Part shown: positions 1 to 50,800 of the stretch, piece after piece
How the letters are laid out: the number at the start of each line of letters is the position of its first letter
Numbering within the stretch: position 1 is the stretch's first letter
Sequence record: NC_047820.1
Strand: one strand, 5' to 3'
Length of the DNA stretch: 50,800 nt
Origin: Escherichia phage vB_EcoS_ESCO41
Program-made: the position numbers and the translations under genes
The notes under the pieces: generated by a model
What the model saw: the letters and a program-made list of their open reading frames with translations, nothing else
Told to the model about the DNA's origin: nothing
Database searches by the model: none

Positions 1-100
1 TTGCAGCTATTGCAATGATTCACTTCACTATTGCGCATATAGCAATATTGCATCTATTGCAATGATGTTTTCGATTGTTGCGAATTGAGCAATGATTCAT
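1..100. repeat. iteron-like cluster of ~4 degenerate ~20-bp repeats built on the palindrome ATTGCAAT / GCAATGAT
   Basis: Direct reading: ttgcagctattgcaatgatt (1-20), ttgcgcatatagcaatattg (31-50), ctattgcaatgatg (54-67), ttgcgaattgagcaatgatt (78-97); no credible ORF. Confidence 0.5.
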
Positions 101-207
101 TGATGGGGGGAATGATGGAGTGATGGACTACCATACAAGTTGATTTTGATTCTGGCTGAGCCATTTTTTAGCCGACGCGTAATTGTGTGTAACTCATGTA
201 TAGGGCC

Positions 208-344
208 TGTATACTGTGTAACGATTTGGCATAAGCATACGCGGCATACGCATTTTTACGCATTAGTTACAATAAAATATCTATATATAACAACCCTTTA
301 TCTATATTATTATTATTATATATATCTATGTATACTGTGTAACG
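208..344. repeat. AT-rich element flanked by exact 16-bp direct repeat TGTATACTGTGTAACG (208-223, 329-344), with tandem GCATACGC (235-242, 244-251) and a (TTA)n/TATA tract; paralogous to 31036-31165
   Basis: Direct reading; about 90 bp aligns at roughly 85% with 31065-31160 (judged by eye). Confidence 0.55.
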
Positions 345-545
345 GATATCTAGGGGAGGCATCTGTCAAATTTGATAATATTGCCAACTAATATATAGGG
401 GAGCCATTCCGCCAGGATAATAGGGCCATATGCAGACAATCACCATTCAGTATGCGTTACATGATATACCGCCTACTTACATCAGGCGTAGCGAGGCCTC
501 CAGGGCAGAAATGTTTCCCGGCCTGTTTTTTACATGAGATTACTG

Positions 546-574
546 TTGACTTACGCGTTAACTCCATCCATAAT
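546..574 (+). promoter_or_regulatory. sigma70-type promoter TTGACT-N17-CATAAT upstream of the first early gene
   Basis: -35 TTGACT 546-551, 17-bp spacer, -10 CATAAT 569-574, about 40 nt before ATG 613. Confidence 0.5.
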
Positions 575-612
575 GACCTCACTTAAACGCAACAATCAAA
601 TGAGGTAGCGAG

Positions 613-1149
613 ATGGATAAGGTGACATTGGGTGATGTGATTCGTGAGATGGTCCGCCAGGCGATTAAGTCCGACAAGAAGCTATGCGTCGTTCCGGTCC
701 GCAAGATATTCAACCTGGTCAACGGGTATGATTATCCGGATGAAATCATCGACGAGGTGACGGGGGGGATAACTAGTCCAGGTCGTGAAATCGCAGGCCT
801 GAAAAGTTCATACATCTATAACACCGCAGCAAGAATGCAGGAGCTTCGCGATATTGATATGCACGTCAAGCATCGCTTTATCTGGCTGGCGTCAGGCGAG
901 GAAACGGCAGCTCGCAAGGTTGATGGCGATGGCGCGGACAAGAACCTCCTGATCCAGCTTGAGCCAGGCGCTCTTAAGCCGACCAAGCGCAAGGCTGCCG
1001 ATATTGAGAAAGAGGTAGCCACCATTGAAAGGTTCAAGGCAAGACTACTCAAGATCACGCCGAACATTATAGACCTGCAAGGCGAACAAAAAGAAGGCGC
1101 GCTTATCGCCCTGGCTCGCTACCATGAAATGATTAAGGAGACTAACTGA
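613..1149 (+). CDS. hypothetical protein (178 aa)
   Basis: Long ORF downstream of promoter; no recognised motif. Confidence 0.55.
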   Translation: MDKVTLGDVIREMVRQAIKSDKKLCVVPVRKIFNLVNGYDYPDEIIDEVTGGITSPGREIAGLKSSYIYNTAARMQELRDIDMHVKHRFIWLASGEETAARKVDGDGADKNLLIQLEPGALKPTKRKAADIEKEVATIERFKARLLKITPNIIDLQGEQKEGALIALARYHEMIKETN

Positions 1150-1673
1150 TGTTTAATTTTGACGAAGACAAACTGACTGATGAGCAGATTATGAATATTG
1201 CTATCCAGGATGGGCTACCGCCACTGCGGGTTGCAATCAATGCTAACGGGTATCGGCATGTTCAGCACCTATGGGGTCAGCCTGATGCATCTGAAGTCTA
1301 CAGAGATGAAGCGCTGGGCGTTCTGATTAAGTTGATCAGGAAGATGGCAAGGAACGGCAAGGGAGTGGTGGGTGTCAAGTCTCTATACGAAGGCGCGCGC
1401 AAGGTTAAACCGTTCGTAGGATGCTTTGATATCATGTTGCGCATCAAGGGTGGGCTCCCCGCTCTAGAGGAAATGAATCTCACGTGCCTCATTGGAGATA
1501 AGATTTATGTCCACCCGGCTATCATTGATGAGTACTGGAAACCAAACTTCAAAACTTACGAAGGTGAGTATGCTAGTAGACTACCATACCACTTACGGTA
1601 CGGTGAGGATGAGGTGGAGGCGGCGATCGAGTTCTACCGGAAAGCTAAATCACTCCTGAATGGTGAATATTAA
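1149..1673 (+). CDS. hypothetical protein; internally deleted paralog of the 527-aa P-loop ATPase at 46380..47963 (N- and C-terminal segments only)
   Basis: MFNFDEDKL..LPPLRVAINANGYR and NGKGVVGVKSLYEGARKVKPF..TCLIGDKIY match both termini of the 527-aa protein; ATGA overlap with upstream gene. Confidence 0.6.
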   Translation: MFNFDEDKLTDEQIMNIAIQDGLPPLRVAINANGYRHVQHLWGQPDASEVYRDEALGVLIKLIRKMARNGKGVVGVKSLYEGARKVKPFVGCFDIMLRIKGGLPALEEMNLTCLIGDKIYVHPAIIDEYWKPNFKTYEGEYASRLPYHLRYGEDEVEAAIEFYRKAKSLLNGEY

Positions 1674-1888
1674 TGCTTATAAAATGCGTGTATGTAAGGC
1701 AAGCAAATCAACAAAACCTTTCAGTTGTAAATGGCGGGATATACGTAGCTAAGCCAATACCTTGTTTTAATGGCTCATACTACATCAAGGTTGATGGCAG
1801 TGAGTACATAGTAAAGACGATAGGTGAAGCCCTTATGATAAAGAGTCTGGGTATCATAATGGCTAAATTCGAAATTGTTCGCAAATAG
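1673..1888 (+). CDS. hypothetical protein (71 aa)
   Basis: TAATG overlap with upstream gene; stop TAG lies inside cassette palindrome. Confidence 0.45.
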   Translation: MLIKCVYVRQANQQNLSVVNGGIYVAKPIPCFNGSYYIKVDGSEYIVKTIGEALMIKSLGIIMAKFEIVRK

Positions 1889-1928
1889 CACGAATTGCTA
1901 AACCAGTACCGCAAGGACGCGGTATAGT
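1886..1928 (+). promoter_or_regulatory. palindrome-promoter cassette: TAGCACGAATTGCTA + 22 bp + TATAGT
   Basis: Palindrome 1886-1900 overlaps stop codon; -10-like 1923-1928; leader CATCGAAACGAAACGAG 1934-1950. Confidence 0.6.
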
Positions 1929-1966
1929 TACTCCATCGAAACGAAACGAGTAATTGAGGATTTGAA

Positions 1967-2185
1967 ATGAGCAAGACAATCACGCTTGAGTGCCTTAAGA
2001 CAAACAACCCTGAGTTCCTTAAAGGTCACAAATATGTAGCAACGCTCGTTGATGGTAAGACCTGGGCCGTTAAGGGTGGGTTTAGTGATTACAAGTTCCC
2101 ACTTGATCACATACCTGGTGGAAACCTTGGTTTTGTTAGTGACTGTCGCTCAGTTAAGTTCGTGTTTGAAGTGGTAATGAAATAG
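1967..2185 (+). CDS. hypothetical protein (72 aa)
   Basis: ORF after cassette and leader; stop TAG inside next palindrome. Confidence 0.5.
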   Translation: MSKTITLECLKTNNPEFLKGHKYVATLVDGKTWAVKGGFSDYKFPLDHIPGGNLGFVSDCRSVKFVFEVVMK

Positions 2186-2225
2186 CACTTTTTGCTAAAC
2201 CTTCCGCAAGGCCATTTGATATAGT
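2183..2225 (+). promoter_or_regulatory. palindrome-promoter cassette: TAGCACTTTTTGCTA + 22 bp + TATAGT
   Basis: Palindrome 2183-2197 overlaps stop; -10-like 2220-2225 preceded by TGA. Confidence 0.6.
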
Positions 2226-2267
2226 GGCCTTGTTGAAGCAAAACAACCAATCACAGAGGATTTACAA

Positions 2268-2630
2268 ATGAAAGTTCGTTTACTTAACCCGTCAATCTAT
2301 GCAGGCATTAGCTACACCAAGCTCCACGAAAAGGAGACGAACCCGCGAGATCCTGGTTCATATCCGATCGTCGTAGAGGGTTTCTTTGATGGCACTGAAT
2401 TTAATAATACTTCAATCAAGGTTGGTGGTGACGAGCTTGATCGAGTATTCAAAAGCTATTTCAGTAGCGGAAAGCCAATGAACTCATGTTACGGTAGCGA
2501 AGCAGTTCTTGGTTGGTGGAACGATCCAGGCGAGCCTAAATCATGGGAACCTGTCGGGCCGTTCGATTACTGGAATAAGCTCAAGGCATCACGCGAAATT
2601 GGCGAGACGGTAGGGAAGGGTTACTTATGA
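2268..2630 (+). CDS. hypothetical protein (120 aa)
   Basis: ORF with RBS-like AGAGGA upstream. Confidence 0.55.
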   Translation: MKVRLLNPSIYAGISYTKLHEKETNPRDPGSYPIVVEGFFDGTEFNNTSIKVGGDELDRVFKSYFSSGKPMNSCYGSEAVLGWWNDPGEPKSWEPVGPFDYWNKLKASREIGETVGKGYL

Positions 2631-2806
2631 TTACTTTATGCATTCTGCTTTACATCCTGGGCGCAATTCCGGTTTATGCAATTGCAAAAGACGTTAGCAA
2701 TAGCGATAACAAATGGTACGACATGGTGATCGTTGCCGCTATCTGGCCCATTGCCATTGCTTTCGGGGTGGTTAATGGCATCTACCAAAAGTTGAAGGAG
2801 AAATAA
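2627..2806 (+). CDS. small hydrophobic protein (59 aa, below ORF-track cutoff)
   Basis: ATGA overlap with upstream stop; translation MITLCILLYILGAIPVYAIAK.. is membrane-like. Confidence 0.4.
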   Translation: MITLCILLYILGAIPVYAIAKDVSNSDNKWYDMVIVAAIWPIAIAFGVVNGIYQKLKEK

Positions 2807-2808
2807 TC

Positions 2809-3027
2809 ATGCAAGTCTACACTAACAGTAAAGGCATTGAGTTTTGTGCGGTAGGCGATGTTGTCCTGCGCACTGGTAGCGATGTCGGGGTTGTTAAAAT
2901 CTCACGCATCACACAGGATCAGTTGGTAAAGGGCATCCAGGCTGGAATCTTTACCTATCACTCATCGTTGACGGCTGATGATTACATCACACTTGATTCT
3001 GCGGTTCGCGTTGGGTTCATCGAATAG
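2809..3027 (+). CDS. hypothetical protein (72 aa)
   Basis: RBS GAAGGAG before ATG; stop TAG inside palindrome. Confidence 0.5.
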   Translation: MQVYTNSKGIEFCAVGDVVLRTGSDVGVVKISRITQDQLVKGIQAGIFTYHSSLTADDYITLDSAVRVGFIE

Positions 3028-3067
3028 CACTTTTTGTTAAAACTTGCTCGGAGACATTAGCTATAGT
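3025..3067 (+). promoter_or_regulatory. palindrome-promoter cassette: TAGCACTTTTTGTTA + 22 bp + TATAGT
   Basis: Palindrome 3025-3039 (G-T variant half-site), -10-like 3062-3067. Confidence 0.55.
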
Positions 3068-3108
3068 GCCTCCTGTCAAGTGAACACAAACCAACTGAGG
3101 AATCACAT

Positions 3109-3915
3109 ATGAACAGCATTAACCGTTATATCCCTGTGTCAGTGCCAACCAGCGTCAACATTCACGGTGTCGGAATGCAGGCCTGCGACGATGGGGTGTG
3201 GGTATCCTACGCGATGCATAAGCAAGAAATTGAGTCCTTACAGACACGTTTAAAGGCCTTAGAATCGACTCAAAAACATCAAATTTCTGCACCGTCGATT
3301 ATCGCTGACCATGTTGAGCAGGCAATCAAAGAAGCTGTAGGTAAGCTGGTGCACGAAGCATGTGAGCAATTGCTCAAGGATTTGCCTAAGTACAATGGCG
3401 ATCCGTGTCACAGCACTGTCGATGCGTTCGTGAATGATCTTGCGGCTGGCCCAGGTAAGACCATCATGGATGACACCTACAGCGTCGCAGGTGAATTGAC
3501 GAAGAACGCCAAGTTCACTTTCGGTAGCAATTTCGGTGAAGGCAAGGCGCTTACCATGTCAACCGCGAAAATGGAACCACGAAGCGGCGGTTACGGTTAT
3601 AGCAATCGTCACGCATGGGCGGTGGGTGAATGTGAATCAGCACGCGATCGCAAGGTGGCGGTTTGCTACCATGTTGGAGGCAATGAGTTTATCAATGGTT
3701 GCGAGTACGCGTATGAAATTGATGAATGCGAACCAGGATGTGAGCCGCGACTTATTCAAATCACGCAAGATGCCTTCTGCTCTGGATTAAAAGGTGATTA
3801 CCGTTGGGAAGCCAGGAGAATTGGTAATGTTATGAATGCCAAGGCAACGCTCGTTGACGCATACGCAATCATAAATCCTGATGGTGGCGTAGTGGCTCAG
3901 TTCTATATCAAATAG
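3109..3915 (+). CDS. hypothetical protein (268 aa), Cys-rich C-terminal half
   Basis: Long ORF; no recognised catalytic motif. Confidence 0.55.
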   Translation: MNSINRYIPVSVPTSVNIHGVGMQACDDGVWVSYAMHKQEIESLQTRLKALESTQKHQISAPSIIADHVEQAIKEAVGKLVHEACEQLLKDLPKYNGDPCHSTVDAFVNDLAAGPGKTIMDDTYSVAGELTKNAKFTFGSNFGEGKALTMSTAKMEPRSGGYGYSNRHAWAVGECESARDRKVAVCYHVGGNEFINGCEYAYEIDECEPGCEPRLIQITQDAFCSGLKGDYRWEARRIGNVMNAKATLVDAYAIINPDGGVVAQFYIK

Positions 3916-3955
3916 CACTTTTTGTTAAAAGGGGATTCATCCTGAGTGGTATAAT
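3913..3955 (+). promoter_or_regulatory. palindrome-promoter cassette: TAGCACTTTTTGTTA + 22 bp + TGGTATAAT
   Basis: Palindrome 3913-3927 overlaps stop; -10 TATAAT 3950-3955 with TG at -15/-14, inside hairpin GGGGATT..AATCCCC. Confidence 0.6.
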
Positions 3956-3988
3956 CCCCACATCAATCACACGAAAGGAAGTTAACAA

Positions 3989-4606
3989 ATGAATCAGATG
4001 TACACCATGATCAAGCATCACCTGAACACCGACGCAATCAATAAGACAGTATACTTGTTTGATTACGACGGCACTCTGTCGGACGGAACCCATCGCCTTC
4101 ATAAGCTGCCAACAAAGGATTTGCACCTTACTGAGTCATGGTCTGAGTTCAATCGACTATCAGAATATGATCAGCCTATCGAGTCAACCATTCAGGTAAT
4201 GAACAGCCTTTACAACTCCGGCGCGTTCATCATCATTCTAACAGGACGTTCAGACGAGGTGTGTGAGATTTCTACTCAGTGGCTTCATGATGCTGGAGCA
4301 AAATATAACGTTATGGTCATGCGCCAGGCTGATGACAACCGCAAGGACACCATCATCAAGGAGGAGTTTTTACGGTACATTGGCTTGCATCGCATCACGG
4401 CGGCATTTGATGACAGCCCTAGCGTAGTTGCTCACTTCCGAAGCCTCGGCATCACTACCTATCAGGTGTGTGACTATGGCGATAACGCGCACTCCGGCCT
4501 TAAGTCTCACGGCGTAGAAAAGGTTTGCGAGCACGAATTTAGCGATCCTCTACCTCCGCATGGTGTTCGCCAGTGCAAGAAATGCAATCTCGTAAGCGGT
4601 AAATAA
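3989..4606 (+). CDS. HAD-superfamily phosphatase-like protein
   Basis: FDYDGTLSDG matches the HAD DxDGT catalytic motif. Confidence 0.5.
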   Translation: MNQMYTMIKHHLNTDAINKTVYLFDYDGTLSDGTHRLHKLPTKDLHLTESWSEFNRLSEYDQPIESTIQVMNSLYNSGAFIIILTGRSDEVCEISTQWLHDAGAKYNVMVMRQADDNRKDTIIKEEFLRYIGLHRITAAFDDSPSVVAHFRSLGITTYQVCDYGDNAHSGLKSHGVEKVCEHEFSDPLPPHGVRQCKKCNLVSGK

Positions 4607-4655
4607 AACTAAACTTAACGGTCGAACATCTCGACCACTACTCAGGAATGTCAAA

Positions 4656-5273
4656 ATGTCAAAGATTATCATTCTCAACGGTCCGGCTGGTGTAGGTAAA
4701 GACACGATCGGCAACGCGCTCGCAGCGGATTACAATTGCATCCCGACCAGCTTCAAGCGTCCGATGTTTGAGATTGCCGCGTCAATCCTTGGTGTCAGGG
4801 CTTTTTCAATGTTCATCACCGCATACGACGACCGCGACCAGAAAGAGCATCCTCAGAGCTTTCTCGGTGGAAAGACCTGCCGCGAGTTCATGATCTGGAT
4901 TAGCGAAACAGTGGTCAAGCCGCTTTTTGGCAATCAGCAGTTCGGCAAATTGATGAGCGAACATATCCGTCTGTGTGATGAAGGATTCTGTTTTGTTTGC
5001 ACTGATGGCGGCTTCCCCGATGAAGTGATTCGACTCGTTGAAGATGGTCACGATGTTACCCTGGTCCGCTTGTTCATGGATGGCAAGACTTTCGCGGGAG
5101 ATAGCCGTGATTATATCCGCATCAAGGAATCGCATTTCCCTGATTACAAGAAATATAACGAACATGATGTGCATCTGGTGAATGGTGATATTGACGGCGG
5201 CGTCATAGCAGTTGTTCGCGCCTGCGGTATCCGTCCTGCAATCGACGAGTGGGCCGACGATATTCCTTGGTAA
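4656..5273 (+). CDS. P-loop nucleotide kinase, T4 gp1 (dNMP kinase)-like
   Basis: Walker A IIILNGPAGVGKDT resembles the T4 dNMP kinase N-terminus (recalled from memory). Confidence 0.55.
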   Translation: MSKIIILNGPAGVGKDTIGNALAADYNCIPTSFKRPMFEIAASILGVRAFSMFITAYDDRDQKEHPQSFLGGKTCREFMIWISETVVKPLFGNQQFGKLMSEHIRLCDEGFCFVCTDGGFPDEVIRLVEDGHDVTLVRLFMDGKTFAGDSRDYIRIKESHFPDYKKYNEHDVHLVNGDIDGGVIAVVRACGIRPAIDEWADDIPW

Positions 5274-5274
5274 A

Positions 5275-5317
5275 TAGCACGAATTGCTAAACCCGCTCCG
5301 GCGGGTTTTGTTATAGT
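5275..5317 (+). promoter_or_regulatory. palindrome-promoter cassette: TAGCACGAATTGCTA + 22 bp + TATAGT
   Basis: Palindrome 5275-5289 just after stop TAA; -10-like 5312-5317 preceded by TGT. Confidence 0.6.
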
Positions 5318-5346
5318 TAGTTCACACCAAACGACAGGAAAGCAAA

Positions 5347-5505
5347 ATGATTACTATCAACCTGTCAGACAAGCAAGCCGTCATTCTTAAGCAACTCCTG
5401 GCAACTCAGACTATGCAGTGCACAGACGATGAGTTCTCGGAGATGGTTAAAGAGGTTCGCACTCAGATCAACAATCAACAATTCGACGAAAACGAAGGGG
5501 AATAA
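5347..5505 (+). CDS. small hypothetical protein (52 aa, below ORF-track cutoff)
   Basis: ATG 5347 preceded by leader CACACCAAACGACAGGAAAG; ends TAA 5503-5505. Confidence 0.35.
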   Translation: MITINLSDKQAVILKQLLATQTMQCTDDEFSEMVKEVRTQINNQQFDENEGE

Positions 5506-5507
5506 CC

Positions 5508-5906
5508 ATGAAATTACGTTGCATCAAGATTAACGCTAATTGGGAGTCGATGATCAAAGATTACTTTCAGGTCGGTAAAGTGTATGAGGCAAAGTACGGT
5601 CGCAACATCTACATTGGCACGGTAGATGTTATTGATGATCGCGAAGGGCTTACCTGGTGCGCTATACAGAAAGGGAGCAAGTTCAACCTGAATCTTCCCA
5701 CTGGCCCAGCCGTCACTTTCGAACTTGTAACAGGTCCGCGCCGCCTGGTGGTAACTGAGAAGCGCGTAACTAACGTGTTAAACGACAAGCGTAAATTCCG
5801 CCGCATGTGCAGACAGTACGGTAAGCTTCGATTTACTGAGCCTGGGATGTTCTGCTTTATCGCCTTCGCGGCAATGAAAAAGAATGCACGCAATCACCAG
5901 CGATAG
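5508..5906 (+). CDS. hypothetical protein (132 aa), basic C-terminus
   Basis: ORF with RBS; stop TAG inside palindrome. Confidence 0.5.
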   Translation: MKLRCIKINANWESMIKDYFQVGKVYEAKYGRNIYIGTVDVIDDREGLTWCAIQKGSKFNLNLPTGPAVTFELVTGPRRLVVTEKRVTNVLNDKRKFRRMCRQYGKLRFTEPGMFCFIAFAAMKKNARNHQR

Positions 5907-5946
5907 CACTTTTTGTTAAAACTCATAATCGGGGTGACTGTATAGT
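5904..5946 (+). promoter_or_regulatory. palindrome-promoter cassette: TAGCACTTTTTGTTA + 22 bp + TATAGT
   Basis: Palindrome 5904-5918; -10-like 5941-5946; leader CATCGAAACGAACGAGG 5952-5968. Confidence 0.6.
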
Positions 5947-5976
5947 TACCCCATCGAAACGAACGAGGAAGCAGAA

Positions 5977-6189
5977 ATGAAAATTGAAATTATCGACGTG
6001 AATTATGCTACTGATGACGACTCCCTCACCTTAGAGGAGTGCGGGTTTAAATTTGGGGATGTTGTCGAGGTGTTCGGTCATTACATTGATGGCGACCTTT
6101 CAATCAGGGCCATCCGTGAAACAGAGTTTGTCACCGTTGGCGATGGGATCAGCATTAGCGAACATGAATATAAGGTAATCGAAGAATGA
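5977..6189 (+). CDS. hypothetical acidic protein (70 aa)
   Basis: ORF after cassette/leader/RBS. Confidence 0.5.
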   Translation: MKIEIIDVNYATDDDSLTLEECGFKFGDVVEVFGHYIDGDLSIRAIRETEFVTVGDGISISEHEYKVIEE

Positions 6190-6512
6190 TTTACATTCAC
6201 ACTTATGGCATTGGCAAATTTGGCAAAGAGATTCGCCGGACCGTTCACGAAACGAAGGAATTAGCAGAAGCGGCACAGAAAGTTCTCGGCGGTGAGTTCA
6301 AGGCTTACCGCGAAGCGGATGACTCGGTTGAATGCTGGCAGGTTGAGCGCATGCGTAACGTTCTGGAAAGTGAGGTGTCAGATCTTATCGATAACATGAC
6401 GAGTCACGGCCCTGGCGGACCATGGGAAGAGCCTGGCTCACCGGAATGGGATTGTGCCAAGGTTGACACAATGAACAAGATCAGCGAAATCATTGATGGG
6501 GTGTACGAATAA
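6186..6512 (+). CDS. hypothetical protein (108 aa)
   Basis: ATGA overlap with upstream gene. Confidence 0.5.
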   Translation: MIYIHTYGIGKFGKEIRRTVHETKELAEAAQKVLGGEFKAYREADDSVECWQVERMRNVLESEVSDLIDNMTSHGPGGPWEEPGSPEWDCAKVDTMNKISEIIDGVYE

Positions 6513-6685
6513 TGCTGACAATAATGATGGCTAATCTTGACCTATCATCTGATTTTAGCATTATCGCCTTCATCTTACCGATACTGCTACTACTGCCTTT
6601 CGCCTGTTACGTGGTAATAAAGGACCTGGCAGAATGGAAACGAATTGACAAAAAAATTAAACAAGCAACCTACAGGAATAAATAA
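6512..6685 (+). CDS. small membrane protein (57 aa, below ORF-track cutoff)
   Basis: TAATG overlap; hydrophobic core FSIIAFILPILLLLPFACYVV. Confidence 0.35.
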   Translation: MLTIMMANLDLSSDFSIIAFILPILLLLPFACYVVIKDLAEWKRIDKKIKQATYRNK

Positions 6686-6925
6686 ATGTTTGGATTAACC
6701 GATCCGCAGATGAACGCAGTAAAGGCCAAGGCCAAGCAATTAAACGCAGCGTATGCCACCCTAAGCAAGAAAGATCGCAAAGATGATAAGCTGGTTGCCT
6801 CAATTATTACCAAGCACCATGATGCCGTAGCGACCATTATATCGCGATCGCGTTTTATATGGATTGCAGGGTACATAGAGGGGAGGTGCGGAAAGCGTGA
6901 AAATGGGGAAAGTATCTATGAGTAA
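6686..6925 (+). CDS. hypothetical protein (79 aa)
   Basis: ORF immediately after previous stop. Confidence 0.45.
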   Translation: MFGLTDPQMNAVKAKAKQLNAAYATLSKKDRKDDKLVASIITKHHDAVATIISRSRFIWIAGYIEGRCGKRENGESIYE

Positions 6926-7112
6926 GATCAAGAAGGGTGACGTGATCAAGTGTATCGGCGCGCGCGGTTATGAGTTCTTTAATGGCTGCGAGTACACAGT
7001 GGAAAAAGTTGATTCCCAGGGATACGTTTATGTCTACAGCGACGAGGGGAACAAGGTCGCGATCGACTACCCTGTTTGCCAGACGTATGGAACTTTTAAA
7101 AAAGTTGATTGA
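6897..7112 (+). CDS. hypothetical protein; likelier start ATG 6918
   Basis: ORF-track frame; the ATG at 6918 has a GGGGAAAG RBS-like sequence. Confidence 0.4.
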   Translation: MKMGKVSMSKIKKGDVIKCIGARGYEFFNGCEYTVEKVDSQGYVYVYSDEGNKVAIDYPVCQTYGTFKKVD

Positions 7113-7137
7113 CAACCATCTCACTGACTGGTATCTT
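7109..7137 (+). promoter_or_regulatory. candidate sigma70 promoter TTGACA-N17-TATCTT upstream of tRNA genes
   Basis: -35 7109-7114, -10 7132-7137; weak -10. Confidence 0.3.
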
Positions 7138-7288
7138 TAATCTCGTAAACAGAAGAGGCCACCAAGTGGCAACGAGCGGTTCGTAATCCGCAAATTGAAA
7201 TAGCGCATCGCCAAAAGCAAAGTGTAAGTCGCAATACAATCGAGGCATTGTGAAAGCCTGCCGGATTCCGTAACCGGCCTTCATTTAA

Positions 7289-7366
7289 GCTCCGCTAGCT
7301 CAATTGGAAAGAAGCAACGACCTTCTAAGTCGTAGGTTACTGGTTCGAACCCAGTGCGGAGCGCCA
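7289..7366 (+). tRNA. tRNA-Arg (anticodon UCU)
   Basis: Acceptor GCTCCGC/GCGGAGC, anticodon stem ACGAC/GTCGT with loop CTTCTAA, T-arm ACTGG-TTCGAAC-CCAGT, encoded CCA; D-arm irregular. Confidence 0.75.
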
Positions 7367-7370
7367 ATTA

Positions 7371-7469
7371 CTCGGCGTTGCTAATATTGGCCTTAGGGTG
7401 GAGCTTATACCTCCATAAAGCAATCGACAGATAATCGATGTAATGCAGGTTCGATTCCTGCCGCCGAGA
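7371..7469 (+). tRNA. atypical tRNA-like gene (about 99 nt): anticodon-type loop CTTATAC (UAU) plus an extra 29-nt region with a second hairpin
   Basis: Acceptor CTCGGCG/CGCCGAG, T-arm GCAGG-TTCGATT-CCTGC, hairpins TGGAG-CTTATAC-CTCCA and ATCGA-CAGATAA-TCGAT; not a canonical class I or II fold. Confidence 0.4.
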
Positions 7470-7487
7470 CTAATAACGAGGTTTGAT

Positions 7488-7673
7488 ATGTTTGAGGTCA
7501 AGCTAACTATTTTGCTAATGGGGCGCACATGCGCATCTTGTAAGCAAAACTTTGAAGCAAAGGTTGAGGCCAGTAGCGCCGAAGAGGCCGTTTCAAAGGC
7601 AAAGAAAATGAGCGGAGTCGATACAACGACTCATAAATTTTTAGTTAATTATGTAAGGGGTATTTCATGCTGA
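7488..7673 (+). CDS. hypothetical protein (62 aa)
   Basis: ATG 7488 with RBS AACGAGG; the longer ORF-track start 7443 would overlap the tRNA-like gene. Confidence 0.4.
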   Translation: MFEVKLTILLMGRTCASCKQNFEAKVEASSAEEAVSKAKKMSGVDTTTHKFLVNYVRGISC

Positions 7674-7888
7674 CGTTTATTTATGGTTTTATTTTCGCTT
7701 TCGTCCTGATCATTTCGTTATCTTGCTCATGTGTAGCCAAGCTAATTAAGCGAGGTCAGTTCGCTCAAGCTCGATACGATGAGAAGAAAAAGCAGTGGCG
7801 CGTATCCGGCAAGTTTATCTCTGTGTTCAACGAGATTAACGACATTCGATCGGGGCGGAAGCCTGGGGCCATCAAATACGTTGACTGA
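7667..7888 (+). CDS. small membrane protein (73 aa)
   Basis: N-terminal hydrophobic segment FIYGFIFAFVLIISL. Confidence 0.4.
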   Translation: MLTFIYGFIFAFVLIISLSCSCVAKLIKRGQFAQARYDEKKKQWRVSGKFISVFNEINDIRSGRKPGAIKYVD

Positions 7889-7896
7889 TTCATTTA

Positions 7897-7921
7897 AGCA
7901 TCCTTTGGGGTGCTTTTTTTA
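7897..7921 (+). terminator. rho-independent terminator
   Basis: 7-bp stem AGCATCC/GGGGTGCT with G-U pair, then T7 run. Confidence 0.6.
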
Positions 7922-7932
7922 TGCCTGCAATC

Positions 7933-7941
7933 TGGTATAAT
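7933..7941 (+). promoter_or_regulatory. extended -10 element TGGTATAAT upstream of terminase genes
   Basis: Direct reading; no clear -35. Confidence 0.3.
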
Positions 7942-7970
7942 TCATTCCTATTCAACAAGGGGAAACAACT

Positions 7971-8489
7971 ATGAAAGACGAAAATTTCACCAGCCACGCG
8001 AACGAGAAGGTTCGAATCGGTAACTTCAAAGAGCTATACAATAAAAAGTATGGCGACATTGCCAACCTGAACCATCGTCACCCAATGACGCCTGAGACTG
8101 TATTCAACCTTGCGGTTAAATATTTCTCATGGGCCGAGGACCAGGCAATTAAGGCAATCGAAACGGCGAGCTTCCATGGTGTAGTTACTGAGAACCTAGT
8201 GCATAAGCCTCGCATTTTCACTTTAAACGGATTCTGCCTGTACTGCGGAGTTACAGCAAGCTCAATTCAGAGCTGGCGCGCATCACCTGGATTCGCGGAG
8301 GTAATGGAGTTCGTTGACTCTGTAATCCATGAGCAAAAATATCAGCTTGCTGCAGCCAATATCATCAATGCTGGGTTTGTAGGCAAGGAGATTGGAATCG
8401 ACAAGCCCGCCGAGGTCAACGTAAGTAATGTAGTGAATGATACTCAGACGATTGAGGATGCTGTGAAAAGCGTTCTTGATAAGATTTGA
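7971..8489 (+). CDS. putative terminase small subunit
   Basis: 172-aa ORF immediately upstream of the large terminase; assignment by position only. Confidence 0.45.
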   Translation: MKDENFTSHANEKVRIGNFKELYNKKYGDIANLNHRHPMTPETVFNLAVKYFSWAEDQAIKAIETASFHGVVTENLVHKPRIFTLNGFCLYCGVTASSIQSWRASPGFAEVMEFVDSVIHEQKYQLAAANIINAGFVGKEIGIDKPAEVNVSNVVNDTQTIEDAVKSVLDKI

Positions 8490-8516
8490 TAAACCTTTAG
8501 CTAGTTCACGTGGAGT

Positions 8517-10136
8517 ATGTGCACAATGGCAAGTAAAGACATTTTAATATGGGAAAATCTAACCGAGAAAGAGAAGTCGGTAGTGAAGGTGATGAGCGAA
8601 AGGTCTTTTAGTGATTTTATGCGCATATGGTTCGCTTTGATACAGGCTCAGAAGTTTAGGTCTAATTGGCACTTCAACTACCTTTGCTGGAAGGTTGAGC
8701 AGATAATCAACGGTGAGATACAAAACATCATATTCAACATTACCCCAGGCTCTGGCAAGACTGAGATCTTCTCCATTCACATGCCAGTGTATTGCATGTT
8801 CAGGAGCGAGAAGATAAGGAATCTTAACCTCTCATTCTCTGATAGTCTCGTTAAGGATAACGGGATCAGGACGCGTGAGATTATCGGGTCTGATGAGTTC
8901 CAGGAGCTTTGGCCCTGCAAACTAGCAAAGGCTTCAGGTGGTGACATTACCGCTCTAAACTCAAAGGAAAAGGCATGGTTAACTCTAACTTCACGTGCGA
9001 TCGGTGGTCAGGTAACTGGTAAGCGTGGCGGTTATATGGATGATGGCTTCACCGGAATGCTGACGCTTGATGACCCTGAGAAGCCGAAAGACCTATACTC
9101 AGCAGTAAAGAGAAAGGCTGGTCACACGCTGTTAAAGAACACCGTTCGATCGCGAAGAATGAATGACAAGACACCATGCGTTGTTGTTCAGCAGCGACTA
9201 CACGTAAACGACGCGACTTGGTTCCTGATGAATGGCGGTATGGGTGGGATGCAGTTTGAGCAGGTAATCATTCCGGCCCTGGTCACTGAGGAATACAGAG
9301 ACGCACTTCCTGACTGGTTGAAAGAAGAGTTTGACCGCGACGTTTTATCTTCTGAACCTGTCGAGATTGATGGTGTTAAGCATTATTCATTCTGGCCTGC
9401 AAAAGAAAGCGCAGAGAGCTTGCTTGCATTGCGGGAGGCCGACCTTTACACCTTTGAGTCTCAGTATCAGCAAAAGCCGATCGCGCTTGGTGGCAACGCG
9501 TTCAAGTCGGAATGGTTCCAGTATTACGGCGACGGCGAAAAAGCCAACATGCCAAAACCGGATCGCTTCGAATACCTCTTTACCACTGCGGACACCGCGC
9601 AGAAGGCTGAGGAAATTCACGACTACAGCGTATTTGTTCTGTGGGGTAAGTATAAGGATCGCGTGTATTTCATCGACGGCATTCGCGGTAAGTGGGAAGC
9701 GCCGGACCTTGAAACGATGGCTCTTAACTTTTACGGCAACTGCTTTAAGTGGGCGAAGGAGAACAAGACGTCATTACGCAAGGTTTACATTGAAGACAAG
9801 GCGAGCGGTACGGGCCTGATCCAGTCAATTAACAAGAAGCTCCCGATTGACATCACGCCAGTGCAGCGAGATACCGACAAGGTTACGCGTGCAATGGACG
9901 CAGCACCAATCATGAAAGCAGGGCGAATCGTTTTTCCTGAATCTCACCCAATGCTTACTGAAATGGAAGCGGAACTGGTAGGCTTCACCTTTGATGATAG
10001 CCATCCTCACGATGATATCGTGGATAACGTGGTTGATGCTGGTAACTTCGAGATGAACTTGCTTGATGATCCGGTGGCACGAATGAAAAAACTCGCAGGA
10101 CTCAGGAAAAGCACTAAAAGTCAAAACACGCCTTAG
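8517..10136 (+). CDS. terminase large subunit (likelier start ATG 8526)
   Basis: 539 aa, P-loop-like NITPGSGKTE, directly upstream of portal; GGAG 8512-8515 fits the 8526 start. Confidence 0.75.
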   Translation: MCTMASKDILIWENLTEKEKSVVKVMSERSFSDFMRIWFALIQAQKFRSNWHFNYLCWKVEQIINGEIQNIIFNITPGSGKTEIFSIHMPVYCMFRSEKIRNLNLSFSDSLVKDNGIRTREIIGSDEFQELWPCKLAKASGGDITALNSKEKAWLTLTSRAIGGQVTGKRGGYMDDGFTGMLTLDDPEKPKDLYSAVKRKAGHTLLKNTVRSRRMNDKTPCVVVQQRLHVNDATWFLMNGGMGGMQFEQVIIPALVTEEYRDALPDWLKEEFDRDVLSSEPVEIDGVKHYSFWPAKESAESLLALREADLYTFESQYQQKPIALGGNAFKSEWFQYYGDGEKANMPKPDRFEYLFTTADTAQKAEEIHDYSVFVLWGKYKDRVYFIDGIRGKWEAPDLETMALNFYGNCFKWAKENKTSLRKVYIEDKASGTGLIQSINKKLPIDITPVQRDTDKVTRAMDAAPIMKAGRIVFPESHPMLTEMEAELVGFTFDDSHPHDDIVDNVVDAGNFEMNLLDDPVARMKKLAGLRKSTKSQNTP

Positions 10137-10186
10137 CGTGCTTTGTATAATTTAGTGTAGATAAATAAAGTTAATGAGGTGTTAAG

Positions 10187-10735
10187 GTGAGATTCAGCGA
10201 TATTTTTACATACAAAAGCGGAGAGGTTTTCTGGAATGGAAGGCCAGAAAGTGATTTTAGTAAAATGAGTGCATATCACGCGTTTAATAGGATGGTTGGC
10301 AATACTGCTGGATACCTAGATAAATCAAACGGATACTGGTATGTGTGGATTACAATTGGCGGTATTGAAAAGAAAATACCACGATCACATATTGTGTGGT
10401 GTATTCACAATAATGCAGCCATCGTTCCAAAAGGGTTTGTTATTGATCATATAAACCACGTAAGAGATGATGATAGGATAGAAAACCTTGAACTTAAAAG
10501 CTATAGAGGAAACAACAGAAACCTTTCAATATCAAAAAGGAATAAAAGCGGTTGCGTAGGTGTTACATGGTATTCTCGCGATGAAATGTGGATGGCTTGC
10601 ATAATGGGTGATGACGGAAAGAACAAAAATCTTGGCAGGTATAATGACTGGTTTGATGCGGTTTGCGCAAGGAAGAGCGCGGAGCATGAGATTGGGTATC
10701 ACACAAACCACGGCAAGGATAGCGAGAATTGCTAA
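10187..10735 (+). CDS. HNH homing endonuclease (GTG start)
   Basis: IDHINHVRDDDRIENLEL matches the HNH/AP2-type motif; paralogous to 12823 and 40179 genes. Confidence 0.75.
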   Translation: MRFSDIFTYKSGEVFWNGRPESDFSKMSAYHAFNRMVGNTAGYLDKSNGYWYVWITIGGIEKKIPRSHIVWCIHNNAAIVPKGFVIDHINHVRDDDRIENLELKSYRGNNRNLSISKRNKSGCVGVTWYSRDEMWMACIMGDDGKNKNLGRYNDWFDAVCARKSAEHEIGYHTNHGKDSENC

Positions 10736-10748
10736 ACTCATGTATAAT

Positions 10749-10778
10749 GGCTAGGCTAACAACCTAGCCATTTTTATT
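10749..10778 (+). terminator. rho-independent terminator
   Basis: GGCTAGG-ctaacaa-CCTAGCC hairpin followed by ATTTTTATTT. Confidence 0.5.
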
Positions 10779-10790
10779 TGGAGAAAACAG

Positions 10791-12053
10791 ATGAGCAAAA
10801 AAAGCGTTAAGACCGACTCTTACAACAAGGTGTTTAAGGGTGAAGGCACGGCAGGCGGGGCGCTTGCATCGCTATATGATCAAATGTATGTGACTCAGTT
10901 TTACATTGATGATCCTATGGCTAAAAAGATTGTTGACGTAATACCAGAGGAGATGGTATTCCCTGGGTTCGGGCTGGACGGCGTGAAAGACGAGAAGGCA
11001 TTCAAATCACTATGGGATGGCCTAAAGCTGAACAAGCAGATCGTAGAGGCGTTCTCATGGGAGCGGCTATATGGCGGTTCAGCTATCGTTGCCGTCGTCC
11101 GTGATAACAGACTTCTGACATCACCAATCAAGGAAGGTGCTCAGCTTGAGTCAATCCGCGTCTACGAGAAAGAGCAGATCCGCATCAAGGACCGCGAGAA
11201 GAACGCACGAAATCCTCGCTATGGTATGCCGAAGATTTACACCATTAACCCTGGCGGCAGCGTACCGGAATACGACGTCCACTACACGCGAGTCTATGTT
11301 AACGGCGGCGAGCGTGTTCCTAACTCACTTCGTGCGCAGAATAACGATTGGGGCGCATCGGTGCTGAGCAAGGGCTTGATTGATGCCATTCTGGACTACA
11401 ACTACTGTGAGGAACTGGCGACTCAGCTATTGCGCCGTAAGCAGCAAGGCGTATGGAAAGCTAAAGGTCTGGCGGATTTGTGCGACGATGACGAAGGTCG
11501 TTACGCAGCACGGCTTCGATTAGCCCAGGTTGATGACAATAGCGGCGTAGGTCGTACAATTGGTATCGACGCCACCGACGAGGAATATGATGTTCTCAAC
11601 TCCGACATCAGCGGCGTAGACACCTTCCTTGATAAGAAAATGGACCGTATCGTGAACTACTCACAGATTCATGAAATTATCCTCAAGAATAAGAACGTAG
11701 GAGGCGTATCAGCGAGCCAGAATACAGCGCTTGAGACTTTCTATAAGATGATTGATCGTAAGCGTAACGAGTATTACAGGCCGCTTCTGGAGTGGTTAAT
11801 TCCAATGATGATTAATGAGGAAGAGTGGTCTGTACGCTTCGAGCCGTTATCAATGCCAAGCGAGAAAGAGCAATCTGAGACGCTGAAGAATAACGTCGAC
11901 TCAATCTCTAAGCTGGTTGCAGATCAGGTCATTGACCGTGACGAGGCGCGTGATACACTTGAGGCGATCGCAGACTTTATCAAGATTCAAGGACCGGCAC
12001 CGGAAATTGAAGTGATTGAACCAGCAGATCAACAGGTTAACAACGAGGAATAA
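10791..12053 (+). CDS. portal protein
   Basis: 420-aa ORF directly after terminase/HNH, acidic C-terminus; assignment by order and size. Confidence 0.7.
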   Translation: MSKKSVKTDSYNKVFKGEGTAGGALASLYDQMYVTQFYIDDPMAKKIVDVIPEEMVFPGFGLDGVKDEKAFKSLWDGLKLNKQIVEAFSWERLYGGSAIVAVVRDNRLLTSPIKEGAQLESIRVYEKEQIRIKDREKNARNPRYGMPKIYTINPGGSVPEYDVHYTRVYVNGGERVPNSLRAQNNDWGASVLSKGLIDAILDYNYCEELATQLLRRKQQGVWKAKGLADLCDDDEGRYAARLRLAQVDDNSGVGRTIGIDATDEEYDVLNSDISGVDTFLDKKMDRIVNYSQIHEIILKNKNVGGVSASQNTALETFYKMIDRKRNEYYRPLLEWLIPMMINEEEWSVRFEPLSMPSEKEQSETLKNNVDSISKLVADQVIDRDEARDTLEAIADFIKIQGPAPEIEVIEPADQQVNNEE

Positions 12054-12055
12054 TC

Positions 12056-12820
12056 ATGAAGGTTAACGGCATTGTAAATCAATGGAGTTACCCCGAAGCA
12101 AGCGAGCGGCAACTTAGCCGCTCATTGTCAACCTTCGCTGGTCAAATGGCTAAGAAGGCTGGCACGCTTACTGGTGGGATGAGGTTTGACGCTTCTGACG
12201 AGGAGATCAACAACGCAGAGGATGAGCTGGCGAAGTATGCCGCTGGGCTTATCGCGACTATCGTTGCTACACTTCCGGCACTGGCCATGGCAATCTATAA
12301 GTTCAACTCAAAGCAATTTCTAAACGTAGCGAAGAAGGCTGGAGGAAAGAATAATCAAGCGGTCATACTGCTTGGCGTGCTGGGGTCGAATGCTAGTGAG
12401 TCATGGTATCGTGAGAAGTCATCGCAATGGCGCGGTTCAGCTGAAGCAAGTATCCTGAAGCTATCAAACGACATCATCTCTGACTGGTCGCAAAACCTAC
12501 GCGTAGAAAATGTGCGCAATAAAACCAGCAAGCAGATTGACGAAGTTTTAAAGCAGCGTTACAAGGTGTATACTGGCTGGACCGTAAACCGATCTCGCGG
12601 CATCGTCTCCACCTGGAATAGCGTACTTATGCGCCAGCGCCTTGAAGATGCCGGGGTAACTCACTATTTCTGGCATGGTAAATTAGATGAGCGCGAGAGA
12701 TTGCAGCACGTAAAGTGGGAAGGTAAACGTATTGAGATCTCAGATGACCATCCGTTCCCTGGAGAGCCTTACGGTTGCCGATGCTGGGCTGTTCCATCAT
12801 TCGATAGCAATGGTAATTAA
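12056..12820 (+). CDS. head morphogenesis / minor head protein
   Basis: 254-aa ORF directly after portal; positional assignment. Confidence 0.55.
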   Translation: MKVNGIVNQWSYPEASERQLSRSLSTFAGQMAKKAGTLTGGMRFDASDEEINNAEDELAKYAAGLIATIVATLPALAMAIYKFNSKQFLNVAKKAGGKNNQAVILLGVLGSNASESWYREKSSQWRGSAEASILKLSNDIISDWSQNLRVENVRNKTSKQIDEVLKQRYKVYTGWTVNRSRGIVSTWNSVLMRQRLEDAGVTHYFWHGKLDERERLQHVKWEGKRIEISDDHPFPGEPYGCRCWAVPSFDSNGN

Positions 12821-12822
12821 CT

Positions 12823-13305
12823 ATGAATTTCAATGATTATTTTTATCATGTAGGAAAAGATCTCATCTGGAAAAATCCGACATCAGCAAGGGTTAAGGCT
12901 GGCGATATTGCTGGATGGAAGGATGAGGATGGATATATTTACGTTAGGATTATGGGTAGGCTAACTCCAGCCCATAGGGTAATATGGGAGATGCACCATG
13001 GCAAAATACCTGAAGGTATGGAGATTGATCATATAAACCACATCACGGATGATAACAGGATCGAAAACTTAAGGCTCGTAACCAGGCAAGAGAACTGCAA
13101 AAACGTCTCGATGAGTAAGTCAAACAAAAGCGGATTTGTCGGGGTTAGTTGGTGTAAGAGAACGAGCAAATGGTTTGCTTCAATAAGGGTGGACAAAAAG
13201 GAGCGGTTCCTTGGTAGATACGATATAAAAGATGACGCTGTGTACGCAAGAAAGGATGCAGAGACGAAATATAATTTTCACAAAAATCACGGGAGTAAAA
13301 AATGA
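12823..13305 (+). CDS. HNH homing endonuclease
   Basis: IDHINHITDDNRIENLRL motif; inserted between head genes. Confidence 0.75.
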   Translation: MNFNDYFYHVGKDLIWKNPTSARVKAGDIAGWKDEDGYIYVRIMGRLTPAHRVIWEMHHGKIPEGMEIDHINHITDDNRIENLRLVTRQENCKNVSMSKSNKSGFVGVSWCKRTSKWFASIRVDKKERFLGRYDIKDDAVYARKDAETKYNFHKNHGSKK

Positions 13306-14429
13306 CTACTAAGCAACGATATGACAGCGTTCCGATTAAGGCGCGATTCGATTCGAATGGTTTTCTGCATGACGAACCAGTCATCGCAAGAATCGGTATT
13401 CAGGAGTACATGCGTGCCGATGGAACAATGCAGCGAGAGTTCCGACCAGCGAACGAAGTGTTCAAGGCTGAGGCTATGGAGCTGTTCCGTGGAATGCCGA
13501 TCGTAGAGGGCCACCAGGAAGTAAGCACAAGCAACGCGCGAAAGATTGTTGTTGGCTCTCTTTCTGGCGCTGGCCGTCGAGACGGGATCGGCTTGAAGTG
13601 TCCGATCGTAATCCATGATAAGGAATCAATTGAATCAGCCAAGCGTGGCGACGCGGCTGAGTTGTCAGTTGGTTACAAGACCAATGACATTCACCGAGAA
13701 GGTTGGGGCAACGTTAACACTGGTGATTATGTTTTCAAGGATGACGCTGAAGGAATGGAGTCACGCTTCCCAAGCGGAACGGTAATGACCGACGAGTGGG
13801 AGGAGTTCGACGTACTGCAAACCAATATTGTCCCTAACCACGTCGCCAAGGTTAAGCACGGACGCGCAGGTATTGCCAGATTAAACCTTGACGGCTCAGA
13901 AGAAATTAAATATGATGAGCATGTTCAATTAACCAATGAGGAAAGTGAAATGACCGTAAAAATTAAAATTGACTCAGCTGAAGTGGAAGTATCAAAAGAC
14001 GTGGCAGACCACATCGGCAAGCTGCAAGCAAAAGCCGAACAAGCTGGCGCAAAGGTTGATGGCCTTCAAGCTGAATGCGACGCCCTGAAAGCTAAAGTTG
14101 ACAGCATTCCAGACCAGATCGAAGCAGCACTGAAAGAAGCAAAAGAAAAATCTGACGCGCTGGGCGCCGTTATCTCTTTTGCATCCGGCATCGGCATTAA
14201 GTGTGATGACCTGACTGAGAAAGAAATCAAGCTGGCGGTTATCGACGAAGTTCTCGGTATCGACGCGAAAGAAAAATCTGATGCATACATCAATCAGTCT
14301 TATGAAATCGCTCGTGATTCTGATAAGATGGCAGCTCAGCGAATCAAGGTTCATGGTGATAAGTCCGACGACAAAAACGATGGTGCAGACTCTGGAATCC
14401 CTGATCCTCAAGCTCGCTTCCGTAAGTAA
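13302..14429 (+). CDS. putative capsid scaffold / prohead maturation protein
   Basis: 375 aa; C-terminal Ala/Lys/Glu-rich coiled-coil-like region; lies between portal and capsid genes. Confidence 0.45.
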   Translation: MTTKQRYDSVPIKARFDSNGFLHDEPVIARIGIQEYMRADGTMQREFRPANEVFKAEAMELFRGMPIVEGHQEVSTSNARKIVVGSLSGAGRRDGIGLKCPIVIHDKESIESAKRGDAAELSVGYKTNDIHREGWGNVNTGDYVFKDDAEGMESRFPSGTVMTDEWEEFDVLQTNIVPNHVAKVKHGRAGIARLNLDGSEEIKYDEHVQLTNEESEMTVKIKIDSAEVEVSKDVADHIGKLQAKAEQAGAKVDGLQAECDALKAKVDSIPDQIEAALKEAKEKSDALGAVISFASGIGIKCDDLTEKEIKLAVIDEVLGIDAKEKSDAYINQSYEIARDSDKMAAQRIKVHGDKSDDKNDGADSGIPDPQARFRK

Positions 14430-14483
14430 TACAATCAGCGGTCGAAAGGCCGCTAACATATAAGTTGAAAAAGGAAAAATATC

Positions 14484-14996
14484 ATGGCACTAATCAAAGC
14501 ATCTTATACGGTTAACCGTTCAAAAGCATATGCAGGCCTGCTGGCTGACACCTCTCTCTACAACGTTGATGGAGCTTGTGCGGCGGCTAAAGAAATTAAG
14601 GTTGGCGTGGTAGTCGCCCTCGATCCTACTGGAAAGGTTGTTGATGGTCACAAAGTCGTAACTGACACCATCTCTGCAGAAACACCGAACCTGGTTGGCG
14701 TCGCAATCATGTCTCACGCGTACTCACCGGAAGGTGTATATGACGAAGGTTCTGCAACAAACGTGCTTACTCATGGTCGAGCATGGGTACTCTGTGCTAA
14801 AGACCTGCCTGAAGCGAACAAAGAGTTCAATAAGCAGGTGTTCTTGACCACTTCCGGCACTGTGGCGGCAACTGGTATTGGCACCGCGTACACCACTACT
14901 GGCGAATGGTTGAAGACTGATAATGAGAACTTCGACATTATCAAAATCCAGGTTACTCAAGCTCAATTCCAGCTTCCGGCAAGTCCGGCAGCTTAA
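14484..14996 (+). CDS. putative head structural/decoration protein
   Basis: 170-aa ORF with strong RBS, followed by terminator; positional. Confidence 0.35.
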   Translation: MALIKASYTVNRSKAYAGLLADTSLYNVDGACAAAKEIKVGVVVALDPTGKVVDGHKVVTDTISAETPNLVGVAIMSHAYSPEGVYDEGSATNVLTHGRAWVLCAKDLPEANKEFNKQVFLTTSGTVAATGIGTAYTTTGEWLKTDNENFDIIKIQVTQAQFQLPASPAA

Positions 14997-15013
14997 TAGC
15001 TGAACCATAATAT

Positions 15014-15036
15014 GGAGCCGAAAGGCTCCTTTTTTA
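15014..15036 (+). terminator. rho-independent terminator
   Basis: GGAGCC-gaaa-GGCTCC followed by T7; same hairpin as at 45841. Confidence 0.7.
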
Positions 15037-15074
15037 TTGCCAGGAATAGCTCAAGCGCTTAACACAAAAAGCTG

Positions 15075-15102
15075 TTGACCGTTTAACAAAAAATGCTATT
15101 AT
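15075..15102 (+). promoter_or_regulatory. sigma70-type promoter TTGACC-N16-TATTAT for the major capsid gene
   Basis: -35 15075-15080, -10 15097-15102. Confidence 0.55.
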
Positions 15103-15149
15103 AGACCCGTGAACTTAATCACGTCTTTCTAAACCAAAAGGAACAAATT

Positions 15150-16103
15150 ATGACTATGAAATTAGATTCTTTCGAGAAGAATATGATCACTAACGGCCTT
15201 CGCCAGCTCGGCATCAGCGGAAGCAAAGTCGATCAGATGGGTATCTGGACCGTTAACCAGATGACGCAACTTCTGAAGCGTCAATATGAAGAGGCGTACC
15301 CTGAAACTTCAGCGCTTGCTCTGTTCCCTGTCACCACAGAAATCAGCCCGACCGCTAACCTGTTCGAATACATGAAGTTGGACGGCGTGACCATGGCGAA
15401 GATTATCGCTGACTATAGCGACGACCTGCCGACCGTTGACGCTACTCACACCATGGAATCAGGTCGAGTTCACCGACTGGGTAACGCGTGGTTTATCTCC
15501 ATTGATGAGATCAAAACTGGAGCAGCTCTTGGTTCAAGCCTTTCTGACCGTAAAGCAACTCTGGCTCGCGAAGGTCACGAAACACTGGTTAATCAGCTGG
15601 TTTTCAAAGGCTCGAAGCCTCACAAGATCGTTTCGGTATTTGACCATCCGAACATTCCGCGAGTAAACTCTGTGGCTGGAGCGTGGGCTGACGCTGAAAA
15701 GGCAAGTGATGAACTGACCGACCTGATCGAGCAGATGGAATCAGTCACCAATGGTAAGCACAAAGTAACCGACATCGTAATTCCGCCGTCTCAGCGTAAA
15801 CTGCTGGCTAAGCGTATGCCGGAAACGACCATGAGTTATCTTGACTGGTTCAAGTCTCAGAACGGTGGCATTACCATCTCTTCCATTTCTGAACTGGAAG
15901 ACATCGACGGAGCAGGCACCAAAGCCGTACTGGCTTACGAAAAAGATCCGATGAACATGAGTATCGAGATCCCTGAGTCGTTCAACATGCTGCCAATGCA
16001 GCCGAAAGACTTGCACTTCAAAGTGCCGTGCACGTCAAAGACCACTGGCCTGATCGTGTATCGCCCACTTACCCTCATCCTCCTGGTTGGTGTGGGCAAG
16101 TAA
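15150..16103 (+). CDS. putative major capsid protein
   Basis: 317-aa ORF with own promoter, strong RBS AAAGGAACA and flanking terminators; positional. Confidence 0.6.
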   Translation: MTMKLDSFEKNMITNGLRQLGISGSKVDQMGIWTVNQMTQLLKRQYEEAYPETSALALFPVTTEISPTANLFEYMKLDGVTMAKIIADYSDDLPTVDATHTMESGRVHRLGNAWFISIDEIKTGAALGSSLSDRKATLAREGHETLVNQLVFKGSKPHKIVSVFDHPNIPRVNSVAGAWADAEKASDELTDLIEQMESVTNGKHKVTDIVIPPSQRKLLAKRMPETTMSYLDWFKSQNGGITISSISELEDIDGAGTKAVLAYEKDPMNMSIEIPESFNMLPMQPKDLHFKVPCTSKTTGLIVYRPLTLILLVGVGK

Positions 16104-16109
16104 AACAAA

Positions 16110-16137
16110 GCCCCTGATTAATTTCAGGGGTTTTTTT
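16110..16137 (+). terminator. rho-independent terminator
   Basis: CCCCTGA-ttaatt-TCAGGGG followed by T7. Confidence 0.7.
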
Positions 16138-16139
16138 GT

Positions 16140-16168
16140 TTGACTCATAGTCAAAAATGAATTAAATT
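16140..16168 (+). promoter_or_regulatory. candidate sigma70 promoter TTGACT-N17-TAAATT
   Basis: Direct reading; weak -10. Confidence 0.3.
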
Positions 16169-16210
16169 AGAACCTCAAAAGCTAATGCAACCAAGTAAGG
16201 AATATTAAAA

Positions 16211-16486
16211 ATGACTACCAAAACCGTTAAGATTAAAAATATTGGCGCTTGCCTGCTTCGCATCAACAAGACAAACGTATCCCCTGATGAATCAATTGAA
16301 GTTGATGAGTCAGAAATCAAGTCTCCTGCATTTAAGCACCTATTTATCTCTGGCGTCGTCGAGTTCGAAGATGAACCAAAGAAAACTCGTGAGATTATTG
16401 AAGGGTTCAAGTCAACCATGAAGACTAAGAAAAAGAAAGAGCCTAAGAGCATCGAAGAGCTGGAAACTGGCGCAGACATCAAATAA
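16211..16486 (+). CDS. hypothetical Lys-rich protein (91 aa)
   Basis: ORF between two terminators with RBS. Confidence 0.45.
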   Translation: MTTKTVKIKNIGACLLRINKTNVSPDESIEVDESEIKSPAFKHLFISGVVEFEDEPKKTREIIEGFKSTMKTKKKKEPKSIEELETGADIK

Positions 16487-16493
16487 ACCATAT

Positions 16494-16519
16494 GGGGCGC
16501 TAATGCGTCCCTTTTTTTT
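16494..16519 (+). terminator. rho-independent terminator
   Basis: GGGGCGC-taat-GCGTCCC followed by T8. Confidence 0.65.
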
Positions 16520-16537
16520 ATCAAGAGGAAATCAACC

Positions 16538-16951
16538 ATGAATGAAGATCAAATTAAGACGTTGGGGTTTATGCGACAGCTAGCTCCGGCACTCAAAAAA
16601 GTGGAAGATGAAGTTTTTACTGCATGGATAGCTCTGTCTGAGTCATTCGTATGCAAGAGCAAATTCGGCAATGATTACTACAAGGCTCTAGCCCTGTACA
16701 CAATGCACTTGATGTTTTTGGATGGTGCGATGAAGGGGGAAAATGAAAGCCTGGAAAACTACTCACGGCGAGTAACGTCATTCTCCCTGAGCGGTGAATT
16801 TTCCACTGGCTACGGCTCTGTAACGCAGAATACTGACGGTCGTCAGATTACTCAAACACCATGGGGTAAAATGTTCGACGTTCTCAACAAGAAGAAAGGC
16901 GGTGGCTTCGGCCTCATCTCTGGCATTCGGGCGCGGGGTTGTGTGCGATGA
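16538..16951 (+). CDS. putative head-tail connector/adaptor protein
   Basis: Position between capsid and tail genes. Confidence 0.35.
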
Positions 16952-17328
16952 TTGATTACAATGAAATCCAAAGGCTTACCAATCAGGGGATTAATGCTTT
17001 TTCTGGTAACGATGAGGTCGGGTTCGATATTATCATCACTGGTGGCGGCGTCCAAATGGTTGACGGTGAAGAGGTGAAAGTGCCGGAGGTTCGAGGTAAA
17101 GTGTTCGGCGCTGTGCGAGCGATCAACTATCACATGATTGATGGCGAATCTATCAAGCTGGGAGACAAGCGTGCGTTCTTCTCTAACGTTACACCGATTG
17201 AGAATGGGATGATTATCATCCTTGAGGGCCAGCACTGGCGAGTCGTTGACAATCGACCAGTTAACCCGACTCAATCTCACGTTATCGCATACCGTCCGAT
17301 CTTGCGTAAGGTAGCGGCACATGGCTAA
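16939..17328 (+). CDS. putative head-tail joining protein
   Basis: Overlapping, translationally coupled ORF in the structural operon. Confidence 0.35.
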
Positions 17329-17764
17329 CTATATCGTCAGGAAATTCCAGGGCGATATAGAGAAGTGGATTAAGCAGGTTAAATCGGGCCTTGATGACGT
17401 TATTCGTGAGTTCGTCAAGGCTGTACACGCCGATTTAGTTAAAGGCTCTCCAGTCGATACAGGGCGATTTAGAGCTAACTGGCAGATAACCTATAACCAC
17501 ATCCCAATGTACGCGCTGAATGAGTATGACAAAACGGGTGACAAAACCATCGCCGCAGGTATACGAACAGCTAACGCATTGCCGTTAGGTCGTGGCGGCG
17601 CGGTAACTACCATCTATTTTTCTAACATGCTGATCTATGCAAATGCTCTGGAGTACGGACATTCACAGCAAGCTCCCGCTGGCGTGCTTGGCCTGGTGGC
17701 TATCCGGTTGAGATCTTACATGGCAGAAGCAATTATTGAATCAAGGAATAAAAATGGTTTATGA
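17321..17764 (+). CDS. putative tail component
   Basis: Overlapping ORF in the structural operon. Confidence 0.35.
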   Translation: MANYIVRKFQGDIEKWIKQVKSGLDDVIREFVKAVHADLVKGSPVDTGRFRANWQITYNHIPMYALNEYDKTGDKTIAAGIRTANALPLGRGGAVTTIYFSNMLIYANALEYGHSQQAPAGVLGLVAIRLRSYMAEAIIESRNKNGL

Positions 17765-18155
17765 CGATTATGACCTGGCGGTCGCGGCGCGTAAGGCGCT
17801 ACATGGTGAGTTCGGAAGTCGATTCCCTATCATGCATGAGAACGTAGCGTTCACTGAGCCTGACGATGGCTCTACGTGGTTGAAGTTTGATTACATTCCG
17901 GCAGAGAAGACGTACAAATCTTTGAGCCGGAAGTGTATCAGGATTCGTGGCCTTGTCCAAATTGGCATTGTTTTCTCGCCTGATACTGGCATGGATGACG
18001 CGCGCAAACTAGCAAAAGAAATTGCTAATTTCTTCGAAGATGGTAAAATCCTTTCTGTAGGTTTTATTTTTGAAGGCGCGAGCCAAAAGCCCGTGCAGAA
18101 ATCACAACGAGGCTGGTTAATTCCAATCCGCTTCACAGTACAATACGACGAATAA
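17754..18155 (+). CDS. putative tail completion protein (start chosen at ATG 17754)
   Basis: RBS AAGGAATAAAA before ATG 17754; ORF-track start 17736 would overlap the upstream gene by 29 nt. Confidence 0.35.
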   Translation: MVYDDYDLAVAARKALHGEFGSRFPIMHENVAFTEPDDGSTWLKFDYIPAEKTYKSLSRKCIRIRGLVQIGIVFSPDTGMDDARKLAKEIANFFEDGKILSVGFIFEGASQKPVQKSQRGWLIPIRFTVQYDE

Positions 18156-18168
18156 AGGAGCATTAACT

Positions 18169-18843
18169 ATGGCACTTCCTAACGGTTCCCAAATCTTTAT
18201 TGAGCAGACCCGAGCAGCCACCGAAATCGAAGCAACCGCAGTGAGTAACGCGGAAAATCCGGTGGCGACTGTTGCGTCAACCACTGGCATTGTGAAAGGC
18301 GATTACGTCCTGGTGCTGGAAAGCGTATGGGCTGCATTTAAAAATCGCGTAATGCGAGTGAAAGAAGTAACCCTGGACGCATCAATCACGCTTGAAGGCG
18401 ACAAGAACACTTCCACGGCTGACCTTAACAAGTTCCCCGCTGGCGGCGCTTCCACCTTCGTTAAGATCGAAAGCTGGATTGAGATTCCATGCGTGAGCGA
18501 CATTGCAAAATCTGGCGGCGAGCAGCAGTTCTATACCAAGCAGTGCCTATCAGATGACCGAGAGAAGCAGATTCCGACCTTTAAATCTGCGACGTCCATC
18601 GCGTATACGTTCGACTTCGACTACTCCAACCCAATCACTCAGCTTCTGATTGGTTACGACGAAGACGGCAAGACGCGAGCTATGCGAATGTTCGTACCGA
18701 AGGCAAGCTATCCGATCCGCACCTTCTCTGGTACTCCATCTTTCGATGACATCCCTAACACGGTGATGAACGAAGATGAAACGACCATCCTGACCATCTC
18801 ACTTGATGGCAAATACACGCACATGAAAGAGTTTGTTGCGTAA
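18169..18843 (+). CDS. putative major tail protein
   Basis: 224-aa ORF with strong RBS AAGGAG, immediately before chaperone and tape-measure genes; terminator follows. Confidence 0.55.
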   Translation: MALPNGSQIFIEQTRAATEIEATAVSNAENPVATVASTTGIVKGDYVLVLESVWAAFKNRVMRVKEVTLDASITLEGDKNTSTADLNKFPAGGASTFVKIESWIEIPCVSDIAKSGGEQQFYTKQCLSDDREKQIPTFKSATSIAYTFDFDYSNPITQLLIGYDEDGKTRAMRMFVPKASYPIRTFSGTPSFDDIPNTVMNEDETTILTISLDGKYTHMKEFVA

Positions 18844-18849
18844 TGCAAA

Positions 18850-18872
18850 GGGGGCTATTGCCCCCCTTTTTC
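18850..18872 (+). terminator. rho-independent terminator
   Basis: GGGGGC-tatt-GCCCCC followed by T-run. Confidence 0.7.
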
Positions 18873-18917
18873 TATTTGTGATTTAATGTCACCAATTCAA
18901 ACAAAGAGGAAAACACC

Positions 18918-19235
18918 ATGAGCTTTAAAGTAACCCTATCAGAACGCCTACCAGACTTCCAATTGCCAGTTAAATTTGTATTACCGAACGGCGTGGAGGC
19001 TACATTTGCATTCACCGTCAAGGCGCTAACGTCATCCGAACTTAACGCTACGCTGAAAAATGCAGAAAAACAGACTGGCGCTCAGTTTGTAAAATCCCTG
19101 GCTAGTGGGTGGGAACTTGAGGACGAGTTCAATGATGAAAACATCAACAAGCTGGTTGACAGTTACCCTGCCGTTGTTGGTGGCCTTATCTCAACCTACA
19201 CTCAAGCGTTGGCTGGCTACCGAGTAAAAAACTAA
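18918..19235 (+). CDS. tail assembly chaperone (lambda G-like)
   Basis: 105-aa ORF directly upstream of tape measure, ending at slippery site A_AAA_AAC. Confidence 0.65.
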   Translation: MSFKVTLSERLPDFQLPVKFVLPNGVEATFAFTVKALTSSELNATLKNAEKQTGAQFVKSLASGWELEDEFNDENINKLVDSYPAVVGGLISTYTQALAGYRVKN

Positions 19236-19546
19236 AACGGGCGGTCGAGCTACTATTCAGGCGAACGCCCACCGACTCAGAATTAGAGGCATACGGATTA
19301 ACCCGTGAAGACTACGAAAACGAAGATCCTGAAATATTGCAGTTCGACGAGGAAACATACCAGTCATGGGAAGTATTCACCGCGATGCAAACTCAATGGA
19401 GATCTGCAGGAGCCGGAGCTTACGGGCTTGACTATAATGTCTTGCCTATGCTATTTCGAATCTATAAAATAGATTGTGAAGAAATGGCCTTAAATGATGT
19501 GCGTGTGATGGAAGCGGAAGCTCTTAAGCAAATGCACAAAAAATAA
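18918..19546 (+). CDS. tail assembly chaperone -1 frameshift product (lambda GT-like); shift at AAAAAAC 19226-19232
   Basis: The -1 frame stays open from 19232 to 19546 (I read every codon); heptamer is 3 nt before the zero-frame stop. Confidence 0.55.
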
Positions 19547-19547
19547 T

Positions 19548-19569
19548 AGCGCCTACGGGCGCTTTTTTC
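19548..19569 (+). terminator. hairpin plus T-run (possible attenuator)
   Basis: AGCGCC-tacg-GGCGCT followed by T6. Confidence 0.5.
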
Positions 19570-19582
19570 GTATGGGGGTTTT

Positions 19583-22489
19583 ATGACAGATAAATTTGCA
19601 GGGCTATCGCTTGGCGTTGACGTTTCCCAGGTTGACAGGGCGGTCAAGTCTCTTGATGAGCTGGCAAGCGCTAACAATAACGCAGGCAAGAGCTTCGACA
19701 ACTTCATTAATGCTGAGCAAGTCGCAAAGCAAAAAATGAAAGATTTAAACAACGAGGTCAAGCGCCAGAAGAAGGAGTTCTCTGAGGTAGAAAAGGTCAT
19801 CGACCCTACAGCGAACAAGATGCGCCAGCTGCAACAAGCAAGTGTAGATCTGGATAAACTCTGGAGTAAGGGCATGGTCCCTGATAAGGAGTTTTTTAAT
19901 CTTTCAAGCATGATTGAGACTCAGATTAACGCGCTTAATCGTTCGAAACTGGCTATGACCGAAGAGGGTCGGGCGGCACTGGAGAACTCAAAGGCAAAGG
20001 CCGCAGCAAAGAACAGTGCTGACTCATTCCTTAAGTCATTAAGGGATCAGGCGAACGCGGCTACCATGACAAAGCAGGAGCTATTGGAGCTGAGAGCCGC
20101 TGAGCTTGGCGTGACAGCTCAGGCCGCTCCATTTATCGCTGCAATGAACAAGCAGGCAAAGGCTACAAACGTAGCAGGGCTTTCTGTTGGTGAATACAAA
20201 AACGCAATGCGTATGCTACCAGCTCAGATAACTGACGTGGTTACTTCTCTTGCGTCAGGTATGCCTGTGTGGTTGGTTGCTGTTCAGCAGGGTGGGCAGA
20301 TCAAGGATTCATTCGGCGGCGTAGGAAATACGTTCAAAGTTCTGCTTTCATACCTGAACCCAGTAACCGTTGGGATGACTGCGATGGGTATTGCTCTTGC
20401 TGGCCTGGCAAAAGCTGGTTATGACTCCTACCGTTACATTACTGATATGCAAAACGCCTTGATTGAAACTGGTGGATTTTCAGCGGCTACCGCAGCTGAC
20501 CTTGATGCGATAGCAACAAAGATTGCTGACACCAGTAACGCGACTATCGGATCTGTTCGAGATATTGCTACTGAGCTTGCAAAGAGCGGGAAGTACACCC
20601 AGGACCAAATCAGGATTATTACTCGCGCCACTGCTGAATGGTCAGCCGCGACGGGTCGGGCAGCGAGCGATATTATCAGTGACTTTAGTAAGATTGCAGG
20701 TGATCCCGTAAAGGGTCTGGCAAAACTGAATGAGCAGTACAACTTCCTTGAAAAAGGACAGTTAACCTACATTAACGGAATCGCAAAGACTAGGGGAGAA
20801 ACCGAAGCAGTAACGGAAGCAACGAAATTATTTGCTGATGTCATGGAAGAAAGAATGAGCAAGATTGCAGGAACGGCGACACCACTTGAAAAGATGTGGA
20901 ATGACATTAAGAAATGGTCGTCTGATGCTTGGGGATGGGTTGGAGATCACACGCTAGGCGCACTAAACCTAATTATTGATGTGGTTAGCGGAACGGTAAT
21001 TCAGGTCAAGATGATTCTCGCCAAAGGTGATGAATACATTTCTAACTTTATCGCGTCGGCAATCAAGGCAACACAGTCTCTGCCTTTCGCAGAAGATTTC
21101 GGTAAGGACATTCTCGCAGGGCAGGAGAAGATCGCATCTGAGTCGAAAGCGACTTACGATGGACTTGCGAAAGATCTTGATGAGATTAACGCCAGGGTAG
21201 AAAAGGGAGAAATGGGGTACGTTAACGCCCTGAAGGAGCGGAGAGATCTTGAGAAGCAATACAGCAAAGAAACGAAGGACGCTGTAGAGAAAGAGGCAAA
21301 GGCCATTGAGGAAGCCAACAGGAAAAAGGGGGGCGCCAGGATAACAAAAGGGGCAACAGAACAGCTTGATAAAGAGCTTTACGTTCTCAAAGCCCAGCTT
21401 AAAACATTGCAAGAGCACACGTCTATTAACGACAAGATCTCAAGCCAGAGGAAAGCGCTATGGTCAACAGAAGCTCAGATCGCAATTCTGCAGGAGGCTC
21501 AGAGCAAACGCAAACTGACAAATGAGGAAAAGGCATTGCTCACCAGTCAGCAAAAGGTTCTCTCGCTAGCGAAGGAAAAGGCTGAAATTGGTGATCAGAT
21601 TGTTGCCCAGGAGAGAATAAACAAGCTGAATGATGATTCAATGAAGTTTATCATGCAGATGGACGCAGCCAGCAAGTCTCTGAACGAGACGAGGTCTATG
21701 GGTACTCGTGAAGCTGAAAGACAGCTTCAGCTTGAGAGAATTAAAGCTGATTACATGGCTAAAGGCGGCGGGGAGGATGACCAGGCGCTGAATAATATGC
21801 TTGATAAGCAGAAGGAGTATTATGCACAAGAGGATCAGCTTCGTGGAGATTGGCTGGCTGGTGCGCAGAAAGCATTTGCGGACTACGGAGATAGCGCAAC
21901 GGATATGTACGGAAACGTATATGACATCGCAACTAACTCCCTGAACGGTTTGTCAGACATGATGACTGAGTTCCTGATGACGGGGCAAGCTAACTTCGCA
22001 GACTTTGCAAAGAGCATTATCAGCCAGATCATTAAGATGATCACTCAGATGGTAATCTTCAACTCAATCTCTGGAATGATGGGCGGCTCGGCTGGCGGCA
22101 AGGGGTTCTCCTTCGCTAACTCAGGATGGTTCGCTACTGGCGGGTACACTGGCGACGGTGGAAAATATGAGCCTGCTGGAACAGTACACAAAGGTGAGTT
22201 TGTCATGACCAAGGAAGCGACAAAGCGAATTGGAGTCGATAACCTTTATCGAATGATGCGCGGTTATGCGAATGGCGGGATGGTTGGTGGAACTTCAAGC
22301 GGAGGCGGCGGCGCTGCAATCATGGCTGGCGGCGTGACAATTGGAAGCATCCCTGTTAGCATCAATAACGGTAGCGATCCGAAGGGTATGGAGCAAGGCG
22401 TGAAAATGATTTTCAAGCAAATGATTCAGGAATCATGCTCCCAGGGTGGCGAAGTTTACAATTACATCAACGGAAAAGCAGGAGCGTAA
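19583..22489 (+). CDS. tail tape measure protein
   Basis: 968 aa, Ala/Lys/Glu-rich helical sequence, Gly-rich C-terminal region, downstream of chaperone pair. Confidence 0.85.
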
Positions 22490-22492
22490 TAA

Positions 22493-22840
22493 ATGGCCCT
22501 AGACGTTTTCAAGTGGTGCGTACAGGTTCAGGATGGTGGCGGCGTGATGACCGTCACCAACAATGACAGGCAGGTGCAGTTTGGTAATGGATTCCGCCAG
22601 GTTGCATCGTCTGGCTACAACACTGAGCGACGAGAGTACGCAATCAGTTACGTTGGCAAGGACTGGAAAGAAGTGCGCGAATTTTTGCGATCGCACAGAC
22701 TGAAAGCCTTTGCCTTTACCCCACCGGAGGACAAGATCGGCGTCTTCCTATTGAAGCCTGACACGCTGAATACTCAGCCAATCGGTCGAGGTCTTCTTGT
22801 CGTAAAATGCACCATTGTAGAAACATTCACAGCGGTGTAG
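22493..22840 (+). CDS. minor tail protein (lambda M-like)
   Basis: 115-aa ORF immediately after tape measure. Confidence 0.55.
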   Translation: MALDVFKWCVQVQDGGGVMTVTNNDRQVQFGNGFRQVASSGYNTERREYAISYVGKDWKEVREFLRSHRLKAFAFTPPEDKIGVFLLKPDTLNTQPIGRGLLVVKCTIVETFTAV

Positions 22841-22845
22841 AATAA

Positions 22846-22869
22846 AGCCTCCTAGCGGGGGCTTTTTTA
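22846..22869 (+). terminator. rho-independent terminator
   Basis: AGCCTCC-tagc-GGGGGCT followed by T6. Confidence 0.55.
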
Positions 22870-22885
22870 TTGGAGGTGCGTGTAA

Positions 22886-23395
22886 ATGTTTAGGGTTTGT
22901 AAAAAATGCGGAGTTGAGAAACCTTTCGAGTTATTCTGCAAGCACAAGCAGTGCAAGAATGGGATAACTCATGAGTGCAAGGAGTGCAGTGAGGCCAGAA
23001 GGGTTCCATTAGACCCGAAAGAGAAGGCGGATTACGATAAGAGAAGGTACGAAAGAAGTAGGGACTCTCACCTTAAGATGATGAGTGAAAATAACGAGTT
23101 ATACAAAATGAGGCATTACATAGCAAGTGATAAAAAGAAAGGTTTTGTAAGTGATATAAACATTGAATATTGTATTATAAAAATGAATGAACCATGTCAC
23201 TACTGCGGTCACATTGACACACCAGCTAACGGCCTTGATAGAATAGACAACTCAATAGGTCACGTTAAATCAAACCTAGTTCCTTGCTGTCGATTATGCA
23301 ACATGACAAGGGGTGACAGGTGGAGCCATGAAGACTTTATCAAATACATATCGCCTTCAATTAAGCTTTTCAGGAGAGAAGAAAATGTCAGCTAA
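22886..23395 (+). CDS. HNH endonuclease with Cys-rich N-terminal zinc-finger-like region
   Basis: CKKCGVEK..CKEC and HYCGH..LDRIDN..NLVPCCRLCN motifs; inserted between M-like and L-like tail genes. Confidence 0.6.
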   Translation: MFRVCKKCGVEKPFELFCKHKQCKNGITHECKECSEARRVPLDPKEKADYDKRRYERSRDSHLKMMSENNELYKMRHYIASDKKKGFVSDINIEYCIIKMNEPCHYCGHIDTPANGLDRIDNSIGHVKSNLVPCCRLCNMTRGDRWSHEDFIKYISPSIKLFRREENVS

Positions 23396-24131
23396 ATTCG
23401 AAAACGTACTGCAGAGCCTGTTTCCGGGTGAGGTAATCACTCTAATTGAAATTGATGGAACTCGCTTTGGCGCTCAAATTTACAGAATGCACAACGAGAA
23501 CATCCAGTTTACGCCGGAAGAGATTCTTGCAGCAACACAGCCAGGCGGGAGCCTTAAGCCAAAAACAATCACCTTTCAGGGAAATGAATATGGCGCACGC
23601 CCATTCGGCATCTCTGGCATTGACTTAAATGGTAATGGCAAGGCCGGAAAGCCTCAGCTATCACTATCTAACCTTGATAGCCGCGTGTCGGCGCTTATCC
23701 GGTCCTACAACGGCATGATGCAGGCCAAGGTGACTATCTGGATAACCTCAAGAGAAATGCTCGGAAACAACGGAGAAGTCTCACCTGGCGACTTCAGAAA
23801 ATACGTTTACTACATTGAGCGACCGAACTTTGTCGATCAGAACGTTGCGAGATTTGACCTGACTTCACCATATGACATGGACGGAATCATGATTCCACCG
23901 CGAGTCACTCAGAGCGTTTGTTTTTGGGCGCAGCGCGGCTGGTACAGAAGCGGAAATGGGTGTGGTTATAATGGGAGCGCTATGTTTGATAAAGACAACA
24001 ATCCAGTAACCGATCCATCTCAGGACGTTTGCGCGGGAACTGTAACTGCCTGCAAGTTGAGATTCGGGGCTGAAAACGAATTGGACTTTGGCGGCTGCGC
24101 TGTCGCATCACTTGACAGGAAAAACCAATGA
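23386..24131 (+). CDS. minor tail protein (lambda L-like); start chosen at ATG 23386
   Basis: RBS AGGAGAGAAGAAA before ATG 23386; the ORF-track start 23313 is deep inside the HNH gene. Confidence 0.6.
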
Positions 24132-24853
24132 TTAACGGCAAAATTAAGATGGCAATCTTCGAGCATGCGAAATCAGTATACCCCAATGAATGTTGCGGGG
24201 TGGTGACTCAAAAGGGGCGGGTTCAGAAATACTGGCCCGTTGACAATGTTCACTCTGAGCCGGAAAAAGGATTCCAACTTGACCCTGTGCAATACGCCTG
24301 CATTGAGGGTAACGATGACCTAACCACGATTGCCATTGTTCACAGTCACACAGGAGACGGGGCTACGACCTTACCAAGCGCTCACGACCTGTGCGTATTG
24401 AACGAGATGGAGTTACCCTGGGTGATTGTAAGTCTACCGGAAGGTGACATGAGAGTTGTTCATCCTGAAGCCATGCCGCTGATTGGTCGGCCCTGGTCGC
24501 TTGGCTCTTTCGATTGCTGGGGGCTGATTATGGCATGGCACAAGGAGCGCGGCGTAATCCTGAATGACTTCCGAAAGCCTTACGAGTGGTGGAAGCCTGA
24601 ATATGGTGAGAATCTCTACCAGGATAACTACATTAAAGAGGGGTTTGTTGAAACCGGAAAGGATCCTGAACCTGGCGACATGATCATCATGAAATTACAA
24701 GCTGATGTATGGAACCATGCGGGGATTTACCTCGGAAAAAATCAAATTCTACATCACGCATTTGGTAAGCTGTCAAAGACGGATATTTACTCAGGATGGT
24801 TCCAGGATCACACGGTGATGGTATGTAGGCATAAGGAGTTAGAGAAATGTTAA
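24128..24853 (+). CDS. tail assembly protein (lambda K-like; JAMM/MPN plus NlpC/P60-type motifs)
   Basis: HSHTGDG metal-site-like motif and conserved Cys/His downstream; ATGA overlap with L-like gene. Confidence 0.65.
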   Translation: MINGKIKMAIFEHAKSVYPNECCGVVTQKGRVQKYWPVDNVHSEPEKGFQLDPVQYACIEGNDDLTTIAIVHSHTGDGATTLPSAHDLCVLNEMELPWVIVSLPEGDMRVVHPEAMPLIGRPWSLGSFDCWGLIMAWHKERGVILNDFRKPYEWWKPEYGENLYQDNYIKEGFVETGKDPEPGDMIIMKLQADVWNHAGIYLGKNQILHHAFGKLSKTDIYSGWFQDHTVMVCRHKELEKC

Positions 24854-25440
24854 AAACAATCAAGCTATCAGGTTCGCTTGGCCGCAGGTTCGGCGTTTTC
24901 CACAAATATGACGTTGACTCATACCCAGAGGCTATCCGAGCGCTATCATCTCAGGTTGCAGGGTTCAAGGAGTTCATGCAAAGCGAGATTGGCTCCCGTA
25001 TGCACTTTGCTGTGTTCGTGGATGGTAAGAACGTTGGGCCGCATGATGAATCGGCATTCAGTTGCGCTAAGGAGGTTCGAATTATACCGATCCCTACCGG
25101 TTCAAAAAATGGCGGCATGTTCCAGATTGTTGTTGGTGCTGTAATGATGGTGGCAGCATTCTACACTGGAGGCGCGTCACTGGCCCTCATGGGTACATTC
25201 GCAACGTCAGCATTTATGATGGGTGGCGCCATGGTTCTTGGCGGCGTGATGCAGATGATTTCACCGCAGCAAGGCGGCTCAAAGATGGAGGTTCAGAGCA
25301 GCAAAAACAAGCCTTCATATGCTTTCGGTGGCTCAGTTAACACAACGGCAGCGGGAAACCCGATCCCGGTCCCGTATGGTTACAGGACTGTAGGCGGGGC
25401 GACATTCTCAGCTTATAGCGTCGCAGAAGATATGGCATAA
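24847..25440 (+). CDS. tail assembly protein (lambda I-like)
   Basis: 197 aa with hydrophobic Gly-rich C-terminal half; position between K-like and J-like genes. Confidence 0.55.
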   Translation: MLKTIKLSGSLGRRFGVFHKYDVDSYPEAIRALSSQVAGFKEFMQSEIGSRMHFAVFVDGKNVGPHDESAFSCAKEVRIIPIPTGSKNGGMFQIVVGAVMMVAAFYTGGASLALMGTFATSAFMMGGAMVLGGVMQMISPQQGGSKMEVQSSKNKPSYAFGGSVNTTAAGNPIPVPYGYRTVGGATFSAYSVAEDMA

Positions 25441-25445
25441 CTTAA

Positions 25446-25469
25446 GACCCGCCTTGCGCGGGTTTTTTT
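25446..25469 (+). terminator. hairpin plus T-run
   Basis: CCCGC-cttgc-GCGGG followed by T7. Confidence 0.5.
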
Positions 25470-25474
25470 ACGCC

Positions 25475-25482
25475 TGTATAAT
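25475..25482 (+). promoter_or_regulatory. extended -10 element TGTATAAT upstream of the J-like gene
   Basis: Direct reading, 36 nt before ATG 25518. Confidence 0.35.
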
Positions 25483-25517
25483 GAAACATCTATAAATCGC
25501 ACTAAAGGCTAAACATC

Positions 25518-28500
25518 ATGATTAAAAATAGTGTAGTGACGGGCAGAAAGGGTGGAAGCAGTAAACCTCACACCCCACAAGAGATGGAAGATAACCTGAT
25601 CTCAATCAATAAGATTAAGGTTTTGCTCGCCGTTAGTGATGGTGAGGTTGACGCGAATTTCTCATTAAAGGACTTATATCTTAATGACGTACCTGTAATT
25701 GCACCCTCTGGAGAAGTTAACTATGAAGGCGTTAAGGCTGAATTTCGCCCAGGCACACAGACGCAGGACTACATCAAGGGATTTAACGACACGGCAGCTG
25801 AGTTCACCGTAGGTCGTGAATTGACGACTACGACTCCTTACGTGATCTCGGTAACGAATAAGCAGCTATCGGCCGTTCGCGTAAAAATCCTGATGCCTCG
25901 CGGCGTTACCACGAAAGAAAACGGCGATATGGTCGGCGTGGTCGTGAAGTGGGCCGTAGATATGGCGGTTGATGGAGGGAGCTACCAGGAAGTTTTGCTG
26001 GACACTATAGACGGGAAAACACTAAGCGGATATGACAAAACGAAGCGCATTGACTTGCCGTCGTTTAATAGCCAAGTCCTGCTTCGGGTTCGTCGTGTCA
26101 CTCCAGATTCTAATAATTCAAGAGTTGTTGACGCGATCAACATTCAGTCATATGCGGAAGTTATTGACGCTAAATTCCGTTATCCTCTGACTGGCCTTAT
26201 TTACGTTGAGTTTAACAGTGAGCTGTTCCCGCAGATCCCAAGCATTAGCACGAAAAAGAAATGGAAGATCATCAACGTTCCGAGCAACTACGACCCAGTG
26301 CTGAGAGAATACAGCGGCACATGGGATGGCAGTTTTAAAAAAGCGTGGTCAAATAACCCCGCTTGGGTGCTTTATGATTTGATTACCAATCAGAGATACG
26401 GGCTCGATCAACGTGAATTGGGGATCGCGGTCGATAAGTGGTCGCTCTATGACGCTGGGCAATACTGCGATCAGAAAGTTCCTGACGGTCACGGAGGGTT
26501 GGAGCCTCGCTACCTTTGCGATGTGGTGATCCAATCTCAGGTTGAAGCGTATAATCTGGTTCGAGATATTTGCTCAATCTTCCGAGGGATGAGCTTCTGG
26601 AACGGTGAGAGCCTTTCAATTGTCATCGACCGACCGAGAGAGGCTTCATACATTTTCACTAACGACAACGTCGTTGATGGCTCATTTGCCTACACGTTCG
26701 CGAGCGAAAAAAGCATGTACACAACTTGTAACGTCACGTTCGACGACGAGCAGAACATGTACAGCCAGGACATCGAGGGGGTATTCGACCTTAACGCTTC
26801 ATTACGATTCGGTCATAACCCAACGGCAATAACTGCAATCGGGTGTACTCGACGCAGTGAGGCTAACCGCCGAGGCCGCTGGGTTCTTAAAACAAACCTT
26901 CGAAGCACGACCGTGAGTTTTGCAACTGGCCTTGAGGGTATGATTCCGATGATTGGCGACGTAGTGGCTATCGCTGATAACTTTTGGTCAAGCAACCTGA
27001 CGCTTTCATTATCAGGTCGTGTCATGGAAGTATCTGGACTGCAAGTGTTCACTCACTTTAAAGTCGATGCTCGTGCTGGTGACTTTATTATCGTCAATAA
27101 GCCTGACGGTAATCCGGTTCGCCGTACTATTTCAAAGGTATCGGCAGACGGAAAGACGATTGAGCTTAATGTTGGTTTTGGTTTTGATGTTAAGCCCAAC
27201 ACTGTTTTCGCAATCGACAGAACTGACGTGGCTTTGCAGCAATACGTCGTAACTGGAATCACGAAGGGTGACGGTGATGATGAGTTCACATACAGCATCA
27301 CGGCGGTTGAGTATGATCCCAATAAATACGACGAGATCGACTACGGAGTAAATATTGATGACCGACCAACCAGTATTGTAGATCCTGACAACATGCAGCC
27401 ACCAAAAAACATTGTTGTTTCATCATACTCTCGAATCGTGCAGGGGATGAGCGTTGAGACAATGGTGGTAGGATGGGATAAAGTTCAGTACGCAAGCAAG
27501 TACGATGTGCAGTGGAGAAAGGATAACGGTAACTGGATGAACGTACCGCGTACAGCAAGCTCAGAGATTGAGGTTGAAGGGATTTATGCGGGTAATTATC
27601 ACGTACGCGTAAGGAGCATATCAAGCGGTGGAAACACGTCTCCATGGTCTGATGTTGTCAGCGTTGGGTTGACTGGTAAGATTGGGAAGCCAGATAAACC
27701 AACAGTCATAACCGCATCTGACGACCAGGTGTTTGGGATACGGGTTAAATGGGGATTTCCAGAAGGTTCTGGCGATACTGCATACACGGAGTTGCAGCAG
27801 ATACCAGATAATGGTGCTGGAGGTCACACTGGTGAGGAGAATGCGAGTCTATTAACAATGATTCCATACCCACAGTACGAGTACTGGCACTCGACACTGC
27901 CAGCAGGATATGTAAACTGGTACAGGGCAAGATTGGTAGACAGGATTGGTAACGCCTCTGACTGGTCTGACATTGTTCGCGGAATGGCAAGCGATGACGT
28001 TGAGTCCATCATTGGAGAAATAAAGGTTGATATCGAGAATTCCGATGGGTTTAAGTACCTACAGCAGAACGCCATTGAGTCAAACGGAGCTATTCAGGCG
28101 CAGGCGGAATCAATTCTTGAAAACGCACTTGCAAACGATACTGACGTGCGACGAATGACCAAGGAGAACGGCAAGAGAAAGGCTGAATACGTTCAGGCAG
28201 TGAATCTTATTGCCGATGAAACTCAGGCTCGCGTAGAGGCTCTCACGGCCCTTAAGGCGCAGATAGATGATGAAGTTGTAGCATCGATTACAGAAGTTCA
28301 GACTGCATTAGCCACAGAGACAGAAGCAAGGACTACAGCAGACACGGCTTTGAGCGCTCGACTTGGCGATACGCAGGCCTCGCTTAATGAAAAACTTGAC
28401 TCTTGGGTAGATGCGGAATCTGCTGGCGCTCAGTACGGCGTTAAGTTAGGACTCAAATACAATGGGGTTGAGTATAGCGCAGGGATGAGCATGGAACTTG

Positions 28501-28898
28501 TTGGAAGTGGTGCTGGCGTTAAGAGTCAGTTCATCTTTGACGCAAACAGATTCGCTATCAGTAACGGGATTGGATCTGGTTCCGGTCAGTGGGCATTGCC
28601 TTTTGTTGTTGAGAGCAACCAGGTGTTCATCCAGAGCGCGGTGATCAAGGATGGCTCAATCACTAATGCCAAGATTGGCAACAGGATTCAGTCAAACAAC
28701 TACGTGGCAGGTAGTGCTGGATGGGCGATTGACAAGAGTGGGGGTGCTGAACTCAATAGCGCAACAGTTCGCGGAAGCCTATATGCGAACAATGGTAACT
28801 TTGCGTTTAATGGAACAAACAATACTGTTCAGATTAACAACAATGGAATTACAGTAAACTTACCGAATGGAGGAAGGGTTGTAGTTGGAGTATGGTAA
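25518..28898 (+). CDS. central tail fibre / host specificity protein (lambda J-like)
   Basis: 1126 aa, last gene of the M/L/K/I/J-like array. Confidence 0.8.
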   Translation: MIKNSVVTGRKGGSSKPHTPQEMEDNLISINKIKVLLAVSDGEVDANFSLKDLYLNDVPVIAPSGEVNYEGVKAEFRPGTQTQDYIKGFNDTAAEFTVGRELTTTTPYVISVTNKQLSAVRVKILMPRGVTTKENGDMVGVVVKWAVDMAVDGGSYQEVLLDTIDGKTLSGYDKTKRIDLPSFNSQVLLRVRRVTPDSNNSRVVDAINIQSYAEVIDAKFRYPLTGLIYVEFNSELFPQIPSISTKKKWKIINVPSNYDPVLREYSGTWDGSFKKAWSNNPAWVLYDLITNQRYGLDQRELGIAVDKWSLYDAGQYCDQKVPDGHGGLEPRYLCDVVIQSQVEAYNLVRDICSIFRGMSFWNGESLSIVIDRPREASYIFTNDNVVDGSFAYTFASEKSMYTTCNVTFDDEQNMYSQDIEGVFDLNASLRFGHNPTAITAIGCTRRSEANRRGRWVLKTNLRSTTVSFATGLEGMIPMIGDVVAIADNFWSSNLTLSLSGRVMEVSGLQVFTHFKVDARAGDFIIVNKPDGNPVRRTISKVSADGKTIELNVGFGFDVKPNTVFAIDRTDVALQQYVVTGITKGDGDDEFTYSITAVEYDPNKYDEIDYGVNIDDRPTSIVDPDNMQPPKNIVVSSYSRIVQGMSVETMVVGWDKVQYASKYDVQWRKDNGNWMNVPRTASSEIEVEGIYAGNYHVRVRSISSGGNTSPWSDVVSVGLTGKIGKPDKPTVITASDDQVFGIRVKWGFPEGSGDTAYTELQQIPDNGAGGHTGEENASLLTMIPYPQYEYWHSTLPAGYVNWYRARLVDRIGNASDWSDIVRGMASDDVESIIGEIKVDIENSDGFKYLQQNAIESNGAIQAQAESILENALANDTDVRRMTKENGKRKAEYVQAVNLIADETQARVEALTALKAQIDDEVVASITEVQTALATETEARTTADTALSARLGDTQASLNEKLDSWVDAESAGAQYGVKLGLKYNGVEYSAGMSMELVGSGAGVKSQFIFDANRFAISNGIGSGSGQWALPFVVESNQVFIQSAVIKDGSITNAKIGNRIQSNNYVAGSAGWAIDKSGGAELNSATVRGSLYANNGNFAFNGTNNTVQINNNGITVNLPNGGRVVVGVW

Positions 28899-28904
28899 TA
28901 GATA

Positions 28905-28926
28905 AAGCCCCTTAATTGGGGCTTTT
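28905..28926. terminator. bidirectional terminator between convergent J-like and minus-strand genes
   Basis: AAGCCCC-ttaatt-GGGGCTT flanked by T-runs. Confidence 0.6.
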
Positions 28927-28929
28927 CTT

Positions 28930-29886
28930 TTAATACATGTTTGGGGTAAAAGGAAGTGCCATTGATATGTTTGTATCGAATGGAAATTGAGCACCTGATT
29001 GCGTTGAGTAGTTACCAATTACAGTTCCTGGGGCTGCTCTAACATTTCCACCTGACATACATATTCCCTTATACCTAAGATTGTTGTAACCTCCTGTCAC
29101 TCTTGTTGTTGCTCCACATCTAAGTATAGGAAAGAACCCACCAACATATTGCCAGTTGTTATTGATCTGAATGAACCCACCAAGGACAAATGGCCTCCTC
29201 ACACTTGAGAACACTATCTGCCCGGCGGGATTGCTCATTGTAATGCCAGGGCCAGCTGGCGGTGGTGAGTTGTTGAATATAACCAGATTCACATATGCAC
29301 TTGCCGCAACATCATCTGTACCTCCGTAGTTTATATCCCTACACCATATCGTTGAACCATCTGATTCAAGTGATACGTTTGGGTTATCCCACATGCCAAA
29401 AGGTATTCCAGGAACCGGAAGGCTTGCTGCACCGTTAACTTGCAAACCACCTACGTACGCCGCACTCATCAATCTCGCGTTGTTTGGTATGGCTGTAAAG
29501 TTCGTTGAGTTCTCTACAAGCAACCCCTGATTTCCAGCTGTAGCAGGTAGTATCTCAAAACAACTGCCGTAGAATCTTAATAGTCTACCATTCGAACCAT
29601 TGAAATTTCCGATCCCAATGCGCCCTACAGAATCGTTAACCTTTGAGAAGCTATTGAGGAAGTAGACCTCTGGAACAACATCAAAATCATCAACATACAC
29701 AGCCTGGCTTGGTAGGCAAAAAGCTGTTGAACCAGGTGTCATTGCCAATCCGAAGTCCCATGTTGAGTTAGCAGAATCAAACCCGTCAGCCTGAATTGCA
29801 CCTGACACGGCTGGCGCTCTTAATCCAGCCGTTATCTGCATAGGAGGTCTTCCGTCATTCAAGTCTATAAATATACCCTGAGGCAT
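28930..29886 (-). CDS. hypothetical Gly/Asn-rich protein (possible fibre or receptor-interaction protein); start ATG 29886
   Basis: 318 aa; RBS AAGGAG 7 nt upstream; TAATG overlap with the lipoprotein gene. Confidence 0.5.
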   Translation of the reverse strand: MPQGIFIDLNDGRPPMQITAGLRAPAVSGAIQADGFDSANSTWDFGLAMTPGSTAFCLPSQAVYVDDFDVVPEVYFLNSFSKVNDSVGRIGIGNFNGSNGRLLRFYGSCFEILPATAGNQGLLVENSTNFTAIPNNARLMSAAYVGGLQVNGAASLPVPGIPFGMWDNPNVSLESDGSTIWCRDINYGGTDDVAASAYVNLVIFNNSPPPAGPGITMSNPAGQIVFSSVRRPFVLGGFIQINNNWQYVGGFFPILRCGATTRVTGGYNNLRYKGICMSGGNVRAAPGTVIGNYSTQSGAQFPFDTNISMALPFTPNMY

Positions 29887-30128
29887 TATTTCCACTCCTT
29901 ACTACCGTGATCTGCAACGGAGCCGCCGTAACCTCCGCCATTGGCCTTAATTCCATCGTAGCGCACGTCAACTTCTCCAGCCGGCACAACCACACCATTT
30001 TTCCATTTAGCCACGCACACTCCGTTTGATTGCGTTGCACACCAACCATCAGGGCGAGGACCAGAAGAACAACCTACCATCATGATTGCTGCTGCGGCGA
30101 TGATTGAAAGTTTGATTAAGTTAGTCAT
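29886..30128 (-). CDS. small lipoprotein, Cor-like superinfection-exclusion candidate
   Basis: Signal peptide plus lipobox MVGC in [22 protein letters not shown]; about 80 aa; adjacent to tail-fibre genes as cor is in FhuA-dependent phages. Confidence 0.45.
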
Positions 30129-30168
30129 TTCTAATTCCTCATTAAGTGCGTTTCGTTTCGATGGAGTA

Positions 30169-30211
30169 ATAGTATCGCATCCTTGCGATCAGTGTTTAGC
30201 AATTAGTGCTA
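30169..30211 (-). promoter_or_regulatory. palindrome-promoter cassette (minus): TAGCACTAATTGCTA + 22 bp + TACTAT
   Basis: Palindrome (plus 30197-30211) overlaps the Rha-like stop; leader CCATCGAAACGAAACG at plus 30149-30164. Confidence 0.6.
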
Positions 30212-30856
30212 TTTCTTTTCCAGCAGCAGCTTGATATCAATGCCGAGATTATTCTCAATCAGTCCGGTCAGCGCATCAGTCTTTTCCTTAAGGGCGAAGC
30301 ATTGAGCTTCATATTTAAATCTTTCCTCCATCTCATCAGAACGACCGACCCAACACTGGCGAGCCTCACAAGCCAACATGTCGAGCTTTTCATCGGTATT
30401 CTTATCCATCAGCAGGATCTCATTTATTCTTTGCTCCGCAACAATGCGCTGGCTCAGGTGTGCATTTTGCGCATTAGCTACACCAAGCATCATGCGCGCC
30501 TCTTTTAGTTCATCAATACTTACCATCTGGCTGATTACCTCAGCTTGCTTTTTAACTAACACCTCAAGCTCATGAAGCCTACGGATAACTTTGTGGCGAA
30601 GCAAGACGCTGTAGCCAGTGATTAGCGTTTCGGTGAGCTCCTTGTCTAGAAGAATCTCAGAATTATAACCTCGACCATCTTTAAGTATCTGATATTGCTT
30701 ATCATCCAAAACTGGATGATCGTTATATTGTAACAACTCATTGATCATATCCCTTGCATCCCTCATTACGTGGAAGTGCTCCTTTCCAGTTAATCCAGCG
30801 ATTTCCTTTGTGCTCATCATGGTTTTTGGTTGTTCTTTGTACGCTTTAATGTTCAT
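30209..30856 (-). CDS. Rha-family phage regulatory protein (antirepressor-like); start ATG 30856
   Basis: MMSTKEIAGLTGKEHFHVMRDARDMI resembles the Rha N-terminal domain; RBS GAGAGATTAAA before 30856; longer ORF-track N-terminus is probably 5' UTR. Confidence 0.5.
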   Translation of the reverse strand: MNIKAYKEQPKTMMSTKEIAGLTGKEHFHVMRDARDMINELLQYNDHPVLDDKQYQILKDGRGYNSEILLDKELTETLITGYSVLLRHKVIRRLHELEVLVKKQAEVISQMVSIDELKEARMMLGVANAQNAHLSQRIVAEQRINEILLMDKNTDEKLDMLACEARQCWVGRSDEMEERFKYEAQCFALKEKTDALTGLIENNLGIDIKLLLEKK

Positions 30857-30926
30857 TTTAATCTCTCTATATGTTTTGACTGCGAAAATTTCGTATTCAA
30901 ACGGCACCATCGCCGCCATGCGCCTA

Positions 30927-30969
30927 AATATACCCAGATATAGCCAGTTGTCTTTAGCAATTCGTGCCA
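30927..30969 (-). promoter_or_regulatory. palindrome-promoter cassette (minus): TGGCACGAATTGCTA + 22 bp + TATATT
   Basis: Plus 30955-30969 palindrome with one half-site mismatch; -10 at plus 30927-30932. Confidence 0.5.
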
Positions 30970-31035
30970 TTTATCGCCAATTCCACCATAAATCACGGTT
31001 ACACGTAACCGATGTAACTCGATGTATACAATCTC

Positions 31036-31165
31036 TTCCGCGAAAAATGATATACGCGCTGTTACGCTGATTTACGCAATGGTTACATTAAAATATCTAT
31101 ATATATCAACCTTTTACTCTTATTATTATTATTATATATATTACTGTGTATATCATGTAACTACT
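31036..31165. repeat. AT-rich element paralogous to 252-344: ATACGC-type repeats, (TTA)n tract, TACTGTGTA motif
   Basis: Aligned by eye to the left-end element; lies between divergent transcription units. Confidence 0.55.
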
Positions 31166-31366
31166 TCTATAGAGTGTTCCGATTATAAATTTCTAATATG
31201 TACATTTATACAGTATTTAATCATACGTATACCAATGCACCATCCGATGAAAATGATATACACGATATACGCGACGTTTACATTGAGCTATAGCTGGTCC
31301 GGACAGTCATTTTATGTAACTACTAACTATGTATACACCAAGTTACAGATATATACGCGTAACCTA

Positions 31367-31394
31367 TTGACTAATGCAACCAATAGCGTATAGT
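31367..31394 (+). promoter_or_regulatory. sigma70-type promoter TTGACT-N16-TATAGT for the recombination operon
   Basis: -35 31367-31372, -10 31389-31394, then leader CATCAACAACGAACGAGG and ATG 31428. Confidence 0.55.
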
Positions 31395-31427
31395 CAGCCA
31401 CATCAACAACGAACGAGGATTAAAGAG

Positions 31428-32468
31428 ATGACCAAACCACTGTTTCAATATTTCACTTCAGAAGAAATGAGCAACGACTTTTATCACAGTAAAGATGAAT
31501 GGACTGCCGAGTATGTCTCTGGTTCATCGTTAAGCAAGATTCACAGCACATGCCCTGCGGCGTGGAAGTTCGAAATGAACTCTACGACTAAGGCTCTTGT
31601 TTTCGGCACGCAGTCACACACAAACTTTGAGAGTAAGGCTCTTTTTGAACGTCAATATCGCCGCGCACCGAAAGAAAGCGAGATTGAAAACGTGATAACA
31701 AGCCAGGCGGCATTGGCAGCTAAGTTAAAATCATTTGGCCTGACTGGTACAAGCGGAAAGCAATATCCAGAGTTGATTAAAATGATGGTTGATTGCGGCG
31801 AAGACCTTAACGTCATGTGGCTGATTGACATGATCGCACAATGTCAGGCGTGGGCCGACGGAGTGGAACTGGTTAAGGCTGAGGACTACGACGCCTGCGT
31901 CAGTATGCGCCAGGTTCTTGAGATGATTCCTGAACATAACGCCTGCATGAACAGTGAGACTGCATTCCGTGAGTATTCATTGTTTGGCGTGATTTGTGGC
32001 GTTAAAGTTAAGGTGCGACTTGACCATGTTGACATCGTTAAGGATCTAGAGGCAATACGGCGCATGGGCTACGATCCTGAGATTCACCCTGAAATTGTCG
32101 TCATCACTGATTACAAAACGACAATGAGCGCTAACCCGACCGAGTTCCCTCGCCTGGCGTTCAATCATGGCTACTACCTCAAGATGGCATTGCAGCGTGA
32201 CTTGTTCGTTAAATGCTTTGAAGAAACGCGACCTGTGGTTGTGCGCTTGCTGGCCCAGGAGAAGAAAGAACCTTACTTGCCTATGGCGTACCGGATGAGC
32301 GGCGATCAGCTTAAGATTGGGCGTGCTCAGTATATGAGCGTTATTCATACTTTCTCAATGTGCGAAGCGAATGACGTATGGCCTTCATACAGCAACGGCG
32401 AGCCAGAGATTGAGCTTGAGACTCCTGATTGGATTAAAAAGCAGTTCAATCACATTTTGGAATCGTAG
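31428..32468 (+). CDS. PD-(D/E)xK-family recombination exonuclease-like protein; start ATG 31428
   Basis: Motif IVVITDYKTT with acidic residues upstream; directly upstream of Erf-like and SSB genes; ORF-track start 31374 lies inside the promoter. Confidence 0.5.
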   Translation: MTKPLFQYFTSEEMSNDFYHSKDEWTAEYVSGSSLSKIHSTCPAAWKFEMNSTTKALVFGTQSHTNFESKALFERQYRRAPKESEIENVITSQAALAAKLKSFGLTGTSGKQYPELIKMMVDCGEDLNVMWLIDMIAQCQAWADGVELVKAEDYDACVSMRQVLEMIPEHNACMNSETAFREYSLFGVICGVKVKVRLDHVDIVKDLEAIRRMGYDPEIHPEIVVITDYKTTMSANPTEFPRLAFNHGYYLKMALQRDLFVKCFEETRPVVVRLLAQEKKEPYLPMAYRMSGDQLKIGRAQYMSVIHTFSMCEANDVWPSYSNGEPEIELETPDWIKKQFNHILES

Positions 32469-32507
32469 CACTTTTTGCTAAACACGAATGCGGTGATTTG
32501 CTATAAT
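32466..32507 (+). promoter_or_regulatory. palindrome-promoter cassette: TAGCACTTTTTGCTA + 21 bp + TGCTATAAT
   Basis: Palindrome 32466-32480 overlaps stop; extended -10 32499-32507 within hairpin CGGTGA..TCACCG. Confidence 0.6.
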
Positions 32508-32544
32508 CACCGTAAATCAAACGAAGTAAACAAAGGTATATATA

Positions 32545-33201
32545 ATGCGTACATCAGAGAAGTTTTCGAATGTTTCATCCGCTCTAATTGCAGCTAAAAA
32601 GCAGTTTGCCATCGCAAAAAAATCAGGCTATAACACTCACCTAAAAACTCACTACTCAAACCTGACGGACGTTTTGGAGGCGGTAGAGCCAGCACTGAAA
32701 GAACATGACCTTATGGTTATCCAGTCAAATCTGGACACGTCAACCGAAAAGGTGATGCACATTGAAACGCTCATCCTTCACAGTTCCGGCGAGTGGCTTG
32801 CTTTCCAGTACAATATGCCGATTGAGAAAATTAGCGCCCAGGCATACGGCTCTACGACTTCATACGGTCGCCGTTACGCATTATGCGCGGCACTTGGTAT
32901 TACTCAGAGCGATGACGACGCAGAGATCGCAAAGCGTACGGCAGCAGATTACAAAAAGCTGATCACCAACTGTGATAAGCTGGAAGACCTACAGGTGATT
33001 TATAAGAGCGCAAAGTGTTCACTTGGCGCGGCGGAATGGAAGATCGCAGAAGACCACTTGCAGAAGCGCAAGGCTGAGCTTAGCATTGGTAACGCTCGCG
33101 GATTCCAGCCAGCAAAAAAGGCTGACAATCAAAAGGTTGAGGATAAGGTTGCAAATGCACCTTCTGAACCTGTACAATCTGAATCCATCGAGCAATTCTA
33201 A
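32545..33201 (+). CDS. Erf-like single-strand annealing protein (putative)
   Basis: 218 aa between exonuclease and SSB; functional assignment by module context. Confidence 0.45.
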   Translation: MRTSEKFSNVSSALIAAKKQFAIAKKSGYNTHLKTHYSNLTDVLEAVEPALKEHDLMVIQSNLDTSTEKVMHIETLILHSSGEWLAFQYNMPIEKISAQAYGSTTSYGRRYALCAALGITQSDDDAEIAKRTAADYKKLITNCDKLEDLQVIYKSAKCSLGAAEWKIAEDHLQKRKAELSIGNARGFQPAKKADNQKVEDKVANAPSEPVQSESIEQF

Positions 33202-33239
33202 TTAACGGGGCTTCGGCCCCATCAAAAAAGGAAAATATA

Positions 33240-33683
33240 ATGCCACACGTAATCACTGGCCAGATCCGTAAATCACCATTCACTAAAGAAGGAAGCAACA
33301 ACAACGGACGTTGGAAAATGTATGCCGTCGAACTTTCTGAGCGCATGAAGATTCGAAATCAGAATGGCGAGGATGAGACGGTTTATAGCAACTACCGCGC
33401 TACATTCTTCGCAAAAGAAAACGTTATGCAGTGGTATGATGAAGCGTTCCAGGAGGGAAAGGTTGTTTCAATTTCTGCCGACACTCTTCATTTATCGTCT
33501 CGACAGGGTAATGATGGAACCGTTTACGTCACCGCTGAAATGATCCGGCCTCAGCTGCAATTCAGCCAGCGCGAACAAGCGCAGAAGCAGAGTCAAGGAC
33601 AACAACAGCATCAGCAGAATCAGAGACATCAGCAGCAGCAGCCACAACAACAAAAACAATTCGAAGACGATATACCGTTCTAA
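33240..33683 (+). CDS. ssb: single-stranded DNA-binding protein
   Basis: 147 aa; Gln/Gly-rich linker and canonical acidic tail ..QQKQFEDDIPF. Confidence 0.8.
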   Translation: MPHVITGQIRKSPFTKEGSNNNGRWKMYAVELSERMKIRNQNGEDETVYSNYRATFFAKENVMQWYDEAFQEGKVVSISADTLHLSSRQGNDGTVYVTAEMIRPQLQFSQREQAQKQSQGQQQHQQNQRHQQQQPQQQKQFEDDIPF

Positions 33684-33687
33684 AGAT

Positions 33688-33713
33688 AAGGCCCCTTTCG
33701 GGGCCTTTTTTGT
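33688..33713. terminator. bidirectional terminator
   Basis: AAGGCCCC-tttc-GGGGCCTT with T-runs; separates convergent SSB and tail-fibre genes. Confidence 0.65.
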
Positions 33714-33717
33714 TTGG

Positions 33718-36123
33718 TTAAATCAATCCATAAATAACATTGTGTAACGTAAGGGAGCCAATGGATGGTCCTACGTTAAAGTTTATCTCGGCTCTATATG
33801 CACCCTGAGGAACTGTTGATATAAGAGCGTAAAAAGAGAAGCTACCACCTTGCGGTATGTAGTAACCTACAGATTCCTCAACGGCATTACCAGAAATATC
33901 TAAAAATCTAATACTTGCTAATGCTGTTGTTGTGCTCATGGCCCAAAAGCCGAACTGGAAGTATCTACCCGGTTCGCAATCATAAGCATTAGTGGTAAAG
34001 TTAGCTGATGAGTTTAAGTCCGGTACATTCAAAAGGAATGACCTATCAAACTGAGCAGCTACACCTGTAGGCGCCTGCGAGACACTAGAGACAGCAACCG
34101 ATCCAGAAGAAGTTTGCGACAGTGACCAGTTGGAAGTATTCTGAAACTGGCCGCTGCCATTGCTTAGGCTGTTAATGTAAGGGCTAACAATTGATCCCTT
34201 GCTCCAATCACCAACAGGGAATCCAGCTCTCGGAAAGCACCCTCTCGCGATAACCTTTTTACTAGACCCGCCGACAACTTGCCTTGCTGGGAAACCAGAA
34301 GCAATTGTGGTACTTCCGTATAGGGGAAGCGAACAATTATTCAAGATTACAACGCCATCATCATTACTTACGATTGGAACAGACGTAAAACCATCTGGAA
34401 CAAGAATGGTGGTGTCTTTTATGCTTAATCTCGAACTTCCTGTGACCAGGAATGATACGAAGTTCTGACCTGGCTGATACTCTATATTTCCATTTGAGAA
34501 AACTACCGTCGCGTTATCGGACAGATTTACTGTGGGGTCAAAATAGCCACTCTTTTTACCTGCCGGTAATGAGCATGAATCAAAAATAAACTGACCATTC
34601 TCAAAGGTGATTGGTCCTCCGTTATCTACAATCCAGCAGTGATTAAACTTCATAACTTCACCAGAGTTAGCTCTCGACCTAAAAGTTATTGTCTCATTAA
34701 AACTCCTGCTTATTGCGCATTTATCAAAAAGAATCCTATATGAGTTGTCTAAGAACTCAATTCCACCAGTTGATATGATTCCGCAGTTCTCGATTCTTAA
34801 TTCGCCAGTCTCACCAGATGTTGCTCCACCTATACAGAACTTGCGGGCTCCAAGGCCAATAAATGAAACTCCAGATATCAATGATGTTGATGATATCGAG
34901 TCTCTATCAACATAATCAGTATTTGAGTTGAATATGTTGATGAAATATTCACCAACAGCACCGGGGGACTCTTTAATATTGCACTTGTTCTCGCCTATCA
35001 ATGAACCTTTTGATACGTCTATGTTTATCTGTGATTGCACAAGGCCATCTACAGGCACAACGCAGTCAAGGCCAGCCATGTTTACTGAGTTTATTGGCGC
35101 AGCTATATCACCATCACCAGTGTAACCAGCATCATATACTGTTGCTCTTCTACCGTTAAGTTTACGCCTCCATGTGACGCCGTCTCCTGCAAAAACAGTT
35201 ACATTATTAACCTGAAGTGATGCATCTGACGCGATAAGAGTACCGCCGCCTAGGTTGAATCCAGCCACATAAGACTCAAGCTCAATCGTAGTAATACCAA
35301 TCTCACCTGACAAACTAGATAACTCTGAAACTGATTTAACCTTACCGATTGAGCTTAAACCATCGTAATCAAACAAGTTTGAGTCATAAACCTTAACCCA
35401 TGAATCTACACCAACTCCACCCGTTGAATCTGGCGTAGAGCCTGCTGGAATCGTCTTTGGGAATGACCCAGTCCAGACATAAGACTTAACATCACTTCCA
35501 TTGATGTATAAAACCTGCTGATTTGTAGACTCTACCGTTCCTCCATCTGAGAAGTTTAAAGTTAATGTTCCAGACACAGAGTTTGCCGCTGCCTCTGCTC
35601 TATCGGCGGAAGATGATGCATTGGTGGCGTTAATTTGTGATGATGATGCATCACTTGAAACCTGTTCTGCAATCGTAACAATATCACCGTACTTCGTGTT
35701 TACCTGCTCTGCAATCGTAACAACATCACCGTGCTGCGTGTTTACCTGCGTTACCTTTGATTCAAAATCAGCATAGTCAAAATTGTTAAATGCATCAATA
35801 GCATCTGCAACTTCTGTTTCACGAGACTGATAGTAACGAAGTGTTTCTGCAACATCCTGAGCTAAGCCCTGAACGGTAATCCCATCGTGAGCAAGAATCG
35901 CGTAACCAGTTCCGGCAGGAACAGTTTCAGAATTAGGGTTATAAACATTAATATGCGTATCGCTGATAATTTCTGAGATAGTGTAAATCTGTACTGGTTC
36001 AGTTTTGAAAACAATGGTAGCACCAACGCGAATCAGTGTAAGCGGTGCTTTCCATGTCGTCCCGACGCCAGTAACCTCGCCATTTGCGGCTAGCGATGCT
36101 GTTCCTAAGTCATAAATTGCCAT
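33718..36123 (-). CDS. tail fibre / tailspike protein; start ATG 36123
   Basis: 801 aa; N-terminus MAIYDLGTASLAANGEVTGVGTTW is a phage-fibre-type anchor (recalled from memory); Gly/Asn/Ser-rich body; RBS AGGAG. Confidence 0.65.
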   Translation of the reverse strand: MAIYDLGTASLAANGEVTGVGTTWKAPLTLIRVGATIVFKTEPVQIYTISEIISDTHINVYNPNSETVPAGTGYAILAHDGITVQGLAQDVAETLRYYQSRETEVADAIDAFNNFDYADFESKVTQVNTQHGDVVTIAEQVNTKYGDIVTIAEQVSSDASSSQINATNASSSADRAEAAANSVSGTLTLNFSDGGTVESTNQQVLYINGSDVKSYVWTGSFPKTIPAGSTPDSTGGVGVDSWVKVYDSNLFDYDGLSSIGKVKSVSELSSLSGEIGITTIELESYVAGFNLGGGTLIASDASLQVNNVTVFAGDGVTWRRKLNGRRATVYDAGYTGDGDIAAPINSVNMAGLDCVVPVDGLVQSQINIDVSKGSLIGENKCNIKESPGAVGEYFINIFNSNTDYVDRDSISSTSLISGVSFIGLGARKFCIGGATSGETGELRIENCGIISTGGIEFLDNSYRILFDKCAISRSFNETITFRSRANSGEVMKFNHCWIVDNGGPITFENGQFIFDSCSLPAGKKSGYFDPTVNLSDNATVVFSNGNIEYQPGQNFVSFLVTGSSRLSIKDTTILVPDGFTSVPIVSNDDGVVILNNCSLPLYGSTTIASGFPARQVVGGSSKKVIARGCFPRAGFPVGDWSKGSIVSPYINSLSNGSGQFQNTSNWSLSQTSSGSVAVSSVSQAPTGVAAQFDRSFLLNVPDLNSSANFTTNAYDCEPGRYFQFGFWAMSTTTALASIRFLDISGNAVEESVGYYIPQGGSFSFYALISTVPQGAYRAEINFNVGPSIGSLTLHNVIYGLI
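35661..35744 (-). repeat. intragenic 42-bp tandem repeat (2 copies, 4 mismatches) in the tail-fibre gene, encoding VNTQHGDVVTIAEQ / VNTKYGDIVTIAEQ
   Basis: Direct comparison of 35661-35702 with 35703-35744. Confidence 0.7.
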
Positions 36124-36148
36124 AATAATCAACTCCTATATTGTTGTT

Positions 36149-36163
36149 TAGCACGAATTGCTA
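36149..36163. promoter_or_regulatory. isolated TAGCACGAATTGCTA palindrome 26 bp upstream of the tail-fibre start, with no -10 at the usual distance
   Basis: Direct reading. Confidence 0.4.
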
Positions 36164-36189
36164 AAGCGCATTGTATCATAACAAAGGAA

Positions 36190-36212
36190 TAAAAAAACCC
36201 GCCGTAGCGGGT
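36190..36212 (-). terminator. rho-independent terminator (minus strand) after the primase-like gene
   Basis: ACCCGC-tacg-GCGGGT followed by T7 on the minus strand. Confidence 0.65.
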
Positions 36213-36217
36213 AATTG

Positions 36218-37159
36218 TCATGAATACTTATCTATCAGATCCTGCGGCGTATATAGCTTTCGCTCAAGGCCCATCTTGAAGTTTCCACCGTTCGGCACGA
36301 CGACCTTCAAATCTCTCTCATCAGCCATGTAAAGCGTTCTCAAATCGTCAGCCGGACAAGCTACGCGCAACTCTCGATCTCCACGATAACGATAAGCAAC
36401 TATCTCAAGATTCTCAGGAGAGAAAGTAACCCAGACTTCCTGAATGGTCGCCATCTTCACACGATAACCATCAATCAGATCGCTTGTCATATATATAGCT
36501 GCATCAGCCTCGCCACTCCCCAGCTTAACCACTGAGCCGCGAGAATAATCACGCGCAAGGAAAGTGTATTCGCCATTATCATAAGCAAACATGACGTTAC
36601 ACATATCCTCATCAATTCCGTCATGGTGGACCATGTAGCACGGTAGTGCGTGTATTAGCTCCTCAGTGCCATTCTGACGCACTTTTACGCCAACATCATA
36701 CGAATCCTCAGTTAGGCACTCATACACGCTTAAATCGGTGCTCTCGCGCTTTTCTGTGCGTTCCATTACAGCTACACACGACTCATGATCCGCCATCTTG
36801 CCTAGGCCTTTCTCCGGTACGCGTGACGCCCTGCGGTAAGCTTTGGCTTTGTAATCCTGTGGCACTTTGCCAAGGAATCGACCGAGAATATTAATCACTT
36901 CACTGTAAGGCTCACCAGTCAGCTTCATCATCCAGCCAACACCGGAGTCGTTACCGCACTGATTACAGATTGCCCCACCGTCACCAGGGGAGTTAATGTT
37001 ATCAGTCCAGCGGAAGCGATCCGATCCTCCACAATACGGACAAGCCTGGTGCTTCTTATTAAAAACTCCAGACTGTAAGCCACATATCGACTGCAAGGCT
37101 TCTCGCCATAACCCCTTCATATATGGCAGAACTTCTTCTTTCCGATACATCTCATTCAC
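36218..37159 (-). CDS. primase-like zinc-binding protein (putative; GTG start)
   Basis: CPYCGGSDRFRW..CNQCG zinc-finger-like pairs near N-terminus; 313 aa; replication-module context. Confidence 0.45.
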   Translation of the reverse strand: MNEMYRKEEVLPYMKGLWREALQSICGLQSGVFNKKHQACPYCGGSDRFRWTDNINSPGDGGAICNQCGNDSGVGWMMKLTGEPYSEVINILGRFLGKVPQDYKAKAYRRASRVPEKGLGKMADHESCVAVMERTEKRESTDLSVYECLTEDSYDVGVKVRQNGTEELIHALPCYMVHHDGIDEDMCNVMFAYDNGEYTFLARDYSRGSVVKLGSGEADAAIYMTSDLIDGYRVKMATIQEVWVTFSPENLEIVAYRYRGDRELRVACPADDLRTLYMADERDLKVVVPNGGNFKMGLERKLYTPQDLIDKYS

Positions 37160-37174
37160 TTTGATTACTCCAAT

Positions 37175-37204
37175 AAAAAAGGTTGCACCAATTATGGCAC
37201 AACC
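37175..37204 (-). terminator. hairpin plus T-run (minus strand) that also carries the -10 of a degenerate cassette
   Basis: GGTTGCACC..GGCACAACC hairpin with plus-strand A6 (minus T6) tract. Confidence 0.45.
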
Positions 37205-37233
37205 TTAATTTTACTCTTTAGCTTTTCGTGCCA
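37191..37233 (-). promoter_or_regulatory. degenerate palindrome-promoter cassette (minus): TGGCACGAAAAGCTA + 22 bp + CATAAT
   Basis: Same spacing as canonical cassettes; -10 lies in the hairpin loop. Confidence 0.4.
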
Positions 37234-37234
37234 T

Positions 37235-37423
37235 CTAAACAACAAAGTGATGAGTCATTCTCCGCGACAAAAAAGACTCAAGATATCTTTCAATTACTTC
37301 CTTTTTACCAGTTTTTTTGTTGTAGGCGTATGGAGTTCCGCTGGTGTTGTCAACTTTACCAACAAATTTGTCGCCATCAACGTTAAAGATTGCTACGAAT
37401 TTACATTTAGGTAATTTGTTCAT
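37235..37423 (-). CDS. hypothetical protein (62 aa)
   Basis: ORF preceded by leader CACATCGAAAGCAGG and RBS. Confidence 0.45.
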   Translation of the reverse strand: MNKLPKCKFVAIFNVDGDKFVGKVDNTSGTPYAYNKKTGKKEVIERYLESFLSRRMTHHFVV

Positions 37424-37465
37424 TTTGTATATCCTCGTTTGGTTTGCCTGCTTTCGATGTGGTCA

Positions 37466-37508
37466 ATCATACCTCATCAATGAGAAATGTCTTTAGCTTT
37501 TCGTGCCG
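37466..37508 (-). promoter_or_regulatory. degenerate palindrome-promoter cassette embedded in the 3' end of the HTH gene: CGGCACGAAAAGCTA + 22 bp + TATGAT
   Basis: Plus 37494-37508 palindrome-like, -10 at plus 37466-37471, then leader and gene 37235..37423. Confidence 0.45.
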
Positions 37509-37959
37509 CATCGTTAGCGGCCTTAATCTTGCGCCATGAACGACACTCTGGCTTAGTGGCTAGTTCAGCCTCGGTGACGACGCGCAGCATGTGACGCTTT
37601 TTGCAACGCAGCGTTAGCGGCTTACCGTTCCCGTCGAATTGCAGATCCGGTCGGCAGAACGTAGCGCGGAATCCCTCTCCAGTTCGTTTGTATCGGTTAT
37701 GAGCCAGCTGAGCGCCACGGGCCGACATCATGCCGCGCTTAAACCATTCCTCAACGGCCTGGCGACTAACTTTCAGTTGCTTTGCGATATTTGCCTTCGT
37801 TCCGTAGAAGTCGAGAACCATTTCCAGTCGCGCCCGAAGCCCCGCCTTTACTTCATCTTTTAAAACGTAGTAACCTGAAGGTCGTTTTCGTTGCTTTTTG
37901 TCTTCAGTGCGGACTGTTCCGTTGTTACCGTTAATAGTTCGCTTGTCAACTGCTTTCAT
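37477..37959 (-). CDS. basic DNA-binding protein with helix-turn-helix (candidate transcription regulator)
   Basis: HTH-like TKANIAKQLKVSRQAVEEWFKRG; Lys/Arg-rich; divergent from the helicase gene with a palindrome in between. Confidence 0.5.
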   Translation of the reverse strand: MKAVDKRTINGNNGTVRTEDKKQRKRPSGYYVLKDEVKAGLRARLEMVLDFYGTKANIAKQLKVSRQAVEEWFKRGMMSARGAQLAHNRYKRTGEGFRATFCRPDLQFDGNGKPLTLRCKKRHMLRVVTEAELATKPECRSWRKIKAANDAARKAKDISH

Positions 37960-37972
37960 TTTATCACCTCAA

Positions 37973-38015
37973 TAGCATTTTTTGTTAAAAGTCATTACGA
38001 TTTGATGGTAGTATT
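37973..38015 (+). promoter_or_regulatory. palindrome-promoter cassette: TAGCATTTTTTGTTA + 21-22 bp + TAGTAT
   Basis: Palindrome 37973-37987 sits 14 bp upstream of the divergent HTH gene start and upstream of the helicase gene. Confidence 0.5.
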
Positions 38016-38060
38016 GTACCAAATTAAACGCTACAAGACAATTTTTATAGGAATTTAGAT

Positions 38061-39242
38061 ATGTTGCCTATCGAGAAGTTGGTTGCGAACTTCGATAAAG
38101 AAAGAATCAAACAAATTCAGAGAGATTATCAGTTTGGCGAGATAACCCCTTACGAATTCCAGTGCGTTACATTTGATGCAATTGGAAAGGCTATTGGGAA
38201 GTATGAGGCCCCATTTATAGCAGACCTTTCCGTTTCTGCGGGTAAGACAATTATTCTTGCCATGATTGGTAAGCGCATGGAGCAATTAGGGTTGCCTTAT
38301 ATGGTTCTTTCTCGCCAGTCAGAGATAATCAGCCAGAACTCAGAAGAGCTCCGTAATTTCGGTATCCGTAACAGCGTATATTGCGCTGGCCTTAACGTTA
38401 AATCAGTTTACTACCCAACCATAGTGGCTAGTGAGGGTACGGCAGCCAATGGCTTATTTAAGGGGCTTGGTGACTATGTTCCTGCGGTTATCGCTATAGA
38501 TGAATGTCACATGCTTGATACCATAGATATTGTGGAAGCCGAAGAGAATGAAGAAACATTTGAGCAAATGAGCACAAAGAAAGGCGAGATGGTTTTTAAG
38601 GATGGCGTTAATACTGGATTGCTTGGTACTGGTCGTGCGCAGTACACGCTAATAATCACTGAGATGAAGCGTCGCTGCCGTGAAAAATACGGGCGGGAGC
38701 TTCGTATATTCGGCCTTACTGGTAGCCCTTATCGAAACAATGACCATATCGTCGTTAGCAATCCAAACATCCGTGGGTTCTGGCGAAAAACTGTGATTCA
38801 GGTTCCAACAAATTACCTTGTTGATTTGGGATTCGTGGTTCCTACTGTTTATGGCGAGGTTGGCGATTTAGGTTATGACCTTAGCGAGTTTGAGCCTGAC
38901 GGAAGCGATGGTGTGAAAGATTTCAGCAAGAAAGAAATGGATGCGATGGCTGCAAAGATTCACGACAATCAGTCAATGACTCAAAAAATAATGGGGTTTG
39001 TTGTAAAAATACTAGAGACTCGTAACGCCGCGCTGGTTACATGCGCTGGCAAGTTGCACTGCAGTGAAGCGGCTGCCGCACTGCCTGATGGATACCCTTA
39101 CGCAATCATTACTGATTCTACTGGCGAGAAAAAACGACGTGAGATTCTATCTGATTGCCAGACAGGTAAGTACAAAATAATATTCCAAATTGGGTGTCTA
39201 ACTACGGGCGTTTCGGTCCCGCCCTTACGCAATCATTACTGA
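38061..39242 (+). CDS. SF2 helicase, N-terminal part (reading frame broken by 127-bp tandem duplication)
   Basis: Walker A SVSAGKTI, DEAD-box-like AIDECHM; ORF stops 21 nt into the second repeat copy. Confidence 0.65.
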   Translation: MLPIEKLVANFDKERIKQIQRDYQFGEITPYEFQCVTFDAIGKAIGKYEAPFIADLSVSAGKTIILAMIGKRMEQLGLPYMVLSRQSEIISQNSEELRNFGIRNSVYCAGLNVKSVYYPTIVASEGTAANGLFKGLGDYVPAVIAIDECHMLDTIDIVEAEENEETFEQMSTKKGEMVFKDGVNTGLLGTGRAQYTLIITEMKRRCREKYGRELRIFGLTGSPYRNNDHIVVSNPNIRGFWRKTVIQVPTNYLVDLGFVVPTVYGEVGDLGYDLSEFEPDGSDGVKDFSKKEMDAMAAKIHDNQSMTQKIMGFVVKILETRNAALVTCAGKLHCSEAAAALPDGYPYAIITDSTGEKKRREILSDCQTGKYKIIFQIGCLTTGVSVPPLRNHY

Positions 39243-39348
39243 TTCTACTGGCGAGAAAAAACGACGTGAGATTCTATCTGATTGCCAGACAGGTAAGTAC
39301 AAAATAATATTCCAAATTGGGTGTCTAACTACGGGCGTTTCGGTCCCG
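39095..39348 (+). repeat. perfect tandem duplication, 2 x 127 bp (39095-39221 and 39222-39348), inside the helicase gene
   Basis: Base-by-base comparison; 127 is not a multiple of 3; deleting one copy restores a single ORF 38061..40182. Confidence 0.85.
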
Positions 39349-39369
39349 CCGTGGGACACAAGCGTTGTA

Positions 39370-40182
39370 TTGAGAAAGATTGGTAGCTTAACTCTCATGA
39401 TTCAGCTTCTTGGGCGAGGCATGCGAATTCTAAAGAAAAAGCATATAGAAATGGGGATGAAAAAAGATGATCACCTTGTTCTAGACTTCGCCGGCGCACT
39501 TGACGATATGGCCGAACTTTACTTTGACCCAATCATTGAAGAAATTCAGGCTGAGAAGTTCAAGTCCTCAAGGAAAGGTGGTGATGAGGTCCGGCAGTGC
39601 CCGCAGTGTGGATATGAGAACTCACCATTTGCTCGACGCTGTAGCAACAAGATTGATGGAAAGCGCTGTGAGCACTTTTTCAGCTTTACGGTTTGTGAAG
39701 ATATTACTGACCCACAAACAAAGTCCGTCATCAAGAAAGGTTGCGGTACTCGCAACGACATAGCAGCAAAGGTTTGTCGTGAATGCGGAGAAATGCTTAA
39801 AGACCCTAATGCTAATCTAACCGGTAAGATGTATCGTCGTGGTGATTACCTCCGAGTTTATGATTTTCAAGTTGGTTTAAGTAAGAACCAGACTGGAATA
39901 GTTGTTAAATACAACATCATGGCGCATAACGGAGAGCGGTTTAATGCTTGGGAGTTCTTTAATCCAGAATCAGACCATCGAGTTTGCAGCGTGCTTTGGA
40001 AAAATTTCTGCCTATCCCATATTGAGAATCGCACAGAAGCAGCACGAATTGCTAAACTTCGCAGCGCAAAAATGATTATGATGAACGTAGATAAATTCCG
40101 TGCTCCTGTGCAGGTAACTCACAGAAAGAATGGCAAAGGAAAGGACATAATAGCTTTTAAGAATTTTGGAGAATTATTATGA
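39370..40182 (+). CDS. SF2 helicase, C-terminal part (motif VI plus Cys-rich zinc-finger-like region); possibly a pseudogene fragment
   Basis: QLLGRGMR helicase motif VI; CPQCG..RRCSNK..CEHF and CGTRND..CRECG; frame continuous with upstream ORF if one repeat copy is removed. Confidence 0.55.
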   Translation: MRKIGSLTLMIQLLGRGMRILKKKHIEMGMKKDDHLVLDFAGALDDMAELYFDPIIEEIQAEKFKSSRKGGDEVRQCPQCGYENSPFARRCSNKIDGKRCEHFFSFTVCEDITDPQTKSVIKKGCGTRNDIAAKVCRECGEMLKDPNANLTGKMYRRGDYLRVYDFQVGLSKNQTGIVVKYNIMAHNGERFNAWEFFNPESDHRVCSVLWKNFCLSHIENRTEAARIAKLRSAKMIMMNVDKFRAPVQVTHRKNGKGKDIIAFKNFGELL

Positions 40183-40655
40183 ATTGGAATGAGTGTTTTT
40201 ACTATGACAATGGCGTTTTGAGGTGGAAAATCCGCAGGGCTAATTGCGTTAAAATTGGTGACGAGGTCGGATTTAAACACGAGAGAGAGGGTTATAGGTT
40301 TTTCTGTAGGGACAGAAAACAATACTCTACACACAGAGTAATATGGGAAATGTTTTACGGACCAATACCGAAGGGCATGGAGATAGATCACATTAATCAC
40401 GTTAGGGATGACAATAGAATAGAAAACCTTAGACTTGTAAGTAAGCAATCAAATATGGAGAACAAATCGAAATACAAGAACAACAAAAGCGGATTTACTG
40501 GAGTGAGCTTCGAAAGTAAGTCTGGTCGGTGGTCTGTGAGTGTTGGGTCAAAAAGATACGGAAGATTCGATAACATCGAGCACGCAAAAATATGCGCAAT
40601 GATAGTTAGGGCTGAACTTGGATACCACGATAACCATGGGGATTATTTCCAGTGA
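40179..40655 (+). CDS. HNH homing endonuclease
   Basis: IDHINHVRDDNRIENLRL motif; paralog of 10187 and 12823 genes. Confidence 0.75.
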   Translation: MNWNECFYYDNGVLRWKIRRANCVKIGDEVGFKHEREGYRFFCRDRKQYSTHRVIWEMFYGPIPKGMEIDHINHVRDDNRIENLRLVSKQSNMENKSKYKNNKSGFTGVSFESKSGRWSVSVGSKRYGRFDNIEHAKICAMIVRAELGYHDNHGDYFQ

Positions 40656-41071
40656 ATATTACAGATAAGGTTGATTACATTGAGTTTTACCCGGGCCCTG
40701 TTAAATCATGCCCAAAGGAGGATGACGAACAAATATTTTGCTCTGATTGGGTTAAGTATAACTATCCAGAGATGGTATTTTTCCACTGCGTGAATGAGGG
40801 TAAGAAAACCATTGGACAAGCAAGAAAGGACCAGGCTAAAGGATTGCTTAAGGGGGTTTCGGACTGCTTATTCCTGATGCCTGAATCGCTGCGTGGCAAA
40901 TACCCTTTCGGTGCCATAGAGCTAAAGAGAGCAGGAAAAACCCAAGCAAGCCCAGTCAGTGACGAACAGAAGTCATTCCTTAAAAGCGTAAGGGAATCAG
41001 GAGGTTTTGCTGGGGTTGCCTACGGGCGTGAAGGTTTTCTTGCGGCATTTAAAGAGATGATTTCAAAATAG
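40652..41071 (+). CDS. VRR-NUC-like nuclease domain protein (putative)
   Basis: PD-(D/E)xK-like pattern around ..FLMPE..GAIELKRAGK..; low-certainty motif reading. Confidence 0.4.
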   Translation: MNITDKVDYIEFYPGPVKSCPKEDDEQIFCSDWVKYNYPEMVFFHCVNEGKKTIGQARKDQAKGLLKGVSDCLFLMPESLRGKYPFGAIELKRAGKTQASPVSDEQKSFLKSVRESGGFAGVAYGREGFLAAFKEMISK

Positions 41072-41111
41072 CACGAATTGATAAAGACTAATCGGTGAGG
41101 TGGTGTATTAT
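41069..41111 (+). promoter_or_regulatory. palindrome-promoter cassette: TAGCACGAATTGATA + 22 bp + TATTAT
   Basis: Palindrome 41069-41083 overlaps stop; -10-like 41106-41111 in loop of GAGGTG..CACCTC hairpin; leader CATCGAAACGAAG. Confidence 0.55.
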
Positions 41112-41150
41112 CACCTCATCGAAACGAAGTAACCAACCAAGGAAATCAAA

Positions 41151-41423
41151 ATGAAAAAGTCAATCATCGCTCTACTGGCAGTTGTGGCAATGGCAGGTTG
41201 TGCAGAAGATACCAAGTTTTACGATTGCGGCAAGGAATCCTTCACAGTAACCAAGTCACAGATTGTTTCAGATAAGGGCGTTGTTATTGAGCGTGAAGGC
41301 GATCACTACGAACTGCAAACTTTCTTAGGGAAGGCAGTTTACAACGTGACTGAAAGTCAGGTCAAAGTTAGCGTCGGCGGGTTCGTCGCTGTGAATAACT
41401 GCAAAGTTACCGAGGTTAAATGA
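41151..41423 (+). CDS. small lipoprotein (90 aa)
   Basis: MKKSIIALLAVVAMAGCAED: signal peptide plus lipobox. Confidence 0.55.
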   Translation: MKKSIIALLAVVAMAGCAEDTKFYDCGKESFTVTKSQIVSDKGVVIEREGDHYELQTFLGKAVYNVTESQVKVSVGGFVAVNNCKVTEVK

Positions 41424-41424
41424 G

Positions 41425-42153
41425 ATGATCGACTCAAATGACAAAGATACCCATGACGCATTCGTTAGCTTTGAACAGATCGAGCGTGAAAACTTTGTTA
41501 CCAATGCGCTTGTTCCTGGGAACGGTCATTACCAGGCGGTCAAGCCTGATACCTTCTATCAGGTAACTGGAAACCGATATGCCGGAAGCAAGACGCCTGA
41601 CGCAGTTCGTGACCTATGGGCCACTGACAGAGAAGTAATCTCATGGATGGAGCTTCGTTATGGGAAGTATGACATTGACGCCGCCGACAGCGCTAACAAT
41701 GCTGTTTGCGAAAAGTTCTACAGCGAACAAGTGAACTGCCTAAAAATCTGGTGGGGTAGCAATAAGCACATCTGGCTTAATCCGCCGTACTCACATCCAG
41801 ATCCTTTCGTGAAGAAAGCGATTGAACAAATGGAGCACAACAATCAGATTGATATGTTGCTTCCTGGTGATAACTCTACGGCATGGTTTGCCGAGGCCAG
41901 ACGCAACGCGGCTGAAATCATCTGGATTGAGGCGGACATCACAGAGATTGACAGTCAGGAATATTGCCGGACGGGGCGGTTGGCATTCATCTCTGGACTG
42001 ACCGGAAAGCCTGTCGATGGCAACAATAAAGGTAGCGTTATTTTTGTCATGCGAAAACTGCAAGAAGGCGAGACGCAGAAAACGACATACGTTAGCGTTG
42101 CCGATATTTGTCCTGGCGTAAGCCGCAAGAAACCACGTAAGCGGAGTGTTTAA
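41425..42153 (+). CDS. DNA N6-adenine methyltransferase (Dam-like)
   Basis: Catalytic NPPY motif in IWLNPPYSHPD; 242 aa. Confidence 0.65.
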   Translation: MIDSNDKDTHDAFVSFEQIERENFVTNALVPGNGHYQAVKPDTFYQVTGNRYAGSKTPDAVRDLWATDREVISWMELRYGKYDIDAADSANNAVCEKFYSEQVNCLKIWWGSNKHIWLNPPYSHPDPFVKKAIEQMEHNNQIDMLLPGDNSTAWFAEARRNAAEIIWIEADITEIDSQEYCRTGRLAFISGLTGKPVDGNNKGSVIFVMRKLQEGETQKTTYVSVADICPGVSRKKPRKRSV

Positions 42154-42385
42154 GATGGAAAAGTTGCAATTTGATTTAACTGAGCAGGGGCAATTCCTTT
42201 TATTTCGCGGCCTTGTTTGCACGGCTCTTACAATGGCTGGGTTCAAGGGTGATGCTTGGGTATTCTCAAATCTTGACATGTCATTTGAAGAGGTCCAAGG
42301 CACTCCATTTGAATCATGGTCAAGATCAATAGCAAAAGATCTCGCAGACTATAAGCGCGATTGCCCTGAAGATTTTAACCAATAG
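42146..42385 (+). CDS. hypothetical protein (79 aa)
   Basis: Overlaps methylase stop; own stop inside palindrome. Confidence 0.45.
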   Translation: MFKMEKLQFDLTEQGQFLLFRGLVCTALTMAGFKGDAWVFSNLDMSFEEVQGTPFESWSRSIAKDLADYKRDCPEDFNQ

Positions 42386-42425
42386 CACGAATTGCTAAAC
42401 ATACCCGCCGCCGTGCGGGTATACT
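42383..42425 (+). promoter_or_regulatory. palindrome-promoter cassette: TAGCACGAATTGCTA + 22 bp + TATACT
   Basis: Palindrome 42383-42397; -10-like 42420-42425; leader CACACCAAAGAAACGAGG. Confidence 0.55.
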
Positions 42426-42455
42426 TCTTTCACACCAAAGAAACGAGGAATCACC

Positions 42456-42689
42456 ATGAAAAAGCAACCTTTTAGCACTTACAACCAGCAGGCATACCGT
42501 AAAAATATTTTACTGCCGCACCTGCTTCGCATGGCTAATGAGTGCGCAAGTGAAGCGCTGTCGCTTGGTAAGGACGGCGGTCTTGACGAAGTGATTGCCG
42601 TTACTTATCTCAAGGGCGCTTATGGTCACTTGCCGATCGCAGACTATCAAGCTATGTCAGGGAGCTTTGACATTTATGGTAACTGTTGA
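42456..42689 (+). CDS. hypothetical protein (77 aa)
   Basis: ORF after cassette/leader/RBS. Confidence 0.45.
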   Translation: MKKQPFSTYNQQAYRKNILLPHLLRMANECASEALSLGKDGGLDEVIAVTYLKGAYGHLPIADYQAMSGSFDIYGNC

Positions 42690-42921
42690 GGTAGGTCGTC
42701 AGGCTGTTTGGGATCACTGCAAGGAGGCGGGCATAAGTGATGATATTGCTCTTATAGCAAAGTATTTCGATATTAAAGATATATGCGTCATTTTCAACGG
42801 AAAGATGACGTATATACACGAAAGGCCACGTAAGCTGATCAGGGTTCCGGCAAATTCGGTGAAGATTGACTACAGGGCCTGCATTCAAGCAACGAAAGAC
42901 GCAGCGAGAAGATATAAATGA
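42676..42921 (+). CDS. hypothetical protein (81 aa); start chosen at ATG 42676
   Basis: ATG overlaps upstream stop by 14 nt; ORF-track start 42595 would overlap by 95 nt. Confidence 0.4.
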   Translation: MVTVEVGRQAVWDHCKEAGISDDIALIAKYFDIKDICVIFNGKMTYIHERPRKLIRVPANSVKIDYRACIQATKDAARRYK

Positions 42922-43169
42922 ACTTACCAGGCCTTGATTTTGACGCTGACAAATATCCGACTTGCAGCAACAACAATGAGACGTTCGCAATCATCCCTTT
43001 CTCTGACTGGTTACCTTCTGACTTCGAAGATGTGCCATGTTCGCGCGGCGGCGGGTATCGCCTGATGTATTTTAGCCCGTCAACTGGTATGATGGCTCCC
43101 AGCGAATCAGAGGAAGCAGGTGAGGCGGTTGAGCCAAATACTTTAACAACATGGTTGAAAAAGATTTGA
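42918..43169 (+). CDS. hypothetical acidic protein (83 aa)
   Basis: ATGA overlap with upstream gene. Confidence 0.45.
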   Translation: MNLPGLDFDADKYPTCSNNNETFAIIPFSDWLPSDFEDVPCSRGGGYRLMYFSPSTGMMAPSESEEAGEAVEPNTLTTWLKKI

Positions 43170-43250
43170 TGCGCTGCTTAATTGCTGTATTATTACCGCC
43201 GATAACTGGCTTTATTATCATATACTTAATAACACGATAAGGATTTAAAA

Positions 43251-44381
43251 ATGGCTATTCAGAAAATTAGTGACGAACAATTCATTGCAGAACGTGAAGC
43301 TGGTAAAACACTTCGTCAAATTTCCCAGGAATACGGAATGAACATCCGCACCGTAGAGCAACGCTCAAGCAACCTGGCCAAGAGAGGTCACGGACACGGT
43401 AACAAAGCTGTTGCTAAATATGTTCCTGATGGATTCGCTGTAAAAGGCACGTCAACCATGATTGATGCGGAAGGTAACGAGAAGATTCGGTGGGTTAAGA
43501 CCTCAATTGATAATGAGCGCCTTGAGGTTCTGATGGAGCAGGCTCGCGAGGCATTCTGCTCAGAGTTGCCGAAGGCAGATGTGGTAATCCATTCAGGCAA
43601 TGAGGTCAACTCTGAATTAATGACTCTTTACCCTATTTTCGATATCCATATTGGCATGATGGCACATCGCCATGAATCTGGTGAGAATTATGACACTAAC
43701 ACGGCAGAGAAATTAATGTGGTCATATTTTGACCATGCAATCTCTGTATCACCAGCCTCAGAGAAAGCTGTGATTTTAGTTGGTGGAGACTTCCTCCACT
43801 CCGATGGGTTGGAGGCGGTAACTCCAGCAAGCGGACACTGCCTTGATCAGGATAGCCGATATGCTAAGTTAGTTTATGTTGCGATTCGCTCAATTCGTGG
43901 TGCCGTAGGGAAGATGCTTAAGAAGCATAAAAATGTCGAGATTCAGATTATAGAGGGAAATCATGACCAAAGTGGTATGATTTGGCTTCGCGCGGCAATG
44001 GCTGCATTTTATGAAGACGAGAGTAGAGTGTTTGTTGATACCAGTCCGGCAATCATGCACAAAACACGATTTGGTTCAACACTACTTGGTTACACGCACG
44101 GTCACACGATGAAGAAAGCTGAGGGTCGACTTGCAGCAATGGCGACCGACTACCGCAAAGACTTTGGTGAATGTGAGTTTGTTTACTGCCACTCCGGCCA
44201 TTTCCATCATGCAACTGTTACAGAGTGCACTCTTGGGATTGACGAGGTTCACCCAGCGCTGGCTAGCAAGGATGCATATGCCGCTCGAGGAGGGTGGCGA
44301 TCATATCGTCAAGCTGCTGCAATCATCTATCACAAGGATTTCGGTGAGGTCGGTAGACACATTTATCGCCCAGGTATGTAA
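43251..44381 (+). CDS. calcineurin-like metallophosphoesterase with N-terminal HTH-like segment
   Basis: GGDFLHSD and GNHD phosphoesterase motifs; N-terminal GKTLRQISQEYGMNIRTVEQ. Confidence 0.55.
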   Translation: MAIQKISDEQFIAEREAGKTLRQISQEYGMNIRTVEQRSSNLAKRGHGHGNKAVAKYVPDGFAVKGTSTMIDAEGNEKIRWVKTSIDNERLEVLMEQAREAFCSELPKADVVIHSGNEVNSELMTLYPIFDIHIGMMAHRHESGENYDTNTAEKLMWSYFDHAISVSPASEKAVILVGGDFLHSDGLEAVTPASGHCLDQDSRYAKLVYVAIRSIRGAVGKMLKKHKNVEIQIIEGNHDQSGMIWLRAAMAAFYEDESRVFVDTSPAIMHKTRFGSTLLGYTHGHTMKKAEGRLAAMATDYRKDFGECEFVYCHSGHFHHATVTECTLGIDEVHPALASKDAYAARGGWRSYRQAAAIIYHKDFGEVGRHIYRPGM

Positions 44382-44382
44382 G

Positions 44383-44426
44383 TAGCACTTTTTGCATAAC
44401 ACTATAGCGCCGAAAGGCGCTATATT
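44383..44426 (+). promoter_or_regulatory. palindrome-promoter cassette (variant half-site): TAGCACTTTTTGCAT + 23 bp + TATATT
   Basis: Starts 2 nt after stop TAA; hairpin AGCGCC-gaaa-GGCGCT in spacer. Confidence 0.5.
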
Positions 44427-44453
44427 CATATCTCACCCACAGAGGATTCAATC

Positions 44454-44627
44454 ATGGTTAAATTATTTTGCGTTAAGAACACATCTAAAACCCTTCCTTT
44501 CACTGTTAACAATCCGTACAGCGCCGAGTATCAAGGTGACGGTAACTACAAGATTTACGGCGACGATATGACGTGGATTTTTGCGCCGATTGATGGTGCG
44601 CTGGTTGAATTTATTATCGCTGACTAG
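44454..44627 (+). CDS. small hypothetical protein (57 aa, below ORF-track cutoff)
   Basis: ATG 44454 preceded by CACAGAGGATTCAATC RBS; ends TAG 44625-44627. Confidence 0.35.
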   Translation: MVKLFCVKNTSKTLPFTVNNPYSAEYQGDGNYKIYGDDMTWIFAPIDGALVEFIIAD

Positions 44628-44654
44628 CGCAATAAAAACATAACGTTAAGCACG

Positions 44655-44680
44655 GGGAGCCTTTAGGCTCCCTTTTTTTT
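44655..44680 (+). terminator. rho-independent terminator before the lysis cassette
   Basis: GGGAGCC-ttta-GGCTCCC followed by T8. Confidence 0.7.
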
Positions 44681-44759
44681 CGCTTCTTTTTCATACCATG
44701 CTAATGTATTATGTTTTTTACTAACTGAGATATTGACAAATACATAAAAGGTGGATCAC

Positions 44760-44975
44760 ATGAGAGAGGTAATTAACGCCGCTACAGCGTCAACTGGCGG
44801 GGCTGCGGTAACTGGAGCGGCAACTGGTCAAGTGACCATAGCAATAATCAGCCTTATCGCTCTAATCATTTTTGGTGCGTGGGGTGCTTACTGGAAGTTT
44901 AAGGATAGCCAGGCGATTAGGCGCGCTCTTGAATCAGGAGACTTAAAAACAGCAATCAAGATAAGGAGCAAGTAA
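44760..44975 (+). CDS. putative holin (pinholin-like); start ATG 44760
   Basis: 71 aa with one hydrophobic segment VTIAIISLIALIIFGAWGAYW and charged C-terminus; RBS GGTGG; immediately upstream of endolysin. Confidence 0.5.
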   Translation: MREVINAATASTGGAAVTGAATGQVTIAIISLIALIIFGAWGAYWKFKDSQAIRRALESGDLKTAIKIRSK

Positions 44976-45461
44976 ATGAAGCAGAAGTTGTTAATTAGTG
45001 CGGCTACAGCTGCGGCAATATACATAGCAGCGCCGCTTATTGAGCTTGTCGAGGGTGTGGAGAACAGGCCTTACATTGACATTGCTGGAGTGAAAACAGT
45101 TTGTTCAGGGATCACTGGCCCAGACGTAGTTTGGGGTAAAGCTTACAGTAACAGGGAGTGCCGGAACCTGCTGGAGAAATACATTCAGATTCATGGCAAG
45201 TATGTTCAGAACGCCGTCACCTACCCAATCGCACCAGAGACAAGGGCGGCTTTAATCAGCTTTAGCTACAACGTTGGCGGTTCAGCAATGAGGAAATCCA
45301 CTGCTATTAAGTTGATTAATCAGGGTAAGATTGAGCAGGGTTGCAAGGCTCTGGGGATGTGGAACAAAGCTACCGTTAATGGAAAAAAGGTTGTCGTTAA
45401 GGGTTTGGTGAATCGCAGGAATGAGGAGATTAAATTATGTTTAAGCGGAATTGGAAAGTAG
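44976..45461 (+). CDS. endolysin, phage lysozyme family with N-terminal SAR-like hydrophobic segment
   Basis: LVEGVENRPYIDIAGVKTVCSGITG and ISFSYNVGGSA resemble phage 21 R / P1 Lyz (Glu-Asp-Thr catalytic triad region), recalled from memory. Confidence 0.75.
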   Translation: MKQKLLISAATAAAIYIAAPLIELVEGVENRPYIDIAGVKTVCSGITGPDVVWGKAYSNRECRNLLEKYIQIHGKYVQNAVTYPIAPETRAALISFSYNVGGSAMRKSTAIKLINQGKIEQGCKALGMWNKATVNGKKVVVKGLVNRRNEEIKLCLSGIGK

Positions 45462-45838
45462 TCGCATCGGCAGTATTGCTGTCCATTTTTTTAACGGGTT
45501 GTTCGGCAACATCTGCTCTGACTGGTTTGATTGGCAGCAAGCCAGAAATTAGCGCACAGGCTGGGGCCGAAAACGTGAAGCAAACGGTAGGCGTTACCGG
45601 AAAGGTGGATAAGTCAAACGACAACGACACCACTATCAAAGATTCAAAGGTAGGAAAGGTTGATACGTCAAACGGGAAGTCTGTCAGCACATCAAGCATC
45701 AAGGCTGACACCATCATCGCTGATAAGATTGAGATCAGGAATGACTCAAAAGGCAATCTGATTGCTGGACTGGTATTCCTGTTCATCGGTATTCTGATGG
45801 TAATTTTCTATCTATGGCTGGAACGACGCAAAAAATAA
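45437..45838 (+). CDS. unimolecular spanin (T1 gp11-type)
   Basis: N-terminal lipoprotein signal with lipobox LTGC and C-terminal transmembrane segment in a single 133-aa protein; overlaps endolysin 3' end. Confidence 0.65.
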   Translation: MFKRNWKVVASAVLLSIFLTGCSATSALTGLIGSKPEISAQAGAENVKQTVGVTGKVDKSNDNDTTIKDSKVGKVDTSNGKSVSTSSIKADTIIADKIEIRNDSKGNLIAGLVFLFIGILMVIFYLWLERRKK

Positions 45839-45840
45839 AA

Positions 45841-45864
45841 GGAGCCGAAAGGCTCCCTTTTTTT
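45841..45864. terminator. bidirectional terminator
   Basis: GGAGCC-gaaa-GGCTCC with T-runs on both sides; identical hairpin to 15014. Confidence 0.7.
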
Positions 45865-46057
45865 ATCCAAATCTTTGCACCAGCAGCAACAATTCACCTT
45901 CATTATTGCACAGTGTATGCTCATCACGACGTCCGGCACGCATGGATGAGTTAAGAATTGAAAGAAGGGCTTGATTAATCCCATCCTCACTGATGCCATT
46001 CTCAGAACTGCATCTGATTATCGCGTCGATTACAACCTGGCTTTCCGAATAACTCAT
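45863..46057 (-). CDS. hypothetical protein (64 aa); uncertain
   Basis: ORF overlapping the 3' end of the upstream gene by 56 nt; weak RBS. Confidence 0.3.
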   Translation of the reverse strand: MSYSESQVVIDAIIRCSSENGISEDGINQALLSILNSSMRAGRRDEHTLCNNEGELLLLVQRFG

Positions 46058-46376
46058 TATCGCTCATCTTCTCTATGTTCATCATCTCCCATGTATAGCT
46101 ATCGTTCTCACCGCCATAGCACCTGAAATGAAATTCAAATGGCCTTTTTTGCGCCCCTTTGGACCAGTACCAGTTGTTCACGCCGTCAAGGTATCCTTCG
46201 CCCATGCATCTTGCTATGAACTCCTTTGATGCTGATGATGCGAAGTAGCGAGGCGTAACTCCGGCAGCCTTCGCCAGTCGCTCGCACTCCCTATGCTTGT
46301 ATATGAATACCGCCAGGTGCTGACGATTGAACTTTTTATATCCTTCACAAAACCGGTACACGTCGAGCAGGAACAT
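46002..46376 (-). CDS. hypothetical protein (124 aa)
   Basis: ORF directly downstream of the ATPase gene on the minus strand. Confidence 0.45.
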   Translation of the reverse strand: MFLLDVYRFCEGYKKFNRQHLAVFIYKHRECERLAKAAGVTPRYFASSASKEFIARCMGEGYLDGVNNWYWSKGAQKRPFEFHFRCYGGENDSYTWEMMNIEKMSDNELFGKPGCNRRDNQMQF

Positions 46377-46379
46377 TGT

Positions 46380-47963
46380 TTACCCCAGCAATCTCGGATT
46401 AATGTAAATTTTATCACCAATCAGGCACGTATAGTTCTTCTCATCCAACATAGGGATTAGGTGATCCTTGATGCGAGTCATCACACCAGCTTGCCCTTCA
46501 AAGGGTTTGACCTTACGCGCAGCTTCATATAGGGATCGGACACCTACAACGCCTTTCCCGTTCTTGCCTTGCTTGATCAGTATGTCTATCAGCTTGTTCA
46601 TCTCCGCATGGTCGCCAGCGTGACCAGCGGCGTTGGCAGATGACAGATAAGTCTTACTCAGTTCCTGGAACATAATTACCGCTTCCTGCATTGTGTCAAG
46701 CTCAATCTCTCTGGACTTCTGCGGACTCCCGCCATTGGGATTAAACCAGTTACGCACAGTGTGAAGAACAGCCGCGATCCTGATAGCCTGCTTATCAAAC
46801 TTACCAAGCGCGCCGCGAAGCATTGTGTGTGAATACTTCCCGCCGTCCGCAAGGTGAGGCTCCATATCCTGACGCGCACGGTTGAGATATTTCATCGCCG
46901 ACGTGCTCACTGTCAGGTTTACTTCGTGTTCGCTCATGATCTCATGGACCAGACGGAAGTAGTCCGCCTTGAGTCCGCCATCAATCGGCTCATATGTTGA
47001 TTCGCCTTTCTCATCTACGAACACACGCTCACCAAGGAATGACTTCTCACGCACAAGCAGGAAACGCTCGGATACACCGATACCACGCGCGCCAGCGTTC
47101 ATGATCGCGTTTATCGTTTCATCCTGTGCAATTACAGAGATGCAACCCATCGCAATAAAGCTCATGTTATTGTCTGCGTTCGCACGGGCGATAGATACGT
47201 TACCAGCATCCCACGCCTTAAGCACAAGCTCGCTGTTCGTTTTCTTTGAGCCGTCACCATAGGTCATGCCTAACAGTGAGTTCACGCTCGTTGCTTCATC
47301 CGAGATAACTGCAAAGTTGCCCTGGCGGTTGTTGATTCGCGCAAGACCTTCCGGCGTGGTGTCGGATACGGGGAAAACGATGTCACAGAGTCGTTCAAGT
47401 TTTTCTTCAAGCTCCTCTTTCTCCTCAAACAGAGCCGCCATATCAGATGGTGATTTTTCCTGCTTCATCTCCTTGGATAGAGCGGAGAGCTTAGCCATAA
47501 TCTTCTTGCGGTCACGCTTTCGGATCTCGTTGAGTCGCTCAGTCTCTGCGATCATTGGGGCCAGAGAAAGTGAGTTGATGGCTGATTTACCTGTCGATGG
47601 CGGCTGACTGGTTACGACGTAAAGAGCGGTCGGCTGTTGTGTTCCGTGATACTCAACCGTAAATCGGCCCAGCATGGCGGCTGATATGCATCCGAGGAAA
47701 TGCATGTAAGCGGACGACTCTGGGAACTGAACAGAACGAGCGGCATTGCTTGACAGTTTACCAACGACATCATAATCGTTACCAAGTGAGATAACCGGAT
47801 ATTTGTCACCGCCTGAGTCAATCTCTGTTGGGGCTTTCCAGAACGACTGGCTTTGCCTGTATCCGTTCGCATTGATGGCAACGCGCAGAGGCGGGAGGTT
47901 ATCGGCGGCGGCGACAGCCATGACCTGATCGATTGACAATTTATCTTCGTTGAAATCAAACAT
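46380..47963 (-). CDS. P-loop NTPase, putative replication ATPase/helicase (SF3-like)
   Basis: Walker A SQPPSTGKSA, Walker B FAVISDEA; 527 aa; termini homologous to the 174-aa protein at 1149..1673. Confidence 0.55.
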   Translation of the reverse strand: MFDFNEDKLSIDQVMAVAAADNLPPLRVAINANGYRQSQSFWKAPTEIDSGGDKYPVISLGNDYDVVGKLSSNAARSVQFPESSAYMHFLGCISAAMLGRFTVEYHGTQQPTALYVVTSQPPSTGKSAINSLSLAPMIAETERLNEIRKRDRKKIMAKLSALSKEMKQEKSPSDMAALFEEKEELEEKLERLCDIVFPVSDTTPEGLARINNRQGNFAVISDEATSVNSLLGMTYGDGSKKTNSELVLKAWDAGNVSIARANADNNMSFIAMGCISVIAQDETINAIMNAGARGIGVSERFLLVREKSFLGERVFVDEKGESTYEPIDGGLKADYFRLVHEIMSEHEVNLTVSTSAMKYLNRARQDMEPHLADGGKYSHTMLRGALGKFDKQAIRIAAVLHTVRNWFNPNGGSPQKSREIELDTMQEAVIMFQELSKTYLSSANAAGHAGDHAEMNKLIDILIKQGKNGKGVVGVRSLYEAARKVKPFEGQAGVMTRIKDHLIPMLDEKNYTCLIGDKIYINPRLLG

Positions 47964-47995
47964 CTTATTCTCTCTCGTTGTTATCGATGGGTATA

Positions 47996-48039
47996 AATAT
48001 ACCCGCCGAAGCGGGTATTGTCATTAACAAAAAGTGCTA
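47996..48039 (-). promoter_or_regulatory. palindrome-promoter cassette (minus): TAGCACTTTTTGTTA + 22-23 bp + TATATT
   Basis: Plus 48025-48039 palindrome overlaps upstream stop; hairpin ACCCGC-ttcg-GCGGGT; leader CATCGATAACAACGAGAG. Confidence 0.55.
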
Positions 48040-48246
48040 TTTTTTGAAGTGCCCTGGCGCATAGCATTTTCCATCCTTCTTATGCAAAACCCACCCAGCA
48101 GATTTAAGTTGCCTTGCACAATCAGAAAAGTTCTCGCCAGCAGCGTCCGTATAGTGTGGCATAAAATAATGCCCATCATCATTTGACTCAGTTGAGCACT
48201 TCTTGCAGTCGCAATAAACAGCGATGGAATAACCTGAAATAATCAT
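48037..48246 (-). CDS. hypothetical Cys-containing protein (69 aa)
   Basis: ATGA overlap with upstream gene. Confidence 0.45.
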   Translation of the reverse strand: MIISGYSIAVYCDCKKCSTESNDDGHYFMPHYTDAAGENFSDCARQLKSAGWVLHKKDGKCYAPGHFKK

Positions 48247-48596
48247 TTGTAAGCCGCCTCAAACTTATACATCCCATAACCAACATCATATCCAACCTCA
48301 TCATCGCGAGTGAGTTGCCAGCCGTCGCCGTCATTGTCGTAGATGTAGCCGGCATTACGACCTAATCCAGCGTGCATGGAGATCTGATAGCGCTTTCCTT
48401 CAGTGAATGATTTCTTAAGTGGATTGCTGTGGTCAACTTTTGTACATAGCAGGGTTTTGGTCTTAATGTAGCGCCCCTTGACGTCCAGGTTAACCCACTT
48501 GCCATCAACCTTGATTTGCTCTACATCATCTTTCACTCGAGCTTTAAAGAGTTTATTGTCTGAACTCACGAAGTTCTTTGTCAGTGTGGTAGCCAT
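48243..48596 (-). CDS. hypothetical protein (117 aa); start ATG 48596
   Basis: Leader CATCGAAACGAAACACACC and RBS AAGGAAA precede ATG 48596; ORF-track start 48668 falls in the cassette. Confidence 0.5.
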   Translation of the reverse strand: MATTLTKNFVSSDNKLFKARVKDDVEQIKVDGKWVNLDVKGRYIKTKTLLCTKVDHSNPLKKSFTEGKRYQISMHAGLGRNAGYIYDNDGDGWQLTRDDEVGYDVGYGMYKFEAAYK

Positions 48597-48634
48597 GATT
48601 ATTTTCCTTTGGTGTGTTTCGTTTCGATGAGATG

Positions 48635-48677
48635 AATATACAGGAAAAGCCCCGAAGGGCTTTAGCAATTAGTGCTA
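48635..48677 (-). promoter_or_regulatory. palindrome-promoter cassette (minus): TAGCACTAATTGCTA + 22 bp + TATATT
   Basis: Plus 48663-48677 palindrome overlaps stop of methyltransferase-like gene; hairpin AGCCC-ttcg-GGGCT. Confidence 0.6.
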
Positions 48678-49343
48678 TTTGTTACTTTCATATAGTGCGC
48701 GAGCAAACCCCTCAGGTGTTAATGATCGGAGTACTTTTGTCTTTGCAGACTTTCCGCCGCAGTATTTCCAGGCCCAGAAGAACCCAATGCTCTCGACTGG
48801 CTTTTTAATCGGTTCAACAAATCCATTCCCACACCAAATACATGTCTTTTTATTATAGGCGTTACGAGGGGGCATCCTGGGGTGATAAACTTCATCATGT
48901 TCAACGTAACCGCCATAATCGCAAGGGTGAAAATAGAAGTCAGGCTTACGCCACAGGCTTGAAAGCTTGCCTACCGGATTCTCGACCATCCAGGGTGCCT
49001 GGAAGTGATTTCCGACTTCCTCGACGAGCTTCGCATTAGCCAAGGCATACGCCAGTTCATCCTCACTGCGCTCATGCTGTGATCCAGACTGAGAGAACAG
49101 CGTGCAATCAGGGAATCCGATAACCATCTGCGCCGGAGGCAGGCCGAGTAATTCACACTTGGTGATGAAATCCTTGTCAATCCACATATTGACGTAGTGG
49201 ATGTTCTCATGCTTCATCTTGATATGGTATTCGCCATGATTACCAGAGTCCGCGTTGAAACAGTAGACGGTGTGACCATCTTCCGCCCATGGCAGGCCAG
49301 CGATGCCGGATCCGTCAAAAAGACAATAAATTACCTTTTTCAT
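48675..49343 (-). CDS. compact C5-cytosine methyltransferase-like protein (putative)
   Basis: Motif I-like LFDGSGIAG, motif IV-like GFPDCTLFSQSG (Pro-Cys), motif VI-like ENPVG; only 222 aa, no obvious target-recognition region. Confidence 0.4.
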   Translation of the reverse strand: MKKVIYCLFDGSGIAGLPWAEDGHTVYCFNADSGNHGEYHIKMKHENIHYVNMWIDKDFITKCELLGLPPAQMVIGFPDCTLFSQSGSQHERSEDELAYALANAKLVEEVGNHFQAPWMVENPVGKLSSLWRKPDFYFHPCDYGGYVEHDEVYHPRMPPRNAYNKKTCIWCGNGFVEPIKKPVESIGFFWAWKYCGGKSAKTKVLRSLTPEGFARALYESNK

Positions 49344-49498
49344 TTCTTCTTTTCCTTCTCAATTGCTTTCTGTGTGATTTCGTAACTGCTTTGCAAGTCT
49401 TCAACCTGAGCGCTGGTGCTCCATGGATACCATCCTTGACCTGAGAGCTTCGCGATCGTGTCGTTGTCGTAGTAGTTCAAATCGGATGGCTTGAGCAT
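49340..49498 (-). CDS. small hypothetical protein (52 aa, below ORF-track cutoff)
   Basis: RBS GAGGTGAAATA before ATG; TAATG overlap upstream and ATGA overlap downstream. Confidence 0.3.
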   Translation of the reverse strand: MLKPSDLNYYDNDTIAKLSGQGWYPWSTSAQVEDLQSSYEITQKAIEKEKKK

Positions 49499-49737
49499 TA
49501 TTTCACCTCATCAAACGTTGCGATGCCAGGGATGAACATTCCGACCTTCCATCCTGCGATAGCAATCCAGCCAGAATCGTGCTTGTGCGGTCGCTCAGCG
49601 CCATTAATTACCCACTCGTTCGGGATTGTCTTACCTTTAATGATTAGCGGCTCAGCGTCGTATACAGAGCCTTTTACGAACGGTGTCAAAACTTTCTTGT
49701 CGGTGCTGGTGATGCAATTTGTGCATATTACTTTCAT
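49498..49737 (-). CDS. hypothetical protein (79 aa)
   Basis: ORF with RBS, in coupled gene chain. Confidence 0.45.
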   Translation of the reverse strand: MKVICTNCITSTDKKVLTPFVKGSVYDAEPLIIKGKTIPNEWVINGAERPHKHDSGWIAIAGWKVGMFIPGIATFDEVK

Positions 49738-49746
49738 GTTATCGCC

Positions 49747-49962
49747 TTAGAACGGTATTCCGTCGTCAAATTTTAAGCGGTAGTCGAAATCATCACCGAT
49801 TCCGTCGACTGACTGGTTGCTCTCGCTTTCCAGATCCATATCCATAATGCCGAGAGCGTCATCAAGTTCTATACATCCATAAGCTACCTTGAGCGCCCAC
49901 TCTTCATTAAGTCCGGCTTCAAGTGCCGCGCGGTGGCGGCTCCAGAAATTATCTTGATGCAC
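49747..49962 (-). CDS. small acidic protein ending in SSB-like tail ..FDDGIPF (GTG start)
   Basis: 71 aa, highly acidic; C-terminal DDGIPF mirrors the SSB tail DDIPF of 33240..33683. Confidence 0.4.
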   Translation of the reverse strand: MHQDNFWSRHRAALEAGLNEEWALKVAYGCIELDDALGIMDMDLESESNQSVDGIGDDFDYRLKFDDGIPF

Positions 49963-49964
49963 TG

Positions 49965-50189
49965 TTAGCTCCAGGAATTGATGTAAAGTGAATTGTCGTT
50001 TAACAGGTTGACCATCTCAGCACGGGTAAGGCTACGGATGATTGAGCCTGGATGAGTGCCAACAACGTAGCGGTCGAACTCACGGCGCGTAATGGTTATT
50101 TGGCTTACGCCTGCGGCGCGGTCCAGCTTGACGATTGCACGGCCTTTTGCTTCGATGTGTGCTACTACGTTCTGAGCTTTAACTGACAT
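49965..50189 (-). CDS. hypothetical protein (74 aa)
   Basis: Strong RBS AAGAGGAAG after cassette and leader. Confidence 0.5.
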   Translation of the reverse strand: MSVKAQNVVAHIEAKGRAIVKLDRAAGVSQITITRREFDRYVVGTHPGSIIRSLTRAEMVNLLNDNSLYINSWS

Positions 50190-50227
50190 TTTTACTTCCT
50201 CTTTGTGTACTTCGTTTCGATGAAATT

Positions 50228-50270
50228 ATTATGCCTCAATCCGTGAGGCTTCGTTTAGCAATTCGTGCTA
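50228..50270 (-). promoter_or_regulatory. palindrome-promoter cassette (minus): TAGCACGAATTGCTA + 22 bp + CATAAT
   Basis: Plus 50256-50270 palindrome immediately after upstream stop TAA; leader TTCATCGAAACGAAG. Confidence 0.6.
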
Positions 50271-50271
50271 T

Positions 50272-50703
50272 TTAACGATTTTTTGGTGGTCGTTTATAGT
50301 GAGAATAAAACGGCGTTGGCGGAAAGCATGGCTGATAACCAGTCAGGTTCTGACGTGCCGCTTTACCGAGCGCAACAGCCGCATTTTGCTGAACTCTGGC
50401 AATCTCACCATTGCGGAACAACCGCTCTTTACTGAACCGTCGCCCCATGAACTCAACGGCAAGGTAGTCAATAGGATCTAGCGCCACGCGTTTTTCCATG
50501 AATACCTTTCGGCTTGATGCCAGGAATACTTTGCTGCCTTTCTTGCCGACTGCTGAGCGAATAAGTCTATAGGTTGAATCGACGAACTGGTAATAGAAGC
50601 GCCATGCTCCATAGGACCACACATACATCCGGCCTGACGGAGTAATGAATCTGGTCTTGCCGTCAGCAATGCCCTTATAGATAACTCCGTAAACAATGCT
50701 CAT
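50272..50703 (-). CDS. hypothetical protein (143 aa)
   Basis: ORF with RBS AAGGAGAAATAA. Confidence 0.5.
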   Translation of the reverse strand: MSIVYGVIYKGIADGKTRFITPSGRMYVWSYGAWRFYYQFVDSTYRLIRSAVGKKGSKVFLASSRKVFMEKRVALDPIDYLAVEFMGRRFSKERLFRNGEIARVQQNAAVALGKAARQNLTGYQPCFPPTPFYSHYKRPPKNR

Positions 50704-50736
50704 TTATTTCTCCTTATCTCTCGTTTCTATGAGGTA

Positions 50737-50780
50737 ATAATAGCGAATCCACCATGACTGGTCATTAGCAAAAAGTGCTA
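50737..50780 (-). promoter_or_regulatory. palindrome-promoter cassette (minus): TAGCACTTTTTGCTA + 23 bp + TATTAT
   Basis: Plus 50766-50780 palindrome; leader CATAGAAACGAGAG. Confidence 0.5.
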
Positions 50781-50800
50781 TTCGTTGGATTTATGGATTG

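Follow-up and report, generated by a model that had tools for sequence, protein, structure and literature searches.

The sequence record of Escherichia phage vB_EcoS_ESCO41 (NC_047820.1) opens, within its first 100 bp, on a cluster of short palindromic repeats, and the question raised by this locus is which process reads them. A first-pass annotation, made from the sequence alone, had placed a replication origin, a packaging (pac) recognition site and a partition site side by side as candidates, and had taken the position of the repeats at the sequence boundary as a sign that they mark the genome end or the start of packaging. The analysis described here was carried out on the whole stretch of DNA, 50,800 nt in length, referred to below as the window. 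The T1-like phages (Drexlerviridae) are abundant, are notorious contaminants of laboratories and fermentations, are candidates for phage therapy and are capable of generalised transduction. The pac site of the T1 family has been known genetically since the 1980s. Packaging or transduction of foreign DNA directed by a cloned T1 pac fragment is reported to have been demonstrated by Liebeschuetz and Ritchie in 1986. As far as could be found, the sequence determinants of this site are left undefined in the searchable literature; a description of the TTGC-N7-GCAA array reported below was not found there either, the genome papers of T1 and Rtp lying outside that literature, and an earlier description is possible.

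The window was found to be the complete, circularly permuted genome of an Rtp-like phage of the Drexlerviridae. Comparison of its first 3 kb with the database by megablast matched 274 phage records, nearly all of them Escherichia, Shigella and Klebsiella siphophages of this family, with Rtpvirus IME253 as the top match. The sequence that precedes the homologue of position 1 in IME253 and ETEP102 matches window 50700-50800; in these relatives this stretch runs straight into window position 1, and the repeat region extends leftwards over the junction. The contiguity shows that the window holds the entire genome, cut open within an intergenic region of 709 bp, and that its boundary is not a physical end. 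Moreover, T1-like genomes are customarily oriented on the T1 record NC_005833, and therefore the window opens exactly at the first repeat, whose position is homologous to positions 2-16 of that record. Position 1 is thus an inherited GenBank convention and no measured end, which makes the boundary argument for a genome end weak. The records of T1, Rtp and TLS begin at differing points in or left of the array, so that record starts are in part conventions. The setting of the repeats is as follows.

50704-50800 plus 1-612: divergent intergenic region of 709 bp, between the leftward and the rightward operon
50272-50703, minus strand: first gene of the leftward early operon
50737-50765, minus strand: predicted leftward sigma-70-like promoter (ATGACC, 17 nt, TATTAT) for the early leftward operon, with the distance of its -10 hexamer conserved in relatives
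50763-50783, minus strand: copy of the 21-nt family repeat, with consensus aaATAGCACnnnTTGnTAAAA, adjoining the -35 of the leftward promoter on its upstream side; left border of the putative pac region
613-1149, plus strand: DUF7174 gene, first gene of the rightward operon

The 21-nt repeat lies at a fixed 23 nt from the -10 hexamer in four relatives. It is a multi-copy element of the Drexlerviridae whose function was described as not known in the TLS paper (PMC11447400), and another copy is found here near 2182-2197 on the minus strand. The order of elements is common to the lineages: leftward gene, promoter, 21-nt family repeat, array, G tract, about 150 nt, (TAT)n block, promoters and DUF7174 gene. 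The corresponding loci of relatives were collected with the DUF7174 gene as query, which gave 8 loci, and by a scan with the 21-nt repeat pattern, which was more productive.

The first-pass annotation had described four degenerate units built around the perfect palindrome ATTGCAAT. A dense, non-random cluster was confirmed in 1-130, but the proposed core was wrong: ATTGCAAT is present only twice in the whole genome against 2.11 copies expected, which is the chance level. The true recurring unit is a 15-bp dyad, TTGC-N7-GCAA, of which there are four copies, arranged together with their flanks as listed.

50788-50800, plus strand: GATTTAT followed by GATTG, adjoining dyad A over the window junction
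1-15: dyad A, TTGCAGCTATTGCAA (TTGC-N7-GCAA), which holds the first ATTGCAAT palindrome at 9-16; arms kept in 11 Rtp-like sequences
31-45: dyad B, TTGCGCATATAGCAA, with extended arms TATTGC/GCAATA
48-62: dyad C, TTGCATCTATTGCAA, with the second ATTGCAAT at 56-63; spacer variable and arms kept in relatives
78-92: dyad D, inside GATTGTTGCGAATTGAGCAATGATTC; family-wide the most conserved site type (GATTGTTGC-N7-GCAATGATT)
1-94, plus strand: tandem duplication of a 47-bp two-dyad module (1-47 against 48-94, 72% identical)
99-127, plus strand: purine-rich tract with TGATGG three times (101-106, 113-118 and 121-126) and a G6 run at 105-110

Genome-wide, TTGC-N7-GCAA occurs eight times against 1.53 expected, and eight copies were obtained in 0 of 100 shuffles. 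Half of the eight fall inside 92 bp (Poisson probability for four copies in 92 bp about 1e-10), and when the local 175 nt were dinucleotide-shuffled 5000 times, three or more dyads never appeared. The array is the sole dyad cluster in the 50.8 kb, the remaining four matches being lone copies in coding sequence without the ATTGC/GCAAT flanks. The GATGG repeats that had been reported after the array are present as the TGATGG copies of the purine-rich tract, and the reported absence of coding potential also holds, there being no ORF of at least 40 aa in 1-139 on either strand. No promoter-like site was found inside the array, a search of 1-700 against Rfam for a structured RNA gave no match, and folding of 1-130 as DNA, in which a hairpin or cruciform signal was looked for, gave an unremarkable z of -1.67. 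Most annotated relatives carry no annotated feature at the array.

Conservation among 11 distinct Rtp-like sequences was 0.97 in the eight arm tetramers, 0.81 in the spacers and 0.87 in the DNA between the sites. The spacer of dyad C reads ATCTATT, ATCGTTT or TTCAGAT across relatives while its arms are unchanged, and the flanks of dyad D recur in T1-like phages and in the loci L116/L123. T1 and the T1-like phages have a single two-dyad module with 30-bp spacing; two or three dyads each are present in L116/L123, L064 and L022, and the Webervirus-like phages have one near-dyad, a degenerate form. One Rtp-like phage, L045, has one arm mutated in every dyad, and the TLS-like phages are without dyads and carry GATTG/GATTT repeats in the equivalent place. 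Four lineages were analysed for short-word content: the Rtp-like, T1-like and TLS-like phages show a strand-specific enrichment of GATT, ATTG and TGAT, about 5-fold, and in the fourth lineage, L116/L123, it is limited to GATTG, at k = 5. A G-rich or GTGAGTGAGTG purine tract follows the array in every lineage, TLS included.

The hexamer TGATTG was considered as a universal element and rejected: it is enriched in the pac regions of relatives, but the exact hexamer is absent from the array of ESCO41 and common genome-wide. The looser GATT/ATTG enrichment is all that holds of this idea. Both hexamers are found in the whole genome at about twice the number given by shuffles (TGATGG 59 against 30.5, TGATTG 83 against 42.9), an excess that probably reflects codons or strand. 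Copies of TGATTG in the first 6 kb are nearly all on the minus strand.

The position of packaging termini in relatives is the next element of the argument. The terminus of phage MSK determined by PhageTerm is at 36,862 on the forward strand (p = 1.6e-9, peaks within 20 nt), and on alignment it corresponds to window 131. The end of SU57, which was picked from PhageTerm candidates together with an abrupt shift in read coverage, aligns with window position ~149, and the record ends of CEB_EC3a and ZL19 with positions ~166 and ~169. The termini or record breaks of these four Rtp-like relatives are thus about 40-80 bp (39-77) to the right of the last dyad. Among T1-like and other records (L033, L047/L048 and L064), the breaks are inside the G tract or at most 38 nt past it. 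The T1 record begins 1 nt before the first dyad, left of the equivalent of dyad A, and its positions 1-2800 are annotated as a repeat region, the 2.8-kb terminal repeat. The pac site of TLS was mapped, by means of a submolar HindIII fragment, to the equivalent intergenic region (German et al. 2024, PMC11447400); the fine assignment of its 6-bp AGATTT as pac was made by these authors by resemblance to P22 alone (PMC11447400). Headful packaging has been reported for T1, TLS, MSK and SU57. The termini of relatives, the terminal repeat of T1 and the mapping in TLS support the packaging part of the earlier proposal, the boundary from which it had been argued being a weak argument, and the cut is likely to lie away from position 1:

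131-169, plus strand: putative series-initiating (pac) cut zone, with packaging rightwards, placed by the termini of relatives

What has been shown is that the repeats exist, that they form a cluster found once in the genome and kept in relatives, and that packaging termini of relatives adjoin them. That the pac cut of ESCO41 is within roughly 100 bp of the array is regarded as highly probable. We infer that it would be made at the same place as in these relatives and that terminase would be the protein reading the dyads. The enzyme itself is encoded downstream.

7971-8489, plus strand: small terminase subunit (TerS), P22 gp3 family; candidate protein for recognition of the pac signal
8517-10136, plus strand: large terminase subunit (TerL), nuclease/ATPase

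The assignment of TerS is given by matches to PF16677 (38.3 bits, cut-off 29.4), phrog_606 and PDB 3P9A (E = 1.1e-14). Taken together, the presence of a gp3-type TerS and a TerL in an Rtp-like genome, the termini of relatives, the uniqueness and conservation of the dyads, the shared architecture and the promoter-free array support the reading, held with moderate confidence, that 50763-50800 plus 1-170 form the pac region of a virulent, headful T1/Rtp-like siphophage, the dyads, flanks and G tract being read by TerS. The gp3-type TerS, possibly with an accessory DNA-binding protein, would assemble on the left, non-encapsidated side, made up of the array of four TTGC-N7-GCAA dyads, its GATT-rich flanks and the tract rich in TGATGG and G. 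The first cut of the series would then be placed by TerL some 40-80 bp further right, at window ~131-169, and the DNA would be translocated rightwards, later cuts being headful and sequence-independent. The expected outcome is terminal redundancy and limited circular permutation.

Comparison with T1 brings out the closest likeness. The two phages share homologous sequence in a homologous position: in T1, TTGC-N7-GCAA is found at 2-16 and 32-46 and is followed by TGATTGTGAGAGGGGGG, in the divergent intergenic region upstream of the DUF7174 gene, and TerS is of the gp3 type in both. T1 differs in having one two-dyad module where ESCO41 has two, and its record starts left of the dyads whereas the termini of the Rtp-like relatives are right of them. 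Judged by sequence and position, the array is the homologue of the T1 pac region. The pac of TLS has an equivalent intergenic location, followed by a purine-rich GTGAGTGAG tract of the same kind, but it has no TTGC-N7-GCAA and contains GATTG/GATTT direct repeats and two AGACC-N4-GGTCT dyads instead.

The pac sites of SPP1 (pacL/pacC/pacR) and P1 are alike in their working principle, a cluster of short repeats beside a defined first cut. In both, several short repeats are bound by the recognition subunit, the hexamer clusters of P1 flanking the cut, and unidirectional headful packaging follows. They show no sequence similarity to the array, and their TerS families differ. The repeats of ESCO41 are documented only on the non-encapsidated side, in contrast to the arrangement of P1, and P1 pac is Dam-controlled at GATC, whereas the ESCO41 region is without GATC. 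A control by Dam as in P1 was therefore considered and set aside, the count of 0 GATC in the 709-bp intergenic region against 2.5 expected not being significant (P = 0.085). A DNA methyltransferase (phrog_757) is encoded at 48675-49343.

The TerS of P22 is homologous to that of ESCO41, but in P22 the pac site is one asymmetric 22-mer within the TerS gene (gene 3) itself, while the array of ESCO41 is located about 8 kb upstream of terS. A P22-like pac inside terS was rejected, as a search for the P22 pac 12-mer, with AAGATTTATCTG at up to 2 mismatches, found none in or near this gene and the total of matches was below chance. Beside dyad A, GATTTAT is replaced in relatives by AGATTTAT, which matches the core of the P22 22-mer; the likeness of GATTTAT and AGATTTAT to this core may be coincidental.

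Whether TerS itself reads the dyads is the point at which the preferred reading is most exposed. The TLS-like pac, in the equivalent place and without dyads, stands against it, as does phage L045 with a mutated arm in every dyad. Perfect dyad symmetry is, furthermore, typical of dimeric helix-turn-helix or winged-helix regulators more than of ring-shaped TerS proteins of the P22 gp3 type. The dyads could be accessory sites or part of an overlapping function. The first alternative accordingly keeps the region as pac and assigns the dyads to an accessory or unrelated dimeric protein of the phage or the host, TerS reading the GATT-rich/G-rich core; IHF at lambda cosB is a model for such an accessory role. 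This arrangement would accommodate the TLS-like pac, with its GATTG/GATTT repeats and GTGAGTGAGTAG tract in the equivalent place and no dyads, as well as the GATT/TGAT enrichment common to the Rtp-like, T1-like and TLS-like phages and the enrichment of GATTG in L116/L123. It also agrees with the TerS proteins of L123, which has dyads, and of L061, on a contig shared with L060 and without dyads: they are 72% identical, so that TerS sequence does not track the presence of dyads, and no signal of covariation between the two was obtained. The extra repeats left of the core differ by lineage as well (GGAATA twice in T1, AGACC-N4-GGTCT twice in TLS). However, no part of the region is better conserved among Rtp-like phages than the dyads, which lie immediately against the G tract; TGATTG and TGATGG, being some twofold in excess of shuffles over the whole genome, offer little specificity on their own; and no candidate accessory protein was identified. 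The alternative is considered unlikely.

A replication origin is the second alternative. In it the phage helicase would bind the dyads through its winged-helix C-terminal domain, a (TAT)n block would serve as unwinding element, and the proximity to pac would be coincidental or coupled. The elements concerned are the following.

270-335: (TAT)n block, 21% GC, candidate unwinding element of such an origin
46380-47963, minus strand: phage helicase with a predicted winged-helix C-terminal domain, 3 kb from the array
1149-1673, plus strand: 'mini-helicase' of 174 aa, a paralogue of the helicase

The mini-helicase has no ATPase core. Its residues 1-45 are 62% identical to residues 1-45 of the helicase and its residues 59-126 are 61% identical to residues 458-526, and a unique tail of about 48 aa completes it. 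It is confined to Rtp-like phages, where it is always beside the DUF7174 gene. The C-terminal domain of the helicase and the corresponding part of this nearby stand-alone paralogue are predicted winged helices (AlphaFold2, pLDDT 77-91), which together with an iteron-like array and an AT-rich block 180 bp away gives the proposal its appeal. The origin of T1-like phages has not been located, and the TLS authors found none (PMC11447400). Groups of short repeats close to an AT-rich block, combined with a helicase that ends in a winged-helix domain, are a likeness to the origin iterons of lambda ori and P4 ori/crr, but these are built of direct iterons and not of dyads, and they differ from the array also in its distance of 180 bp from the AT-rich block, its lack of DnaA boxes and the termini of relatives alongside it. 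No DnaA box was found at up to 1 mismatch in the intergenic region. The AT-rich block is directly flanked by other direct repeats (TGTATACTGTGTAACG twice, CATACGC three times), the dyads being 180 bp distant from it. L064 has dyads and L059 has none, yet their helicase C-terminal domains are 79% identical, so that this domain shows no covariation with the dyads; close pairs of this kind, in the helicase as in TerS, do not discriminate between the possible readers. For the predicted structure of the mini-helicase, whose core is a confident winged helix, the matches from Foldseek were to generic winged helices only (E >= 0.06), from which a DNA-binding specificity cannot be inferred. A lambda O-like initiator was not among the eight proteins scanned, most of which flank the array. 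The mapped termini, finally, account for the position of the array without an origin, and the dyads are rather improbable as origin sites.

As a third alternative, the dyads may be thought of as operator or enhancer sites of a phage transcription regulator acting on the divergent early promoters. A place between the divergent early operons, some 35-150 bp in front of the leftward promoter, would suit such a role, and dimeric regulators typically use dyad symmetry. Yet the dyads overlap no promoter-like element, the genome has no second cluster of them, unlike the 21-nt repeat that accompanies promoters in many copies, and no regulator gene was identified. We assign a low probability to this function.

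It is tempting to combine these elements in a speculative model in which the dyads are bound, in place of terminase, by the helicase C-terminal domain and by the mini-helicase paralogue encoded 1 kb to the right, the 170-bp element being origin and packaging start at once and the paralogue switching it from one role to the other. Only the Rtp-like lineage has this paralogue, and only there has the number of dyads doubled from two to four. Such a model is distinctly doubtful. A parS-like partition site, the third candidate of the first-pass annotation, or a functionless chance or degenerate repeat has only the superficial look of clustered palindromes in its favour and is very unlikely, to the point of being negligible, since the T1-like phages, being virulent, do not pass through a plasmid stage, no ParB-like protein was among the eight proteins scanned, and chance is excluded by the statistics and by conservation across subfamilies.

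The reading of the region as pac offers, in the array with its GATT-rich flanks and G-rich tract, a specific candidate for the pac signal of the T1 family that can be put to the test. A defined signal would permit a consistent annotation of genome ends in a family whose records now open at some six different places within or close to the array. The result is an incremental one and leaves the understanding of headful packaging unchanged.

Further repeats were observed in the same region of the genomes. The stretch from the 21-nt repeat to the pac core holds additional repeats that differ by lineage, which in TLS are two tandem AGACCGATTGGTCT dyads (L137 790-820, TLS record ~49,790-49,820) and in T1-like phages (L006/L018) two copies of GGAATA left of the dyads. 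A hairpin with a 7-bp stem, TACCAGG-TTCG-CCTGGTA, is located directly after the G tract in T1-like phages (L004 70-100, T1 record), with a second copy of the 21-nt repeat following it; this hairpin is missing from Rtp-like phages. In ESCO41 the (TAT)n block is flanked by TGTATACTGTGTAACG, an exact 16-nt direct repeat at 208-223 and 329-344, with CATACGC three times at 228-262, just left of the block, and the T1 record contains CGATTAACA three times at about 397-425. These iteron-like repeats, TGTATACTGTGTAACG, CATACGC and CGATTAACA, are candidates for origin or regulatory sites.

Follow-up and report, generated by a model that had tools for sequence, protein, structure and literature searches.

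Where replication begins in T1-like phages is the question raised by two AT-rich intergenic regions of the window, by which we mean the whole 50,800-bp stretch of DNA analysed here. T1 belongs to the seven classical T phages, and the Drexlerviridae, which rank with the most common coliphages and phages of Klebsiella, are encountered as laboratory contaminants, therapy candidates and phage-defence models. A mapped T1-like origin was not found in the literature searched, which did not cover the 2004 T1 and 2006 Rtp genome papers, and the 2020 SU57 and 2024 TLS genome papers identified no origin. From sequence comparisons, we propose that a left element (L, 186-344) and a middle element (M, 30996-31181) could well be two copies of one cis-acting element that function as paired replication origins, and we regard them as the best candidates so far for the unmapped T1-like origins. 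This paired cis element would provide two defined targets, of ~150 bp each, for the unmapped origin of a classical phage family.

The window is the complete genome of a T1-like coliphage of the Drexlerviridae, whose nearest relatives are Nouzillyvirus and Rtpvirus phages (85-90% nucleotide identity). Its gene blocks switch strand repeatedly (+ 613-28898, - 28930-30970, + 31428-33683, - 33718-37959, + 38061-45838, - 46002-50703). Cumulative GC/AT skew follows these coding-strand blocks, with a minimum at about position 54 and a maximum at the 45.8-kb convergent switch; the skew tracks the direction of transcription and so cannot place an origin. In the circular records of relatives, the ends of the window fuse into one non-coding stretch of ~700 bp (e.g. 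IME253 7479-8184), which puts L in a large intergenic region beside the packaging start. M is located inside a 450-bp gap, with a Rha/anti-repressor-like gene on one side and the genes for exonuclease VIII, Erf and SSB on the other. The true start of exonuclease VIII is at 31428, and M lies directly upstream of these three genes, just where the second copy had been placed with respect to the recombination/SSB module.

As the original prediction had it, the two regions are related, sharing about 100 bp at 84% identity when aligned with gaps by blastn without dust filtering (E=3e-22 in a search against five genomes, 1e-25 for the two regions as a pair). The ungapped match covers 88 nt at 82% (247-334 against 31063-31150), and weaker homology reaches outward to approximately 186-343 and 31011-31161. 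The objection that this reflects only low-complexity AT similarity was checked against 300 shuffles within 20-bp blocks, which keep the local AT profile. The Smith-Waterman score was 63, as compared with 15.4 ± 2.7 (maximum 26) for the shuffles, and this z of 17 indicates that the L-M match is more than shared AT-richness.

Two open reading frames overlie the elements (140-391 and 31022-31393), and the view that they are artefacts was borne out by the substitution pattern and by 1-nt indels. Variable columns in 31022-31393 fall 42/43/40 on codon positions 1/2/3, with no codon periodicity, and relatives carry 1-nt indels at 31132, 31192 and 31349; likewise, no consistently open frame was found across L subtypes in the alignment of relatives. 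We thus rejected a protein-coding gene for either frame, given that there is no codon-position bias and the frame is not conserved. Rfam covariance models yielded no matches at E<=1 in either region.

L, the pac-proximal copy, aligns to 31011-31161 and includes one of the two AT-richest 60-bp windows of the genome (262-321, 87% AT). The exact 16-bp direct repeat described around it is present: TGTATACTGTGTAACG occurs exactly twice in 1-620, at 208-223 and 329-344 on the plus strand, with a spacing of 121 bp. The first copy holds an outer TGTAAC (217-222), with a further TGTAAC at 188-193, and the second holds the inner-right TGTAAC (338-343). In the alignment of L copies this 16-mer frame is limited to one L subtype, being a subgroup trait rather than a general feature. 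A tandem GCATACGC starts at 235 and 244, where it had been reported, and three TACGC units (238-261, plus strand) begin at 238, 247 and 257 with a phasing of 9-10 bp, the third of them (TTACGC) being near-invariant in 14 aligned L and M copies. To their right, the inner-left hexamer GTTACA (266-271, minus strand), inverted with respect to the TGTAAC at 338-343, precedes the AT-rich core (272-328; ATAAAATATCTATATATAACAACCCTTTATCTATATTATTATTATTATATATATCTA), which includes TAACAACCCTTTA at 288-300, one mismatch away from the IHF consensus. L also contains a leftward promoter-like site on the minus strand (343-315; GTTACA-17-TATAAT, 10/12). The hexamer GTTACA itself looks like a -35 hexamer.

M forms a block upstream of the recombination module in which 70-100% of the columns are invariant among seven genomes, rising to 90-100% over 31080-31180, the M core, across the seven mosaic genomes. 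Despite this near-invariance, the exonuclease encoded next to the core is ~50% identical at the protein level in Rtp-type genomes. The 60-bp window at 31083-31142 is the AT-richest of the genome (88% AT). On the left, the palindrome CGGTTACACGTAACCG (30996-31011) carries a GTTAC/GTAAC pair and is followed by TGTAAC at 31013-31018 and GTATAC at 31024. Three TACGC units (31053-31077, plus strand; at 31053, 31063 and 31073, with 10-bp phasing) are followed by the inner-left hexamer GTTACA (31082-31087, minus strand), an AT-rich core (31088-31141) with a perfect IHF consensus, TATCAACCTTTTA, at 31104-31116, and the inner-right hexamer TGTAAC (31156-31161, plus strand), preceded by TACTGTGTATA (31142-31152). 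The M core is flanked by a direct repeat, formed by GAAAAATGATATACGCG (31042-31058, plus strand) and GAAAATGATATACACGATATACGCG (31249-31272), with its members ~207 bp apart and the consensus GAAAATGATATAC(r)CG at 31042 and 31249. TACGC clusters had been noted on both sides: that at 31053-31076 is the phased triplet, but 31258-31272 contains a single TACGC (31268) beside a TACAC variant. Farther right, a hexamer cluster (31315-31363; TGTAAC at 31315, GTTACA at 31342 and GTAAC at 31359) abuts the exo promoter.

We compared the window with IME253, Rtp, ETEP102, P818, TH30, 12397V, T1, Klebsiella phage PG14, A118 (Tempevirinae) and C119. These 11 genomes span seven genera or subfamilies (Nouzillyvirus, Rtpvirus, Veterinaerplatzvirus, Tunavirus, Webervirus, Tempevirinae and Rogunavirus) and sample a family in which over a thousand members have been sequenced. 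The L and M sites are the two AT-richest 60-bp windows in 11 of the 11 genomes (85-92% AT; next best 75-83%), and in all of them the element faces the same way with respect to the genes around it; the L copy of Veterinaerplatzvirus is present at ~16100-16250, inverted in the record. Webervirus has the exo module right after the primase gene and on the same strand, and there the element is still immediately upstream of exo.

L and M resemble each other inside every genome, over 78-165 bp and with 74-86% identity (E 1e-9 to 1e-37), with block-shuffle z values of 5-28 in the seven genomes tested. Besides that of the window, the matches included 123 bp at 83% in Rtp (E 3e-34), 165 bp at 74% in P818 (E 1e-20), 91 bp at 75% in T1 (E 6e-11), 139 bp at 84% in PG14 (E 1e-37), 80 bp at 82.5% in A118 (E 3e-20) and 78 bp at 74% in C119 (E 1e-9). 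Elements occupying the same position in different subfamilies gave at most 63-bp AT matches (E>=1e-5) and were not alignable. Paralogues are thus more alike than orthologues, which implies either gene conversion between the sites or a lineage-specific binding factor that both of them follow. In the Rtp/Nouzilly group, some L types are mosaic, and variants specific to L and to M are stable between genomes, which suggests that recent conversion is not the whole story. From these patterns, L and M seem to respond to one and the same factor, particular to each lineage. Alignment of seven L and seven M copies from this group defined the near-invariant core TTACGC-N4-GTTACA-nTAnAATATCTATATATAnCAACCnTTTA-N5-TATTATTATTATTATATATAT-(TA)CTrTGTATA-N3-TGTA.

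An unbiased k-mer enrichment test, which counted copies within ±250 bp of the two cores (1 kb in all), identified TGTAAC/GTTACA, and not ATACGC, as the locally enriched word of the window (11 of 32 genome copies, p=1e-12). The corresponding words were TGTAACA in T1 (6/6, p=1e-13), ATCTTAC and ATCTTACC in Webervirus PG14 (12/18, p=2e-20, and 7/7, p=3e-16, respectively) and GATAACA in Tempevirinae A118 (7/16, p=1e-9). In the window, the innermost pair is inverted across both AT cores (GTTACA at 266 and 31082; TGTAAC at 338 and 31156). The same inverted inner pair, built from their own motifs, occurs in M of T1 and of Webervirus, and on visual inspection a variant pair, CTTACC/GGTAAG, is arranged likewise in Webervirus L; the inverted inner pair is not clearly visible in the hexamer arrangement of A118. 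The origin-like layout first predicted for these regions stands as regards short repeats by an AT tract and two related copies, and its conservation, which extends to all 11 genomes, goes well beyond what the single sequence could reveal, but the ATACGC repeats are not the sole best iterons: TGTAAC/GTTACA is the statistically enriched hexamer, and the phased TACGC triplet is conserved too.

L and M have the AT-rich tract (87-88% AT) and the clustered short repeats (TGTAAC/GTTACA, and TACGC three times) of iteron-plus-DUE origins and, as in SPP1-type dual-origin systems, there are two separated, similarly organised sites per genome. Their assignment to a known class, that of iteron-flanked AT-rich origins, dual as in SPP1, is partly supported by these likenesses. 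An origin close to the initiator gene is common, albeit not universal, and neither L nor M has this placement. The helicase gene lies ~3 kb from L across the circular junction, adjoining neither element, unlike in lambda, SaPI and SPP1 oriL; M is ~5 kb from the primase and HTH genes, and directly follows the primase gene only in Webervirus.

The two elements resemble oriC in having an AT-rich unwinding element and a possible IHF site, but the DnaA boxes and GATC sites of the oriC type are absent here. We found no DnaA box (TTWTNCACA) or GATC in 1-612 and 30971-31427, with three DnaA boxes in the genome, an absence that argues only against an oriC-type origin. Fis and CRP sites were not found in either region, and IHF is the sole host factor whose consensus is present, in M. 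The genome has just three matches to this consensus, of which TATCAACCTTTTA occupies the middle of the M core. The consensus is present in all seven M copies of the Rtp/Nouzilly group and in both A118 copies, although it was not found in the T1 or Webervirus elements. The M core thus possibly contains an IHF-type bend site.

We infer that protein binding, melting and initiation would take place at L and M as follows. Each copy has a sequence-specific AT-rich core of ~55-60 bp that would melt easily and is bracketed by the inverted pair GTTACA ... TGTAAC, with extra hexamers and the helically phased TACGC triplet on its left arm. A phage protein would bind the hexamers on both arms. The lead candidate is the winged-helix C-terminal domain of the DUF3987 helicase, which would act as a self-loading initiator-helicase in the manner of SaPI Rep, with a Cro-like HTH protein as an alternative binder or partner. 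Bending, possibly by IHF, together with negative supercoiling would open the (TAT)n/TATA tract; the helicase would load on each side, the Zn-ribbon primase would prime and the host Pol III would elongate. Exo, Erf and SSB, encoded beside M, would then turn the products into concatemers for pac-initiated headful packaging. If true, this would explain why this intergenic DNA is the most conserved sequence of otherwise highly mosaic genomes.

[quoted passage not shown] Like the phage examined here, it is a pac-type headful siphovirus with a 5'-3' exonuclease, a single-strand annealing protein and SSB (PMC6316719). SPP1 uses the origin binder gp38, the loader gp39 and the DnaB-type helicase gp40, for which no counterpart was detected among the scanned phage proteins; in agreement, neither an initiator nor a helicase loader was found among roughly 20 proteins scanned against Pfam or PHROGs. 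Additionally, SPP1 oriL is inside gene 38, whereas L and M are both intergenic. The origins of SPP1 show no sequence similarity to L and M, and their function is proven, whereas that of L and M is a proposal.

In the SaPI ori, an AT-rich centre is flanked on either side by penta- or hexanucleotide iterons, which point in opposite directions on the two sides (PMC9371898). They are read by the C-terminal winged helix of Rep, a hexameric helicase that needs no loader (PMC9371898). The phage similarly has a hexamer pair inverted across an AT core and a helicase with a predicted C-terminal winged helix. However, SaPI Rep belongs to SF3 and moves 3'-5', whereas the DUF3987 protein is MCM-like (SF6) by fold, and AgaPH, a characterised DUF3987 member, unwinds 5'-3' (PMC11724360). 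The SaPI ori is also single and immediately downstream of rep, as opposed to two copies that are both away from the helicase gene. If our reading is correct, the design of staphylococcal islands, a self-loading helicase and an iteron-flanked AT core, would extend to a virulent enterobacterial phage and would run there on a helicase superfamily other than that of SaPI. A further parallel is the ori/crr system of P4, in which two separated cis elements with the same short repeats are bound by one primase-helicase-initiator, although crr is not an initiation site. The T1 record describes the T1 primase as resembling the P4-type alpha protein. Conversely, the P4 initiator includes the primase, which in our phage is a separate protein of 313 aa, and the repeat sequences are unrelated.

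The DUF3987 protein (46380-47963, minus strand; 527 aa; Pfam 2.9e-39) was classified as an MCM-like AAA+ helicase. DUF3987 is an experimentally demonstrated helicase domain that is followed by a small C-terminal domain (PMC11724360). Sequence searches of the PDB with the helicase and the HTH protein gave no match, and we therefore resorted to fold comparison. The AlphaFold (AF2) model of the helicase had a pLDDT of 89.8, and Foldseek ranked MCM2-7 subunits and Cdc6/Orc1 as its best matches; the TM scores were low (0.32-0.37), but the family was consistent. Modelled alone, the C-terminal domain (~451-521) reached a pLDDT of 85 and adopted a winged-helix topology; its best match was the winged helix of MCM4 (TMq 0.69, rmsd 2.4 A), followed by other winged helices, all with weak E-values (0.014 or higher), as a domain of 88 residues would lead one to expect. 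According to these models, the DUF3987 helicase of the phage is MCM-like and has a predicted C-terminal winged helix. The remaining candidates are a Cro-like HTH protein (37477-37959, minus strand; weak P22_Cro match, phrog_2856 transcriptional regulator), encoded between the primase (36218-37159; 313 aa, with only a Zn-ribbon detected) and an SNF2-type helicase (38061-40182), and a 174-aa paralogue of the DUF3987 helicase (1149-1673, plus strand). The latter has no ATPase, retaining 45 aa of the N-terminus and 69 aa of the winged-helix C-terminus (62% and 61% identity in BLASTP, E=5e-18 and 5e-24, respectively). Its gene is located ~800 bp to the right of L, and lies beside L in many family members.

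Six mosaic genomes share the element type, and in a proteome-wide comparison of them only three of 71 proteins kept an identity of 84% or more throughout: the HTH protein (91-97%), the DUF3987 helicase (92-100%) and the product of a 79-aa ORF. Alleles of 40-60% were found in at least one of the six for the primase, SNF2 helicase, VRR-NUC nuclease, exo, Erf, SSB, terminase and structural genes. Co-inheritance of the helicase and the HTH protein with the element is the pattern expected of a cis element and its recognition protein, although the three could simply be slowly evolving core genes. The divergence of the recognition helices of the helicase winged helix and of the HTH protein is compatible with co-variation with the motif type, but not decisive. 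T1 and the window have TGTAAC in common, yet these helices differ between them, so that the pairing of protein to motif is a candidate only. The helicase with its predicted winged helix and the HTH protein nonetheless make a short list of candidate binders, and the question is directly testable.

The alternative that survives best, which we consider possible but unlikely, is that L and M serve as regulatory hubs of early transcription. The Cro-like HTH protein, which is conserved wherever this element type occurs, would have its operators in the TGTAAC-type hexamers, and the AT core would be a bent, UP-like, IHF- or H-NS-bound region or an extra promoter. The core would control sigma-70-type promoters for the left early genes (546-574, plus strand; TTGACT-17-CATAAT) and for exoVIII/Erf/SSB (31367-31394, plus strand; TTGACT-16-TATAGT), both of them consensus matches only, as well as outward-facing phage promoter-type repeats at 30970 and 50781, and replication would start elsewhere or proceed by recombination alone. 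Both elements do lie between such an outward-facing repeat and a good sigma-70 consensus promoter, of which the genome has few, and the TLS paper reports only three sigma-70-like intergenic promoters in a related genome. Three hexamers are located right upstream of the exo -35, and L carries the minus-strand GTTACA-17-TATAAT site. Nevertheless, the invariant core is 230-260 bp upstream of the rightward promoters, which is far for an operator or UP element, and 100 bp at 90-100% invariance exceeds the usual constraint on operators. The Webervirus M, moreover, lies between co-directional primase and exo genes with no divergent promoters, and promoter-like matches were not significantly above those of shuffles (5 against 2.8 ± 1.6, and 6 against 4.0 ± 2.0). 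Regulatory and origin roles are not mutually exclusive and may coexist.

A variant of the origin reading, suggested by analogy and in our opinion doubtful, divides the labour between the two copies. One of them would fire theta replication, and M, bound by the same factor, would serve as a programmed site of fork arrest or breakage and so shift the phage to making concatemers by recombination-dependent synthesis; the 174-aa protein would act in trans as a governor, occupying hexamers without loading a helicase. Were this true, an MCM-like bacteriophage helicase would be the basis of a circuit of origin control that has not been described before. A division of labour between two origins has already been proposed for SPP1.

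It is improbable that the elements are linkers at recombination or mosaic junctions, or a functionless remnant of a duplication. M does divide modules with differing alleles, with exo types of ~50% identity on one side and a Rha-like gene that is present or absent on the other, and L subtypes are mosaics of L-like and M-like variants. A functionless duplicate, however, would not keep 90-100% invariance, position, orientation and pairing in seven genera, and the position at a junction is perhaps a consequence of conservation, not its cause. A MITE-like mobile element was rejected, since terminal inverted repeats are absent, the 16-bp direct repeat is restricted to one L subtype, the element keeps its place and orientation in 11 genomes and no copy of it was found in E. 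coli genomes and plasmids, which also argues against a satellite or plasmid borrowing it.

Least probable of all, to a degree that makes it hard to sustain, is a packaging or genome-end function, in which L would be a terminase accessory or bend/IHF site by pac and M a second, cryptic or auxiliary site. A pac-type repeat region at 1-135 (TATTGCAATGAT twice, a 47-nt repeat twice, GGGGGG and TGATGG three times) lies 50-200 bp from L, and the 16-mer direct repeats around a bendable core recall lambda cosB, which has an R-I1-R layout with a bend site. Against this, the 16-mer pair belongs to one L subtype, and the small terminase has ~55% alleles among genomes with an identical M core; this lack of co-variation, together with the absence from M, 31 kb away, of any pac-type motif of 1-135, makes a pac-accessory role unlikely. 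Classical work on T1 points to a single pac. A pac site would be unique and at the packaging end, whereas L has a second copy in M and, although it adjoins the 1-135 repeats, differs from them. In T1, motifs similar to the pac-type repeats occur at 1-65, the equivalent point, where its record begins the terminal repeat.

The left AT-rich, repeat-flanked element, L, is followed some 800 bp further right by a + strand gene (1149-1673) for a 174-aa protein whose ends match those of the DUF3987 helicase. These ends correspond to the first 45 and the last 69 residues of the helicase, the latter comprising the winged helix, with 61-62% identity, and the ATPase part is missing. We found this protein in the window, IME253, 12397V, ETEP102, P818 and TH30, and did not find it in Rtp, T1, PG14 or A118 among the genomes compared. 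The paralogue may act as a regulator, or a competitor, at the DNA sites of the DUF3987 helicase. The helicase itself, the HTH protein and a 79-aa ORF (phrog_4448; 49498-49737, - strand) were the only products retaining at least 84% identity in all six mosaic genomes, those carrying the element type of the window.

In Webervirus, represented by Klebsiella phage PG14 (ca. 40300-44400), the genes for HTH, primase, exo, Erf and SSB all run in one direction, with the M element, the related copy of L, located between primase and exo. The coliphages, unlike Webervirus, have oppositely oriented modules with a tail-fibre gene between them; M has been kept with the exo upstream region despite this rearrangement. 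In the window, M is neighboured by a Rha/anti-repressor-like ORF (30209-30970, - strand), whose listed start codon falls within a promoter-type repeat (30953-30976) and whose matches to its family start only at residue 38. Its true start is probably situated around 35 codons downstream, so that the intergenic region containing M is probably longer than the ORF list implies. No GATC site occurs in the intergenic regions 1-612 and 30971-31427, with approximately two per 600 bp expected from the genome average, even though a homologue of DNA adenine methyltransferase is among the phage's gene products (41425-42153).

The genome starts with its own repeat region (1-135), separate from L, containing two copies of TATTGCAATGAT (positions 7 and 54), a 47-nt unit present twice, a G6 run and three TGATGG motifs. 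It is similar to positions 1-65 of T1, the start point of the 2.8-kb terminal repeat in the T1 record, and is probably the pac region; its repeats are absent from M.

The promoter-type repeat ATAGCAC-N3-TTGCTAA, often with TATAGT after it, occurs 16 times in the window, on the + strand at 1885, 2182, 3024, 3912, 5274, 5903, 37972, 41068 and 42382, and on the - strand at 15099, 30212, 30970, 48040, 48678, 50271 and 50781. All copies except that at 15099 (15/16) are oriented in the direction of local transcription. Their counterparts in phage TLS are described as "18 intergenic 21-base repeats" (PMC11447400).

The window also contains three HNH homing-endonuclease genes (10427-10566, 13009-13148 and 40332-40507) that are paralogues, with 69-79% nucleotide identity across 74-117 nt (repeat families D3, D5, D8 and D16). 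Additionally, a perfect 127-nt tandem duplication (39095-39221 and 39222-39348) breaks the SNF2-type helicase gene into two ORFs (38061-39242 and 39370-40182), indicating either an assembly artefact or a genuine disruptive duplication. In silico removal of one copy generated a single 664-aa ORF resembling that in relatives.

Follow-up and report, generated by a model that had tools for sequence, protein, structure and literature searches.

A motor-less paralog of the DUF3987 replicative helicase in the T1-like coliphage vB_EcoS_ESCO41 and its possible accessory role

Near the beginning of its genome record, Escherichia phage vB_EcoS_ESCO41 encodes a small protein that resembles the two ends of the phage's replicative helicase. 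This raises the question whether the small gene is a genuine copy of the helicase gene, and what a protein of this composition might do. The window, i.e. the whole stretch of DNA that was analysed (50,800 nucleotides, NC_047820.1), is the complete genome of this T1-like coliphage (Drexlerviridae). Both open reading frames were present in the ORF listing exactly as an earlier note on this DNA had given them, and the short product is a 100% match to the NCBI protein HOR71_gp02.

1149..1673, plus strand: short paralog gene (HOR71_gp02 of ESCO41), an open reading frame of 174 amino acids, member of phrog_7327
46380..47963, minus strand: full-length paralog, DUF3987 replicative helicase of 527 amino acids (PF13148; phrog_2373, 'DNA helicase')

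Paralogy of the two genes

The short protein had been described as an internally deleted paralog of the P-loop ATPase, sharing an N-terminal and a C-terminal block with it. In a pairwise BLASTP alignment, both blocks were significant and not of low complexity: residues 1-45 of the short protein matched residues 1-45 of the helicase (28/45 identical, 62%; E 5e-18), and residues 59-126 matched residues 458-526 (42/69, 61%; E 5e-24). Since both blocks fall in elements that are confidently predicted to be folded in both proteins (pLDDT ~89-91), the objection that the similarity might be confined to low-complexity stretches fails. Residues ~46-457 of the helicase have no counterpart in the short protein, and the Walker residues G125, K126, S127, D222 and E223 all lie inside this segment. 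The Walker A/B core is indeed missing, as the earlier note had stated, but the missing part comprises ~410 rather than ~350 amino acids. PF13148 was not found in the short protein even at E<=1, so that the AAA+ P-loop core is lacking. By BLASTP and Pfam, the short gene and the P-loop ATPase gene are true paralogs, the former having lost the whole ATPase core. The view that only the termini were retained proved incomplete, as ~50 amino acids at the C-terminus of the short protein form a tail without counterpart in the helicase.

At the DNA level, the two genes are similar in patches only (30/35, 60/79 and 23/26 identical positions). All eight genomes tested show saturation at the synonymous sites of the paralog pair (pS 0.66-1.0; 0.73-0.74 in ESCO41), and the duplication is therefore old. 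In seven of these genomes the N-terminal blocks of the paralogs are 62-79% identical and the winged helices 46-70%; in the eighth, L015, both parts are 59-62% identical. Recent gene conversion was rejected on the basis of these pS values and because identical codons encode just 26-48% of the identical residues. An assembly or terminal-repeat artefact was likewise rejected: the DNA similarity is patchy, the synonymous sites are saturated, and both genes occur in the permuted records of relatives. A larger segmental duplication was also discarded, as the sequences ahead of the two start codons show no relationship. All-against-all BLASTP of the ORFs of the window revealed no further genes similar to each other besides three HNH-like ORFs.

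The expectation that the two genes, located at opposite ends of the window, lie near each other on a circular or permuted map was borne out by the permuted records of relatives (BEK1-1, TR1, P818, L015), in which the genes are divergent and their start codons ~2.5-3.7 kb apart. In ESCO41, 3,986 bp separate the two genes across the window ends. A neighbour-joining tree of 118 columns recovered the short forms as monophyletic in 9/200 bootstraps and placed the AKS96-type alleles with the helicases of their host clade in 101/200. That the short forms arose only once is argued on other grounds: they share the deletion junction, their tails are homologous and they occupy an identical locus.

Domain composition of the helicase and of the short protein

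The following parts of the full-length helicase are needed for the comparison:

47829..47963, minus strand: N block, residues 1-45 (BLASTP, model)
46674..47723, minus strand: ATPase core, residues 81-430 (DUF3987, Pfam), not present in the short paralog
47583-47609, minus strand: Walker A (G125, K126, S127), within the ATPase core
47295-47309, minus strand: Walker B (D222, E223), within the ATPase core
46401..46613, minus strand: C-terminal winged helix, residues 451-521 (model)

The 527-residue protein matched PF13148 with 135.8 bits (gathering cut-off 27; E 2.9e-39; residues 81-430) and phrog_2373 with E 3.5e-255. Among 41 helicases, G125, K126, S127 and E223 do not vary at all, and D222 hardly does. 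In the AlphaFold2 model (pLDDT 88, pTM 0.86), the winged helix consists of the elements H451-468, E472-474, H475-482, H494-508, E512-515 and E518-521. The best Foldseek matches in the PDB are all MCM subunits (best E 1.8e-5), at a modest TM score of ~0.33. With a Pfam match above the gathering score, invariant or nearly invariant Walker motifs and a predicted MCM-like fold, the protein belongs to the DUF3987 helicases, which are classed as MCM-like (SF6) (PMC4889955, PMC11724360). Within this class, the only protein with biochemically demonstrated ATP-dependent DNA unwinding is AgaPH, a distant PriCT-DUF3987 protein (PMC11724360). DUF3987 proteins possess a C-terminal winged helix and are associated with primases (PMC4889955), and a PriCT-DUF3987 helicase binds its primase (PMC11724360).

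The short protein is composed of four parts:

1149..1283, plus strand: N block, residues 1-45, a three-helix module preceded by the conserved, disordered peptide MF(D/N)F..(D/E)KL (BLASTP, model)
1284..1310, plus strand: junction or linker between the BLASTP blocks, residues 46-54, in place of ~410 helicase residues
1311..1514, plus strand: winged-helix domain, residues 55-122, homologous to the C-terminal winged helix of the helicase
1515..1670, plus strand: family-specific C-terminal tail, residues 123-174, with the conserved end helix EDEVEAAIEFYRKAKSLLNGEY and no helicase counterpart

Structure prediction for both ORFs yielded the N-terminal helices and the winged helix in both proteins; the model of the short protein has an overall pLDDT of 80.7, and its N-module appears to lie packed against the winged helix. 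The three N-terminal helices (H11-21, H25-33, H36-41) are predicted with a pLDDT of ~89-90 in the short copy. Within the short family, conservation is highest in the N block (mean majority fraction 0.76), where I30, N33, G34 and W42 are invariant, and lowest in the linker (0.55). The winged helix has the order H-strand-H-H-strand-strand in both models. In the short protein its topology fits that fold and its structural neighbours are winged-helix domains, so that the C-terminal winged helix of DUF3987/SF6 helicases is represented here too. This domain is net basic (+7 in ESCO41, family mean +5). The loop between its helices 2 and 3 is internally mosaic within the family, and the putative recognition helix (residues 95-108), which contains acidic residues, belongs to the most variable segments. 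The tail, of which residues 127-174 lie strictly past the aligned block, matched nothing in the helicase or elsewhere in the window. A helix is predicted at residues 153-170; it is kept even in distant alleles, but is missing from natural alleles of 140 amino acids.

No HTH or winged-helix Pfam family was detected in the short protein; the N block, the winged helix and the tail, searched separately, each remained without a Pfam match, and sequence searches against solved structures gave no match for either the short protein or the helicase. The match to phrog_7327 is full-length (E 1.1e-78; residues 1-173 on profile positions 1-179 of 179), and this family carries no functional annotation. A link to the helicase family phrog_2373 is visible as reciprocal partial matches only. 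In a literature search, no published description of the short protein or of phrog_7327 was found. Both ends of the DUF3987 (PF13148) helicase encoded by the same genome have homologous counterparts in the short protein, but the latter has no AAA+ region or Walker A/B motifs and possesses a tail which the helicases lack; it is paralogous to the appendages of these helicases and not itself a member of the helicase family. The C-terminal winged helices of MCM and of the AAA+ initiators ORC/Cdc6 appear similar in the models, at just 8-17% sequence identity to the phage domain, which differs from them in being free-standing and fused to a helicase N-module.

Distribution, diversity and gene context of the short gene

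A full-length short copy occurs in 111 of 417 matching phage records, at the same genomic position wherever this was examined. Related phages carry both forms: every record with a full-length short copy among the 60 matches listed also has the helicase. The database contains 337 homologs at E<=0.001 (160-187 amino acids among the 120 listed), and full-length short ORFs were also found in several hundred metagenomic clusters. A scan of viral contigs with a single-protein query yielded 3 loci only; an alignment-based scan was successful.

The short gene is under overall purifying selection, with a dN/dS of 0.19-0.22 between close orthologs versus 0.01-0.04 for the helicase gene. Where the helicases share 88-99.8% identity, its alleles share 38-87%. 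For example, ESCO41 and P818 share 99.8% identity in the helicase and 51% in the short protein, and for C119 and AKS96 these values are 99.4% and 45%. Between ESCO41 and BEK1-1, dS is 0.38 in the short gene versus 1.24 in the helicase gene, which indicates horizontal exchange of the short gene. The gene is absent from L021 and L022, which have otherwise the same layout, as well as from T1, and is split or truncated in ETEP102 (37+139 amino acids), CEB_EC3a (36+111) and 12397V (140); it is therefore not essential for replication. Such allelic diversity is unexpected for a part that has to fit a nearly invariant helicase, and is typical of conflict genes.

In one divergent lineage, the short copy also follows its own helicase. 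The L015 helicase is 81% identical to that of ESCO41, and the L015 short copy is 55-61% identical to the termini of its own helicase versus 41-50% to those of all 29 other helicases. At the columns in which the two helicases differ, each short copy agrees more often with its own helicase than with the other one (19:7 and 20:7; Fisher p=9e-4), with 13 reciprocal columns. This comparison covers one divergent lineage, L015, and no further divergent lineage with both genes was found; of the other loci considered, P0244, P0249, P0252 and P0253 are on short contigs, and the P0247 contig ends just upstream of the DUF7174 gene and contains no helicase. Many of the co-varying positions are conservative changes (K/R, I/V, L/M), which are compatible with ancient gene conversion and with functional co-evolution alike, so that co-variation alone is no proof of an interaction.

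The short gene is located among the following features:

546..574, plus strand: candidate sigma-70-like promoter TTGACT-17-CATAAT of the DUF7174/short operon (consensus scan, 10/12)
613..1149, plus strand: DUF7174 gene upstream of the short gene, 178 amino acids (PF23796, E 6.9e-44)
1135..1140, plus strand: Shine-Dalgarno sequence AAGGAG, 8 nt 5' of the ATG of the short gene (read from the sequence)
1673..1888, plus strand: downstream ORF of 71 amino acids, its start overlapping the stop of the short gene (TAATG, 1671-1675)

The stop codon of the DUF7174 gene overlaps the start of the short gene (TGATG, 1147-1151). The two genes overlap by the same 1 nt in five metagenomic loci for which genes were called, and in 6/7 annotated relatives, the exception being TR1 with 4 nt. 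As read from this arrangement, the short gene is translationally coupled to the DUF7174 gene. The downstream ORF gave no match in Pfam and PHROG searches. The promoter at 546..574 is a candidate only, because such sites in this region do not exceed the number expected by chance; a promoter is annotated at the equivalent place in the relative ETEP102.

All ten loci with both genes share one order: helicase operon (minus strand), intergenic region, DUF7174 and short gene (both plus strand). The short gene lies among small variable genes without known function, and the operon that contains it is read from the pac-proximal control region. The nearby intergenic region, 50704-50800 plus 1-612 of the window, is rich in repeats, with a 47-nt tandem repeat that has a palindromic TATTGCAAT core, and with exact repeats of 16 nt. 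A replication origin at the repeats in positions 1-94 was considered and set aside, as the motif occurs in the region of the pac site of TR1. Since this pac site was located there by PhageTerm (PMC10450929), the intergenic repeats already have a likely role.

Possible functions of the short protein

Taken as a whole, the short gene is a real, conserved and fast-evolving accessory gene, and it looks functional. Its job is probably to tune or to mimic the helicase. The reading preferred here, which we put forward tentatively, is that of a non-catalytic competitor or adaptor for a ligand of the helicase appendages. The protein is built from the N-terminal peptide, the three-helix module and the C-terminal winged helix of the helicase, with a short linker joining the two appendages and a family-specific C-terminal helix added. 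Because it has neither Walker motifs nor an AAA+ core, it cannot hydrolyse ATP and probably does not enter the helicase ring. We infer the timing of its expression, its binding and the direction of its effect on replication as follows. It may be made early, coupled to DUF7174, from an operon that diverges from the helicase operon at the pac-proximal control region. It would then display the same two surfaces as each helicase protomer and might bind whatever these appendages bind, be it a loading or priming partner, the motor domain of the helicase, or DNA. The option of the motor domain is modelled on allosteric control in archaeal MCM, where the C-terminal winged helix modulates the ATPase centre (PMC4357721). 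As a competitor or adaptor acting in stoichiometric amounts, it would thereby tune the loading or activity of the helicase. T1-like phages have no DNA polymerase of their own and rely on the host replisome (PMC11447400).

The suggestion that the protein could be a dominant-negative partner in the classical sense, i.e. a poison subunit, seems unlikely from the architecture of MCM and AAA+ proteins, because the AAA+ core which forms the ring interfaces has been lost. Judging from the models, competition or adaptation through the N-module and the winged helix is the version that the anatomy would allow. A variant of lower probability, which is possible though rather unlikely, is that of a self-mimic, a motor-less replica of the appendages of the phage's own helicase that is kept matched to it by concerted evolution or co-evolution. 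Such a replica might act as a licensing-type switch for loading, comparable on a minimal scale to the control exerted through MCM winged helices, or as a decoy against host sensors or rival phages aimed at the helicase.

Three further explanations have to be weighed. The allelic diversity of the short gene, the swapping of alleles between nearly identical genomes, its horizontal exchange, its presence/absence polymorphism and its disrupted copies would suit an arms race, in which the protein mimics the helicase appendages and either blinds a host defence sensor or hampers the helicases of rival T1-like phages. The mosaic loop of the winged helix and the location amid small variable genes of the pac-proximal operon point in the same direction, and core replication proteins often trigger defence systems (bioRxiv 10.1101/2022.08.27.505566). 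However, a dN/dS of ~0.2 indicates purifying and not diversifying selection, neither the short protein nor DUF7174 matched a PADLOC model at E<=1, and no known anti-defence family was recognised. Furthermore, there is no known defence system that senses a DUF3987 helicase, the literature search found no link between Drexlerviridae DUF3987 helicases and any defence system, and a mimic of a trigger might activate the sensor instead of blocking it. We regard this explanation as unlikely, slightly more so than the self-mimic. It is just as improbable that the protein is an exapted DNA-binding regulator acting independently of the helicase on transcription or packaging, with its winged helix on the early control/pac region or elsewhere, its N-module used for dimerisation or an accessory purpose, and DUF7174 as a possible partner. 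The basic charge of the winged helix, the adjoining repeat-rich intergenic region and the tight coupling to DUF7174, another protein of unknown function, are consistent with such a regulator. This reading leaves the helicase-like N block and the tracking of the own helicase unexplained, though, and the high variability and acidic residues of the putative recognition helix, the lack of a detectable HTH or winged-helix Pfam family and the likely pac role of the repeats argue against it.

By far the least probable explanation is a decaying remnant of the helicase duplication without present function. Split or truncated copies in several isolates, the absence of the gene from some related phages and an evolutionary rate several times that of the helicase would be compatible with decay, but not easily the dN/dS of ~0.2, the occurrence of full-length ORFs in more than 100 genomes of phages and in several hundred clusters from metagenomes, the amino acid similarity to the helicase kept despite saturated synonymous sites, the conserved translational coupling and the confidently folded model.

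The favoured competitor or adaptor has relatives in strategy. Truncated forms of initiators, helicases or transposases that retain a binding domain and lack the catalytic one are found in HSV-1 (OBPC/UL8.5 versus UL9), papillomaviruses (E8^E2), polyomaviruses (small t versus large T) and Tn5 (Inh), and they compete with or modulate the full-length enzyme. These forms derive from the same gene as the enzyme, by internal starts or splicing, and are identical to it in the shared part. The short protein likewise shares a putative binding domain with its full-length relative and lacks the catalytic domain, but it is encoded by a separate gene on the opposite strand in another operon and is only ~62% identical. 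It also keeps both termini, is hypervariable and dispensable, and any inhibitory effect is putative.

A protein that consists only of the two non-catalytic appendages of a helicase is a ready probe for what these appendages bind. If the short protein is a regulator or mimic, a strategy of animal viruses and transposons would be extended to bacteriophages, with a binding-domain-only modulator that arose by ancient gene duplication and not by alternative expression. The uncharacterised early family phrog_7327, and possibly its constant partner DUF7174, would then be given a role. If it is a conflict gene, the phage would copy parts of its own core machinery for conflict; and if it is a self-mimic, a phage would be seen to control or protect its replicative helicase by a means that has not been described before.

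The 174-aa protein and the DUF3987 helicase

Escherichia phage vB_EcoS_ESCO41, whose whole genome makes up the window, is a T1-like siphovirus of the Drexlerviridae. Among annotated phages it is closest to XT34 and P818, both classified in Nouzillyvirus. Both ORFs that the earlier note had proposed as paralogs are present and are listed here with their neighbours.

613-1149 (+), DUF7174 gene, 178 aa
1149-1673 (+), short gene, 174 aa, product 100% identical to HOR71_gp02 ('hypothetical protein', Escherichia phage vB_EcoS_ESCO41)
46002-46376 (-), phrog_2794 gene, 124 aa, labelled 'YdbL' in Jk06
46380-47963 (-), helicase gene, 527 aa (long protein)

The claimed similarity of both termini was recovered by BLASTP (short 1-45 vs long 1-45, 62%, E 5e-18; short 59-126 vs long 458-526, 61%, E 5e-24). 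The core is indeed missing from the short protein, but comprises ~410 aa (long residues ~46-457) and not the 350 aa supposed. The short protein's tail of ~50 aa has no helicase counterpart (residues 127-174 lie beyond the aligned block). DNA-level similarity between the genes is left in patches only and synonymous sites have reached saturation (pS is 0.73-0.74 for the ESCO41 pair and 0.66-1.0 for the pairs of seven further genomes), which marks this as an old paralogy with protein-level similarity held by selection. The same two observations rule out a terminal-repeat artefact and a recent gene conversion between the genes. Comparison of the window's ORFs and of the upstream regions revealed no flanking genes or upstream sequences common to both. 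Only one other paralog set occurs in the genome.

10265-10735, 12823-13305 and 40179-40655, three ORFs similar to one another (35-45% identity)

All three probably encode homing endonucleases, since approximately the equivalent of the third is annotated in XT34 as 'HNH endonuclease motif protein'.

Residues 81-430 of the long protein match Pfam DUF3987 (E 2.9e-39), and the protein matches phrog_2373 'DNA helicase'. All 41 helicase homologs compared keep Walker A (G125, K126, S127) and the Walker B residue E223, while D222 is nearly invariant. The AlphaFold model is confident (pLDDT 88, pTM 0.86): three short helices at the N terminus (11-41) are followed by an extended AAA+ region and then by a winged helix near the C terminus (451-521). 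Its best Foldseek matches in the PDB are all MCM subunits (best E 1.8e-5, TM ~0.33). This agrees with the published class: DUF3987 proteins are placed among the MCM-related replicative helicases of SF6, carry a winged helix at the C terminus and are frequently paired with a primase (PMC4889955). For one PriCT-DUF3987 protein, 5'-3' helicase activity and binding to its own primase are described (PMC11724360). The phrog_2794 gene lies directly downstream of the helicase gene here and in most relatives examined. In the Jk06 record (NC_007291, 1928-3519) the helicase gene is annotated in three pieces (JK_52, JK_54, JK_55), probably frameshift errors of an old record and not biology.

No Pfam match was obtained for the short protein, which is a full-length member of the functionally unannotated phrog_7327. 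Structure prediction, suggested earlier as a check, gave a model (pLDDT 80.7, pTM 0.69) with the three N-terminal helices of the long-protein model and its winged-helix topology (55-122), past which the tail closes with a long helix (153-170). The BFVD model of a 140-aa homolog, predicted separately, superposes on it at 1.3 Å (TM 0.94 on target), which suggests that N-terminal module and winged helix form one compact unit. The short protein is two non-catalytic helicase appendages joined.

The loop between winged-helix helices 2 and 3 (codons ~84-98; alignment A2 columns 85-100) exists in two unrelated versions among closely related short alleles, RKVKPFVGC-FDI or RRAKRIKGGNARL, and is a case of mosaicism inside the domain. 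The N-terminal motif (GLPPLRVAINANGYR) is also matched over five stretches (short residues 5-38, E 4e-7) by P0267, a 633-aa metagenome or eukaryote-like protein with a C-terminal DnaJ domain and five tandem repeats, 'MTAEEALAAAEAEGLPLIRSAxSSSGYKHV...FATAEEAALTYSR', which were not recognised in a Pfam search.

Gene organization and distribution

An AAGGAG site lies 8 nt upstream of the short gene, whose ATG overlaps the stop of the DUF7174 gene (TGATG) and whose stop overlaps the next ATG (TAATG). The 1-nt overlap with DUF7174 recurs in five metagenomic loci and in 6 of 7 annotated relatives, very divergent alleles included; in TR1 it is 4 nt. Ratios of dN/dS against close orthologs (short gene 0.19-0.22; helicase 0.01-0.04) indicate clear purifying selection on the short gene, several times weaker than on the helicase. 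The large protein database holds 337 homologs (160-187 aa among the 120 matches listed). Clustering at 50% leaves no more than 34 representatives, so the family is a narrow one.

Full-length short copies were found in 111 of 417 phage records with a tblastn match. As to whether related phages carry both forms, the helicase was present in every full-length short-copy row among the 60 listed. Ten of ten loci holding both genes (Rogunavirus Jk06, AKS96 and C119; Nouzillyvirus P818; Veterinaerplatzvirus BEK1-1 and 12397V; Christensenvirus TR1; IME253; CEB_EC3a; a metagenomic contig) share one layout. One strand carries lysis genes, a small gene, the helicase and several further small genes; beyond ~0.5-0.7 kb of intergenic region, DUF7174 and the short gene follow on the opposite strand. 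The proposed proximity on a circular map is borne out by this layout, with start codons ~2.5-3.7 kb apart in BEK1-1, TR1, P818 and the divergent lineage L015, and 3,986 bp apart in ESCO41. At the sequence level, the first minus-strand gene and the 12-mer TATTGCAATGAT are separated by 105 nt in ESCO41 and by 101 nt in P818, so the two ends of the window adjoin each other. In L021 and L022, with helicases 81% and 78% identical, the layout is the same and DUF7174 is present, but the short gene is absent.

DUF7174, which has no structural or functional annotation, is highly variable (132 phage records, 31-92% identity). It always lies directly upstream of the short gene where the latter occurs, and is also found in phages lacking it (Rtp, ACG-M12, L021, L022). 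The intergenic region carries two repeats.

1-94 (and 8-19, 55-66), tandem direct repeat, 47 nt, 2 copies, 72% identical
208-223 and 329-344, exact 16-nt direct repeat TGTATACTGTGTAACG, 121 nt apart

Each 47-nt copy holds CTATTGCAATGAT, with the palindromic core ATTGCAAT, and TTGC..GCAA inverted motifs. The equivalent intergenic regions of BEK1-1, 12397V, TR1 and ETEP102 keep TATTGCAATGAT, and that of P818 has two copies at a spacing of 47 nt. The 12-mer is probably part of the pac region, because in TR1 it lies ~100 bp from the pac site predicted by PhageTerm (PMC10450929). TGTATACTGTGTAACG occurs nowhere else in the ESCO41 genome (chance expectation 0.29), twice in IME253 and once in ETEP102. 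Between the two copies lies a very AT-rich stretch (~270-335) that contains an inverted repeat of its own, and a further copy, partial and inverted, is found at 451-469. The repeat could serve as an operator, a promoter or an unwinding element.

Allele replacement and co-variation

Phages with helicases 88-99.8% identical have short alleles only 38-87% identical (ESCO41 vs P818, 99.8% and 51%; C119 vs AKS96, 99.4% and 45%), and between ESCO41 and BEK1-1 the discordance at synonymous sites is opposite (dS 0.38 for the short gene, 1.24 for the helicase). These contrasts make the locus a hot spot for the replacement of alleles. Because some genomes have split or truncated versions (ETEP102, 37+139 aa; CEB_EC3a, 36+111 aa; 12397V, 140 aa), the gene can be dispensed with, at any rate in laboratory culture, although some of these versions could be sequencing errors. 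In ETEP102 (1427-1540 and 1568-1987), as in CEB_EC3a and the IME542 BFVD entries, an N-module-only ORF of ~36 aa is separated from a winged-helix-plus-tail ORF of 103-139 aa. The ETEP102 pieces differ in affinity to ESCO41 (81% and 48%), which suggests that two alleles have recombined within the gene.

Co-variation with the cognate helicase was analysed for one divergent lineage, L015, whose helicase is 81% and whose short allele is 35% identical to those of ESCO41. Its short copy is 55-61% identical to its own helicase termini vs 41-50% to 29 other helicases, and its helicase is the worst match of other short alleles among their near relatives. Where the two helicases differ, each short copy favours the state of its own (19:7 and 20:7, Fisher p=9e-4); 13 columns co-vary reciprocally (e.g. 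DNLP/DGLP vs QGIS/QGIS, NGYR vs NGMRY, NGKGVVGV vs AGKGFVSL, TCLIGDKIY vs VCMI(D/N)(D/N)RVY). The two short alleles have their deletion junctions within 2 residues of each other, their tails are homologous and they occupy one and the same locus. The simplest reading is that the short form arose once and then underwent concerted evolution (ancient gene conversion) or co-evolved with the helicase. In a tree on 118 columns, the short forms were monophyletic in 9 of 200 bootstraps. Many changes common to a short copy and its helicase are conservative, so neutral conversion is a possible source.

Possible roles of the short protein

The short protein cannot hydrolyze ATP, and it is unlikely to act as a poison subunit because it lacks the AAA+ core which builds the ring in its helicase class. 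It can, however, offer the N-module and winged helix in free form. The winged helix of MCM-type helicases is a regulatory or partner-binding appendage. In an archaeal MCM it modulates the ATPase centre (PMC4357721).

A role in conflict or as a decoy would fit the hypervariable, exchanged and dispensable alleles, the position among variable genes without assigned function and the broader observation that defence systems are triggered by replication proteins (bioRxiv 10.1101/2022.08.27.505566), but selection is purifying overall and no sensor of this kind is known, which makes it rather improbable. We likewise give little weight to an exapted DNA-binding regulator: the winged helix is net basic (mean +5) and a repeat-rich region adjoins the gene, whereas the putative recognition helix varies between alleles and is acidic in part. 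A remnant without function is very improbable.

As a concept, a relative of a replication enzyme that keeps only the binding domain is already known. No paper was found that mentions phrog_7327 or its helicase paralogy, and databases hold the family only as hypothetical proteins and an unannotated PHROG. New are the separate ancient paralog keeping both termini of an MCM-like phage helicase, its tight coupling to DUF7174 and the combination of hypervariability with a match to the own helicase. Our preferred, though tentative, reading is that the short protein may be a non-catalytic competitor or adaptor for the ligand of the N-module and winged helix, which could be DNA, the helicase's own motor domain or a partner in loading or priming; produced early together with DUF7174, it would tune loading or activity of the helicase.

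Follow-up and report, generated by a model that had tools for sequence, protein, structure and literature searches.

In Escherichia coli, Salmonella and Klebsiella, MarA, SoxS, Rob and RamA act at class II promoters such as micF, nfo, inaA, sodA, fumC, lpxC P2, lpxL P1 and rfaY P1. Published class II sites are forward marboxes, clustered near -41, in promoters lacking a -35 element. In T4 middle promoters, a MotA box together with AsiA-remodelled sigma-70 replaces the -35 region, and the normal -10 is kept. T4-type phages also carry PeSL (promoter-early stem-loop) cassettes, which are intergenic repeats of a stem-loop and an early promoter that flank small variable-region genes. The stoperators of mycobacteriophage L5 occur in many asymmetric copies, oriented with transcription, in short intergenic regions. 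In 2024, a 21-nt direct repeat of unknown function, aaATAGCACnnnTTGnTAAAA, was described in phage TLS and also found in T1, Rtp and Rogue1 (PMC11447400).

We analyzed the complete genome of the T1-like (Drexlerviridae) phage vB_EcoS_ESCO41, a stretch of 50,800 nucleotides referred to here as the window. By our own count it contains 21 promoter-type cassettes of one oriented design and four boxes in other positions (Table 1), where an earlier note on this DNA had claimed about 19 copies. The cassette runs from the stop codon of the upstream gene through a 20-bp box, ATAGCAC(GAA/TTT/TAA)TTG(C/T)TAAAnC, a spacer of 17–19 bp (mostly 18) and an extended, TGnTATAGT-like -10 to a predicted A start 7 nt past the -10, followed by the conserved leader ATCGAAACGAA. 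The exact motif TAGCA-N5-TGCTA was found 10 times in the window versus 0.09 expected from shuffled sequence. Relaxation to TG[CT]TA with one mismatch allowed gave 43 strand-matches versus 6.3 expected, and an oriented search allowing ≤2 mismatches returned 23 sites. In 13 cassettes of the window, the TAG of the upstream gene forms box positions 2–4; in two others, the box is immediately preceded by a TAA. As the note had also stated, the cassette marks early, replication and accessory genes genome-wide. Nearly all copies point in the direction of local transcription, but not "always", as had been claimed: the box at 15080–15099 is reversed and that at 36145–36164 is nearly palindromic.

The TLS repeats are the same element, with the same consensus, sub-types (GAA, TTT, AAA/TAA), direction with transcription and a distance of ~76 nt to the start codons. 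In the TLS paper, the repeat was considered as an isolated 21-mer, with stoperator, enhancer site and UP element as suggested roles; the fixed -10, start site, hairpin, leader and marbox match are absent from it (PMC11447400). We found the same box in T1, TLS, Rtp, Webervirus, Nouzillyvirus, Hanrivervirus and Jhansiroadvirus. The repeat as such is already published, and our literature search found no paper linking it to the marbox.

The distance between box and -10 is tightly constrained. At 12 of 20 window sites, exactly 18 bp separate the 20-bp box from a downstream TAnnnT hexamer, corresponding to 22 bp from the palindrome; at 16 of 20, the distance from the box is 17–19 bp. Given a TAnnnT background of 0.014 per position, the binomial p-values are 6e-18 and 3e-19, respectively, and the spacing is thus tighter than chance, as had been supposed. 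T1-like viral contigs supplied 253 unique cassettes; of these, 147 had the hexamer at 18 bp, 9 at 17 bp and 20 at 19 bp, and other peaks were absent. The logo of the 147 cassettes revealed a G at -14 (0.78), a TATAGT-like -10 and an A at +1 (0.84), with the box centre at -40.5. The expected -35 positions read AAAACn, so the cassettes lack a -35 element. Both the non-standard sigma-70 promoter and the putative upstream protein site near -41 proposed earlier are in line with these data.

It is improbable that the cassettes work without any specific factor, as extended -10 promoters whose box acts as an UP-like element for RNA polymerase alpha, one of the roles considered by the TLS authors (PMC11447400), or as a displaced -35 (TTGCTA). 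Such a reading would be compatible with the -14 G in 78% of cassettes (TG in many), with the A/T-rich centre and 3' end of the box, and with the box-less "terminator + TGnTATAAT" promoters of this genome, e.g., that of terS. The invariant G4, C5, A6 and G13, however, are foreign to UP elements, whose consensus does not feature bases of this type, and TTGCTA lies 22 bp from the -10, beyond the reach of sigma region 4. Boxes that are reversed in a promoter spacer or located downstream of start sites would make no sense as UP elements, and the exact marbox match would be unexplained.

The earlier note took the box for a symmetric site of a CRP-like dimer. Class II CRP sites (centre -41.5) resemble the cassettes in position relative to the start and in the loss of the -35, but CRP binds as a dimer to symmetric TGTGA-N6-TCACA, whereas the phage box differs in sequence and is conserved asymmetrically. 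An inverted-repeat core does exist; yet T2 is mismatched 16 times versus twice for its mirror base A16, and A6 twice versus 15 times for T12. Likewise, mirror symmetry is lacking in the flanks (A0/A1 upstream, AAAAC downstream) and at C7/T11. Degenerate copies lose T2, C7, T12 and A18 and retain G4, C5, A6, G13, A16 and A17; at 37234 and 37509, the palindrome is absent and GCAC and TAAA are kept. These data do not support a palindromic dimer site. AraC-family binding sites are non-palindromic, and the apparent palindrome (GCA...TGC) is already contained in the marbox consensus.

The match to the marbox, the site of MarA, SoxS and Rob, was quantified with two published E. coli consensus sequences, AYNGCACNNWNNRYYAAAYN and GCAHWWWWTGYYAAA. 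For the former, seven window sites match perfectly and 16 with no more than one mismatch, against expectations of 0.03 and 1.1; for the latter, there are nine perfect and 20 one-mismatch sites, against 0.13 and 1.8. In its right half, the box varies at a single base (C/T, position 14), which coincides with a consensus Y. The statement that the motif matches no known host operator thus does not stand. At E. coli K-12 micF, nfo, inaA and sodA, exactly 18 bp separate the best forward marbox from the TAnnnT hexamer that follows it, which is the phage spacing. With a forward box centred near -41 in place of the -35 and 18 bp to the -10, the cassettes look like class II marbox promoters. They share with the host promoters a 20-bp asymmetric forward marbox near -41, the lack of a recognisable -35 and a canonical -10 at 18 bp. 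They differ in number (~20 copies in 50 kb of a virulent phage) and in being far nearer the consensus than the host sites compared. Extra invariant bases (T11, T12, A0, A19/C20), the embedded upstream stop codon, the spacer hairpin and the conserved leader are found on the phage side only, where the boxes are putative host-protein sites.

Table 1. Cassettes, boxes at other positions and the candidate regulator gene in the window; start sites and target genes are predictions.
Feature	Position	Strand	Box	Spacer, -10 and further elements	Context and target
Cassette	1885..1935	+	ATAGCACGAATTGCTAAACC (1885-1904)	class A hairpin; TATAGT 1923-1928; +1 A at 1935	drives ORF 1967-2185; ORF 1673-1888 ends with the TAG at box positions 2-4
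Cassette	2182..2232	+	ATAGCACTTTTTGCTAAACC	18 bp; TATAGT; -10 enclosed by class B hairpin AAGGCCA...TGGCCTT	perfect for both marbox consensus sequences
Cassette	3024..3074	+	ATAGCACTTTTTGTTAAAAC	18 bp; TATAGT	
Cassette	3912..3962	+	ATAGCACTTTTTGTTAAAAG	18 bp; TATAAT; hairpin GGGGATT...AATCCCC	
Cassette	5274..5324	+	ATAGCACGAATTGCTAAACC	terminator-like hairpin CCCGCtccgGCGGG, then TTTTGT, then TATAGT	
Cassette	5903..5953	+	ATAGCACTTTTTGTTAAAAC	18 bp; TATAGT; leader ATCGAAACGAA	
Weaker cassette	10108..10158	+	AAAGCACTAAAAGTCAAAAC	18 bp; TATAAT	within 3' end of large terminase gene; drives HNH endonuclease gene 10187-10735
Degenerate box	10719..10738	+	ATAGCGAGAATTGCTAAACT	no -10 found at cassette spacing	upstream of ORF starting at 10791 (portal by synteny with T1)
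Major capsid promoter	15075..15102	+	ATAGCATTTTTTGTTAAACG (reversed, 15080-15099, - strand reading)	TTGACC-N16-(TGc)TATTAT	box fills promoter spacer
Central tail fibre J promoter region	25447..25515	+	ATCGCACTAAAGGCTAAACA (forward, 25496-25515)	terminator 25447-25470; TATAAT 25477-25482	box at about +8..+27, ends 2 nt before ATG at 25518
Cassette	30162..30212	-	ATAGCACTAATTGCTAAACA	18 bp; TACTAT; leader ATCGAAACGAA	
Cassette	30920..30970	-	ATGGCACGAATTGCTAAAGA	18 bp; TATATT	
Cassette	32465..32514	+	GTAGCACTTTTTGCTAAACA	17 bp; TATAAT	drives Erf-like recombinase gene 32545-33201
Tail-fibre promoter region	36145..36215	-	nearly palindromic (36164-36145)	terminator about 36215-36190; TGaTACAAT 36178-36170	box at about +1..+20, then SD, ATG 36122
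Cassette	37184..37234	-	ATGGCACGAAAAGCTAAAGA	18 bp; CATAAT	drives primase gene; TAGCA/TGCTA palindrome broken, GCAC and TAAA retained
Cassette	37459..37509	-	GCGGCACGAAAAGCTAAAGA	18 bp; TATGAT; leader CATCGAAAGCA	within 3' end of HTH gene; palindrome broken
Single-HTH "transcriptional regulator"	37477..37959	-			phrog_2856, weak Cro/YdaS match
Cassette	37972..38021	+	ATAGCATTTTTTGTTAAAAG	17 bp; TAGTAT	drives helicase gene 38061-; overlaps leader of divergent HTH gene
Cassette	40039..40089	+	GCAGCACGAATTGCTAAACT	18 bp; TATGAT	within upstream gene, 5' of HNH gene 40179-40655
Cassette	41068..41118	+	ATAGCACGAATTGATAAAGA	18 bp; TATTAT; leader ATCGAAACGAA	
Cassette	42382..42432	+	ATAGCACGAATTGCTAAACA	hairpin ATACCCGC...GCGGGTAT; TATACT	
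Degenerate cassette	44382..44433	+	GTAGCACTTTTTGCATAACA	19 bp; TATATT	upstream of ORFs starting at 44454
Cassette	47989..48040	-	ATAGCACTTTTTGTTAATGA	hairpin ATACCCGCttcgGCGGGTAT (UUCG loop); 19 bp; TATATT	
Cassette	48628..48678	-	ATAGCACTAATTGCTAAAGC	hairpin AAGCCCttcgGGGCTT; TATATT; leader ATCGAAACGAA	
Cassette	50221..50271	-	ATAGCACGAATTGCTAAACG	18 bp; CATAAT; leader ATCGAAACGAA	
Cassette	50730..50781	-	ATAGCACTTTTTGCTAATGA	19 bp; TATTAT	

The box could instead be bound by a phage-encoded factor, either the conserved single-HTH regulator of the T1 gp56 family, which the earlier note had put forward, or an unrecognised phage protein; we consider this unlikely. The regulator, made from its own ordinary, sigma-70-like and box-independent promoter (TTGTCT-N17-TACAAT), would bind as a dimer to TAGCA-N5-TGCTA and activate the cassettes as a delayed-early regulon. 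It is annotated as a transcriptional regulator and present in all Drexlerviridae genomes examined, the box core is a 5+5 inverted repeat, and the constraint on the box exceeds the host consensus. The asymmetric conservation and the degenerate copies, which drop the palindrome and keep marbox elements, argue against it. Moreover, the protein has one Cro-like HTH, the recognition helix of which varies by genus (RQAVEEW, QQTVNQW, IQVVQQW, NQTVQGW, VRLTNAY) while the box is constant. A phage factor would leave the 15/15 marbox match and the micF-identical 18-bp spacing unaccounted for, and a factor accumulating in infection would keep the capsid, J and tail-fibre promoters shut at the late stage that requires them. 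T4 middle promoters resemble the cassettes as a phage-wide sigma-70 set with a box in place of the -35, but the MotA box (TGCTTtA) has its centre at -30 and the system needs MotA and AsiA, whereas the phage box has another sequence and is centred at -41. Among the annotation names of roughly 50 proteins scanned, no Pfam or PHROG name suggested MotA or AsiA.

The spacers fold at -10.2 versus -4.7 kcal/mol for shuffles (p = 1e-26), and stem covariation is apparent (45% paired versus 34% with permuted partners). Loops of the UUCG and GNRA types occur in class A hairpins together with T-rich tails, and folding is better for the sense than for the antisense strand. These properties would suit a repeat that is mainly an RNA/DNA module, i.e., a terminator or stem-loop, a stoperator-like roadblock or a linker for gene-module recombination like PeSL, with promoter activity being secondary. 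As a principal role this is very doubtful, although it would be compatible with control by host MarA/SoxS/Rob. A terminator or a site of recombination would have no use for the promoter features observed, namely the fixed 18 bp to the -10, the G of the extended -10 and the conserved A at +1, and a U-tract is missing from class B hairpins (T fraction 0.22). In favour of such a module, comparison of the window with TH30 placed homology breakpoints at 11 of 22 gene boundaries with a box versus 7 of 59 without (Fisher p = 6e-4), an enrichment confounded by the location of boxes in variable early regions. PeSL elements share with the cassettes the repeated intergenic stem-loop and early promoter, the small flanking genes and the coincidence with mosaic junctions; unlike the cassettes, they place the stem-loop upstream of an ordinary sigma-70 early promoter and have neither activator box nor spacer hairpin. 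At the predicted start of the cassette at 30920..30970, in-frame ATG codons suggest that the mRNA of the Ant-like protein may be leaderless. The earlier note had missed the spacer hairpin and the conserved leader, as well as the box asymmetry and the boxes at late (structural) promoters.

Contrary to the claim that structural operons use ordinary promoters, the major capsid, J and tail-fibre promoters have a box overlapping the core promoter, in positions predicted to be repressing. The reversed box in the capsid promoter spacer, a predicted repression site, is conserved in T1, TH30, A113 and Vc1, degenerate in KLPN7, and corresponds to DR7 of TLS. The J box is conserved in T1 (25021) and TH30 (5200) and corresponds to DR8. 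At pbpG, MarA and SoxS repress via a marbox in the promoter spacer; in both cases the marbox overlaps the core promoter, with repression known at pbpG and predicted in the phage. A protein bound to the J and tail-fibre boxes, both of which are located in leaders, could act like a stoperator and block transcription. L5 stoperators, however, require a prophage repressor and do not keep a fixed position relative to a -10, whereas here the family is virulent and most boxes occupy a fixed promoter position.

Several points speak against host factors. MarA and SoxS are scarce in unstressed cells and Rob without inducer is largely sequestered in inactive aggregates; nevertheless, T1-like phages thrive on ordinary laboratory cultures. 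The extended -10 could permit factor-independent activity, and MarA-independent activity was present at three class II promoters of one study (lpxC, lpxL, rfaY). The box is tighter than the host consensus (T11, T12, A0/A1, A19/C20), which might mean that a dedicated factor, and not selection for the highest affinity, has shaped it, and a highly diverged phage DNA-binding protein could evade sequence searches. The host-factor reading also does not account for the class B hairpin that encloses the -10. In favour of host factors, a six-frame translation search of the window (MarA query verified against 1BL0) revealed no MarA/SoxS/Rob homologue, and no AraC-type domain was found among 40 window proteins scanned. 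The searchable literature yielded no binding, start-site or host-mutant data for any T1-like phage; the sequence analysis establishes the motif with its spacing, asymmetry, marbox match and conservation, whereas start sites, protein binding and direction of regulation are inferred.

On balance, we assign a probability of roughly 60% to the reading that host MarA, SoxS or Rob activate the early genes of the phage and repress its late genes. Each cassette would be a class II activator-dependent sigma-70 promoter, with the box at about -50 to -31 in place of the -35 and the extended -10 (TGnTAnnnT) and the A start site at fixed distances from it. The box would be a near-consensus marbox, an asymmetric site for the monomeric two-HTH activators MarA, SoxS and Rob (RamA in Klebsiella and Salmonella). 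The spacer hairpin and the stop codon inside the box would make a compact module of gene end, terminator or stem-loop, and next promoter. Entering phage DNA would recruit an available host protein of the MarA/SoxS/Rob type, and ~20 early, replication and accessory promoters would fire. The same protein, bound to the boxes overlapping the capsid (spacer), J (leader) and tail-fibre (leader) promoters, would hold these late promoters down. MarA and SoxS are short-lived proteins, and each replicated copy of the phage DNA would contribute about 25 strong sites; once the host factor is lost or titrated out, early promoters would fade and late promoters would open. The match to a MarA/SoxS/Rob site in sequence, direction and spacing suggests that the phage uses host regulators to turn its early genes on and keep its late genes off.

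With its 50.8 kb, the window covers all or nearly all of the genome of a T1-like siphovirus (Drexlerviridae). The nearest record is that of Escherichia virus TH30 (genus Nouzillyvirus), which is ~87% identical to the window across 89% of the first 25 kb; 379 related phage records were found. Small early genes form two arms that diverge from the ends of the window. Structural genes occupy approximately 8 to 29 kb and are followed by those for recombination, replication, and lysis. A generic sigma-70 promoter scan of the window gave no enrichment over shuffled sequences (35 vs. 30.4). The two ordinary sigma-70-like promoters listed in the table are candidates for factor-independent immediate-early promoters.

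Features discussed in the text, with window coordinates
Feature	Position	Strand	Description
Sigma-70-like promoter	343-315	-	GTTACA-17-TATAAT; between the divergent early arms
Sigma-70-like promoter	546-574	+	TTGACT-17-CATAAT; between the divergent early arms
tRNA gene	7289-7363	+	Rfam RF00005, 57.7 bits; left early arm
Spacer hairpin, example	2202-2235		
Spacer hairpin, example	3931-3960		
Spacer hairpin, example	5922-5952		
Major capsid promoter	15075-15102	+	TTGACC-N16-(TGc)TATTAT; reversed box forms the spacer
J (central tail fibre) promoter region	25447-25515	+	terminator, TATAAT, forward box at ~+8 to +27, ending 2 nt before ATG
Tail-fibre promoter region	36145-36215	-	terminator, TGaTACAAT, nearly palindromic box at ~+1 to +20

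The earlier note had described a palindrome, TAGCA-N5-TGCTA, that recurs upstream of -10-like hexamers. This observation was confirmed. Both the palindrome, counted against shuffled sequence, and the hexamer spacing, measured against background, were far above chance. The exact palindrome occurs 10 times in the window (0.09 expected), and a relaxed pattern gave 43 strand-matches (6.3 expected). Once the flanks were read as well, a longer, oriented unit emerged. It consists of a 20-bp box, ATAGCAC(GAA/TTT/TAA)TTG(C/T)TAAAnC (positions counted from its first base), followed by 17-19 bp, a TAnnnT hexamer, 6 nt, and an A. Further downstream lie a ATCGAAACGAA-like leader, a Shine-Dalgarno sequence, and a start codon at box positions 73-90. 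We counted 21 such cassettes and four boxes in other positions. In 13 copies, box positions 2-4 are the TAG stop codon of the upstream gene; in two more, a TAA stands just 5' of the box. The hexamer was found exactly 18 bp past the box at 12 of the 20 window sites (p = 6e-18) and at 17-19 bp at 16 of 20 (p = 3e-19), with a background of 0.014 per position. All 21 cassettes are oriented like the host micF promoter with respect to both the -10 and the gene that follows, with GCAC distal and AAA proximal to the -10. The central triplet (box positions 8-10) is bimodal rather than random, being GAA or TTT and less often TAA or AAA. Orthologous cassettes may carry a different triplet and the same hairpin, as seen for window position 2182 (TTT) and T1 position 3535 (GAA).

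At 30920-30970 (minus strand), the cassette of the gene for an Ant/KilAC-like protein (phrog_8235) has in-frame ATG codons at the predicted start site and may give rise to a leaderless mRNA. In a virulent phage, a gene resembling an anti-repressor is itself odd. Two HNH endonuclease genes come with their own cassettes, which are embedded in the 3' ends of the large terminase gene (10108-10735) and of ORF 39370-40182 (40039-40655). This suggests that both are mobile genes that arrived with, or acquired, the phage promoter unit.

A motif search of related T1-like genomes recovered the same cassette in T1, a Klebsiella webervirus, TH30, a hanrivervirus, and a jhansiroadvirus. Scanning viral contigs for ATAGCACNNNTTGYTAAA gave at least 120 stretches; among the matches listed, multiple copies occurred only in T1-like contigs of ~50 kb, including TLS and Rtp. 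The hexamer spacing of 253 unique cassettes was 18 bp in 147, 17 bp in 9, and 19 bp in 20. In the sequence logo, positions that had not been selected for were conserved, among them the A before the box (0.83) and A19/C20. The hexamer reads T A T(0.8) A(0.63) R T and is preceded, two bases 5', by a G (0.78) with a T before it (0.44), which corresponds to an extended -10 (TGn) with G at -14. Pyrimidines follow, then an A (0.84) seven bases past the hexamer and an A-rich, T-poor leader. Taking the conserved A as the predicted +1 places the hexamer at -12 to -7 and the box at -50 to -31, with the box centre at -40.5. The fixed hexamer spacing, the extended -10, and the conserved A support the reading of the cassette as a promoter with predicted start sites. 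The -35 positions read AAAACn and contain no recognisable -35, in agreement with the earlier statement that a standard -35 is missing at 17 bp.

The discriminator (box positions 45-50, -6 to -1) is C-rich, often TACCCC, and the predicted transcripts start with A, which resembles growth-rate or ppGpp-sensitive promoters; the C-richness is partly forced by a hairpin arm. Host range was unusable as a discriminator, as the hosts are all enteric or doubtful and the box is kept in all genera. The stated hosts of MG065680 ('Campylobacter phage A113') and NC_054898 ('Vibrio phage Vc1') are doubtful because both are typical Drexlerviridae with enteric-type cassettes.

The repeat as such has been published. 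In 2024, a re-annotation of phage TLS described a 21-nt direct repeat, aaATAGCACnnnTTGnTAAAA, in 21 copies that are co-directional with genes, lie ~76 nt before start codons, and fall into A, T, and G sub-types; it was reported in T1, Rtp, and Rogue1 as well (PMC11447400). The authors, who found only three credible sigma-70 promoters, considered stoperators, enhancer sites, or UP elements and left the repeat unexplained (PMC11447400). The window box matches the TLS repeat in consensus, copy number, and distance to the start codons. Thus, the repeat is not a new observation. A full-text literature search, with incomplete coverage of subscription journals, found neither transcript mapping for any T1-like phage nor a paper linking T1-like phages to marboxes, the binding sites of the host regulators MarA, SoxS, and Rob. 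As far as this search reaches, the marbox assignment appears to be new.

The published E. coli consensus for the MarA/SoxS/Rob site is AYNGCACNNWNNRYYAAAYN, and its ChIP-seq form is GCAHWWWWTGYYAAA. The phage box fits the marbox consensus position for position. Perfect matches to the 20-mer number 7 in the window (0.03 expected from shuffled sequence), and with up to one mismatch allowed there are 16 (1.1 expected); for the 15-mer, the corresponding numbers are 9 (0.13 expected) and 20 (1.8 expected). By our own arithmetic, a random 15-mer fits GCAHWWWWTGYYAAA with a probability of ~2e-7. The palindrome (GCA...TGC) is itself built into the marbox consensus.

A palindrome might also point to a symmetric, CRP-like or Cro-like dimer operator. 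In 76 degenerate copies whose hexamer remains at the correct spacing, G4, C5, A6, G13, A16, and A17 were almost never changed, and T2, C7, T12, T15, and A18 often were. Mirror positions had unequal mismatch counts (T2 16 vs. A16 2; A6 2 vs. T12 15), C7/T11 and the box flanks are not mirror images, and at 37234 and 37509 the palindrome is gone and GCAC and TAAA are retained. The symmetric operator was rejected because of this asymmetric conservation. Sites of the AraC family are described in the literature as non-palindromic. The palindrome-binding factor of the earlier note gives way to the specific, testable marbox reading. A T4 MotA-type middle promoter was rejected too. The MotA box has 9 bp, is centred at -30, and needs phage MotA and AsiA; the box described here has a different sequence and is centred at -40.5, and no names pointing to MotA or AsiA were among the Pfam/PHROG hits of the proteins scanned. 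The OxyR, AraC I1, and MotA sites were also compared with the box and set aside; AraC I1 presumably has only the left half (ATAGCATTTTT) in common with it.

In class II marbox promoters, the box points forward and overlaps the -35. In genome-wide data for Salmonella, class II sites lie near -41, the promoters show canonical -10 elements and start sites but no recognisable -35, and sigma is displaced from the -35 in complexes with Rob and SoxS. The RamA site of micF is likewise at about -41. In E. coli K-12, the micF box, ACAGCACTGAATGTCAAAAC, is located exactly 18 bp before TAGAAT, and the annotated start lies 8 nt past the hexamer. The best forward boxes of nfo, inaA, and sodA precede TATCAT, TATAGT, and TATAAT, respectively, by exactly 18 bp, and that of fumC precedes an A/T-rich hexamer by 17-18 bp. 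All five promoters were reportedly assigned to class II by Martin et al. in 1999, and a published list of MarA targets includes four of the five genes (micF, fumC, inaA, and sodA). The phage box shares the 18-bp distance to the -10 with micF, nfo, inaA, and sodA, and the cassette shares with class II promoters the missing -35, the canonical -10, the forward box, and a centre near -41 relative to the predicted start. Judged from sequence, the architecture of the phage cassette is that of host class II marbox promoters.

Searching the six-frame translation of the window with a MarA/SoxS/Rob profile gave nothing better than E = 0.4 (of the three query sequences, that of MarA was checked against PDB 1BL0), and no AraC-type domain turned up in Pfam searches of 40 window proteins. 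ORF 37477-37959 (phrog_2856), with its own promoter, TTGTCT-N17-TACAAT, encodes the sole annotated regulator. The protein contains one Cro-like HTH and gave no match to solved structures. Its recognition helix varies between genera while the box remains identical. Because of this variation and because no AraC-type phage protein was found, we favour, with moderate confidence, the host proteins MarA, SoxS, or Rob as the putative box-binding factor.

The notion that the structural operons use ordinary promoters was not supported, as the capsid, J, and tail-fibre promoters, whose gene identities were checked, carry the box as well. The capsid promoter is a good one, and the arrangement with a reversed box as its spacer is shared by six genomes, in degenerate form in KLPN7; in TLS the box is direct repeat DR7. 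The J arrangement is conserved in T1, TH30, and TLS. A marbox in the promoter spacer represses pbpG, and the box positions at the capsid, J, and tail-fibre promoters are expected to be repressing. The late units at 7896-7941, 25447-25482, and 36215-36170 open with an intrinsic terminator and, within ~20 bp, a strong -10 with TG just upstream and no -35.

Box positions 19-54 fold at -10.2 kcal/mol compared to -4.7 kcal/mol in shuffled sequences (p = 1e-26). Class A hairpins (40 of 163) lie between box and -10, often have UUCG or GNRA loops, and carry a T-rich tail (T fraction 0.53); they look like terminators in which the -10 region serves as the U-tract. As class A hairpins have no common register, the fold-versus-shuffle statistic is the only one applicable to them. 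Class B hairpins (93 of 163), with arms at -24 to -18 and -7 to -1, enclose the -10 in a fixed register, lack a U-tract (T fraction 0.22), and end at the predicted +1. Pairing in class B amounts to 45%, compared to 34% with permuted partners and 24-33% in shifted registers, and the stems covary, with several pair types per column. The sense RNA folds better than the antisense by 1.95 kcal/mol and has more G-U pairs. Rfam searches of hairpin and leader found no known RNA family, the tRNA being the sole match. Homology breakpoints between the window and TH30 fell within 80 bp at 11 of 22 box-bearing gene boundaries vs. 7 of 59 without a box (p = 6e-4), a comparison confounded by the location of the boxes in more variable regions. 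This concentration of breakpoints suggests that the repeats may serve as recombination linkers as well, in the manner of the T4 PeSL cassettes.

A temporal programme can be proposed in which host MarA, SoxS, Rob, or RamA would fire the ~20 consensus class II promoters of early genes. The same host factor would occupy the capsid, J, and tail-fibre promoters, and its decay or titration would bring about the early-to-late switch. Early activation combined with a late block is coherent only if the factor is present at the start and limiting later, a course that, we infer, is more in keeping with a host factor than with a phage protein that accumulates. We give a chance of roughly one in three that the Drexlerviridae, including T1, run their temporal programme in this manner on the host regulators of antibiotic and oxidative stress. 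Salicylate, bile, superoxide, marR mutations, and other inducers of multidrug resistance would then also tune phage development.

Molecular biology counts T1 among its founding phages. Should the boxes prove to be marboxes, the missing promoters of T1 would be found, the regulator named, and the early/late logic given a simple hypothesis. Phage growth would be tied to the mar/sox/rob regulon that underlies clinical multidrug resistance, a link that would bear on phage-antibiotic combinations and on Klebsiella and E. coli phage therapy with Drexlerviridae. Should the marbox reading fail, the cassette would still represent a well-defined class of promoters, with which annotation throughout the family can be improved.

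Follow-up and report, generated by a model that had tools for sequence, protein, structure and literature searches.

The window, i.e., the whole 50,800-nucleotide stretch of Escherichia phage vB_EcoS_ESCO41 (NC_047820.1) analysed here, comes from a phage of the T1-like group (Drexlerviridae). Directly at the end of the ORF at 1673..1888, the plus strand carries a compact element that begins with an upstream direct repeat (DR), ATAGCACGAATTGCTAAA at 1885..1902, whose TAG (1886-1888) is the stop codon of that ORF and which is the same element as the 21-nt repeat of phage TLS (PMC11447400). The DR is followed by a spacer hairpin, ACCGCAAGGACGCGGT(AU) at 1906..1925 (MFE -10.6 kcal/mol), which lies between the DR and the -10 and overlaps the beginning of the latter. 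The -10 hexamer itself, TATAGT at 1923..1928, is located 20 nt past the DR and 5 nt ahead of a C/A-rich box, CATCGAAACGAA at 1934..1945. Transcription is predicted to start at A1935, giving a 5'UTR of 32 nt before the ATG at 1967.

The initial annotation had described this box as recurring immediately after -10-like hexamers, downstream of cassette and sigma70 promoters. Searching both strands of the window for CAYCGAAACGAA with at most one mismatch returned six matches, every one an exact copy of CATCGAAACGAA, compared with 0.48 expected from shuffles (largest shuffle count 2), and the recurrence is thus borne out. On their own strands, the exact boxes start at 1934, 5952 and 41117 (plus) and at 30163, 48629 and 50222 (minus); the positions given earlier for the minus-strand copies were approximate but correct, and the copy placed at 41118 was off by one. 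A TATAGT-like -10 hexamer precedes each exact box by a constant 5 nt, and, variants included, all copies in the window follow a -10-like hexamer at 5-6 nt. Internal cistrons of the window have no box in front of them.

The remaining exact copies lie in full cassettes of the same build. On the plus strand, the cassette at 5903..5976 has its DR at 5903-5920, a hairpin (GGGGTGACT..AGTTACCCC, 5931-5952; MFE -14.9, z -2.7) that brackets the -10 TATAGT (5941-5946), the box at 5952-5963 and an ATG at 5977. The cassette at 41068..41150 has its DR at 41068-41085, the -10 TATTAT at 41106-41111, the box at 41117-41128 and an ATG at 41151; its hairpin (about 41092-41122; MFE -20.2, z -5.3) likewise brackets the -10 and is the sole window copy with a stem reaching into CAUCG. 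On the minus strand, the cassette at 30129..30212 comprises a DR (30212..30195), a hairpin (30189..30174), the -10 TACTAT (30174..30169), the discriminator TACTC and the box (30163..30152) ahead of an ATG at 30128. At 48597..48678, also on the minus strand, a DR (48678..48661) is followed by the terminator-like hairpin GCCCTTCGGGGC+TTTT (48662..48647), the -10 TATATT (48640..48635), the box (48629..48618) and an ATG at 48596, and the minus-strand cassette at 50190..50271 has its DR at 50271..50254, a hairpin at 50249..50233, the -10 CATAAT at 50233..50228, the box at 50222..50211 and an ATG at 50189.

Variants of the box are found at several further promoters. The copy noted earlier at 31401 (CATCAACAACGAACGAGG) is real and lies downstream of a DR-less canonical sigma70 promoter (31367..31427, plus strand), in which TTGACT (31367-31372), a 16-nt spacer and TATAGT (31389-31394) are followed by the variant box CATCAACAACGA (31401-31412), the Shine-Dalgarno (SD) sequence GAGGA and the ATG of a recE-like ORF at 31428. 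A copy had also been reported near 47975; it is present, yet as a three-mismatch variant, CATCGATAACAA, at 47989..47978 within a minus-strand cassette (47964..48040) that carries the terminator-like hairpin ACCCGCTTCGGCGGGT and precedes a 527-aa helicase ORF (ATG 47963). Another minus-strand cassette, at 50704..50781, has the variant box CATAGAAACGAG (50731..50720) and an ATG at 50703. Elsewhere the cassette occurs with other initial transcribed sequences. Plus-strand examples are 2182..2267 (TGTTGAAGCAAA; DR, -10-bracketing hairpin and TATAGT), 3912..3988 (related start CATCAATCACAC; DR and a GGGGAT..ATCCCC hairpin around TATAAT, upstream of a polynucleotide-kinase-like ORF), 5274..5346 (CACACCAAACGA; DR, terminator hairpin at 5289-5308 and TGT-TATAGT), 32465..32544 (AAATCAAACGAA; GTAGCAC variant of the DR and a hairpin around TATAAT, upstream of an Erf-like ORF) and 42382..42455 (CACACCAAAGAAACGAGG; DR, terminator-like hairpin and TATACT). 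The box is absent from the plus-strand cassette at 3024..3108 (DR, hairpin, TATAGT), the degenerate cassette GTAGCACTTTTTGCATAA at 44382..44453 (plus strand, strong hairpin) and the variant cassettes ATGGCACGAAAAGCTAAA at 37160..37234 (minus strand, upstream of the primase ORF) and ATAGCATTTTTTGTTAAA at 37972..38060 (plus strand). The last of these lies between the helicase ORF and a divergent HTH gene (37477..37959, minus strand), which encodes a Cro-like protein of the T1 gp23/Rtp52 family and is a candidate DR-binding regulator.

The cassette named in the initial annotation is real and larger than claimed, as the upstream box ATAGCACnnnTTGnTAAA alone has 23 matches in the window (at most three mismatches) versus 0.6 expected. 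In 12 window cassettes the upstream ORF terminates at the TAG within the DR, with plus-strand ORFs ending at 1888, 2185, 3027, 3915, 5906, 32468, 41071, 42385 and 44385 and minus-strand ORFs at 30209, 48037 and 48675; in three further cassettes the upstream stop stands directly before the DR. In TLS, the same 21-nt direct repeat, aaATAGCACnnnTTGnTAAAA, is found 18 times between genes, in the orientation of transcription and about 76 nt ahead of start codons (PMC11447400), and the window resembles it with about 18 copies of the DR. The TLS study considered the repeat in isolation, as a possible stoperator, enhancer or UP element, and reported no -10 at a fixed 20 nt, spacer hairpin, start box or likeness to the elements of T4-type phages discussed below (PMC11447400).

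The anatomy of the cassette was determined on a non-redundant set of 305 cassettes from the window, T1, Rtp, TLS and about 12 IMG/VR genomes. The cassette is about 80 nt long, with the box as its 3' end, and runs in the order 21-nt DR, 20-nt spacer (usually with a GC hairpin), -10, C(-1)A(+1), box, SD and ATG. Across the 305 cassettes the -10 lies at a fixed offset of 38-43 from the DR, and because of this fixed distance the A of CAT is the seventh base after the -10. A pyrimidine occupies -1 in 85% of these cassettes and an A occupies +1 in 71%. G at -14 is found in 72% (12 of 18 cassettes in the window), while the full TG at -15/-14 of an extended -10 is present in only about 40%. With up to two mismatches, the box lies at offset 49 in 65 cassettes and at offset 50 in nine, with essentially none elsewhere, and 24 exact and 22 one-mismatch boxes compare with 0.1 and 1.2 expected under independent columns. 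Information content reaches about 1.5-2.0 bits across -1 to +10, drops to 1.1 at +11 and stays below 0.6 further downstream, with a variable discriminator upstream. The box is thus a discrete linked block in strict register, with conservation confined to -1..+11. Since about three-quarters of the cassettes do without it, the box is not essential. It is also independent of the other modules, as seen at the DR-less canonical promoter at 31401. A test for purifying selection on orthologous cassettes, limited by too few diverged pairs, gave no more than a slight excess of conservation (0.83 in the leader, 0.70 in the spacer and 0.80 past the leader; n=12).

The spacer hairpin, located inside the spacer or bracketing the -10, has a mean MFE of -8.4 kcal/mol versus -3.8 in shuffles. 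Complementarity to the cassette's own spacer is found for the discriminator in 58 of 305 cassettes (3.1 expected) and shows no excess for the box (10 versus 9.2), indicating that the hairpin ends at -1. In the window, only the hairpin at 5289-5308 passes the generic criteria of a rho-independent terminator scan. Hairpins that are terminator-like, with the -10 serving as U-rich tail, are found there, at 48662-48647 and at T1 sites annotated as terminators; the commonest hairpin class ends at -1, is followed by CAUCGAAAC and has no U tract.

Downstream of the box, 236 of 301 cassettes have an SD and an open ATG, with a predicted 5'UTR mode of 25 nt. The earlier statement that the box ends in GAGG holds for some copies, e.g., at 5952, where the box runs into CGAGG, whereas in others 10-20 variable nucleotides precede the SD. 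The distance from box to ATG ranges from 21 to 35 nt, and the box is anchored to the -10 rather than to the ATG. Predicted leaders are 49% A and less structured than their own shuffles (MFE/nt -0.027 versus -0.059, p about 1e-11). A translational enhancer that pairs with rRNA, of the T7 epsilon type, was rejected, as complementarity of the box to 16S rRNA is not beyond chance: the longest run is 7 nt, a length that 77% of shuffles also reach, and all 200 shuffles pair more strongly than the box, whose duplex energy is -5.9. A scan with Rfam 15 at gathering thresholds identified only a tRNA in the window and nothing at six box-bearing lambdoid loci. The window tRNA has its own TTGACA-17-TATCTT promoter and no box ahead of it.

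DR-type cassettes have no -35-like hexamer at 16-18 bp; instead, the TTGnTA of the DR lies 22 bp upstream of the -10. Among the cassettes and box promoters of the window, a -35/-10 pair about 17 bp apart occurs only at the DR-less promoter at 31367-31394. In the wider set of phages, 41 of 55 DR-less registered box matches have a -35-like hexamer at 16-18 bp. A generic sigma70 scan of positions 1500-6500 detected none of the cassettes located there. As most T1-type cassettes have no -35 and are missed by the sigma70 scan, activity with host polymerase may need a DR-bound factor.

Several known promoter types were considered for the DR and rejected. The sigma54 consensus is TGGCAC-N5-TTGC, whose GG and GC are spaced by exactly one helical turn; the DR reads TAGCAC-N3-TTGC, so that the spacing is 2 nt short and AG replaces GG in nearly all copies. 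Binding of the Cro-like HTH protein to the DR as operator finds no support as a general explanation, since the protein is confined to T1-like phages and the DR is also present in Lw1 and KP15, but it may hold within the T1-like phages. The protein itself matches P22_Cro weakly (E 1e-4, short of the Pfam cut-off), and 10 inverted repeats were reportedly assigned to Rtp52 in the Rtp genome paper. The KP15 record uses the label of T4 MotA-dependent middle promoters, for which a Mot box, (a/t)(a/t)(a/t)TGCTTtA, centred at -30 and 11-13 bp from the -10, together with MotA/AsiA genes, was taken as criterion. The TTGCTAAA within the DR is instead located 20 nt upstream of the -10, and no MotA or AsiA gene is found in the annotations of the T1, Rtp and TLS records; RB49 and RB43 have no motA (PMC1524935). 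N4-type hairpin promoters were likewise dismissed, as a phage RNA polymerase gene is absent (PMC11447400).

The closest known counterparts are the promoter-early stem-loop (PeSL) elements of T4-type phages. Both PeSLs and T1-type cassettes are intergenic and start at the stop codon of the upstream gene (Arbiol et al. 2010, PMC2839356; Comeau et al. 2014, PMC4122927). Both combine a -10 with a GC stem-loop located between the boxes, across the -10 or immediately ahead of the start, end in SD and ATG, occur in many copies per genome and are concentrated among small ORFs of unknown function. Unlike PeSLs, T1-type cassettes have no TTGACA-like -35 at 17 bp and instead have the DR TTGnTA 22 bp from the -10 and a frequent G at -14. 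PeSLs of RB49 carry the same box (CATCGAAACGAG, CATCAAAACGAA) 5 nt past the -10, and the RB49 early-promoter consensus, including a C-rich -3..-1, was reported to agree with 5'-end mapping (PMC1524935). In lacZ fusions covering PeSLs of phi1 and RB49, PeSL206/205 had a promoter activity of about 13,000 Miller units, and the stem-loop of PeSL211/210 had terminator activity (PMC2839356). The accessible text of the PeSL papers makes no mention of a conserved +1 box (PMC2839356, PMC4122927). The T1-like cassette can be regarded as a variant of these composite promoter-terminator elements. The box is also found in cassettes of Lw1, KP15 and Certrevirus KaOmega; Lw1 has cassettes that combine the T1-type DR with the box, and a KP15 promoter with neither DR nor hairpin still has the box. 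In the searchable literature, neither a paper containing the box motif nor any mapping of transcript 5' ends or start sites in T1-like phages (Drexlerviridae) was found.

The box further follows the annotated pL promoters of the temperate phages phi80 and HK639, 5 nt past the annotated -10, and phi80 pL shares its discriminator plus box (TACTC CATCGAAACGAAAC) letter for letter with the window copies at 1934 and 30163. Unlike the window cassettes, the lambdoid pL promoters (phi80, HK225, HK639) have a canonical -35 with CI operators and neither DR nor hairpin. After the box, a further conserved non-coding leader of about 32 nt leads on to nutL in phi80 or to a put-like antiterminator RNA in HK639, and the RBS-free stretch past the box measures about 180 nt in HK639 and about 400 nt in phi80. 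The old phi80 record contains no mapped pL start. Parts of the box can also be recognised in T7 (NC_001604), where the A1 start, CC|ATCGAGAGGG, has ATCGA in common with it and the A3 start, AC|ATGAAACGACAG, has GAAACGA. A1 and A3 are strong early promoters of host polymerase with an A start after a C-rich discriminator; their likeness to the box is a partial one of sequence and implies neither homology nor a common cassette architecture.

Based on homology and geometry, we infer that transcription starts at the A of CAT. The earlier proposal of the box as the leading nucleotides of every transcript thereby gains indirect support, from the distance to the -10, the bases at -1/+1, the end of the hairpin and the layout in RB49. 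That the box-headed mRNAs form an early class, as judged from gene positions, is plausible. The presence of the same box at the head of early promoters in several unrelated phages of the E. coli group points to a role in starting transcription rather than in translation, and we lean towards reading CATCGAAACGAA as a start-site box (-1 to +11), an initial-transcribed module of early promoters used by host sigma70 RNA polymerase. The cassette would begin within the DR, at the stop codon of the upstream gene, and the GC hairpin would end or insulate upstream transcription, stopping at -1. The -10 that follows often has G at -14, without a -35 at 17 bp. Transcription would begin at the A of CAT, and the 11-mer, as initial transcribed sequence, would fix the start site and favour rapid promoter escape. 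The transcript leader, about 25 nt, A-rich and unstructured, would lead directly into the SD, and an unstructured, non-sticky box RNA may bring a secondary benefit in ribosome loading. In T5 and T7 promoters, the region from +1 to +20 is said to control promoter clearance (Kammerer et al. 1986; Hsu et al. 2006). Escape as the mechanism, and the benefit of the 11-mer, are presumptive. With two CpG steps (C3-G4, C8-G9) that correspond to the Y-G step of the consensus pause motif, the box is not obviously optimal for escape, and its sharp 5' edge at +1 would fit an RNA 5'-terminal element equally well.

It is possible, though rather unlikely, that the box instead acts as RNA, with a 5'-terminal AUCGAAACGAA recognised by a host or phage factor or passively setting 5'-end-dependent stability or ribosome loading. 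Conservation beginning at exactly the predicted first transcribed base and ending sharply at +11 would agree with this, as would the exclusion of the box from the upstream hairpin, its position next to the SD in the very short T1- and T4-type leaders and the A-rich, unusually unstructured nature of these leaders; exact conservation of an 11-mer also suggests specific recognition rather than a compositional bias. Yet the register with the -10 and the variable distance to the ATG, the use of the box at phi80 and HK639 pL with no nearby RBS, the lack of 16S rRNA complementarity and of an Rfam match, and the box-free internal cistrons of the window all argue against it, and we know of no factor shared by the T1-like, T4-type, Vequintavirinae and lambdoid phages. 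A dedicated translational enhancer, as first suggested for the shared leader, is disfavoured in particular, because the same box heads the phi80 and HK639 pL transcripts, whose first gene is hundreds of nucleotides away. The processing site proposed alongside it found no feature in its support. In a related reading, hairpin and single-stranded box would together form an RNA processing site in read-through transcripts, where a cut after the hairpin would give the upstream RNA a protected 3' end and the downstream RNA a uniform 5' end. The hairpin does end exactly at -1, but the box occurs with no hairpin at KP15 promoter 3, at 31401 in the window and at lambdoid pL, RNase III would require longer stems, the U-poor box is unlike the sequences preferred by RNase E, and the -10 and YA geometry already accounts for a primary 5' end, making this reading highly improbable.

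Two further explanations place the function of the box in DNA. Its position over the start site, classic for a repressor, its discrete 12 bp and its internal direct repeat (CGAAA CGAAA) could suggest an operator (+1..+11) for a repressor of early promoters or a site for another DNA-binding protein, and T1-like phages do encode the Cro-like HTH protein. However, the box is not palindromic, it extends to T4-type, Certrevirus and lambdoid phages beyond the range of that protein, and phi80 pL has its annotated CI operators elsewhere, so an operator has very little probability. The box could also, though with low probability, be mainly a homology patch or linker for cassette recombination, persisting by concerted evolution, in the manner of PeSLs, which mediate insertion, deletion and exchange of ORFans and give rise to mini-circles (PMC2839356, PMC4122927). 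Cassettes flank small ORFs at both genome ends, near-identical cassettes are found in unrelated phage families, and homology between heteroimmune lambdoid phages starts at the box. In addition, 23 of 254 homology breakpoints between the window and its relatives fall in cassettes versus 8.6 expected (2.7-fold, p about 2e-5), but faster intergenic divergence could explain this enrichment. Doubt is cast on this explanation by the length of 12 nt, very short for homologous recombination, by the variable discriminator and spacer, which gene conversion would have homogenised, and by the edges at -1 and +11 in all four phage groups, for which a recombination junction gives no reason.

Beyond the start-site reading, it could be speculated, against the balance of probability, that AUCGAAACGAA is a horizontally shared, host-directed 5' tag, a specific 11-nt element at the 5' end of early transcripts that either RNA polymerase, in the initial phase of transcription, or a host RNA-binding factor would recognise. 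Such a tag would confer privileged expression, through fast escape, resistance to decay or host shut-off, or antitermination competence, and its presence in at least four unrelated groups of Enterobacteriaceae phages (T1-like, T4-type, Vequintavirinae and phi80/HK639-type lambdoids) would reflect either independent acquisition or exchange. Among the T1-like phages, the tag would operate together with a promoter type that has no -35 and relies on the 21-nt repeat.

For the T1-like phages, the intergenic 21-nt repeats can be placed at the upstream end of predicted promoter-terminator cassettes, each with a hairpin, a -10 in fixed position and a defined start, and the function of the repeat, an open question in 2024 (PMC11447400), is now directly testable. 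The cassette explains why promoters of Drexlerviridae are nearly absent from the output of standard promoter finders and offers a usable annotation model, and with its terminator, promoter and 25-nt leader it is a ready-made compact expression module for engineering. The 11-nt start box, which keeps its sharp edges in unrelated phages, is a candidate factor in promoter escape or in the fate of the transcript. Finally, mobile regulatory cassettes of the PeSL type are extended past T4-like phages, and the presence of near-identical modules in siphoviruses, myoviruses and temperate lambdoid phages is relevant to the movement of regulatory DNA from phage to phage.

The window comes from a T1-like siphovirus (Drexlerviridae), whose closest annotated relative is vB-EcoS-XT34 (Nouzillyvirus), about 88% identical. 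The 12-mer CATCGAAACGAA has six exact copies in its 50.8 kb, at 1934, 5952 and 41117 on the plus strand and at 30163, 48629 and 50222 on the minus strand, against 0.48 expected from dinucleotide-preserving shuffles, so the recurring leader box proposed in the initial annotation is borne out. The other copies listed there are real, yet they are degenerate variants rather than exact ones (CATCAACAACGA at 31401, plus strand; CATCGATAACAA at 47989..47978, minus strand). Once the copies are set in a common orientation, conservation reaches well past the 12-mer, and each cassette reads aaATAGCAC(g/t)AATTG(c/a)TAAA, about 20 variable nucleotides that usually form a hairpin, a TATAGT-like hexamer, 5 nt and the 12-mer, followed after 10-20 nt by a Shine-Dalgarno sequence and an ATG. 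The upstream box has 23 matches in the window at three mismatches or fewer (0.6 expected), about 18 of which belong to complete cassettes. A repeat-less canonical promoter, TTGACT-16-TATAGT, followed by a variant box, is located at 31367-31428. The left early region also carries a tRNA-Arg (anticodon TCT, 7289-7366), with a canonical promoter, TTGACA-17-TATCTT (7110-7138), about 150 nt upstream and without the start box.

The register of the box was determined in 305 non-redundant cassettes anchored on the direct repeat, which were drawn from T1, Rtp, TLS and the window as well as from about 12 T1-like IMG/VR genomes. Counted from the repeat start, the -10 hexamer TATAaT occupies offsets 38-43 (-12..-7; A in 76% at -11, T in 78% at -7), with G at offset 36 (-14) in 72% of cassettes, a pyrimidine at offset 49 (-1) in 85% and A at offset 50 (predicted +1) in 71%. 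This places the A of CAT at the seventh base past the -10, just after a pyrimidine, a geometry favoured by E. coli RNA polymerase for initiation. With up to two mismatches, the box is found at offset 49 in 65 cassettes, at offset 50 in nine and essentially nowhere else. Its presence is independent of repeat subtype and tends to go with better -10 hexamers. The 24 exact and 22 one-mismatch copies compare with 0.1 and 1.2 expected under column independence, and among bearers the information content runs at about 1.5-2.0 bits between -1 and +10, with 1.1 at +11 and below 0.6 directly beyond, while the discriminator directly upstream is variable. The box is thus a discrete linked block, not a graded bias, and recent duplication is not its expected source, as this would have kept the flanks conserved too. 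Taking the A of CAT as +1, 5'UTRs have a mode of 25 nt (most 21-35 nt), so the box makes up nearly all of the sequence between start and Shine-Dalgarno. Box-bearing leaders contain 49% A and 11% U; they carry less structure than shuffled versions of themselves (MFE per nt -0.027 vs -0.059, p about 1e-11) and also less than those of other cassettes.

The upstream box corresponds to the "21-nt direct repeat" aaATAGCACnnnTTGnTAAAA of phage TLS, which has 18 copies between genes, oriented along with transcription and ~76 nt ahead of start codons; T1, Rtp and Rogue1 have it as well (PMC11447400). That study found no more than three sigma70-like promoters in the TLS genome and posed the function of the repeat as a question; its text and table end at the 21-mer, and the -10 hexamer, hairpin and leader are absent from it. 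The leader motif was not found in a phage context in the literature searched. In 12 cassettes, the upstream ORF ends at the TAG within the repeat, aaATAGCAC (plus strand, 1886-1888, 2183-2185, 3025-3027, 3913-3915, 5904-5906, 32466-32468, 41069-41071, 42383-42385 and 44383-44385; minus strand, 30211-30209, 48039-48037 and 48677-48675), and the ..TAAA of the repeat holds a TAA in another frame, so the repeat doubles as a translational stop at the cassette boundary. In cassettes like those of the T4-type phage Lw1, the repeat is shifted upstream by 7 nt and the hairpin loop holds a distinct -35; the repeat is therefore an upstream module and not the -35. It contains the inverted repeat TAGCA-N5-TGCTA, and a Cro-like HTH protein whose gene neighbours that of the primase is a candidate regulator of it within T1-like phages only. 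Between the tail-fibre and primase genes, a repeat core TTTAGCACGAATTGCTAAA (36147-36166) matches the repeat on both strands (one mismatch on plus, three on minus), without a -10 or box in register and with a terminator-like hairpin CCCGCCGTAGCGGG on its 3' side. Upstream of the portal gene, at 10719-10790, a degenerate repeat ATAGCGAGAATTGCTAAA is followed after just 6 nt by TATAAT and then by a terminator-like hairpin (GGCTAGG..CCTAGCC+TTTTT), a layout unlike the standard cassette.

The region from repeat to +1 is far more structured than its shuffles (mean MFE -8.4 vs -3.8 kcal/mol). Two main layouts occur. In one, the hairpin lies within the spacer and is followed by a U-rich -10, and several such sites carry a terminator annotation in the T1 record; in the other, the discriminator serves as the 3' arm and the stem brackets the -10. 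Past -1, pairing in that 3' arm falls off sharply. In a composition-keeping control based on exact 6-mer complementarity, 58 of the 305 cassettes have a discriminator complementary to the spacer of the same cassette, compared with 3.1 (maximum 10) for the spacers of other cassettes, while the leader has no such excess (10 vs 9.2). Folds of the six window cassettes are in line with this.

The nearest described system is the promoter-early stem-loop (PeSL) of T4-type phages. The two PeSL papers describe a composite element beginning at the upstream stop codon, within an AT-rich stretch, with about 13,000 Miller units for the whole element, stem-loop termination about equal to that of rrnB T1, and ORFans shuffled through recombination between PeSLs (PMC2839356, PMC4122927). 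T1-type cassettes share most PeSL features: the built-in stop at the boundary, which lies inside the repeat in the 12 cassettes, as well as the hairpin classes, the Shine-Dalgarno sequence with ATG and the association with small ORFs. However, a -35 at 17 bp is missing from them, the TTGnTA of the repeat lying 22 bp upstream, and they thus represent a PeSL variant rather than a plain member. A generic sigma70 scan detected none of the cassettes at 1500-6500 of the window.

A search of viral contigs with the registered pattern TAnnnT-N5-CATCGAAACGA gave matches beyond T1-like genomes in T4-type myoviruses and lambdoid phages. A -35-like hexamer stands at 16-18 bp in 41 of 55 repeat-less matches, against a chance level of ~11% that is estimated rather than computed, and nearly all of these matches are therefore taken as real promoters. 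RB49, whose early promoters are C-rich at -3..-1 (Nolan et al., PMC1524935), has cassettes with a perfect TTGACA-17-TATAAT, a hairpin between the boxes or bracketing the -10, and CATCGAAACGAG, CATCAAAACGAA or CATCGAAAACAACGAGAGG after the -10. About 35 lambdoid contigs of 40-50 kb combine heteroimmune operator/promoter variants with this box and a conserved non-coding leader; these loci correspond to pL of phi80, HK225 and HK639. The phi80 pL, TTGACC-17-TTTAAT TACTC CATCGAAACGAAAC, is identical to window copies 1934 and 30163 from the discriminator onward, and is followed by nutL boxA, 58 nt downstream, and by gene N at about 410 nt; in HK639, an annotated put-like antiterminator RNA comes next. 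The first ~43 nt of the pL leader, AUCGAAACGAAACAUCGACAGCUGAGCGAAGUUAGCCAGCGGCG, are common to heteroimmune lambdoid phages with quite different operators and promoters (comparison loci L231, phi80, 403-445; L230, HK639, 384-426; ~35 IMG/VR loci, e.g. L150, L155, L168 and L226), are placed upstream of nutL in phi80 and of the put-like RNA in HK639, and gave no Rfam match at the six lambdoid loci scanned.

That the box is the start-site region of promoters read by host RNA polymerase is well supported, the start itself being predicted and the activity of the -35-less cassettes with unaided polymerase putative. The box keeps a fixed position relative to the -10 and occurs with or without repeat, -35 or hairpin; pL promoters use it with no ribosome-binding site nearby; in the window it was never found before an internal cistron; and it lacks complementarity to 16S rRNA. 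These observations argue against a dedicated translational element such as the enhancer suggested initially and favour action at initiation, through start-site selection and promoter escape, which we infer to be the reason why an exact 11-mer persists. RNA polymerase leaves the promoter at an RNA length of roughly 11 nt, about the length that the block at +1..+11 would cover. The box is purine-rich with a single U and resembles the T7 A1 (CC/ATCGAGAGGG) and A3 (AC/ATGAAACGACAG) starts annotated in the T7 record. An unstructured, non-sticky RNA would be a likely secondary benefit. The main rival, which retains the factor-binding idea of the initial annotation, is a 5'-terminal recognition element in the RNA, acting in stability or factor binding, and the sharp box edges fit it equally well. 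The processing site also raised there is less likely, as are an operator and a recombination linker; homology breakpoints fall in cassettes in 23 of 254 cases vs 8.6 expected, an enrichment confounded by intergenic divergence. An ortholog-based comparison gave a weak signal of selection on the box.

Among T4-type phages, Lw1 (176 kb, RB43-like) has at least nine cassettes within 41 kb, some of which combine a complete T1-type repeat with the 20-nt spacing and a TACCC bracket hairpin. BLAST with one of them returned 259 phage records, mostly 175-180-kb T4-type phages of Klebsiella, Enterobacter, Cronobacter and Citrobacter, along with T1-like phages, and Certrevirus phages carry a 28-nt identical block of -10 plus box. 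In Klebsiella phage KP15 (NC_014036; locus L227), these elements are entered in the record as "putative middle promoter; discovered using MEME", and one cassette keeps the box without repeat or hairpin. The KP15 cassettes at 861-898, 1518-1566 and 1871-1899 resemble early-type sigma70 PeSLs, with a -35 in the loop of the hairpin, a 17-bp spacer and TATATT, and a Mot box at the proper distance was not found in them; the label is probably a misnomer. A 31-nt stretch of phi80 pL is 93.5% identical to T1-like phage GaoY1-9D, and near-identical cassettes comprising repeat, hairpin, -10 and box are common to Drexlerviridae siphoviruses and RB43/KP15-like T4-type myoviruses (Lw1 loci L079, L080, L141 and L142). 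Such sequence matches suggest that promoter modules were exchanged horizontally between unrelated phages.
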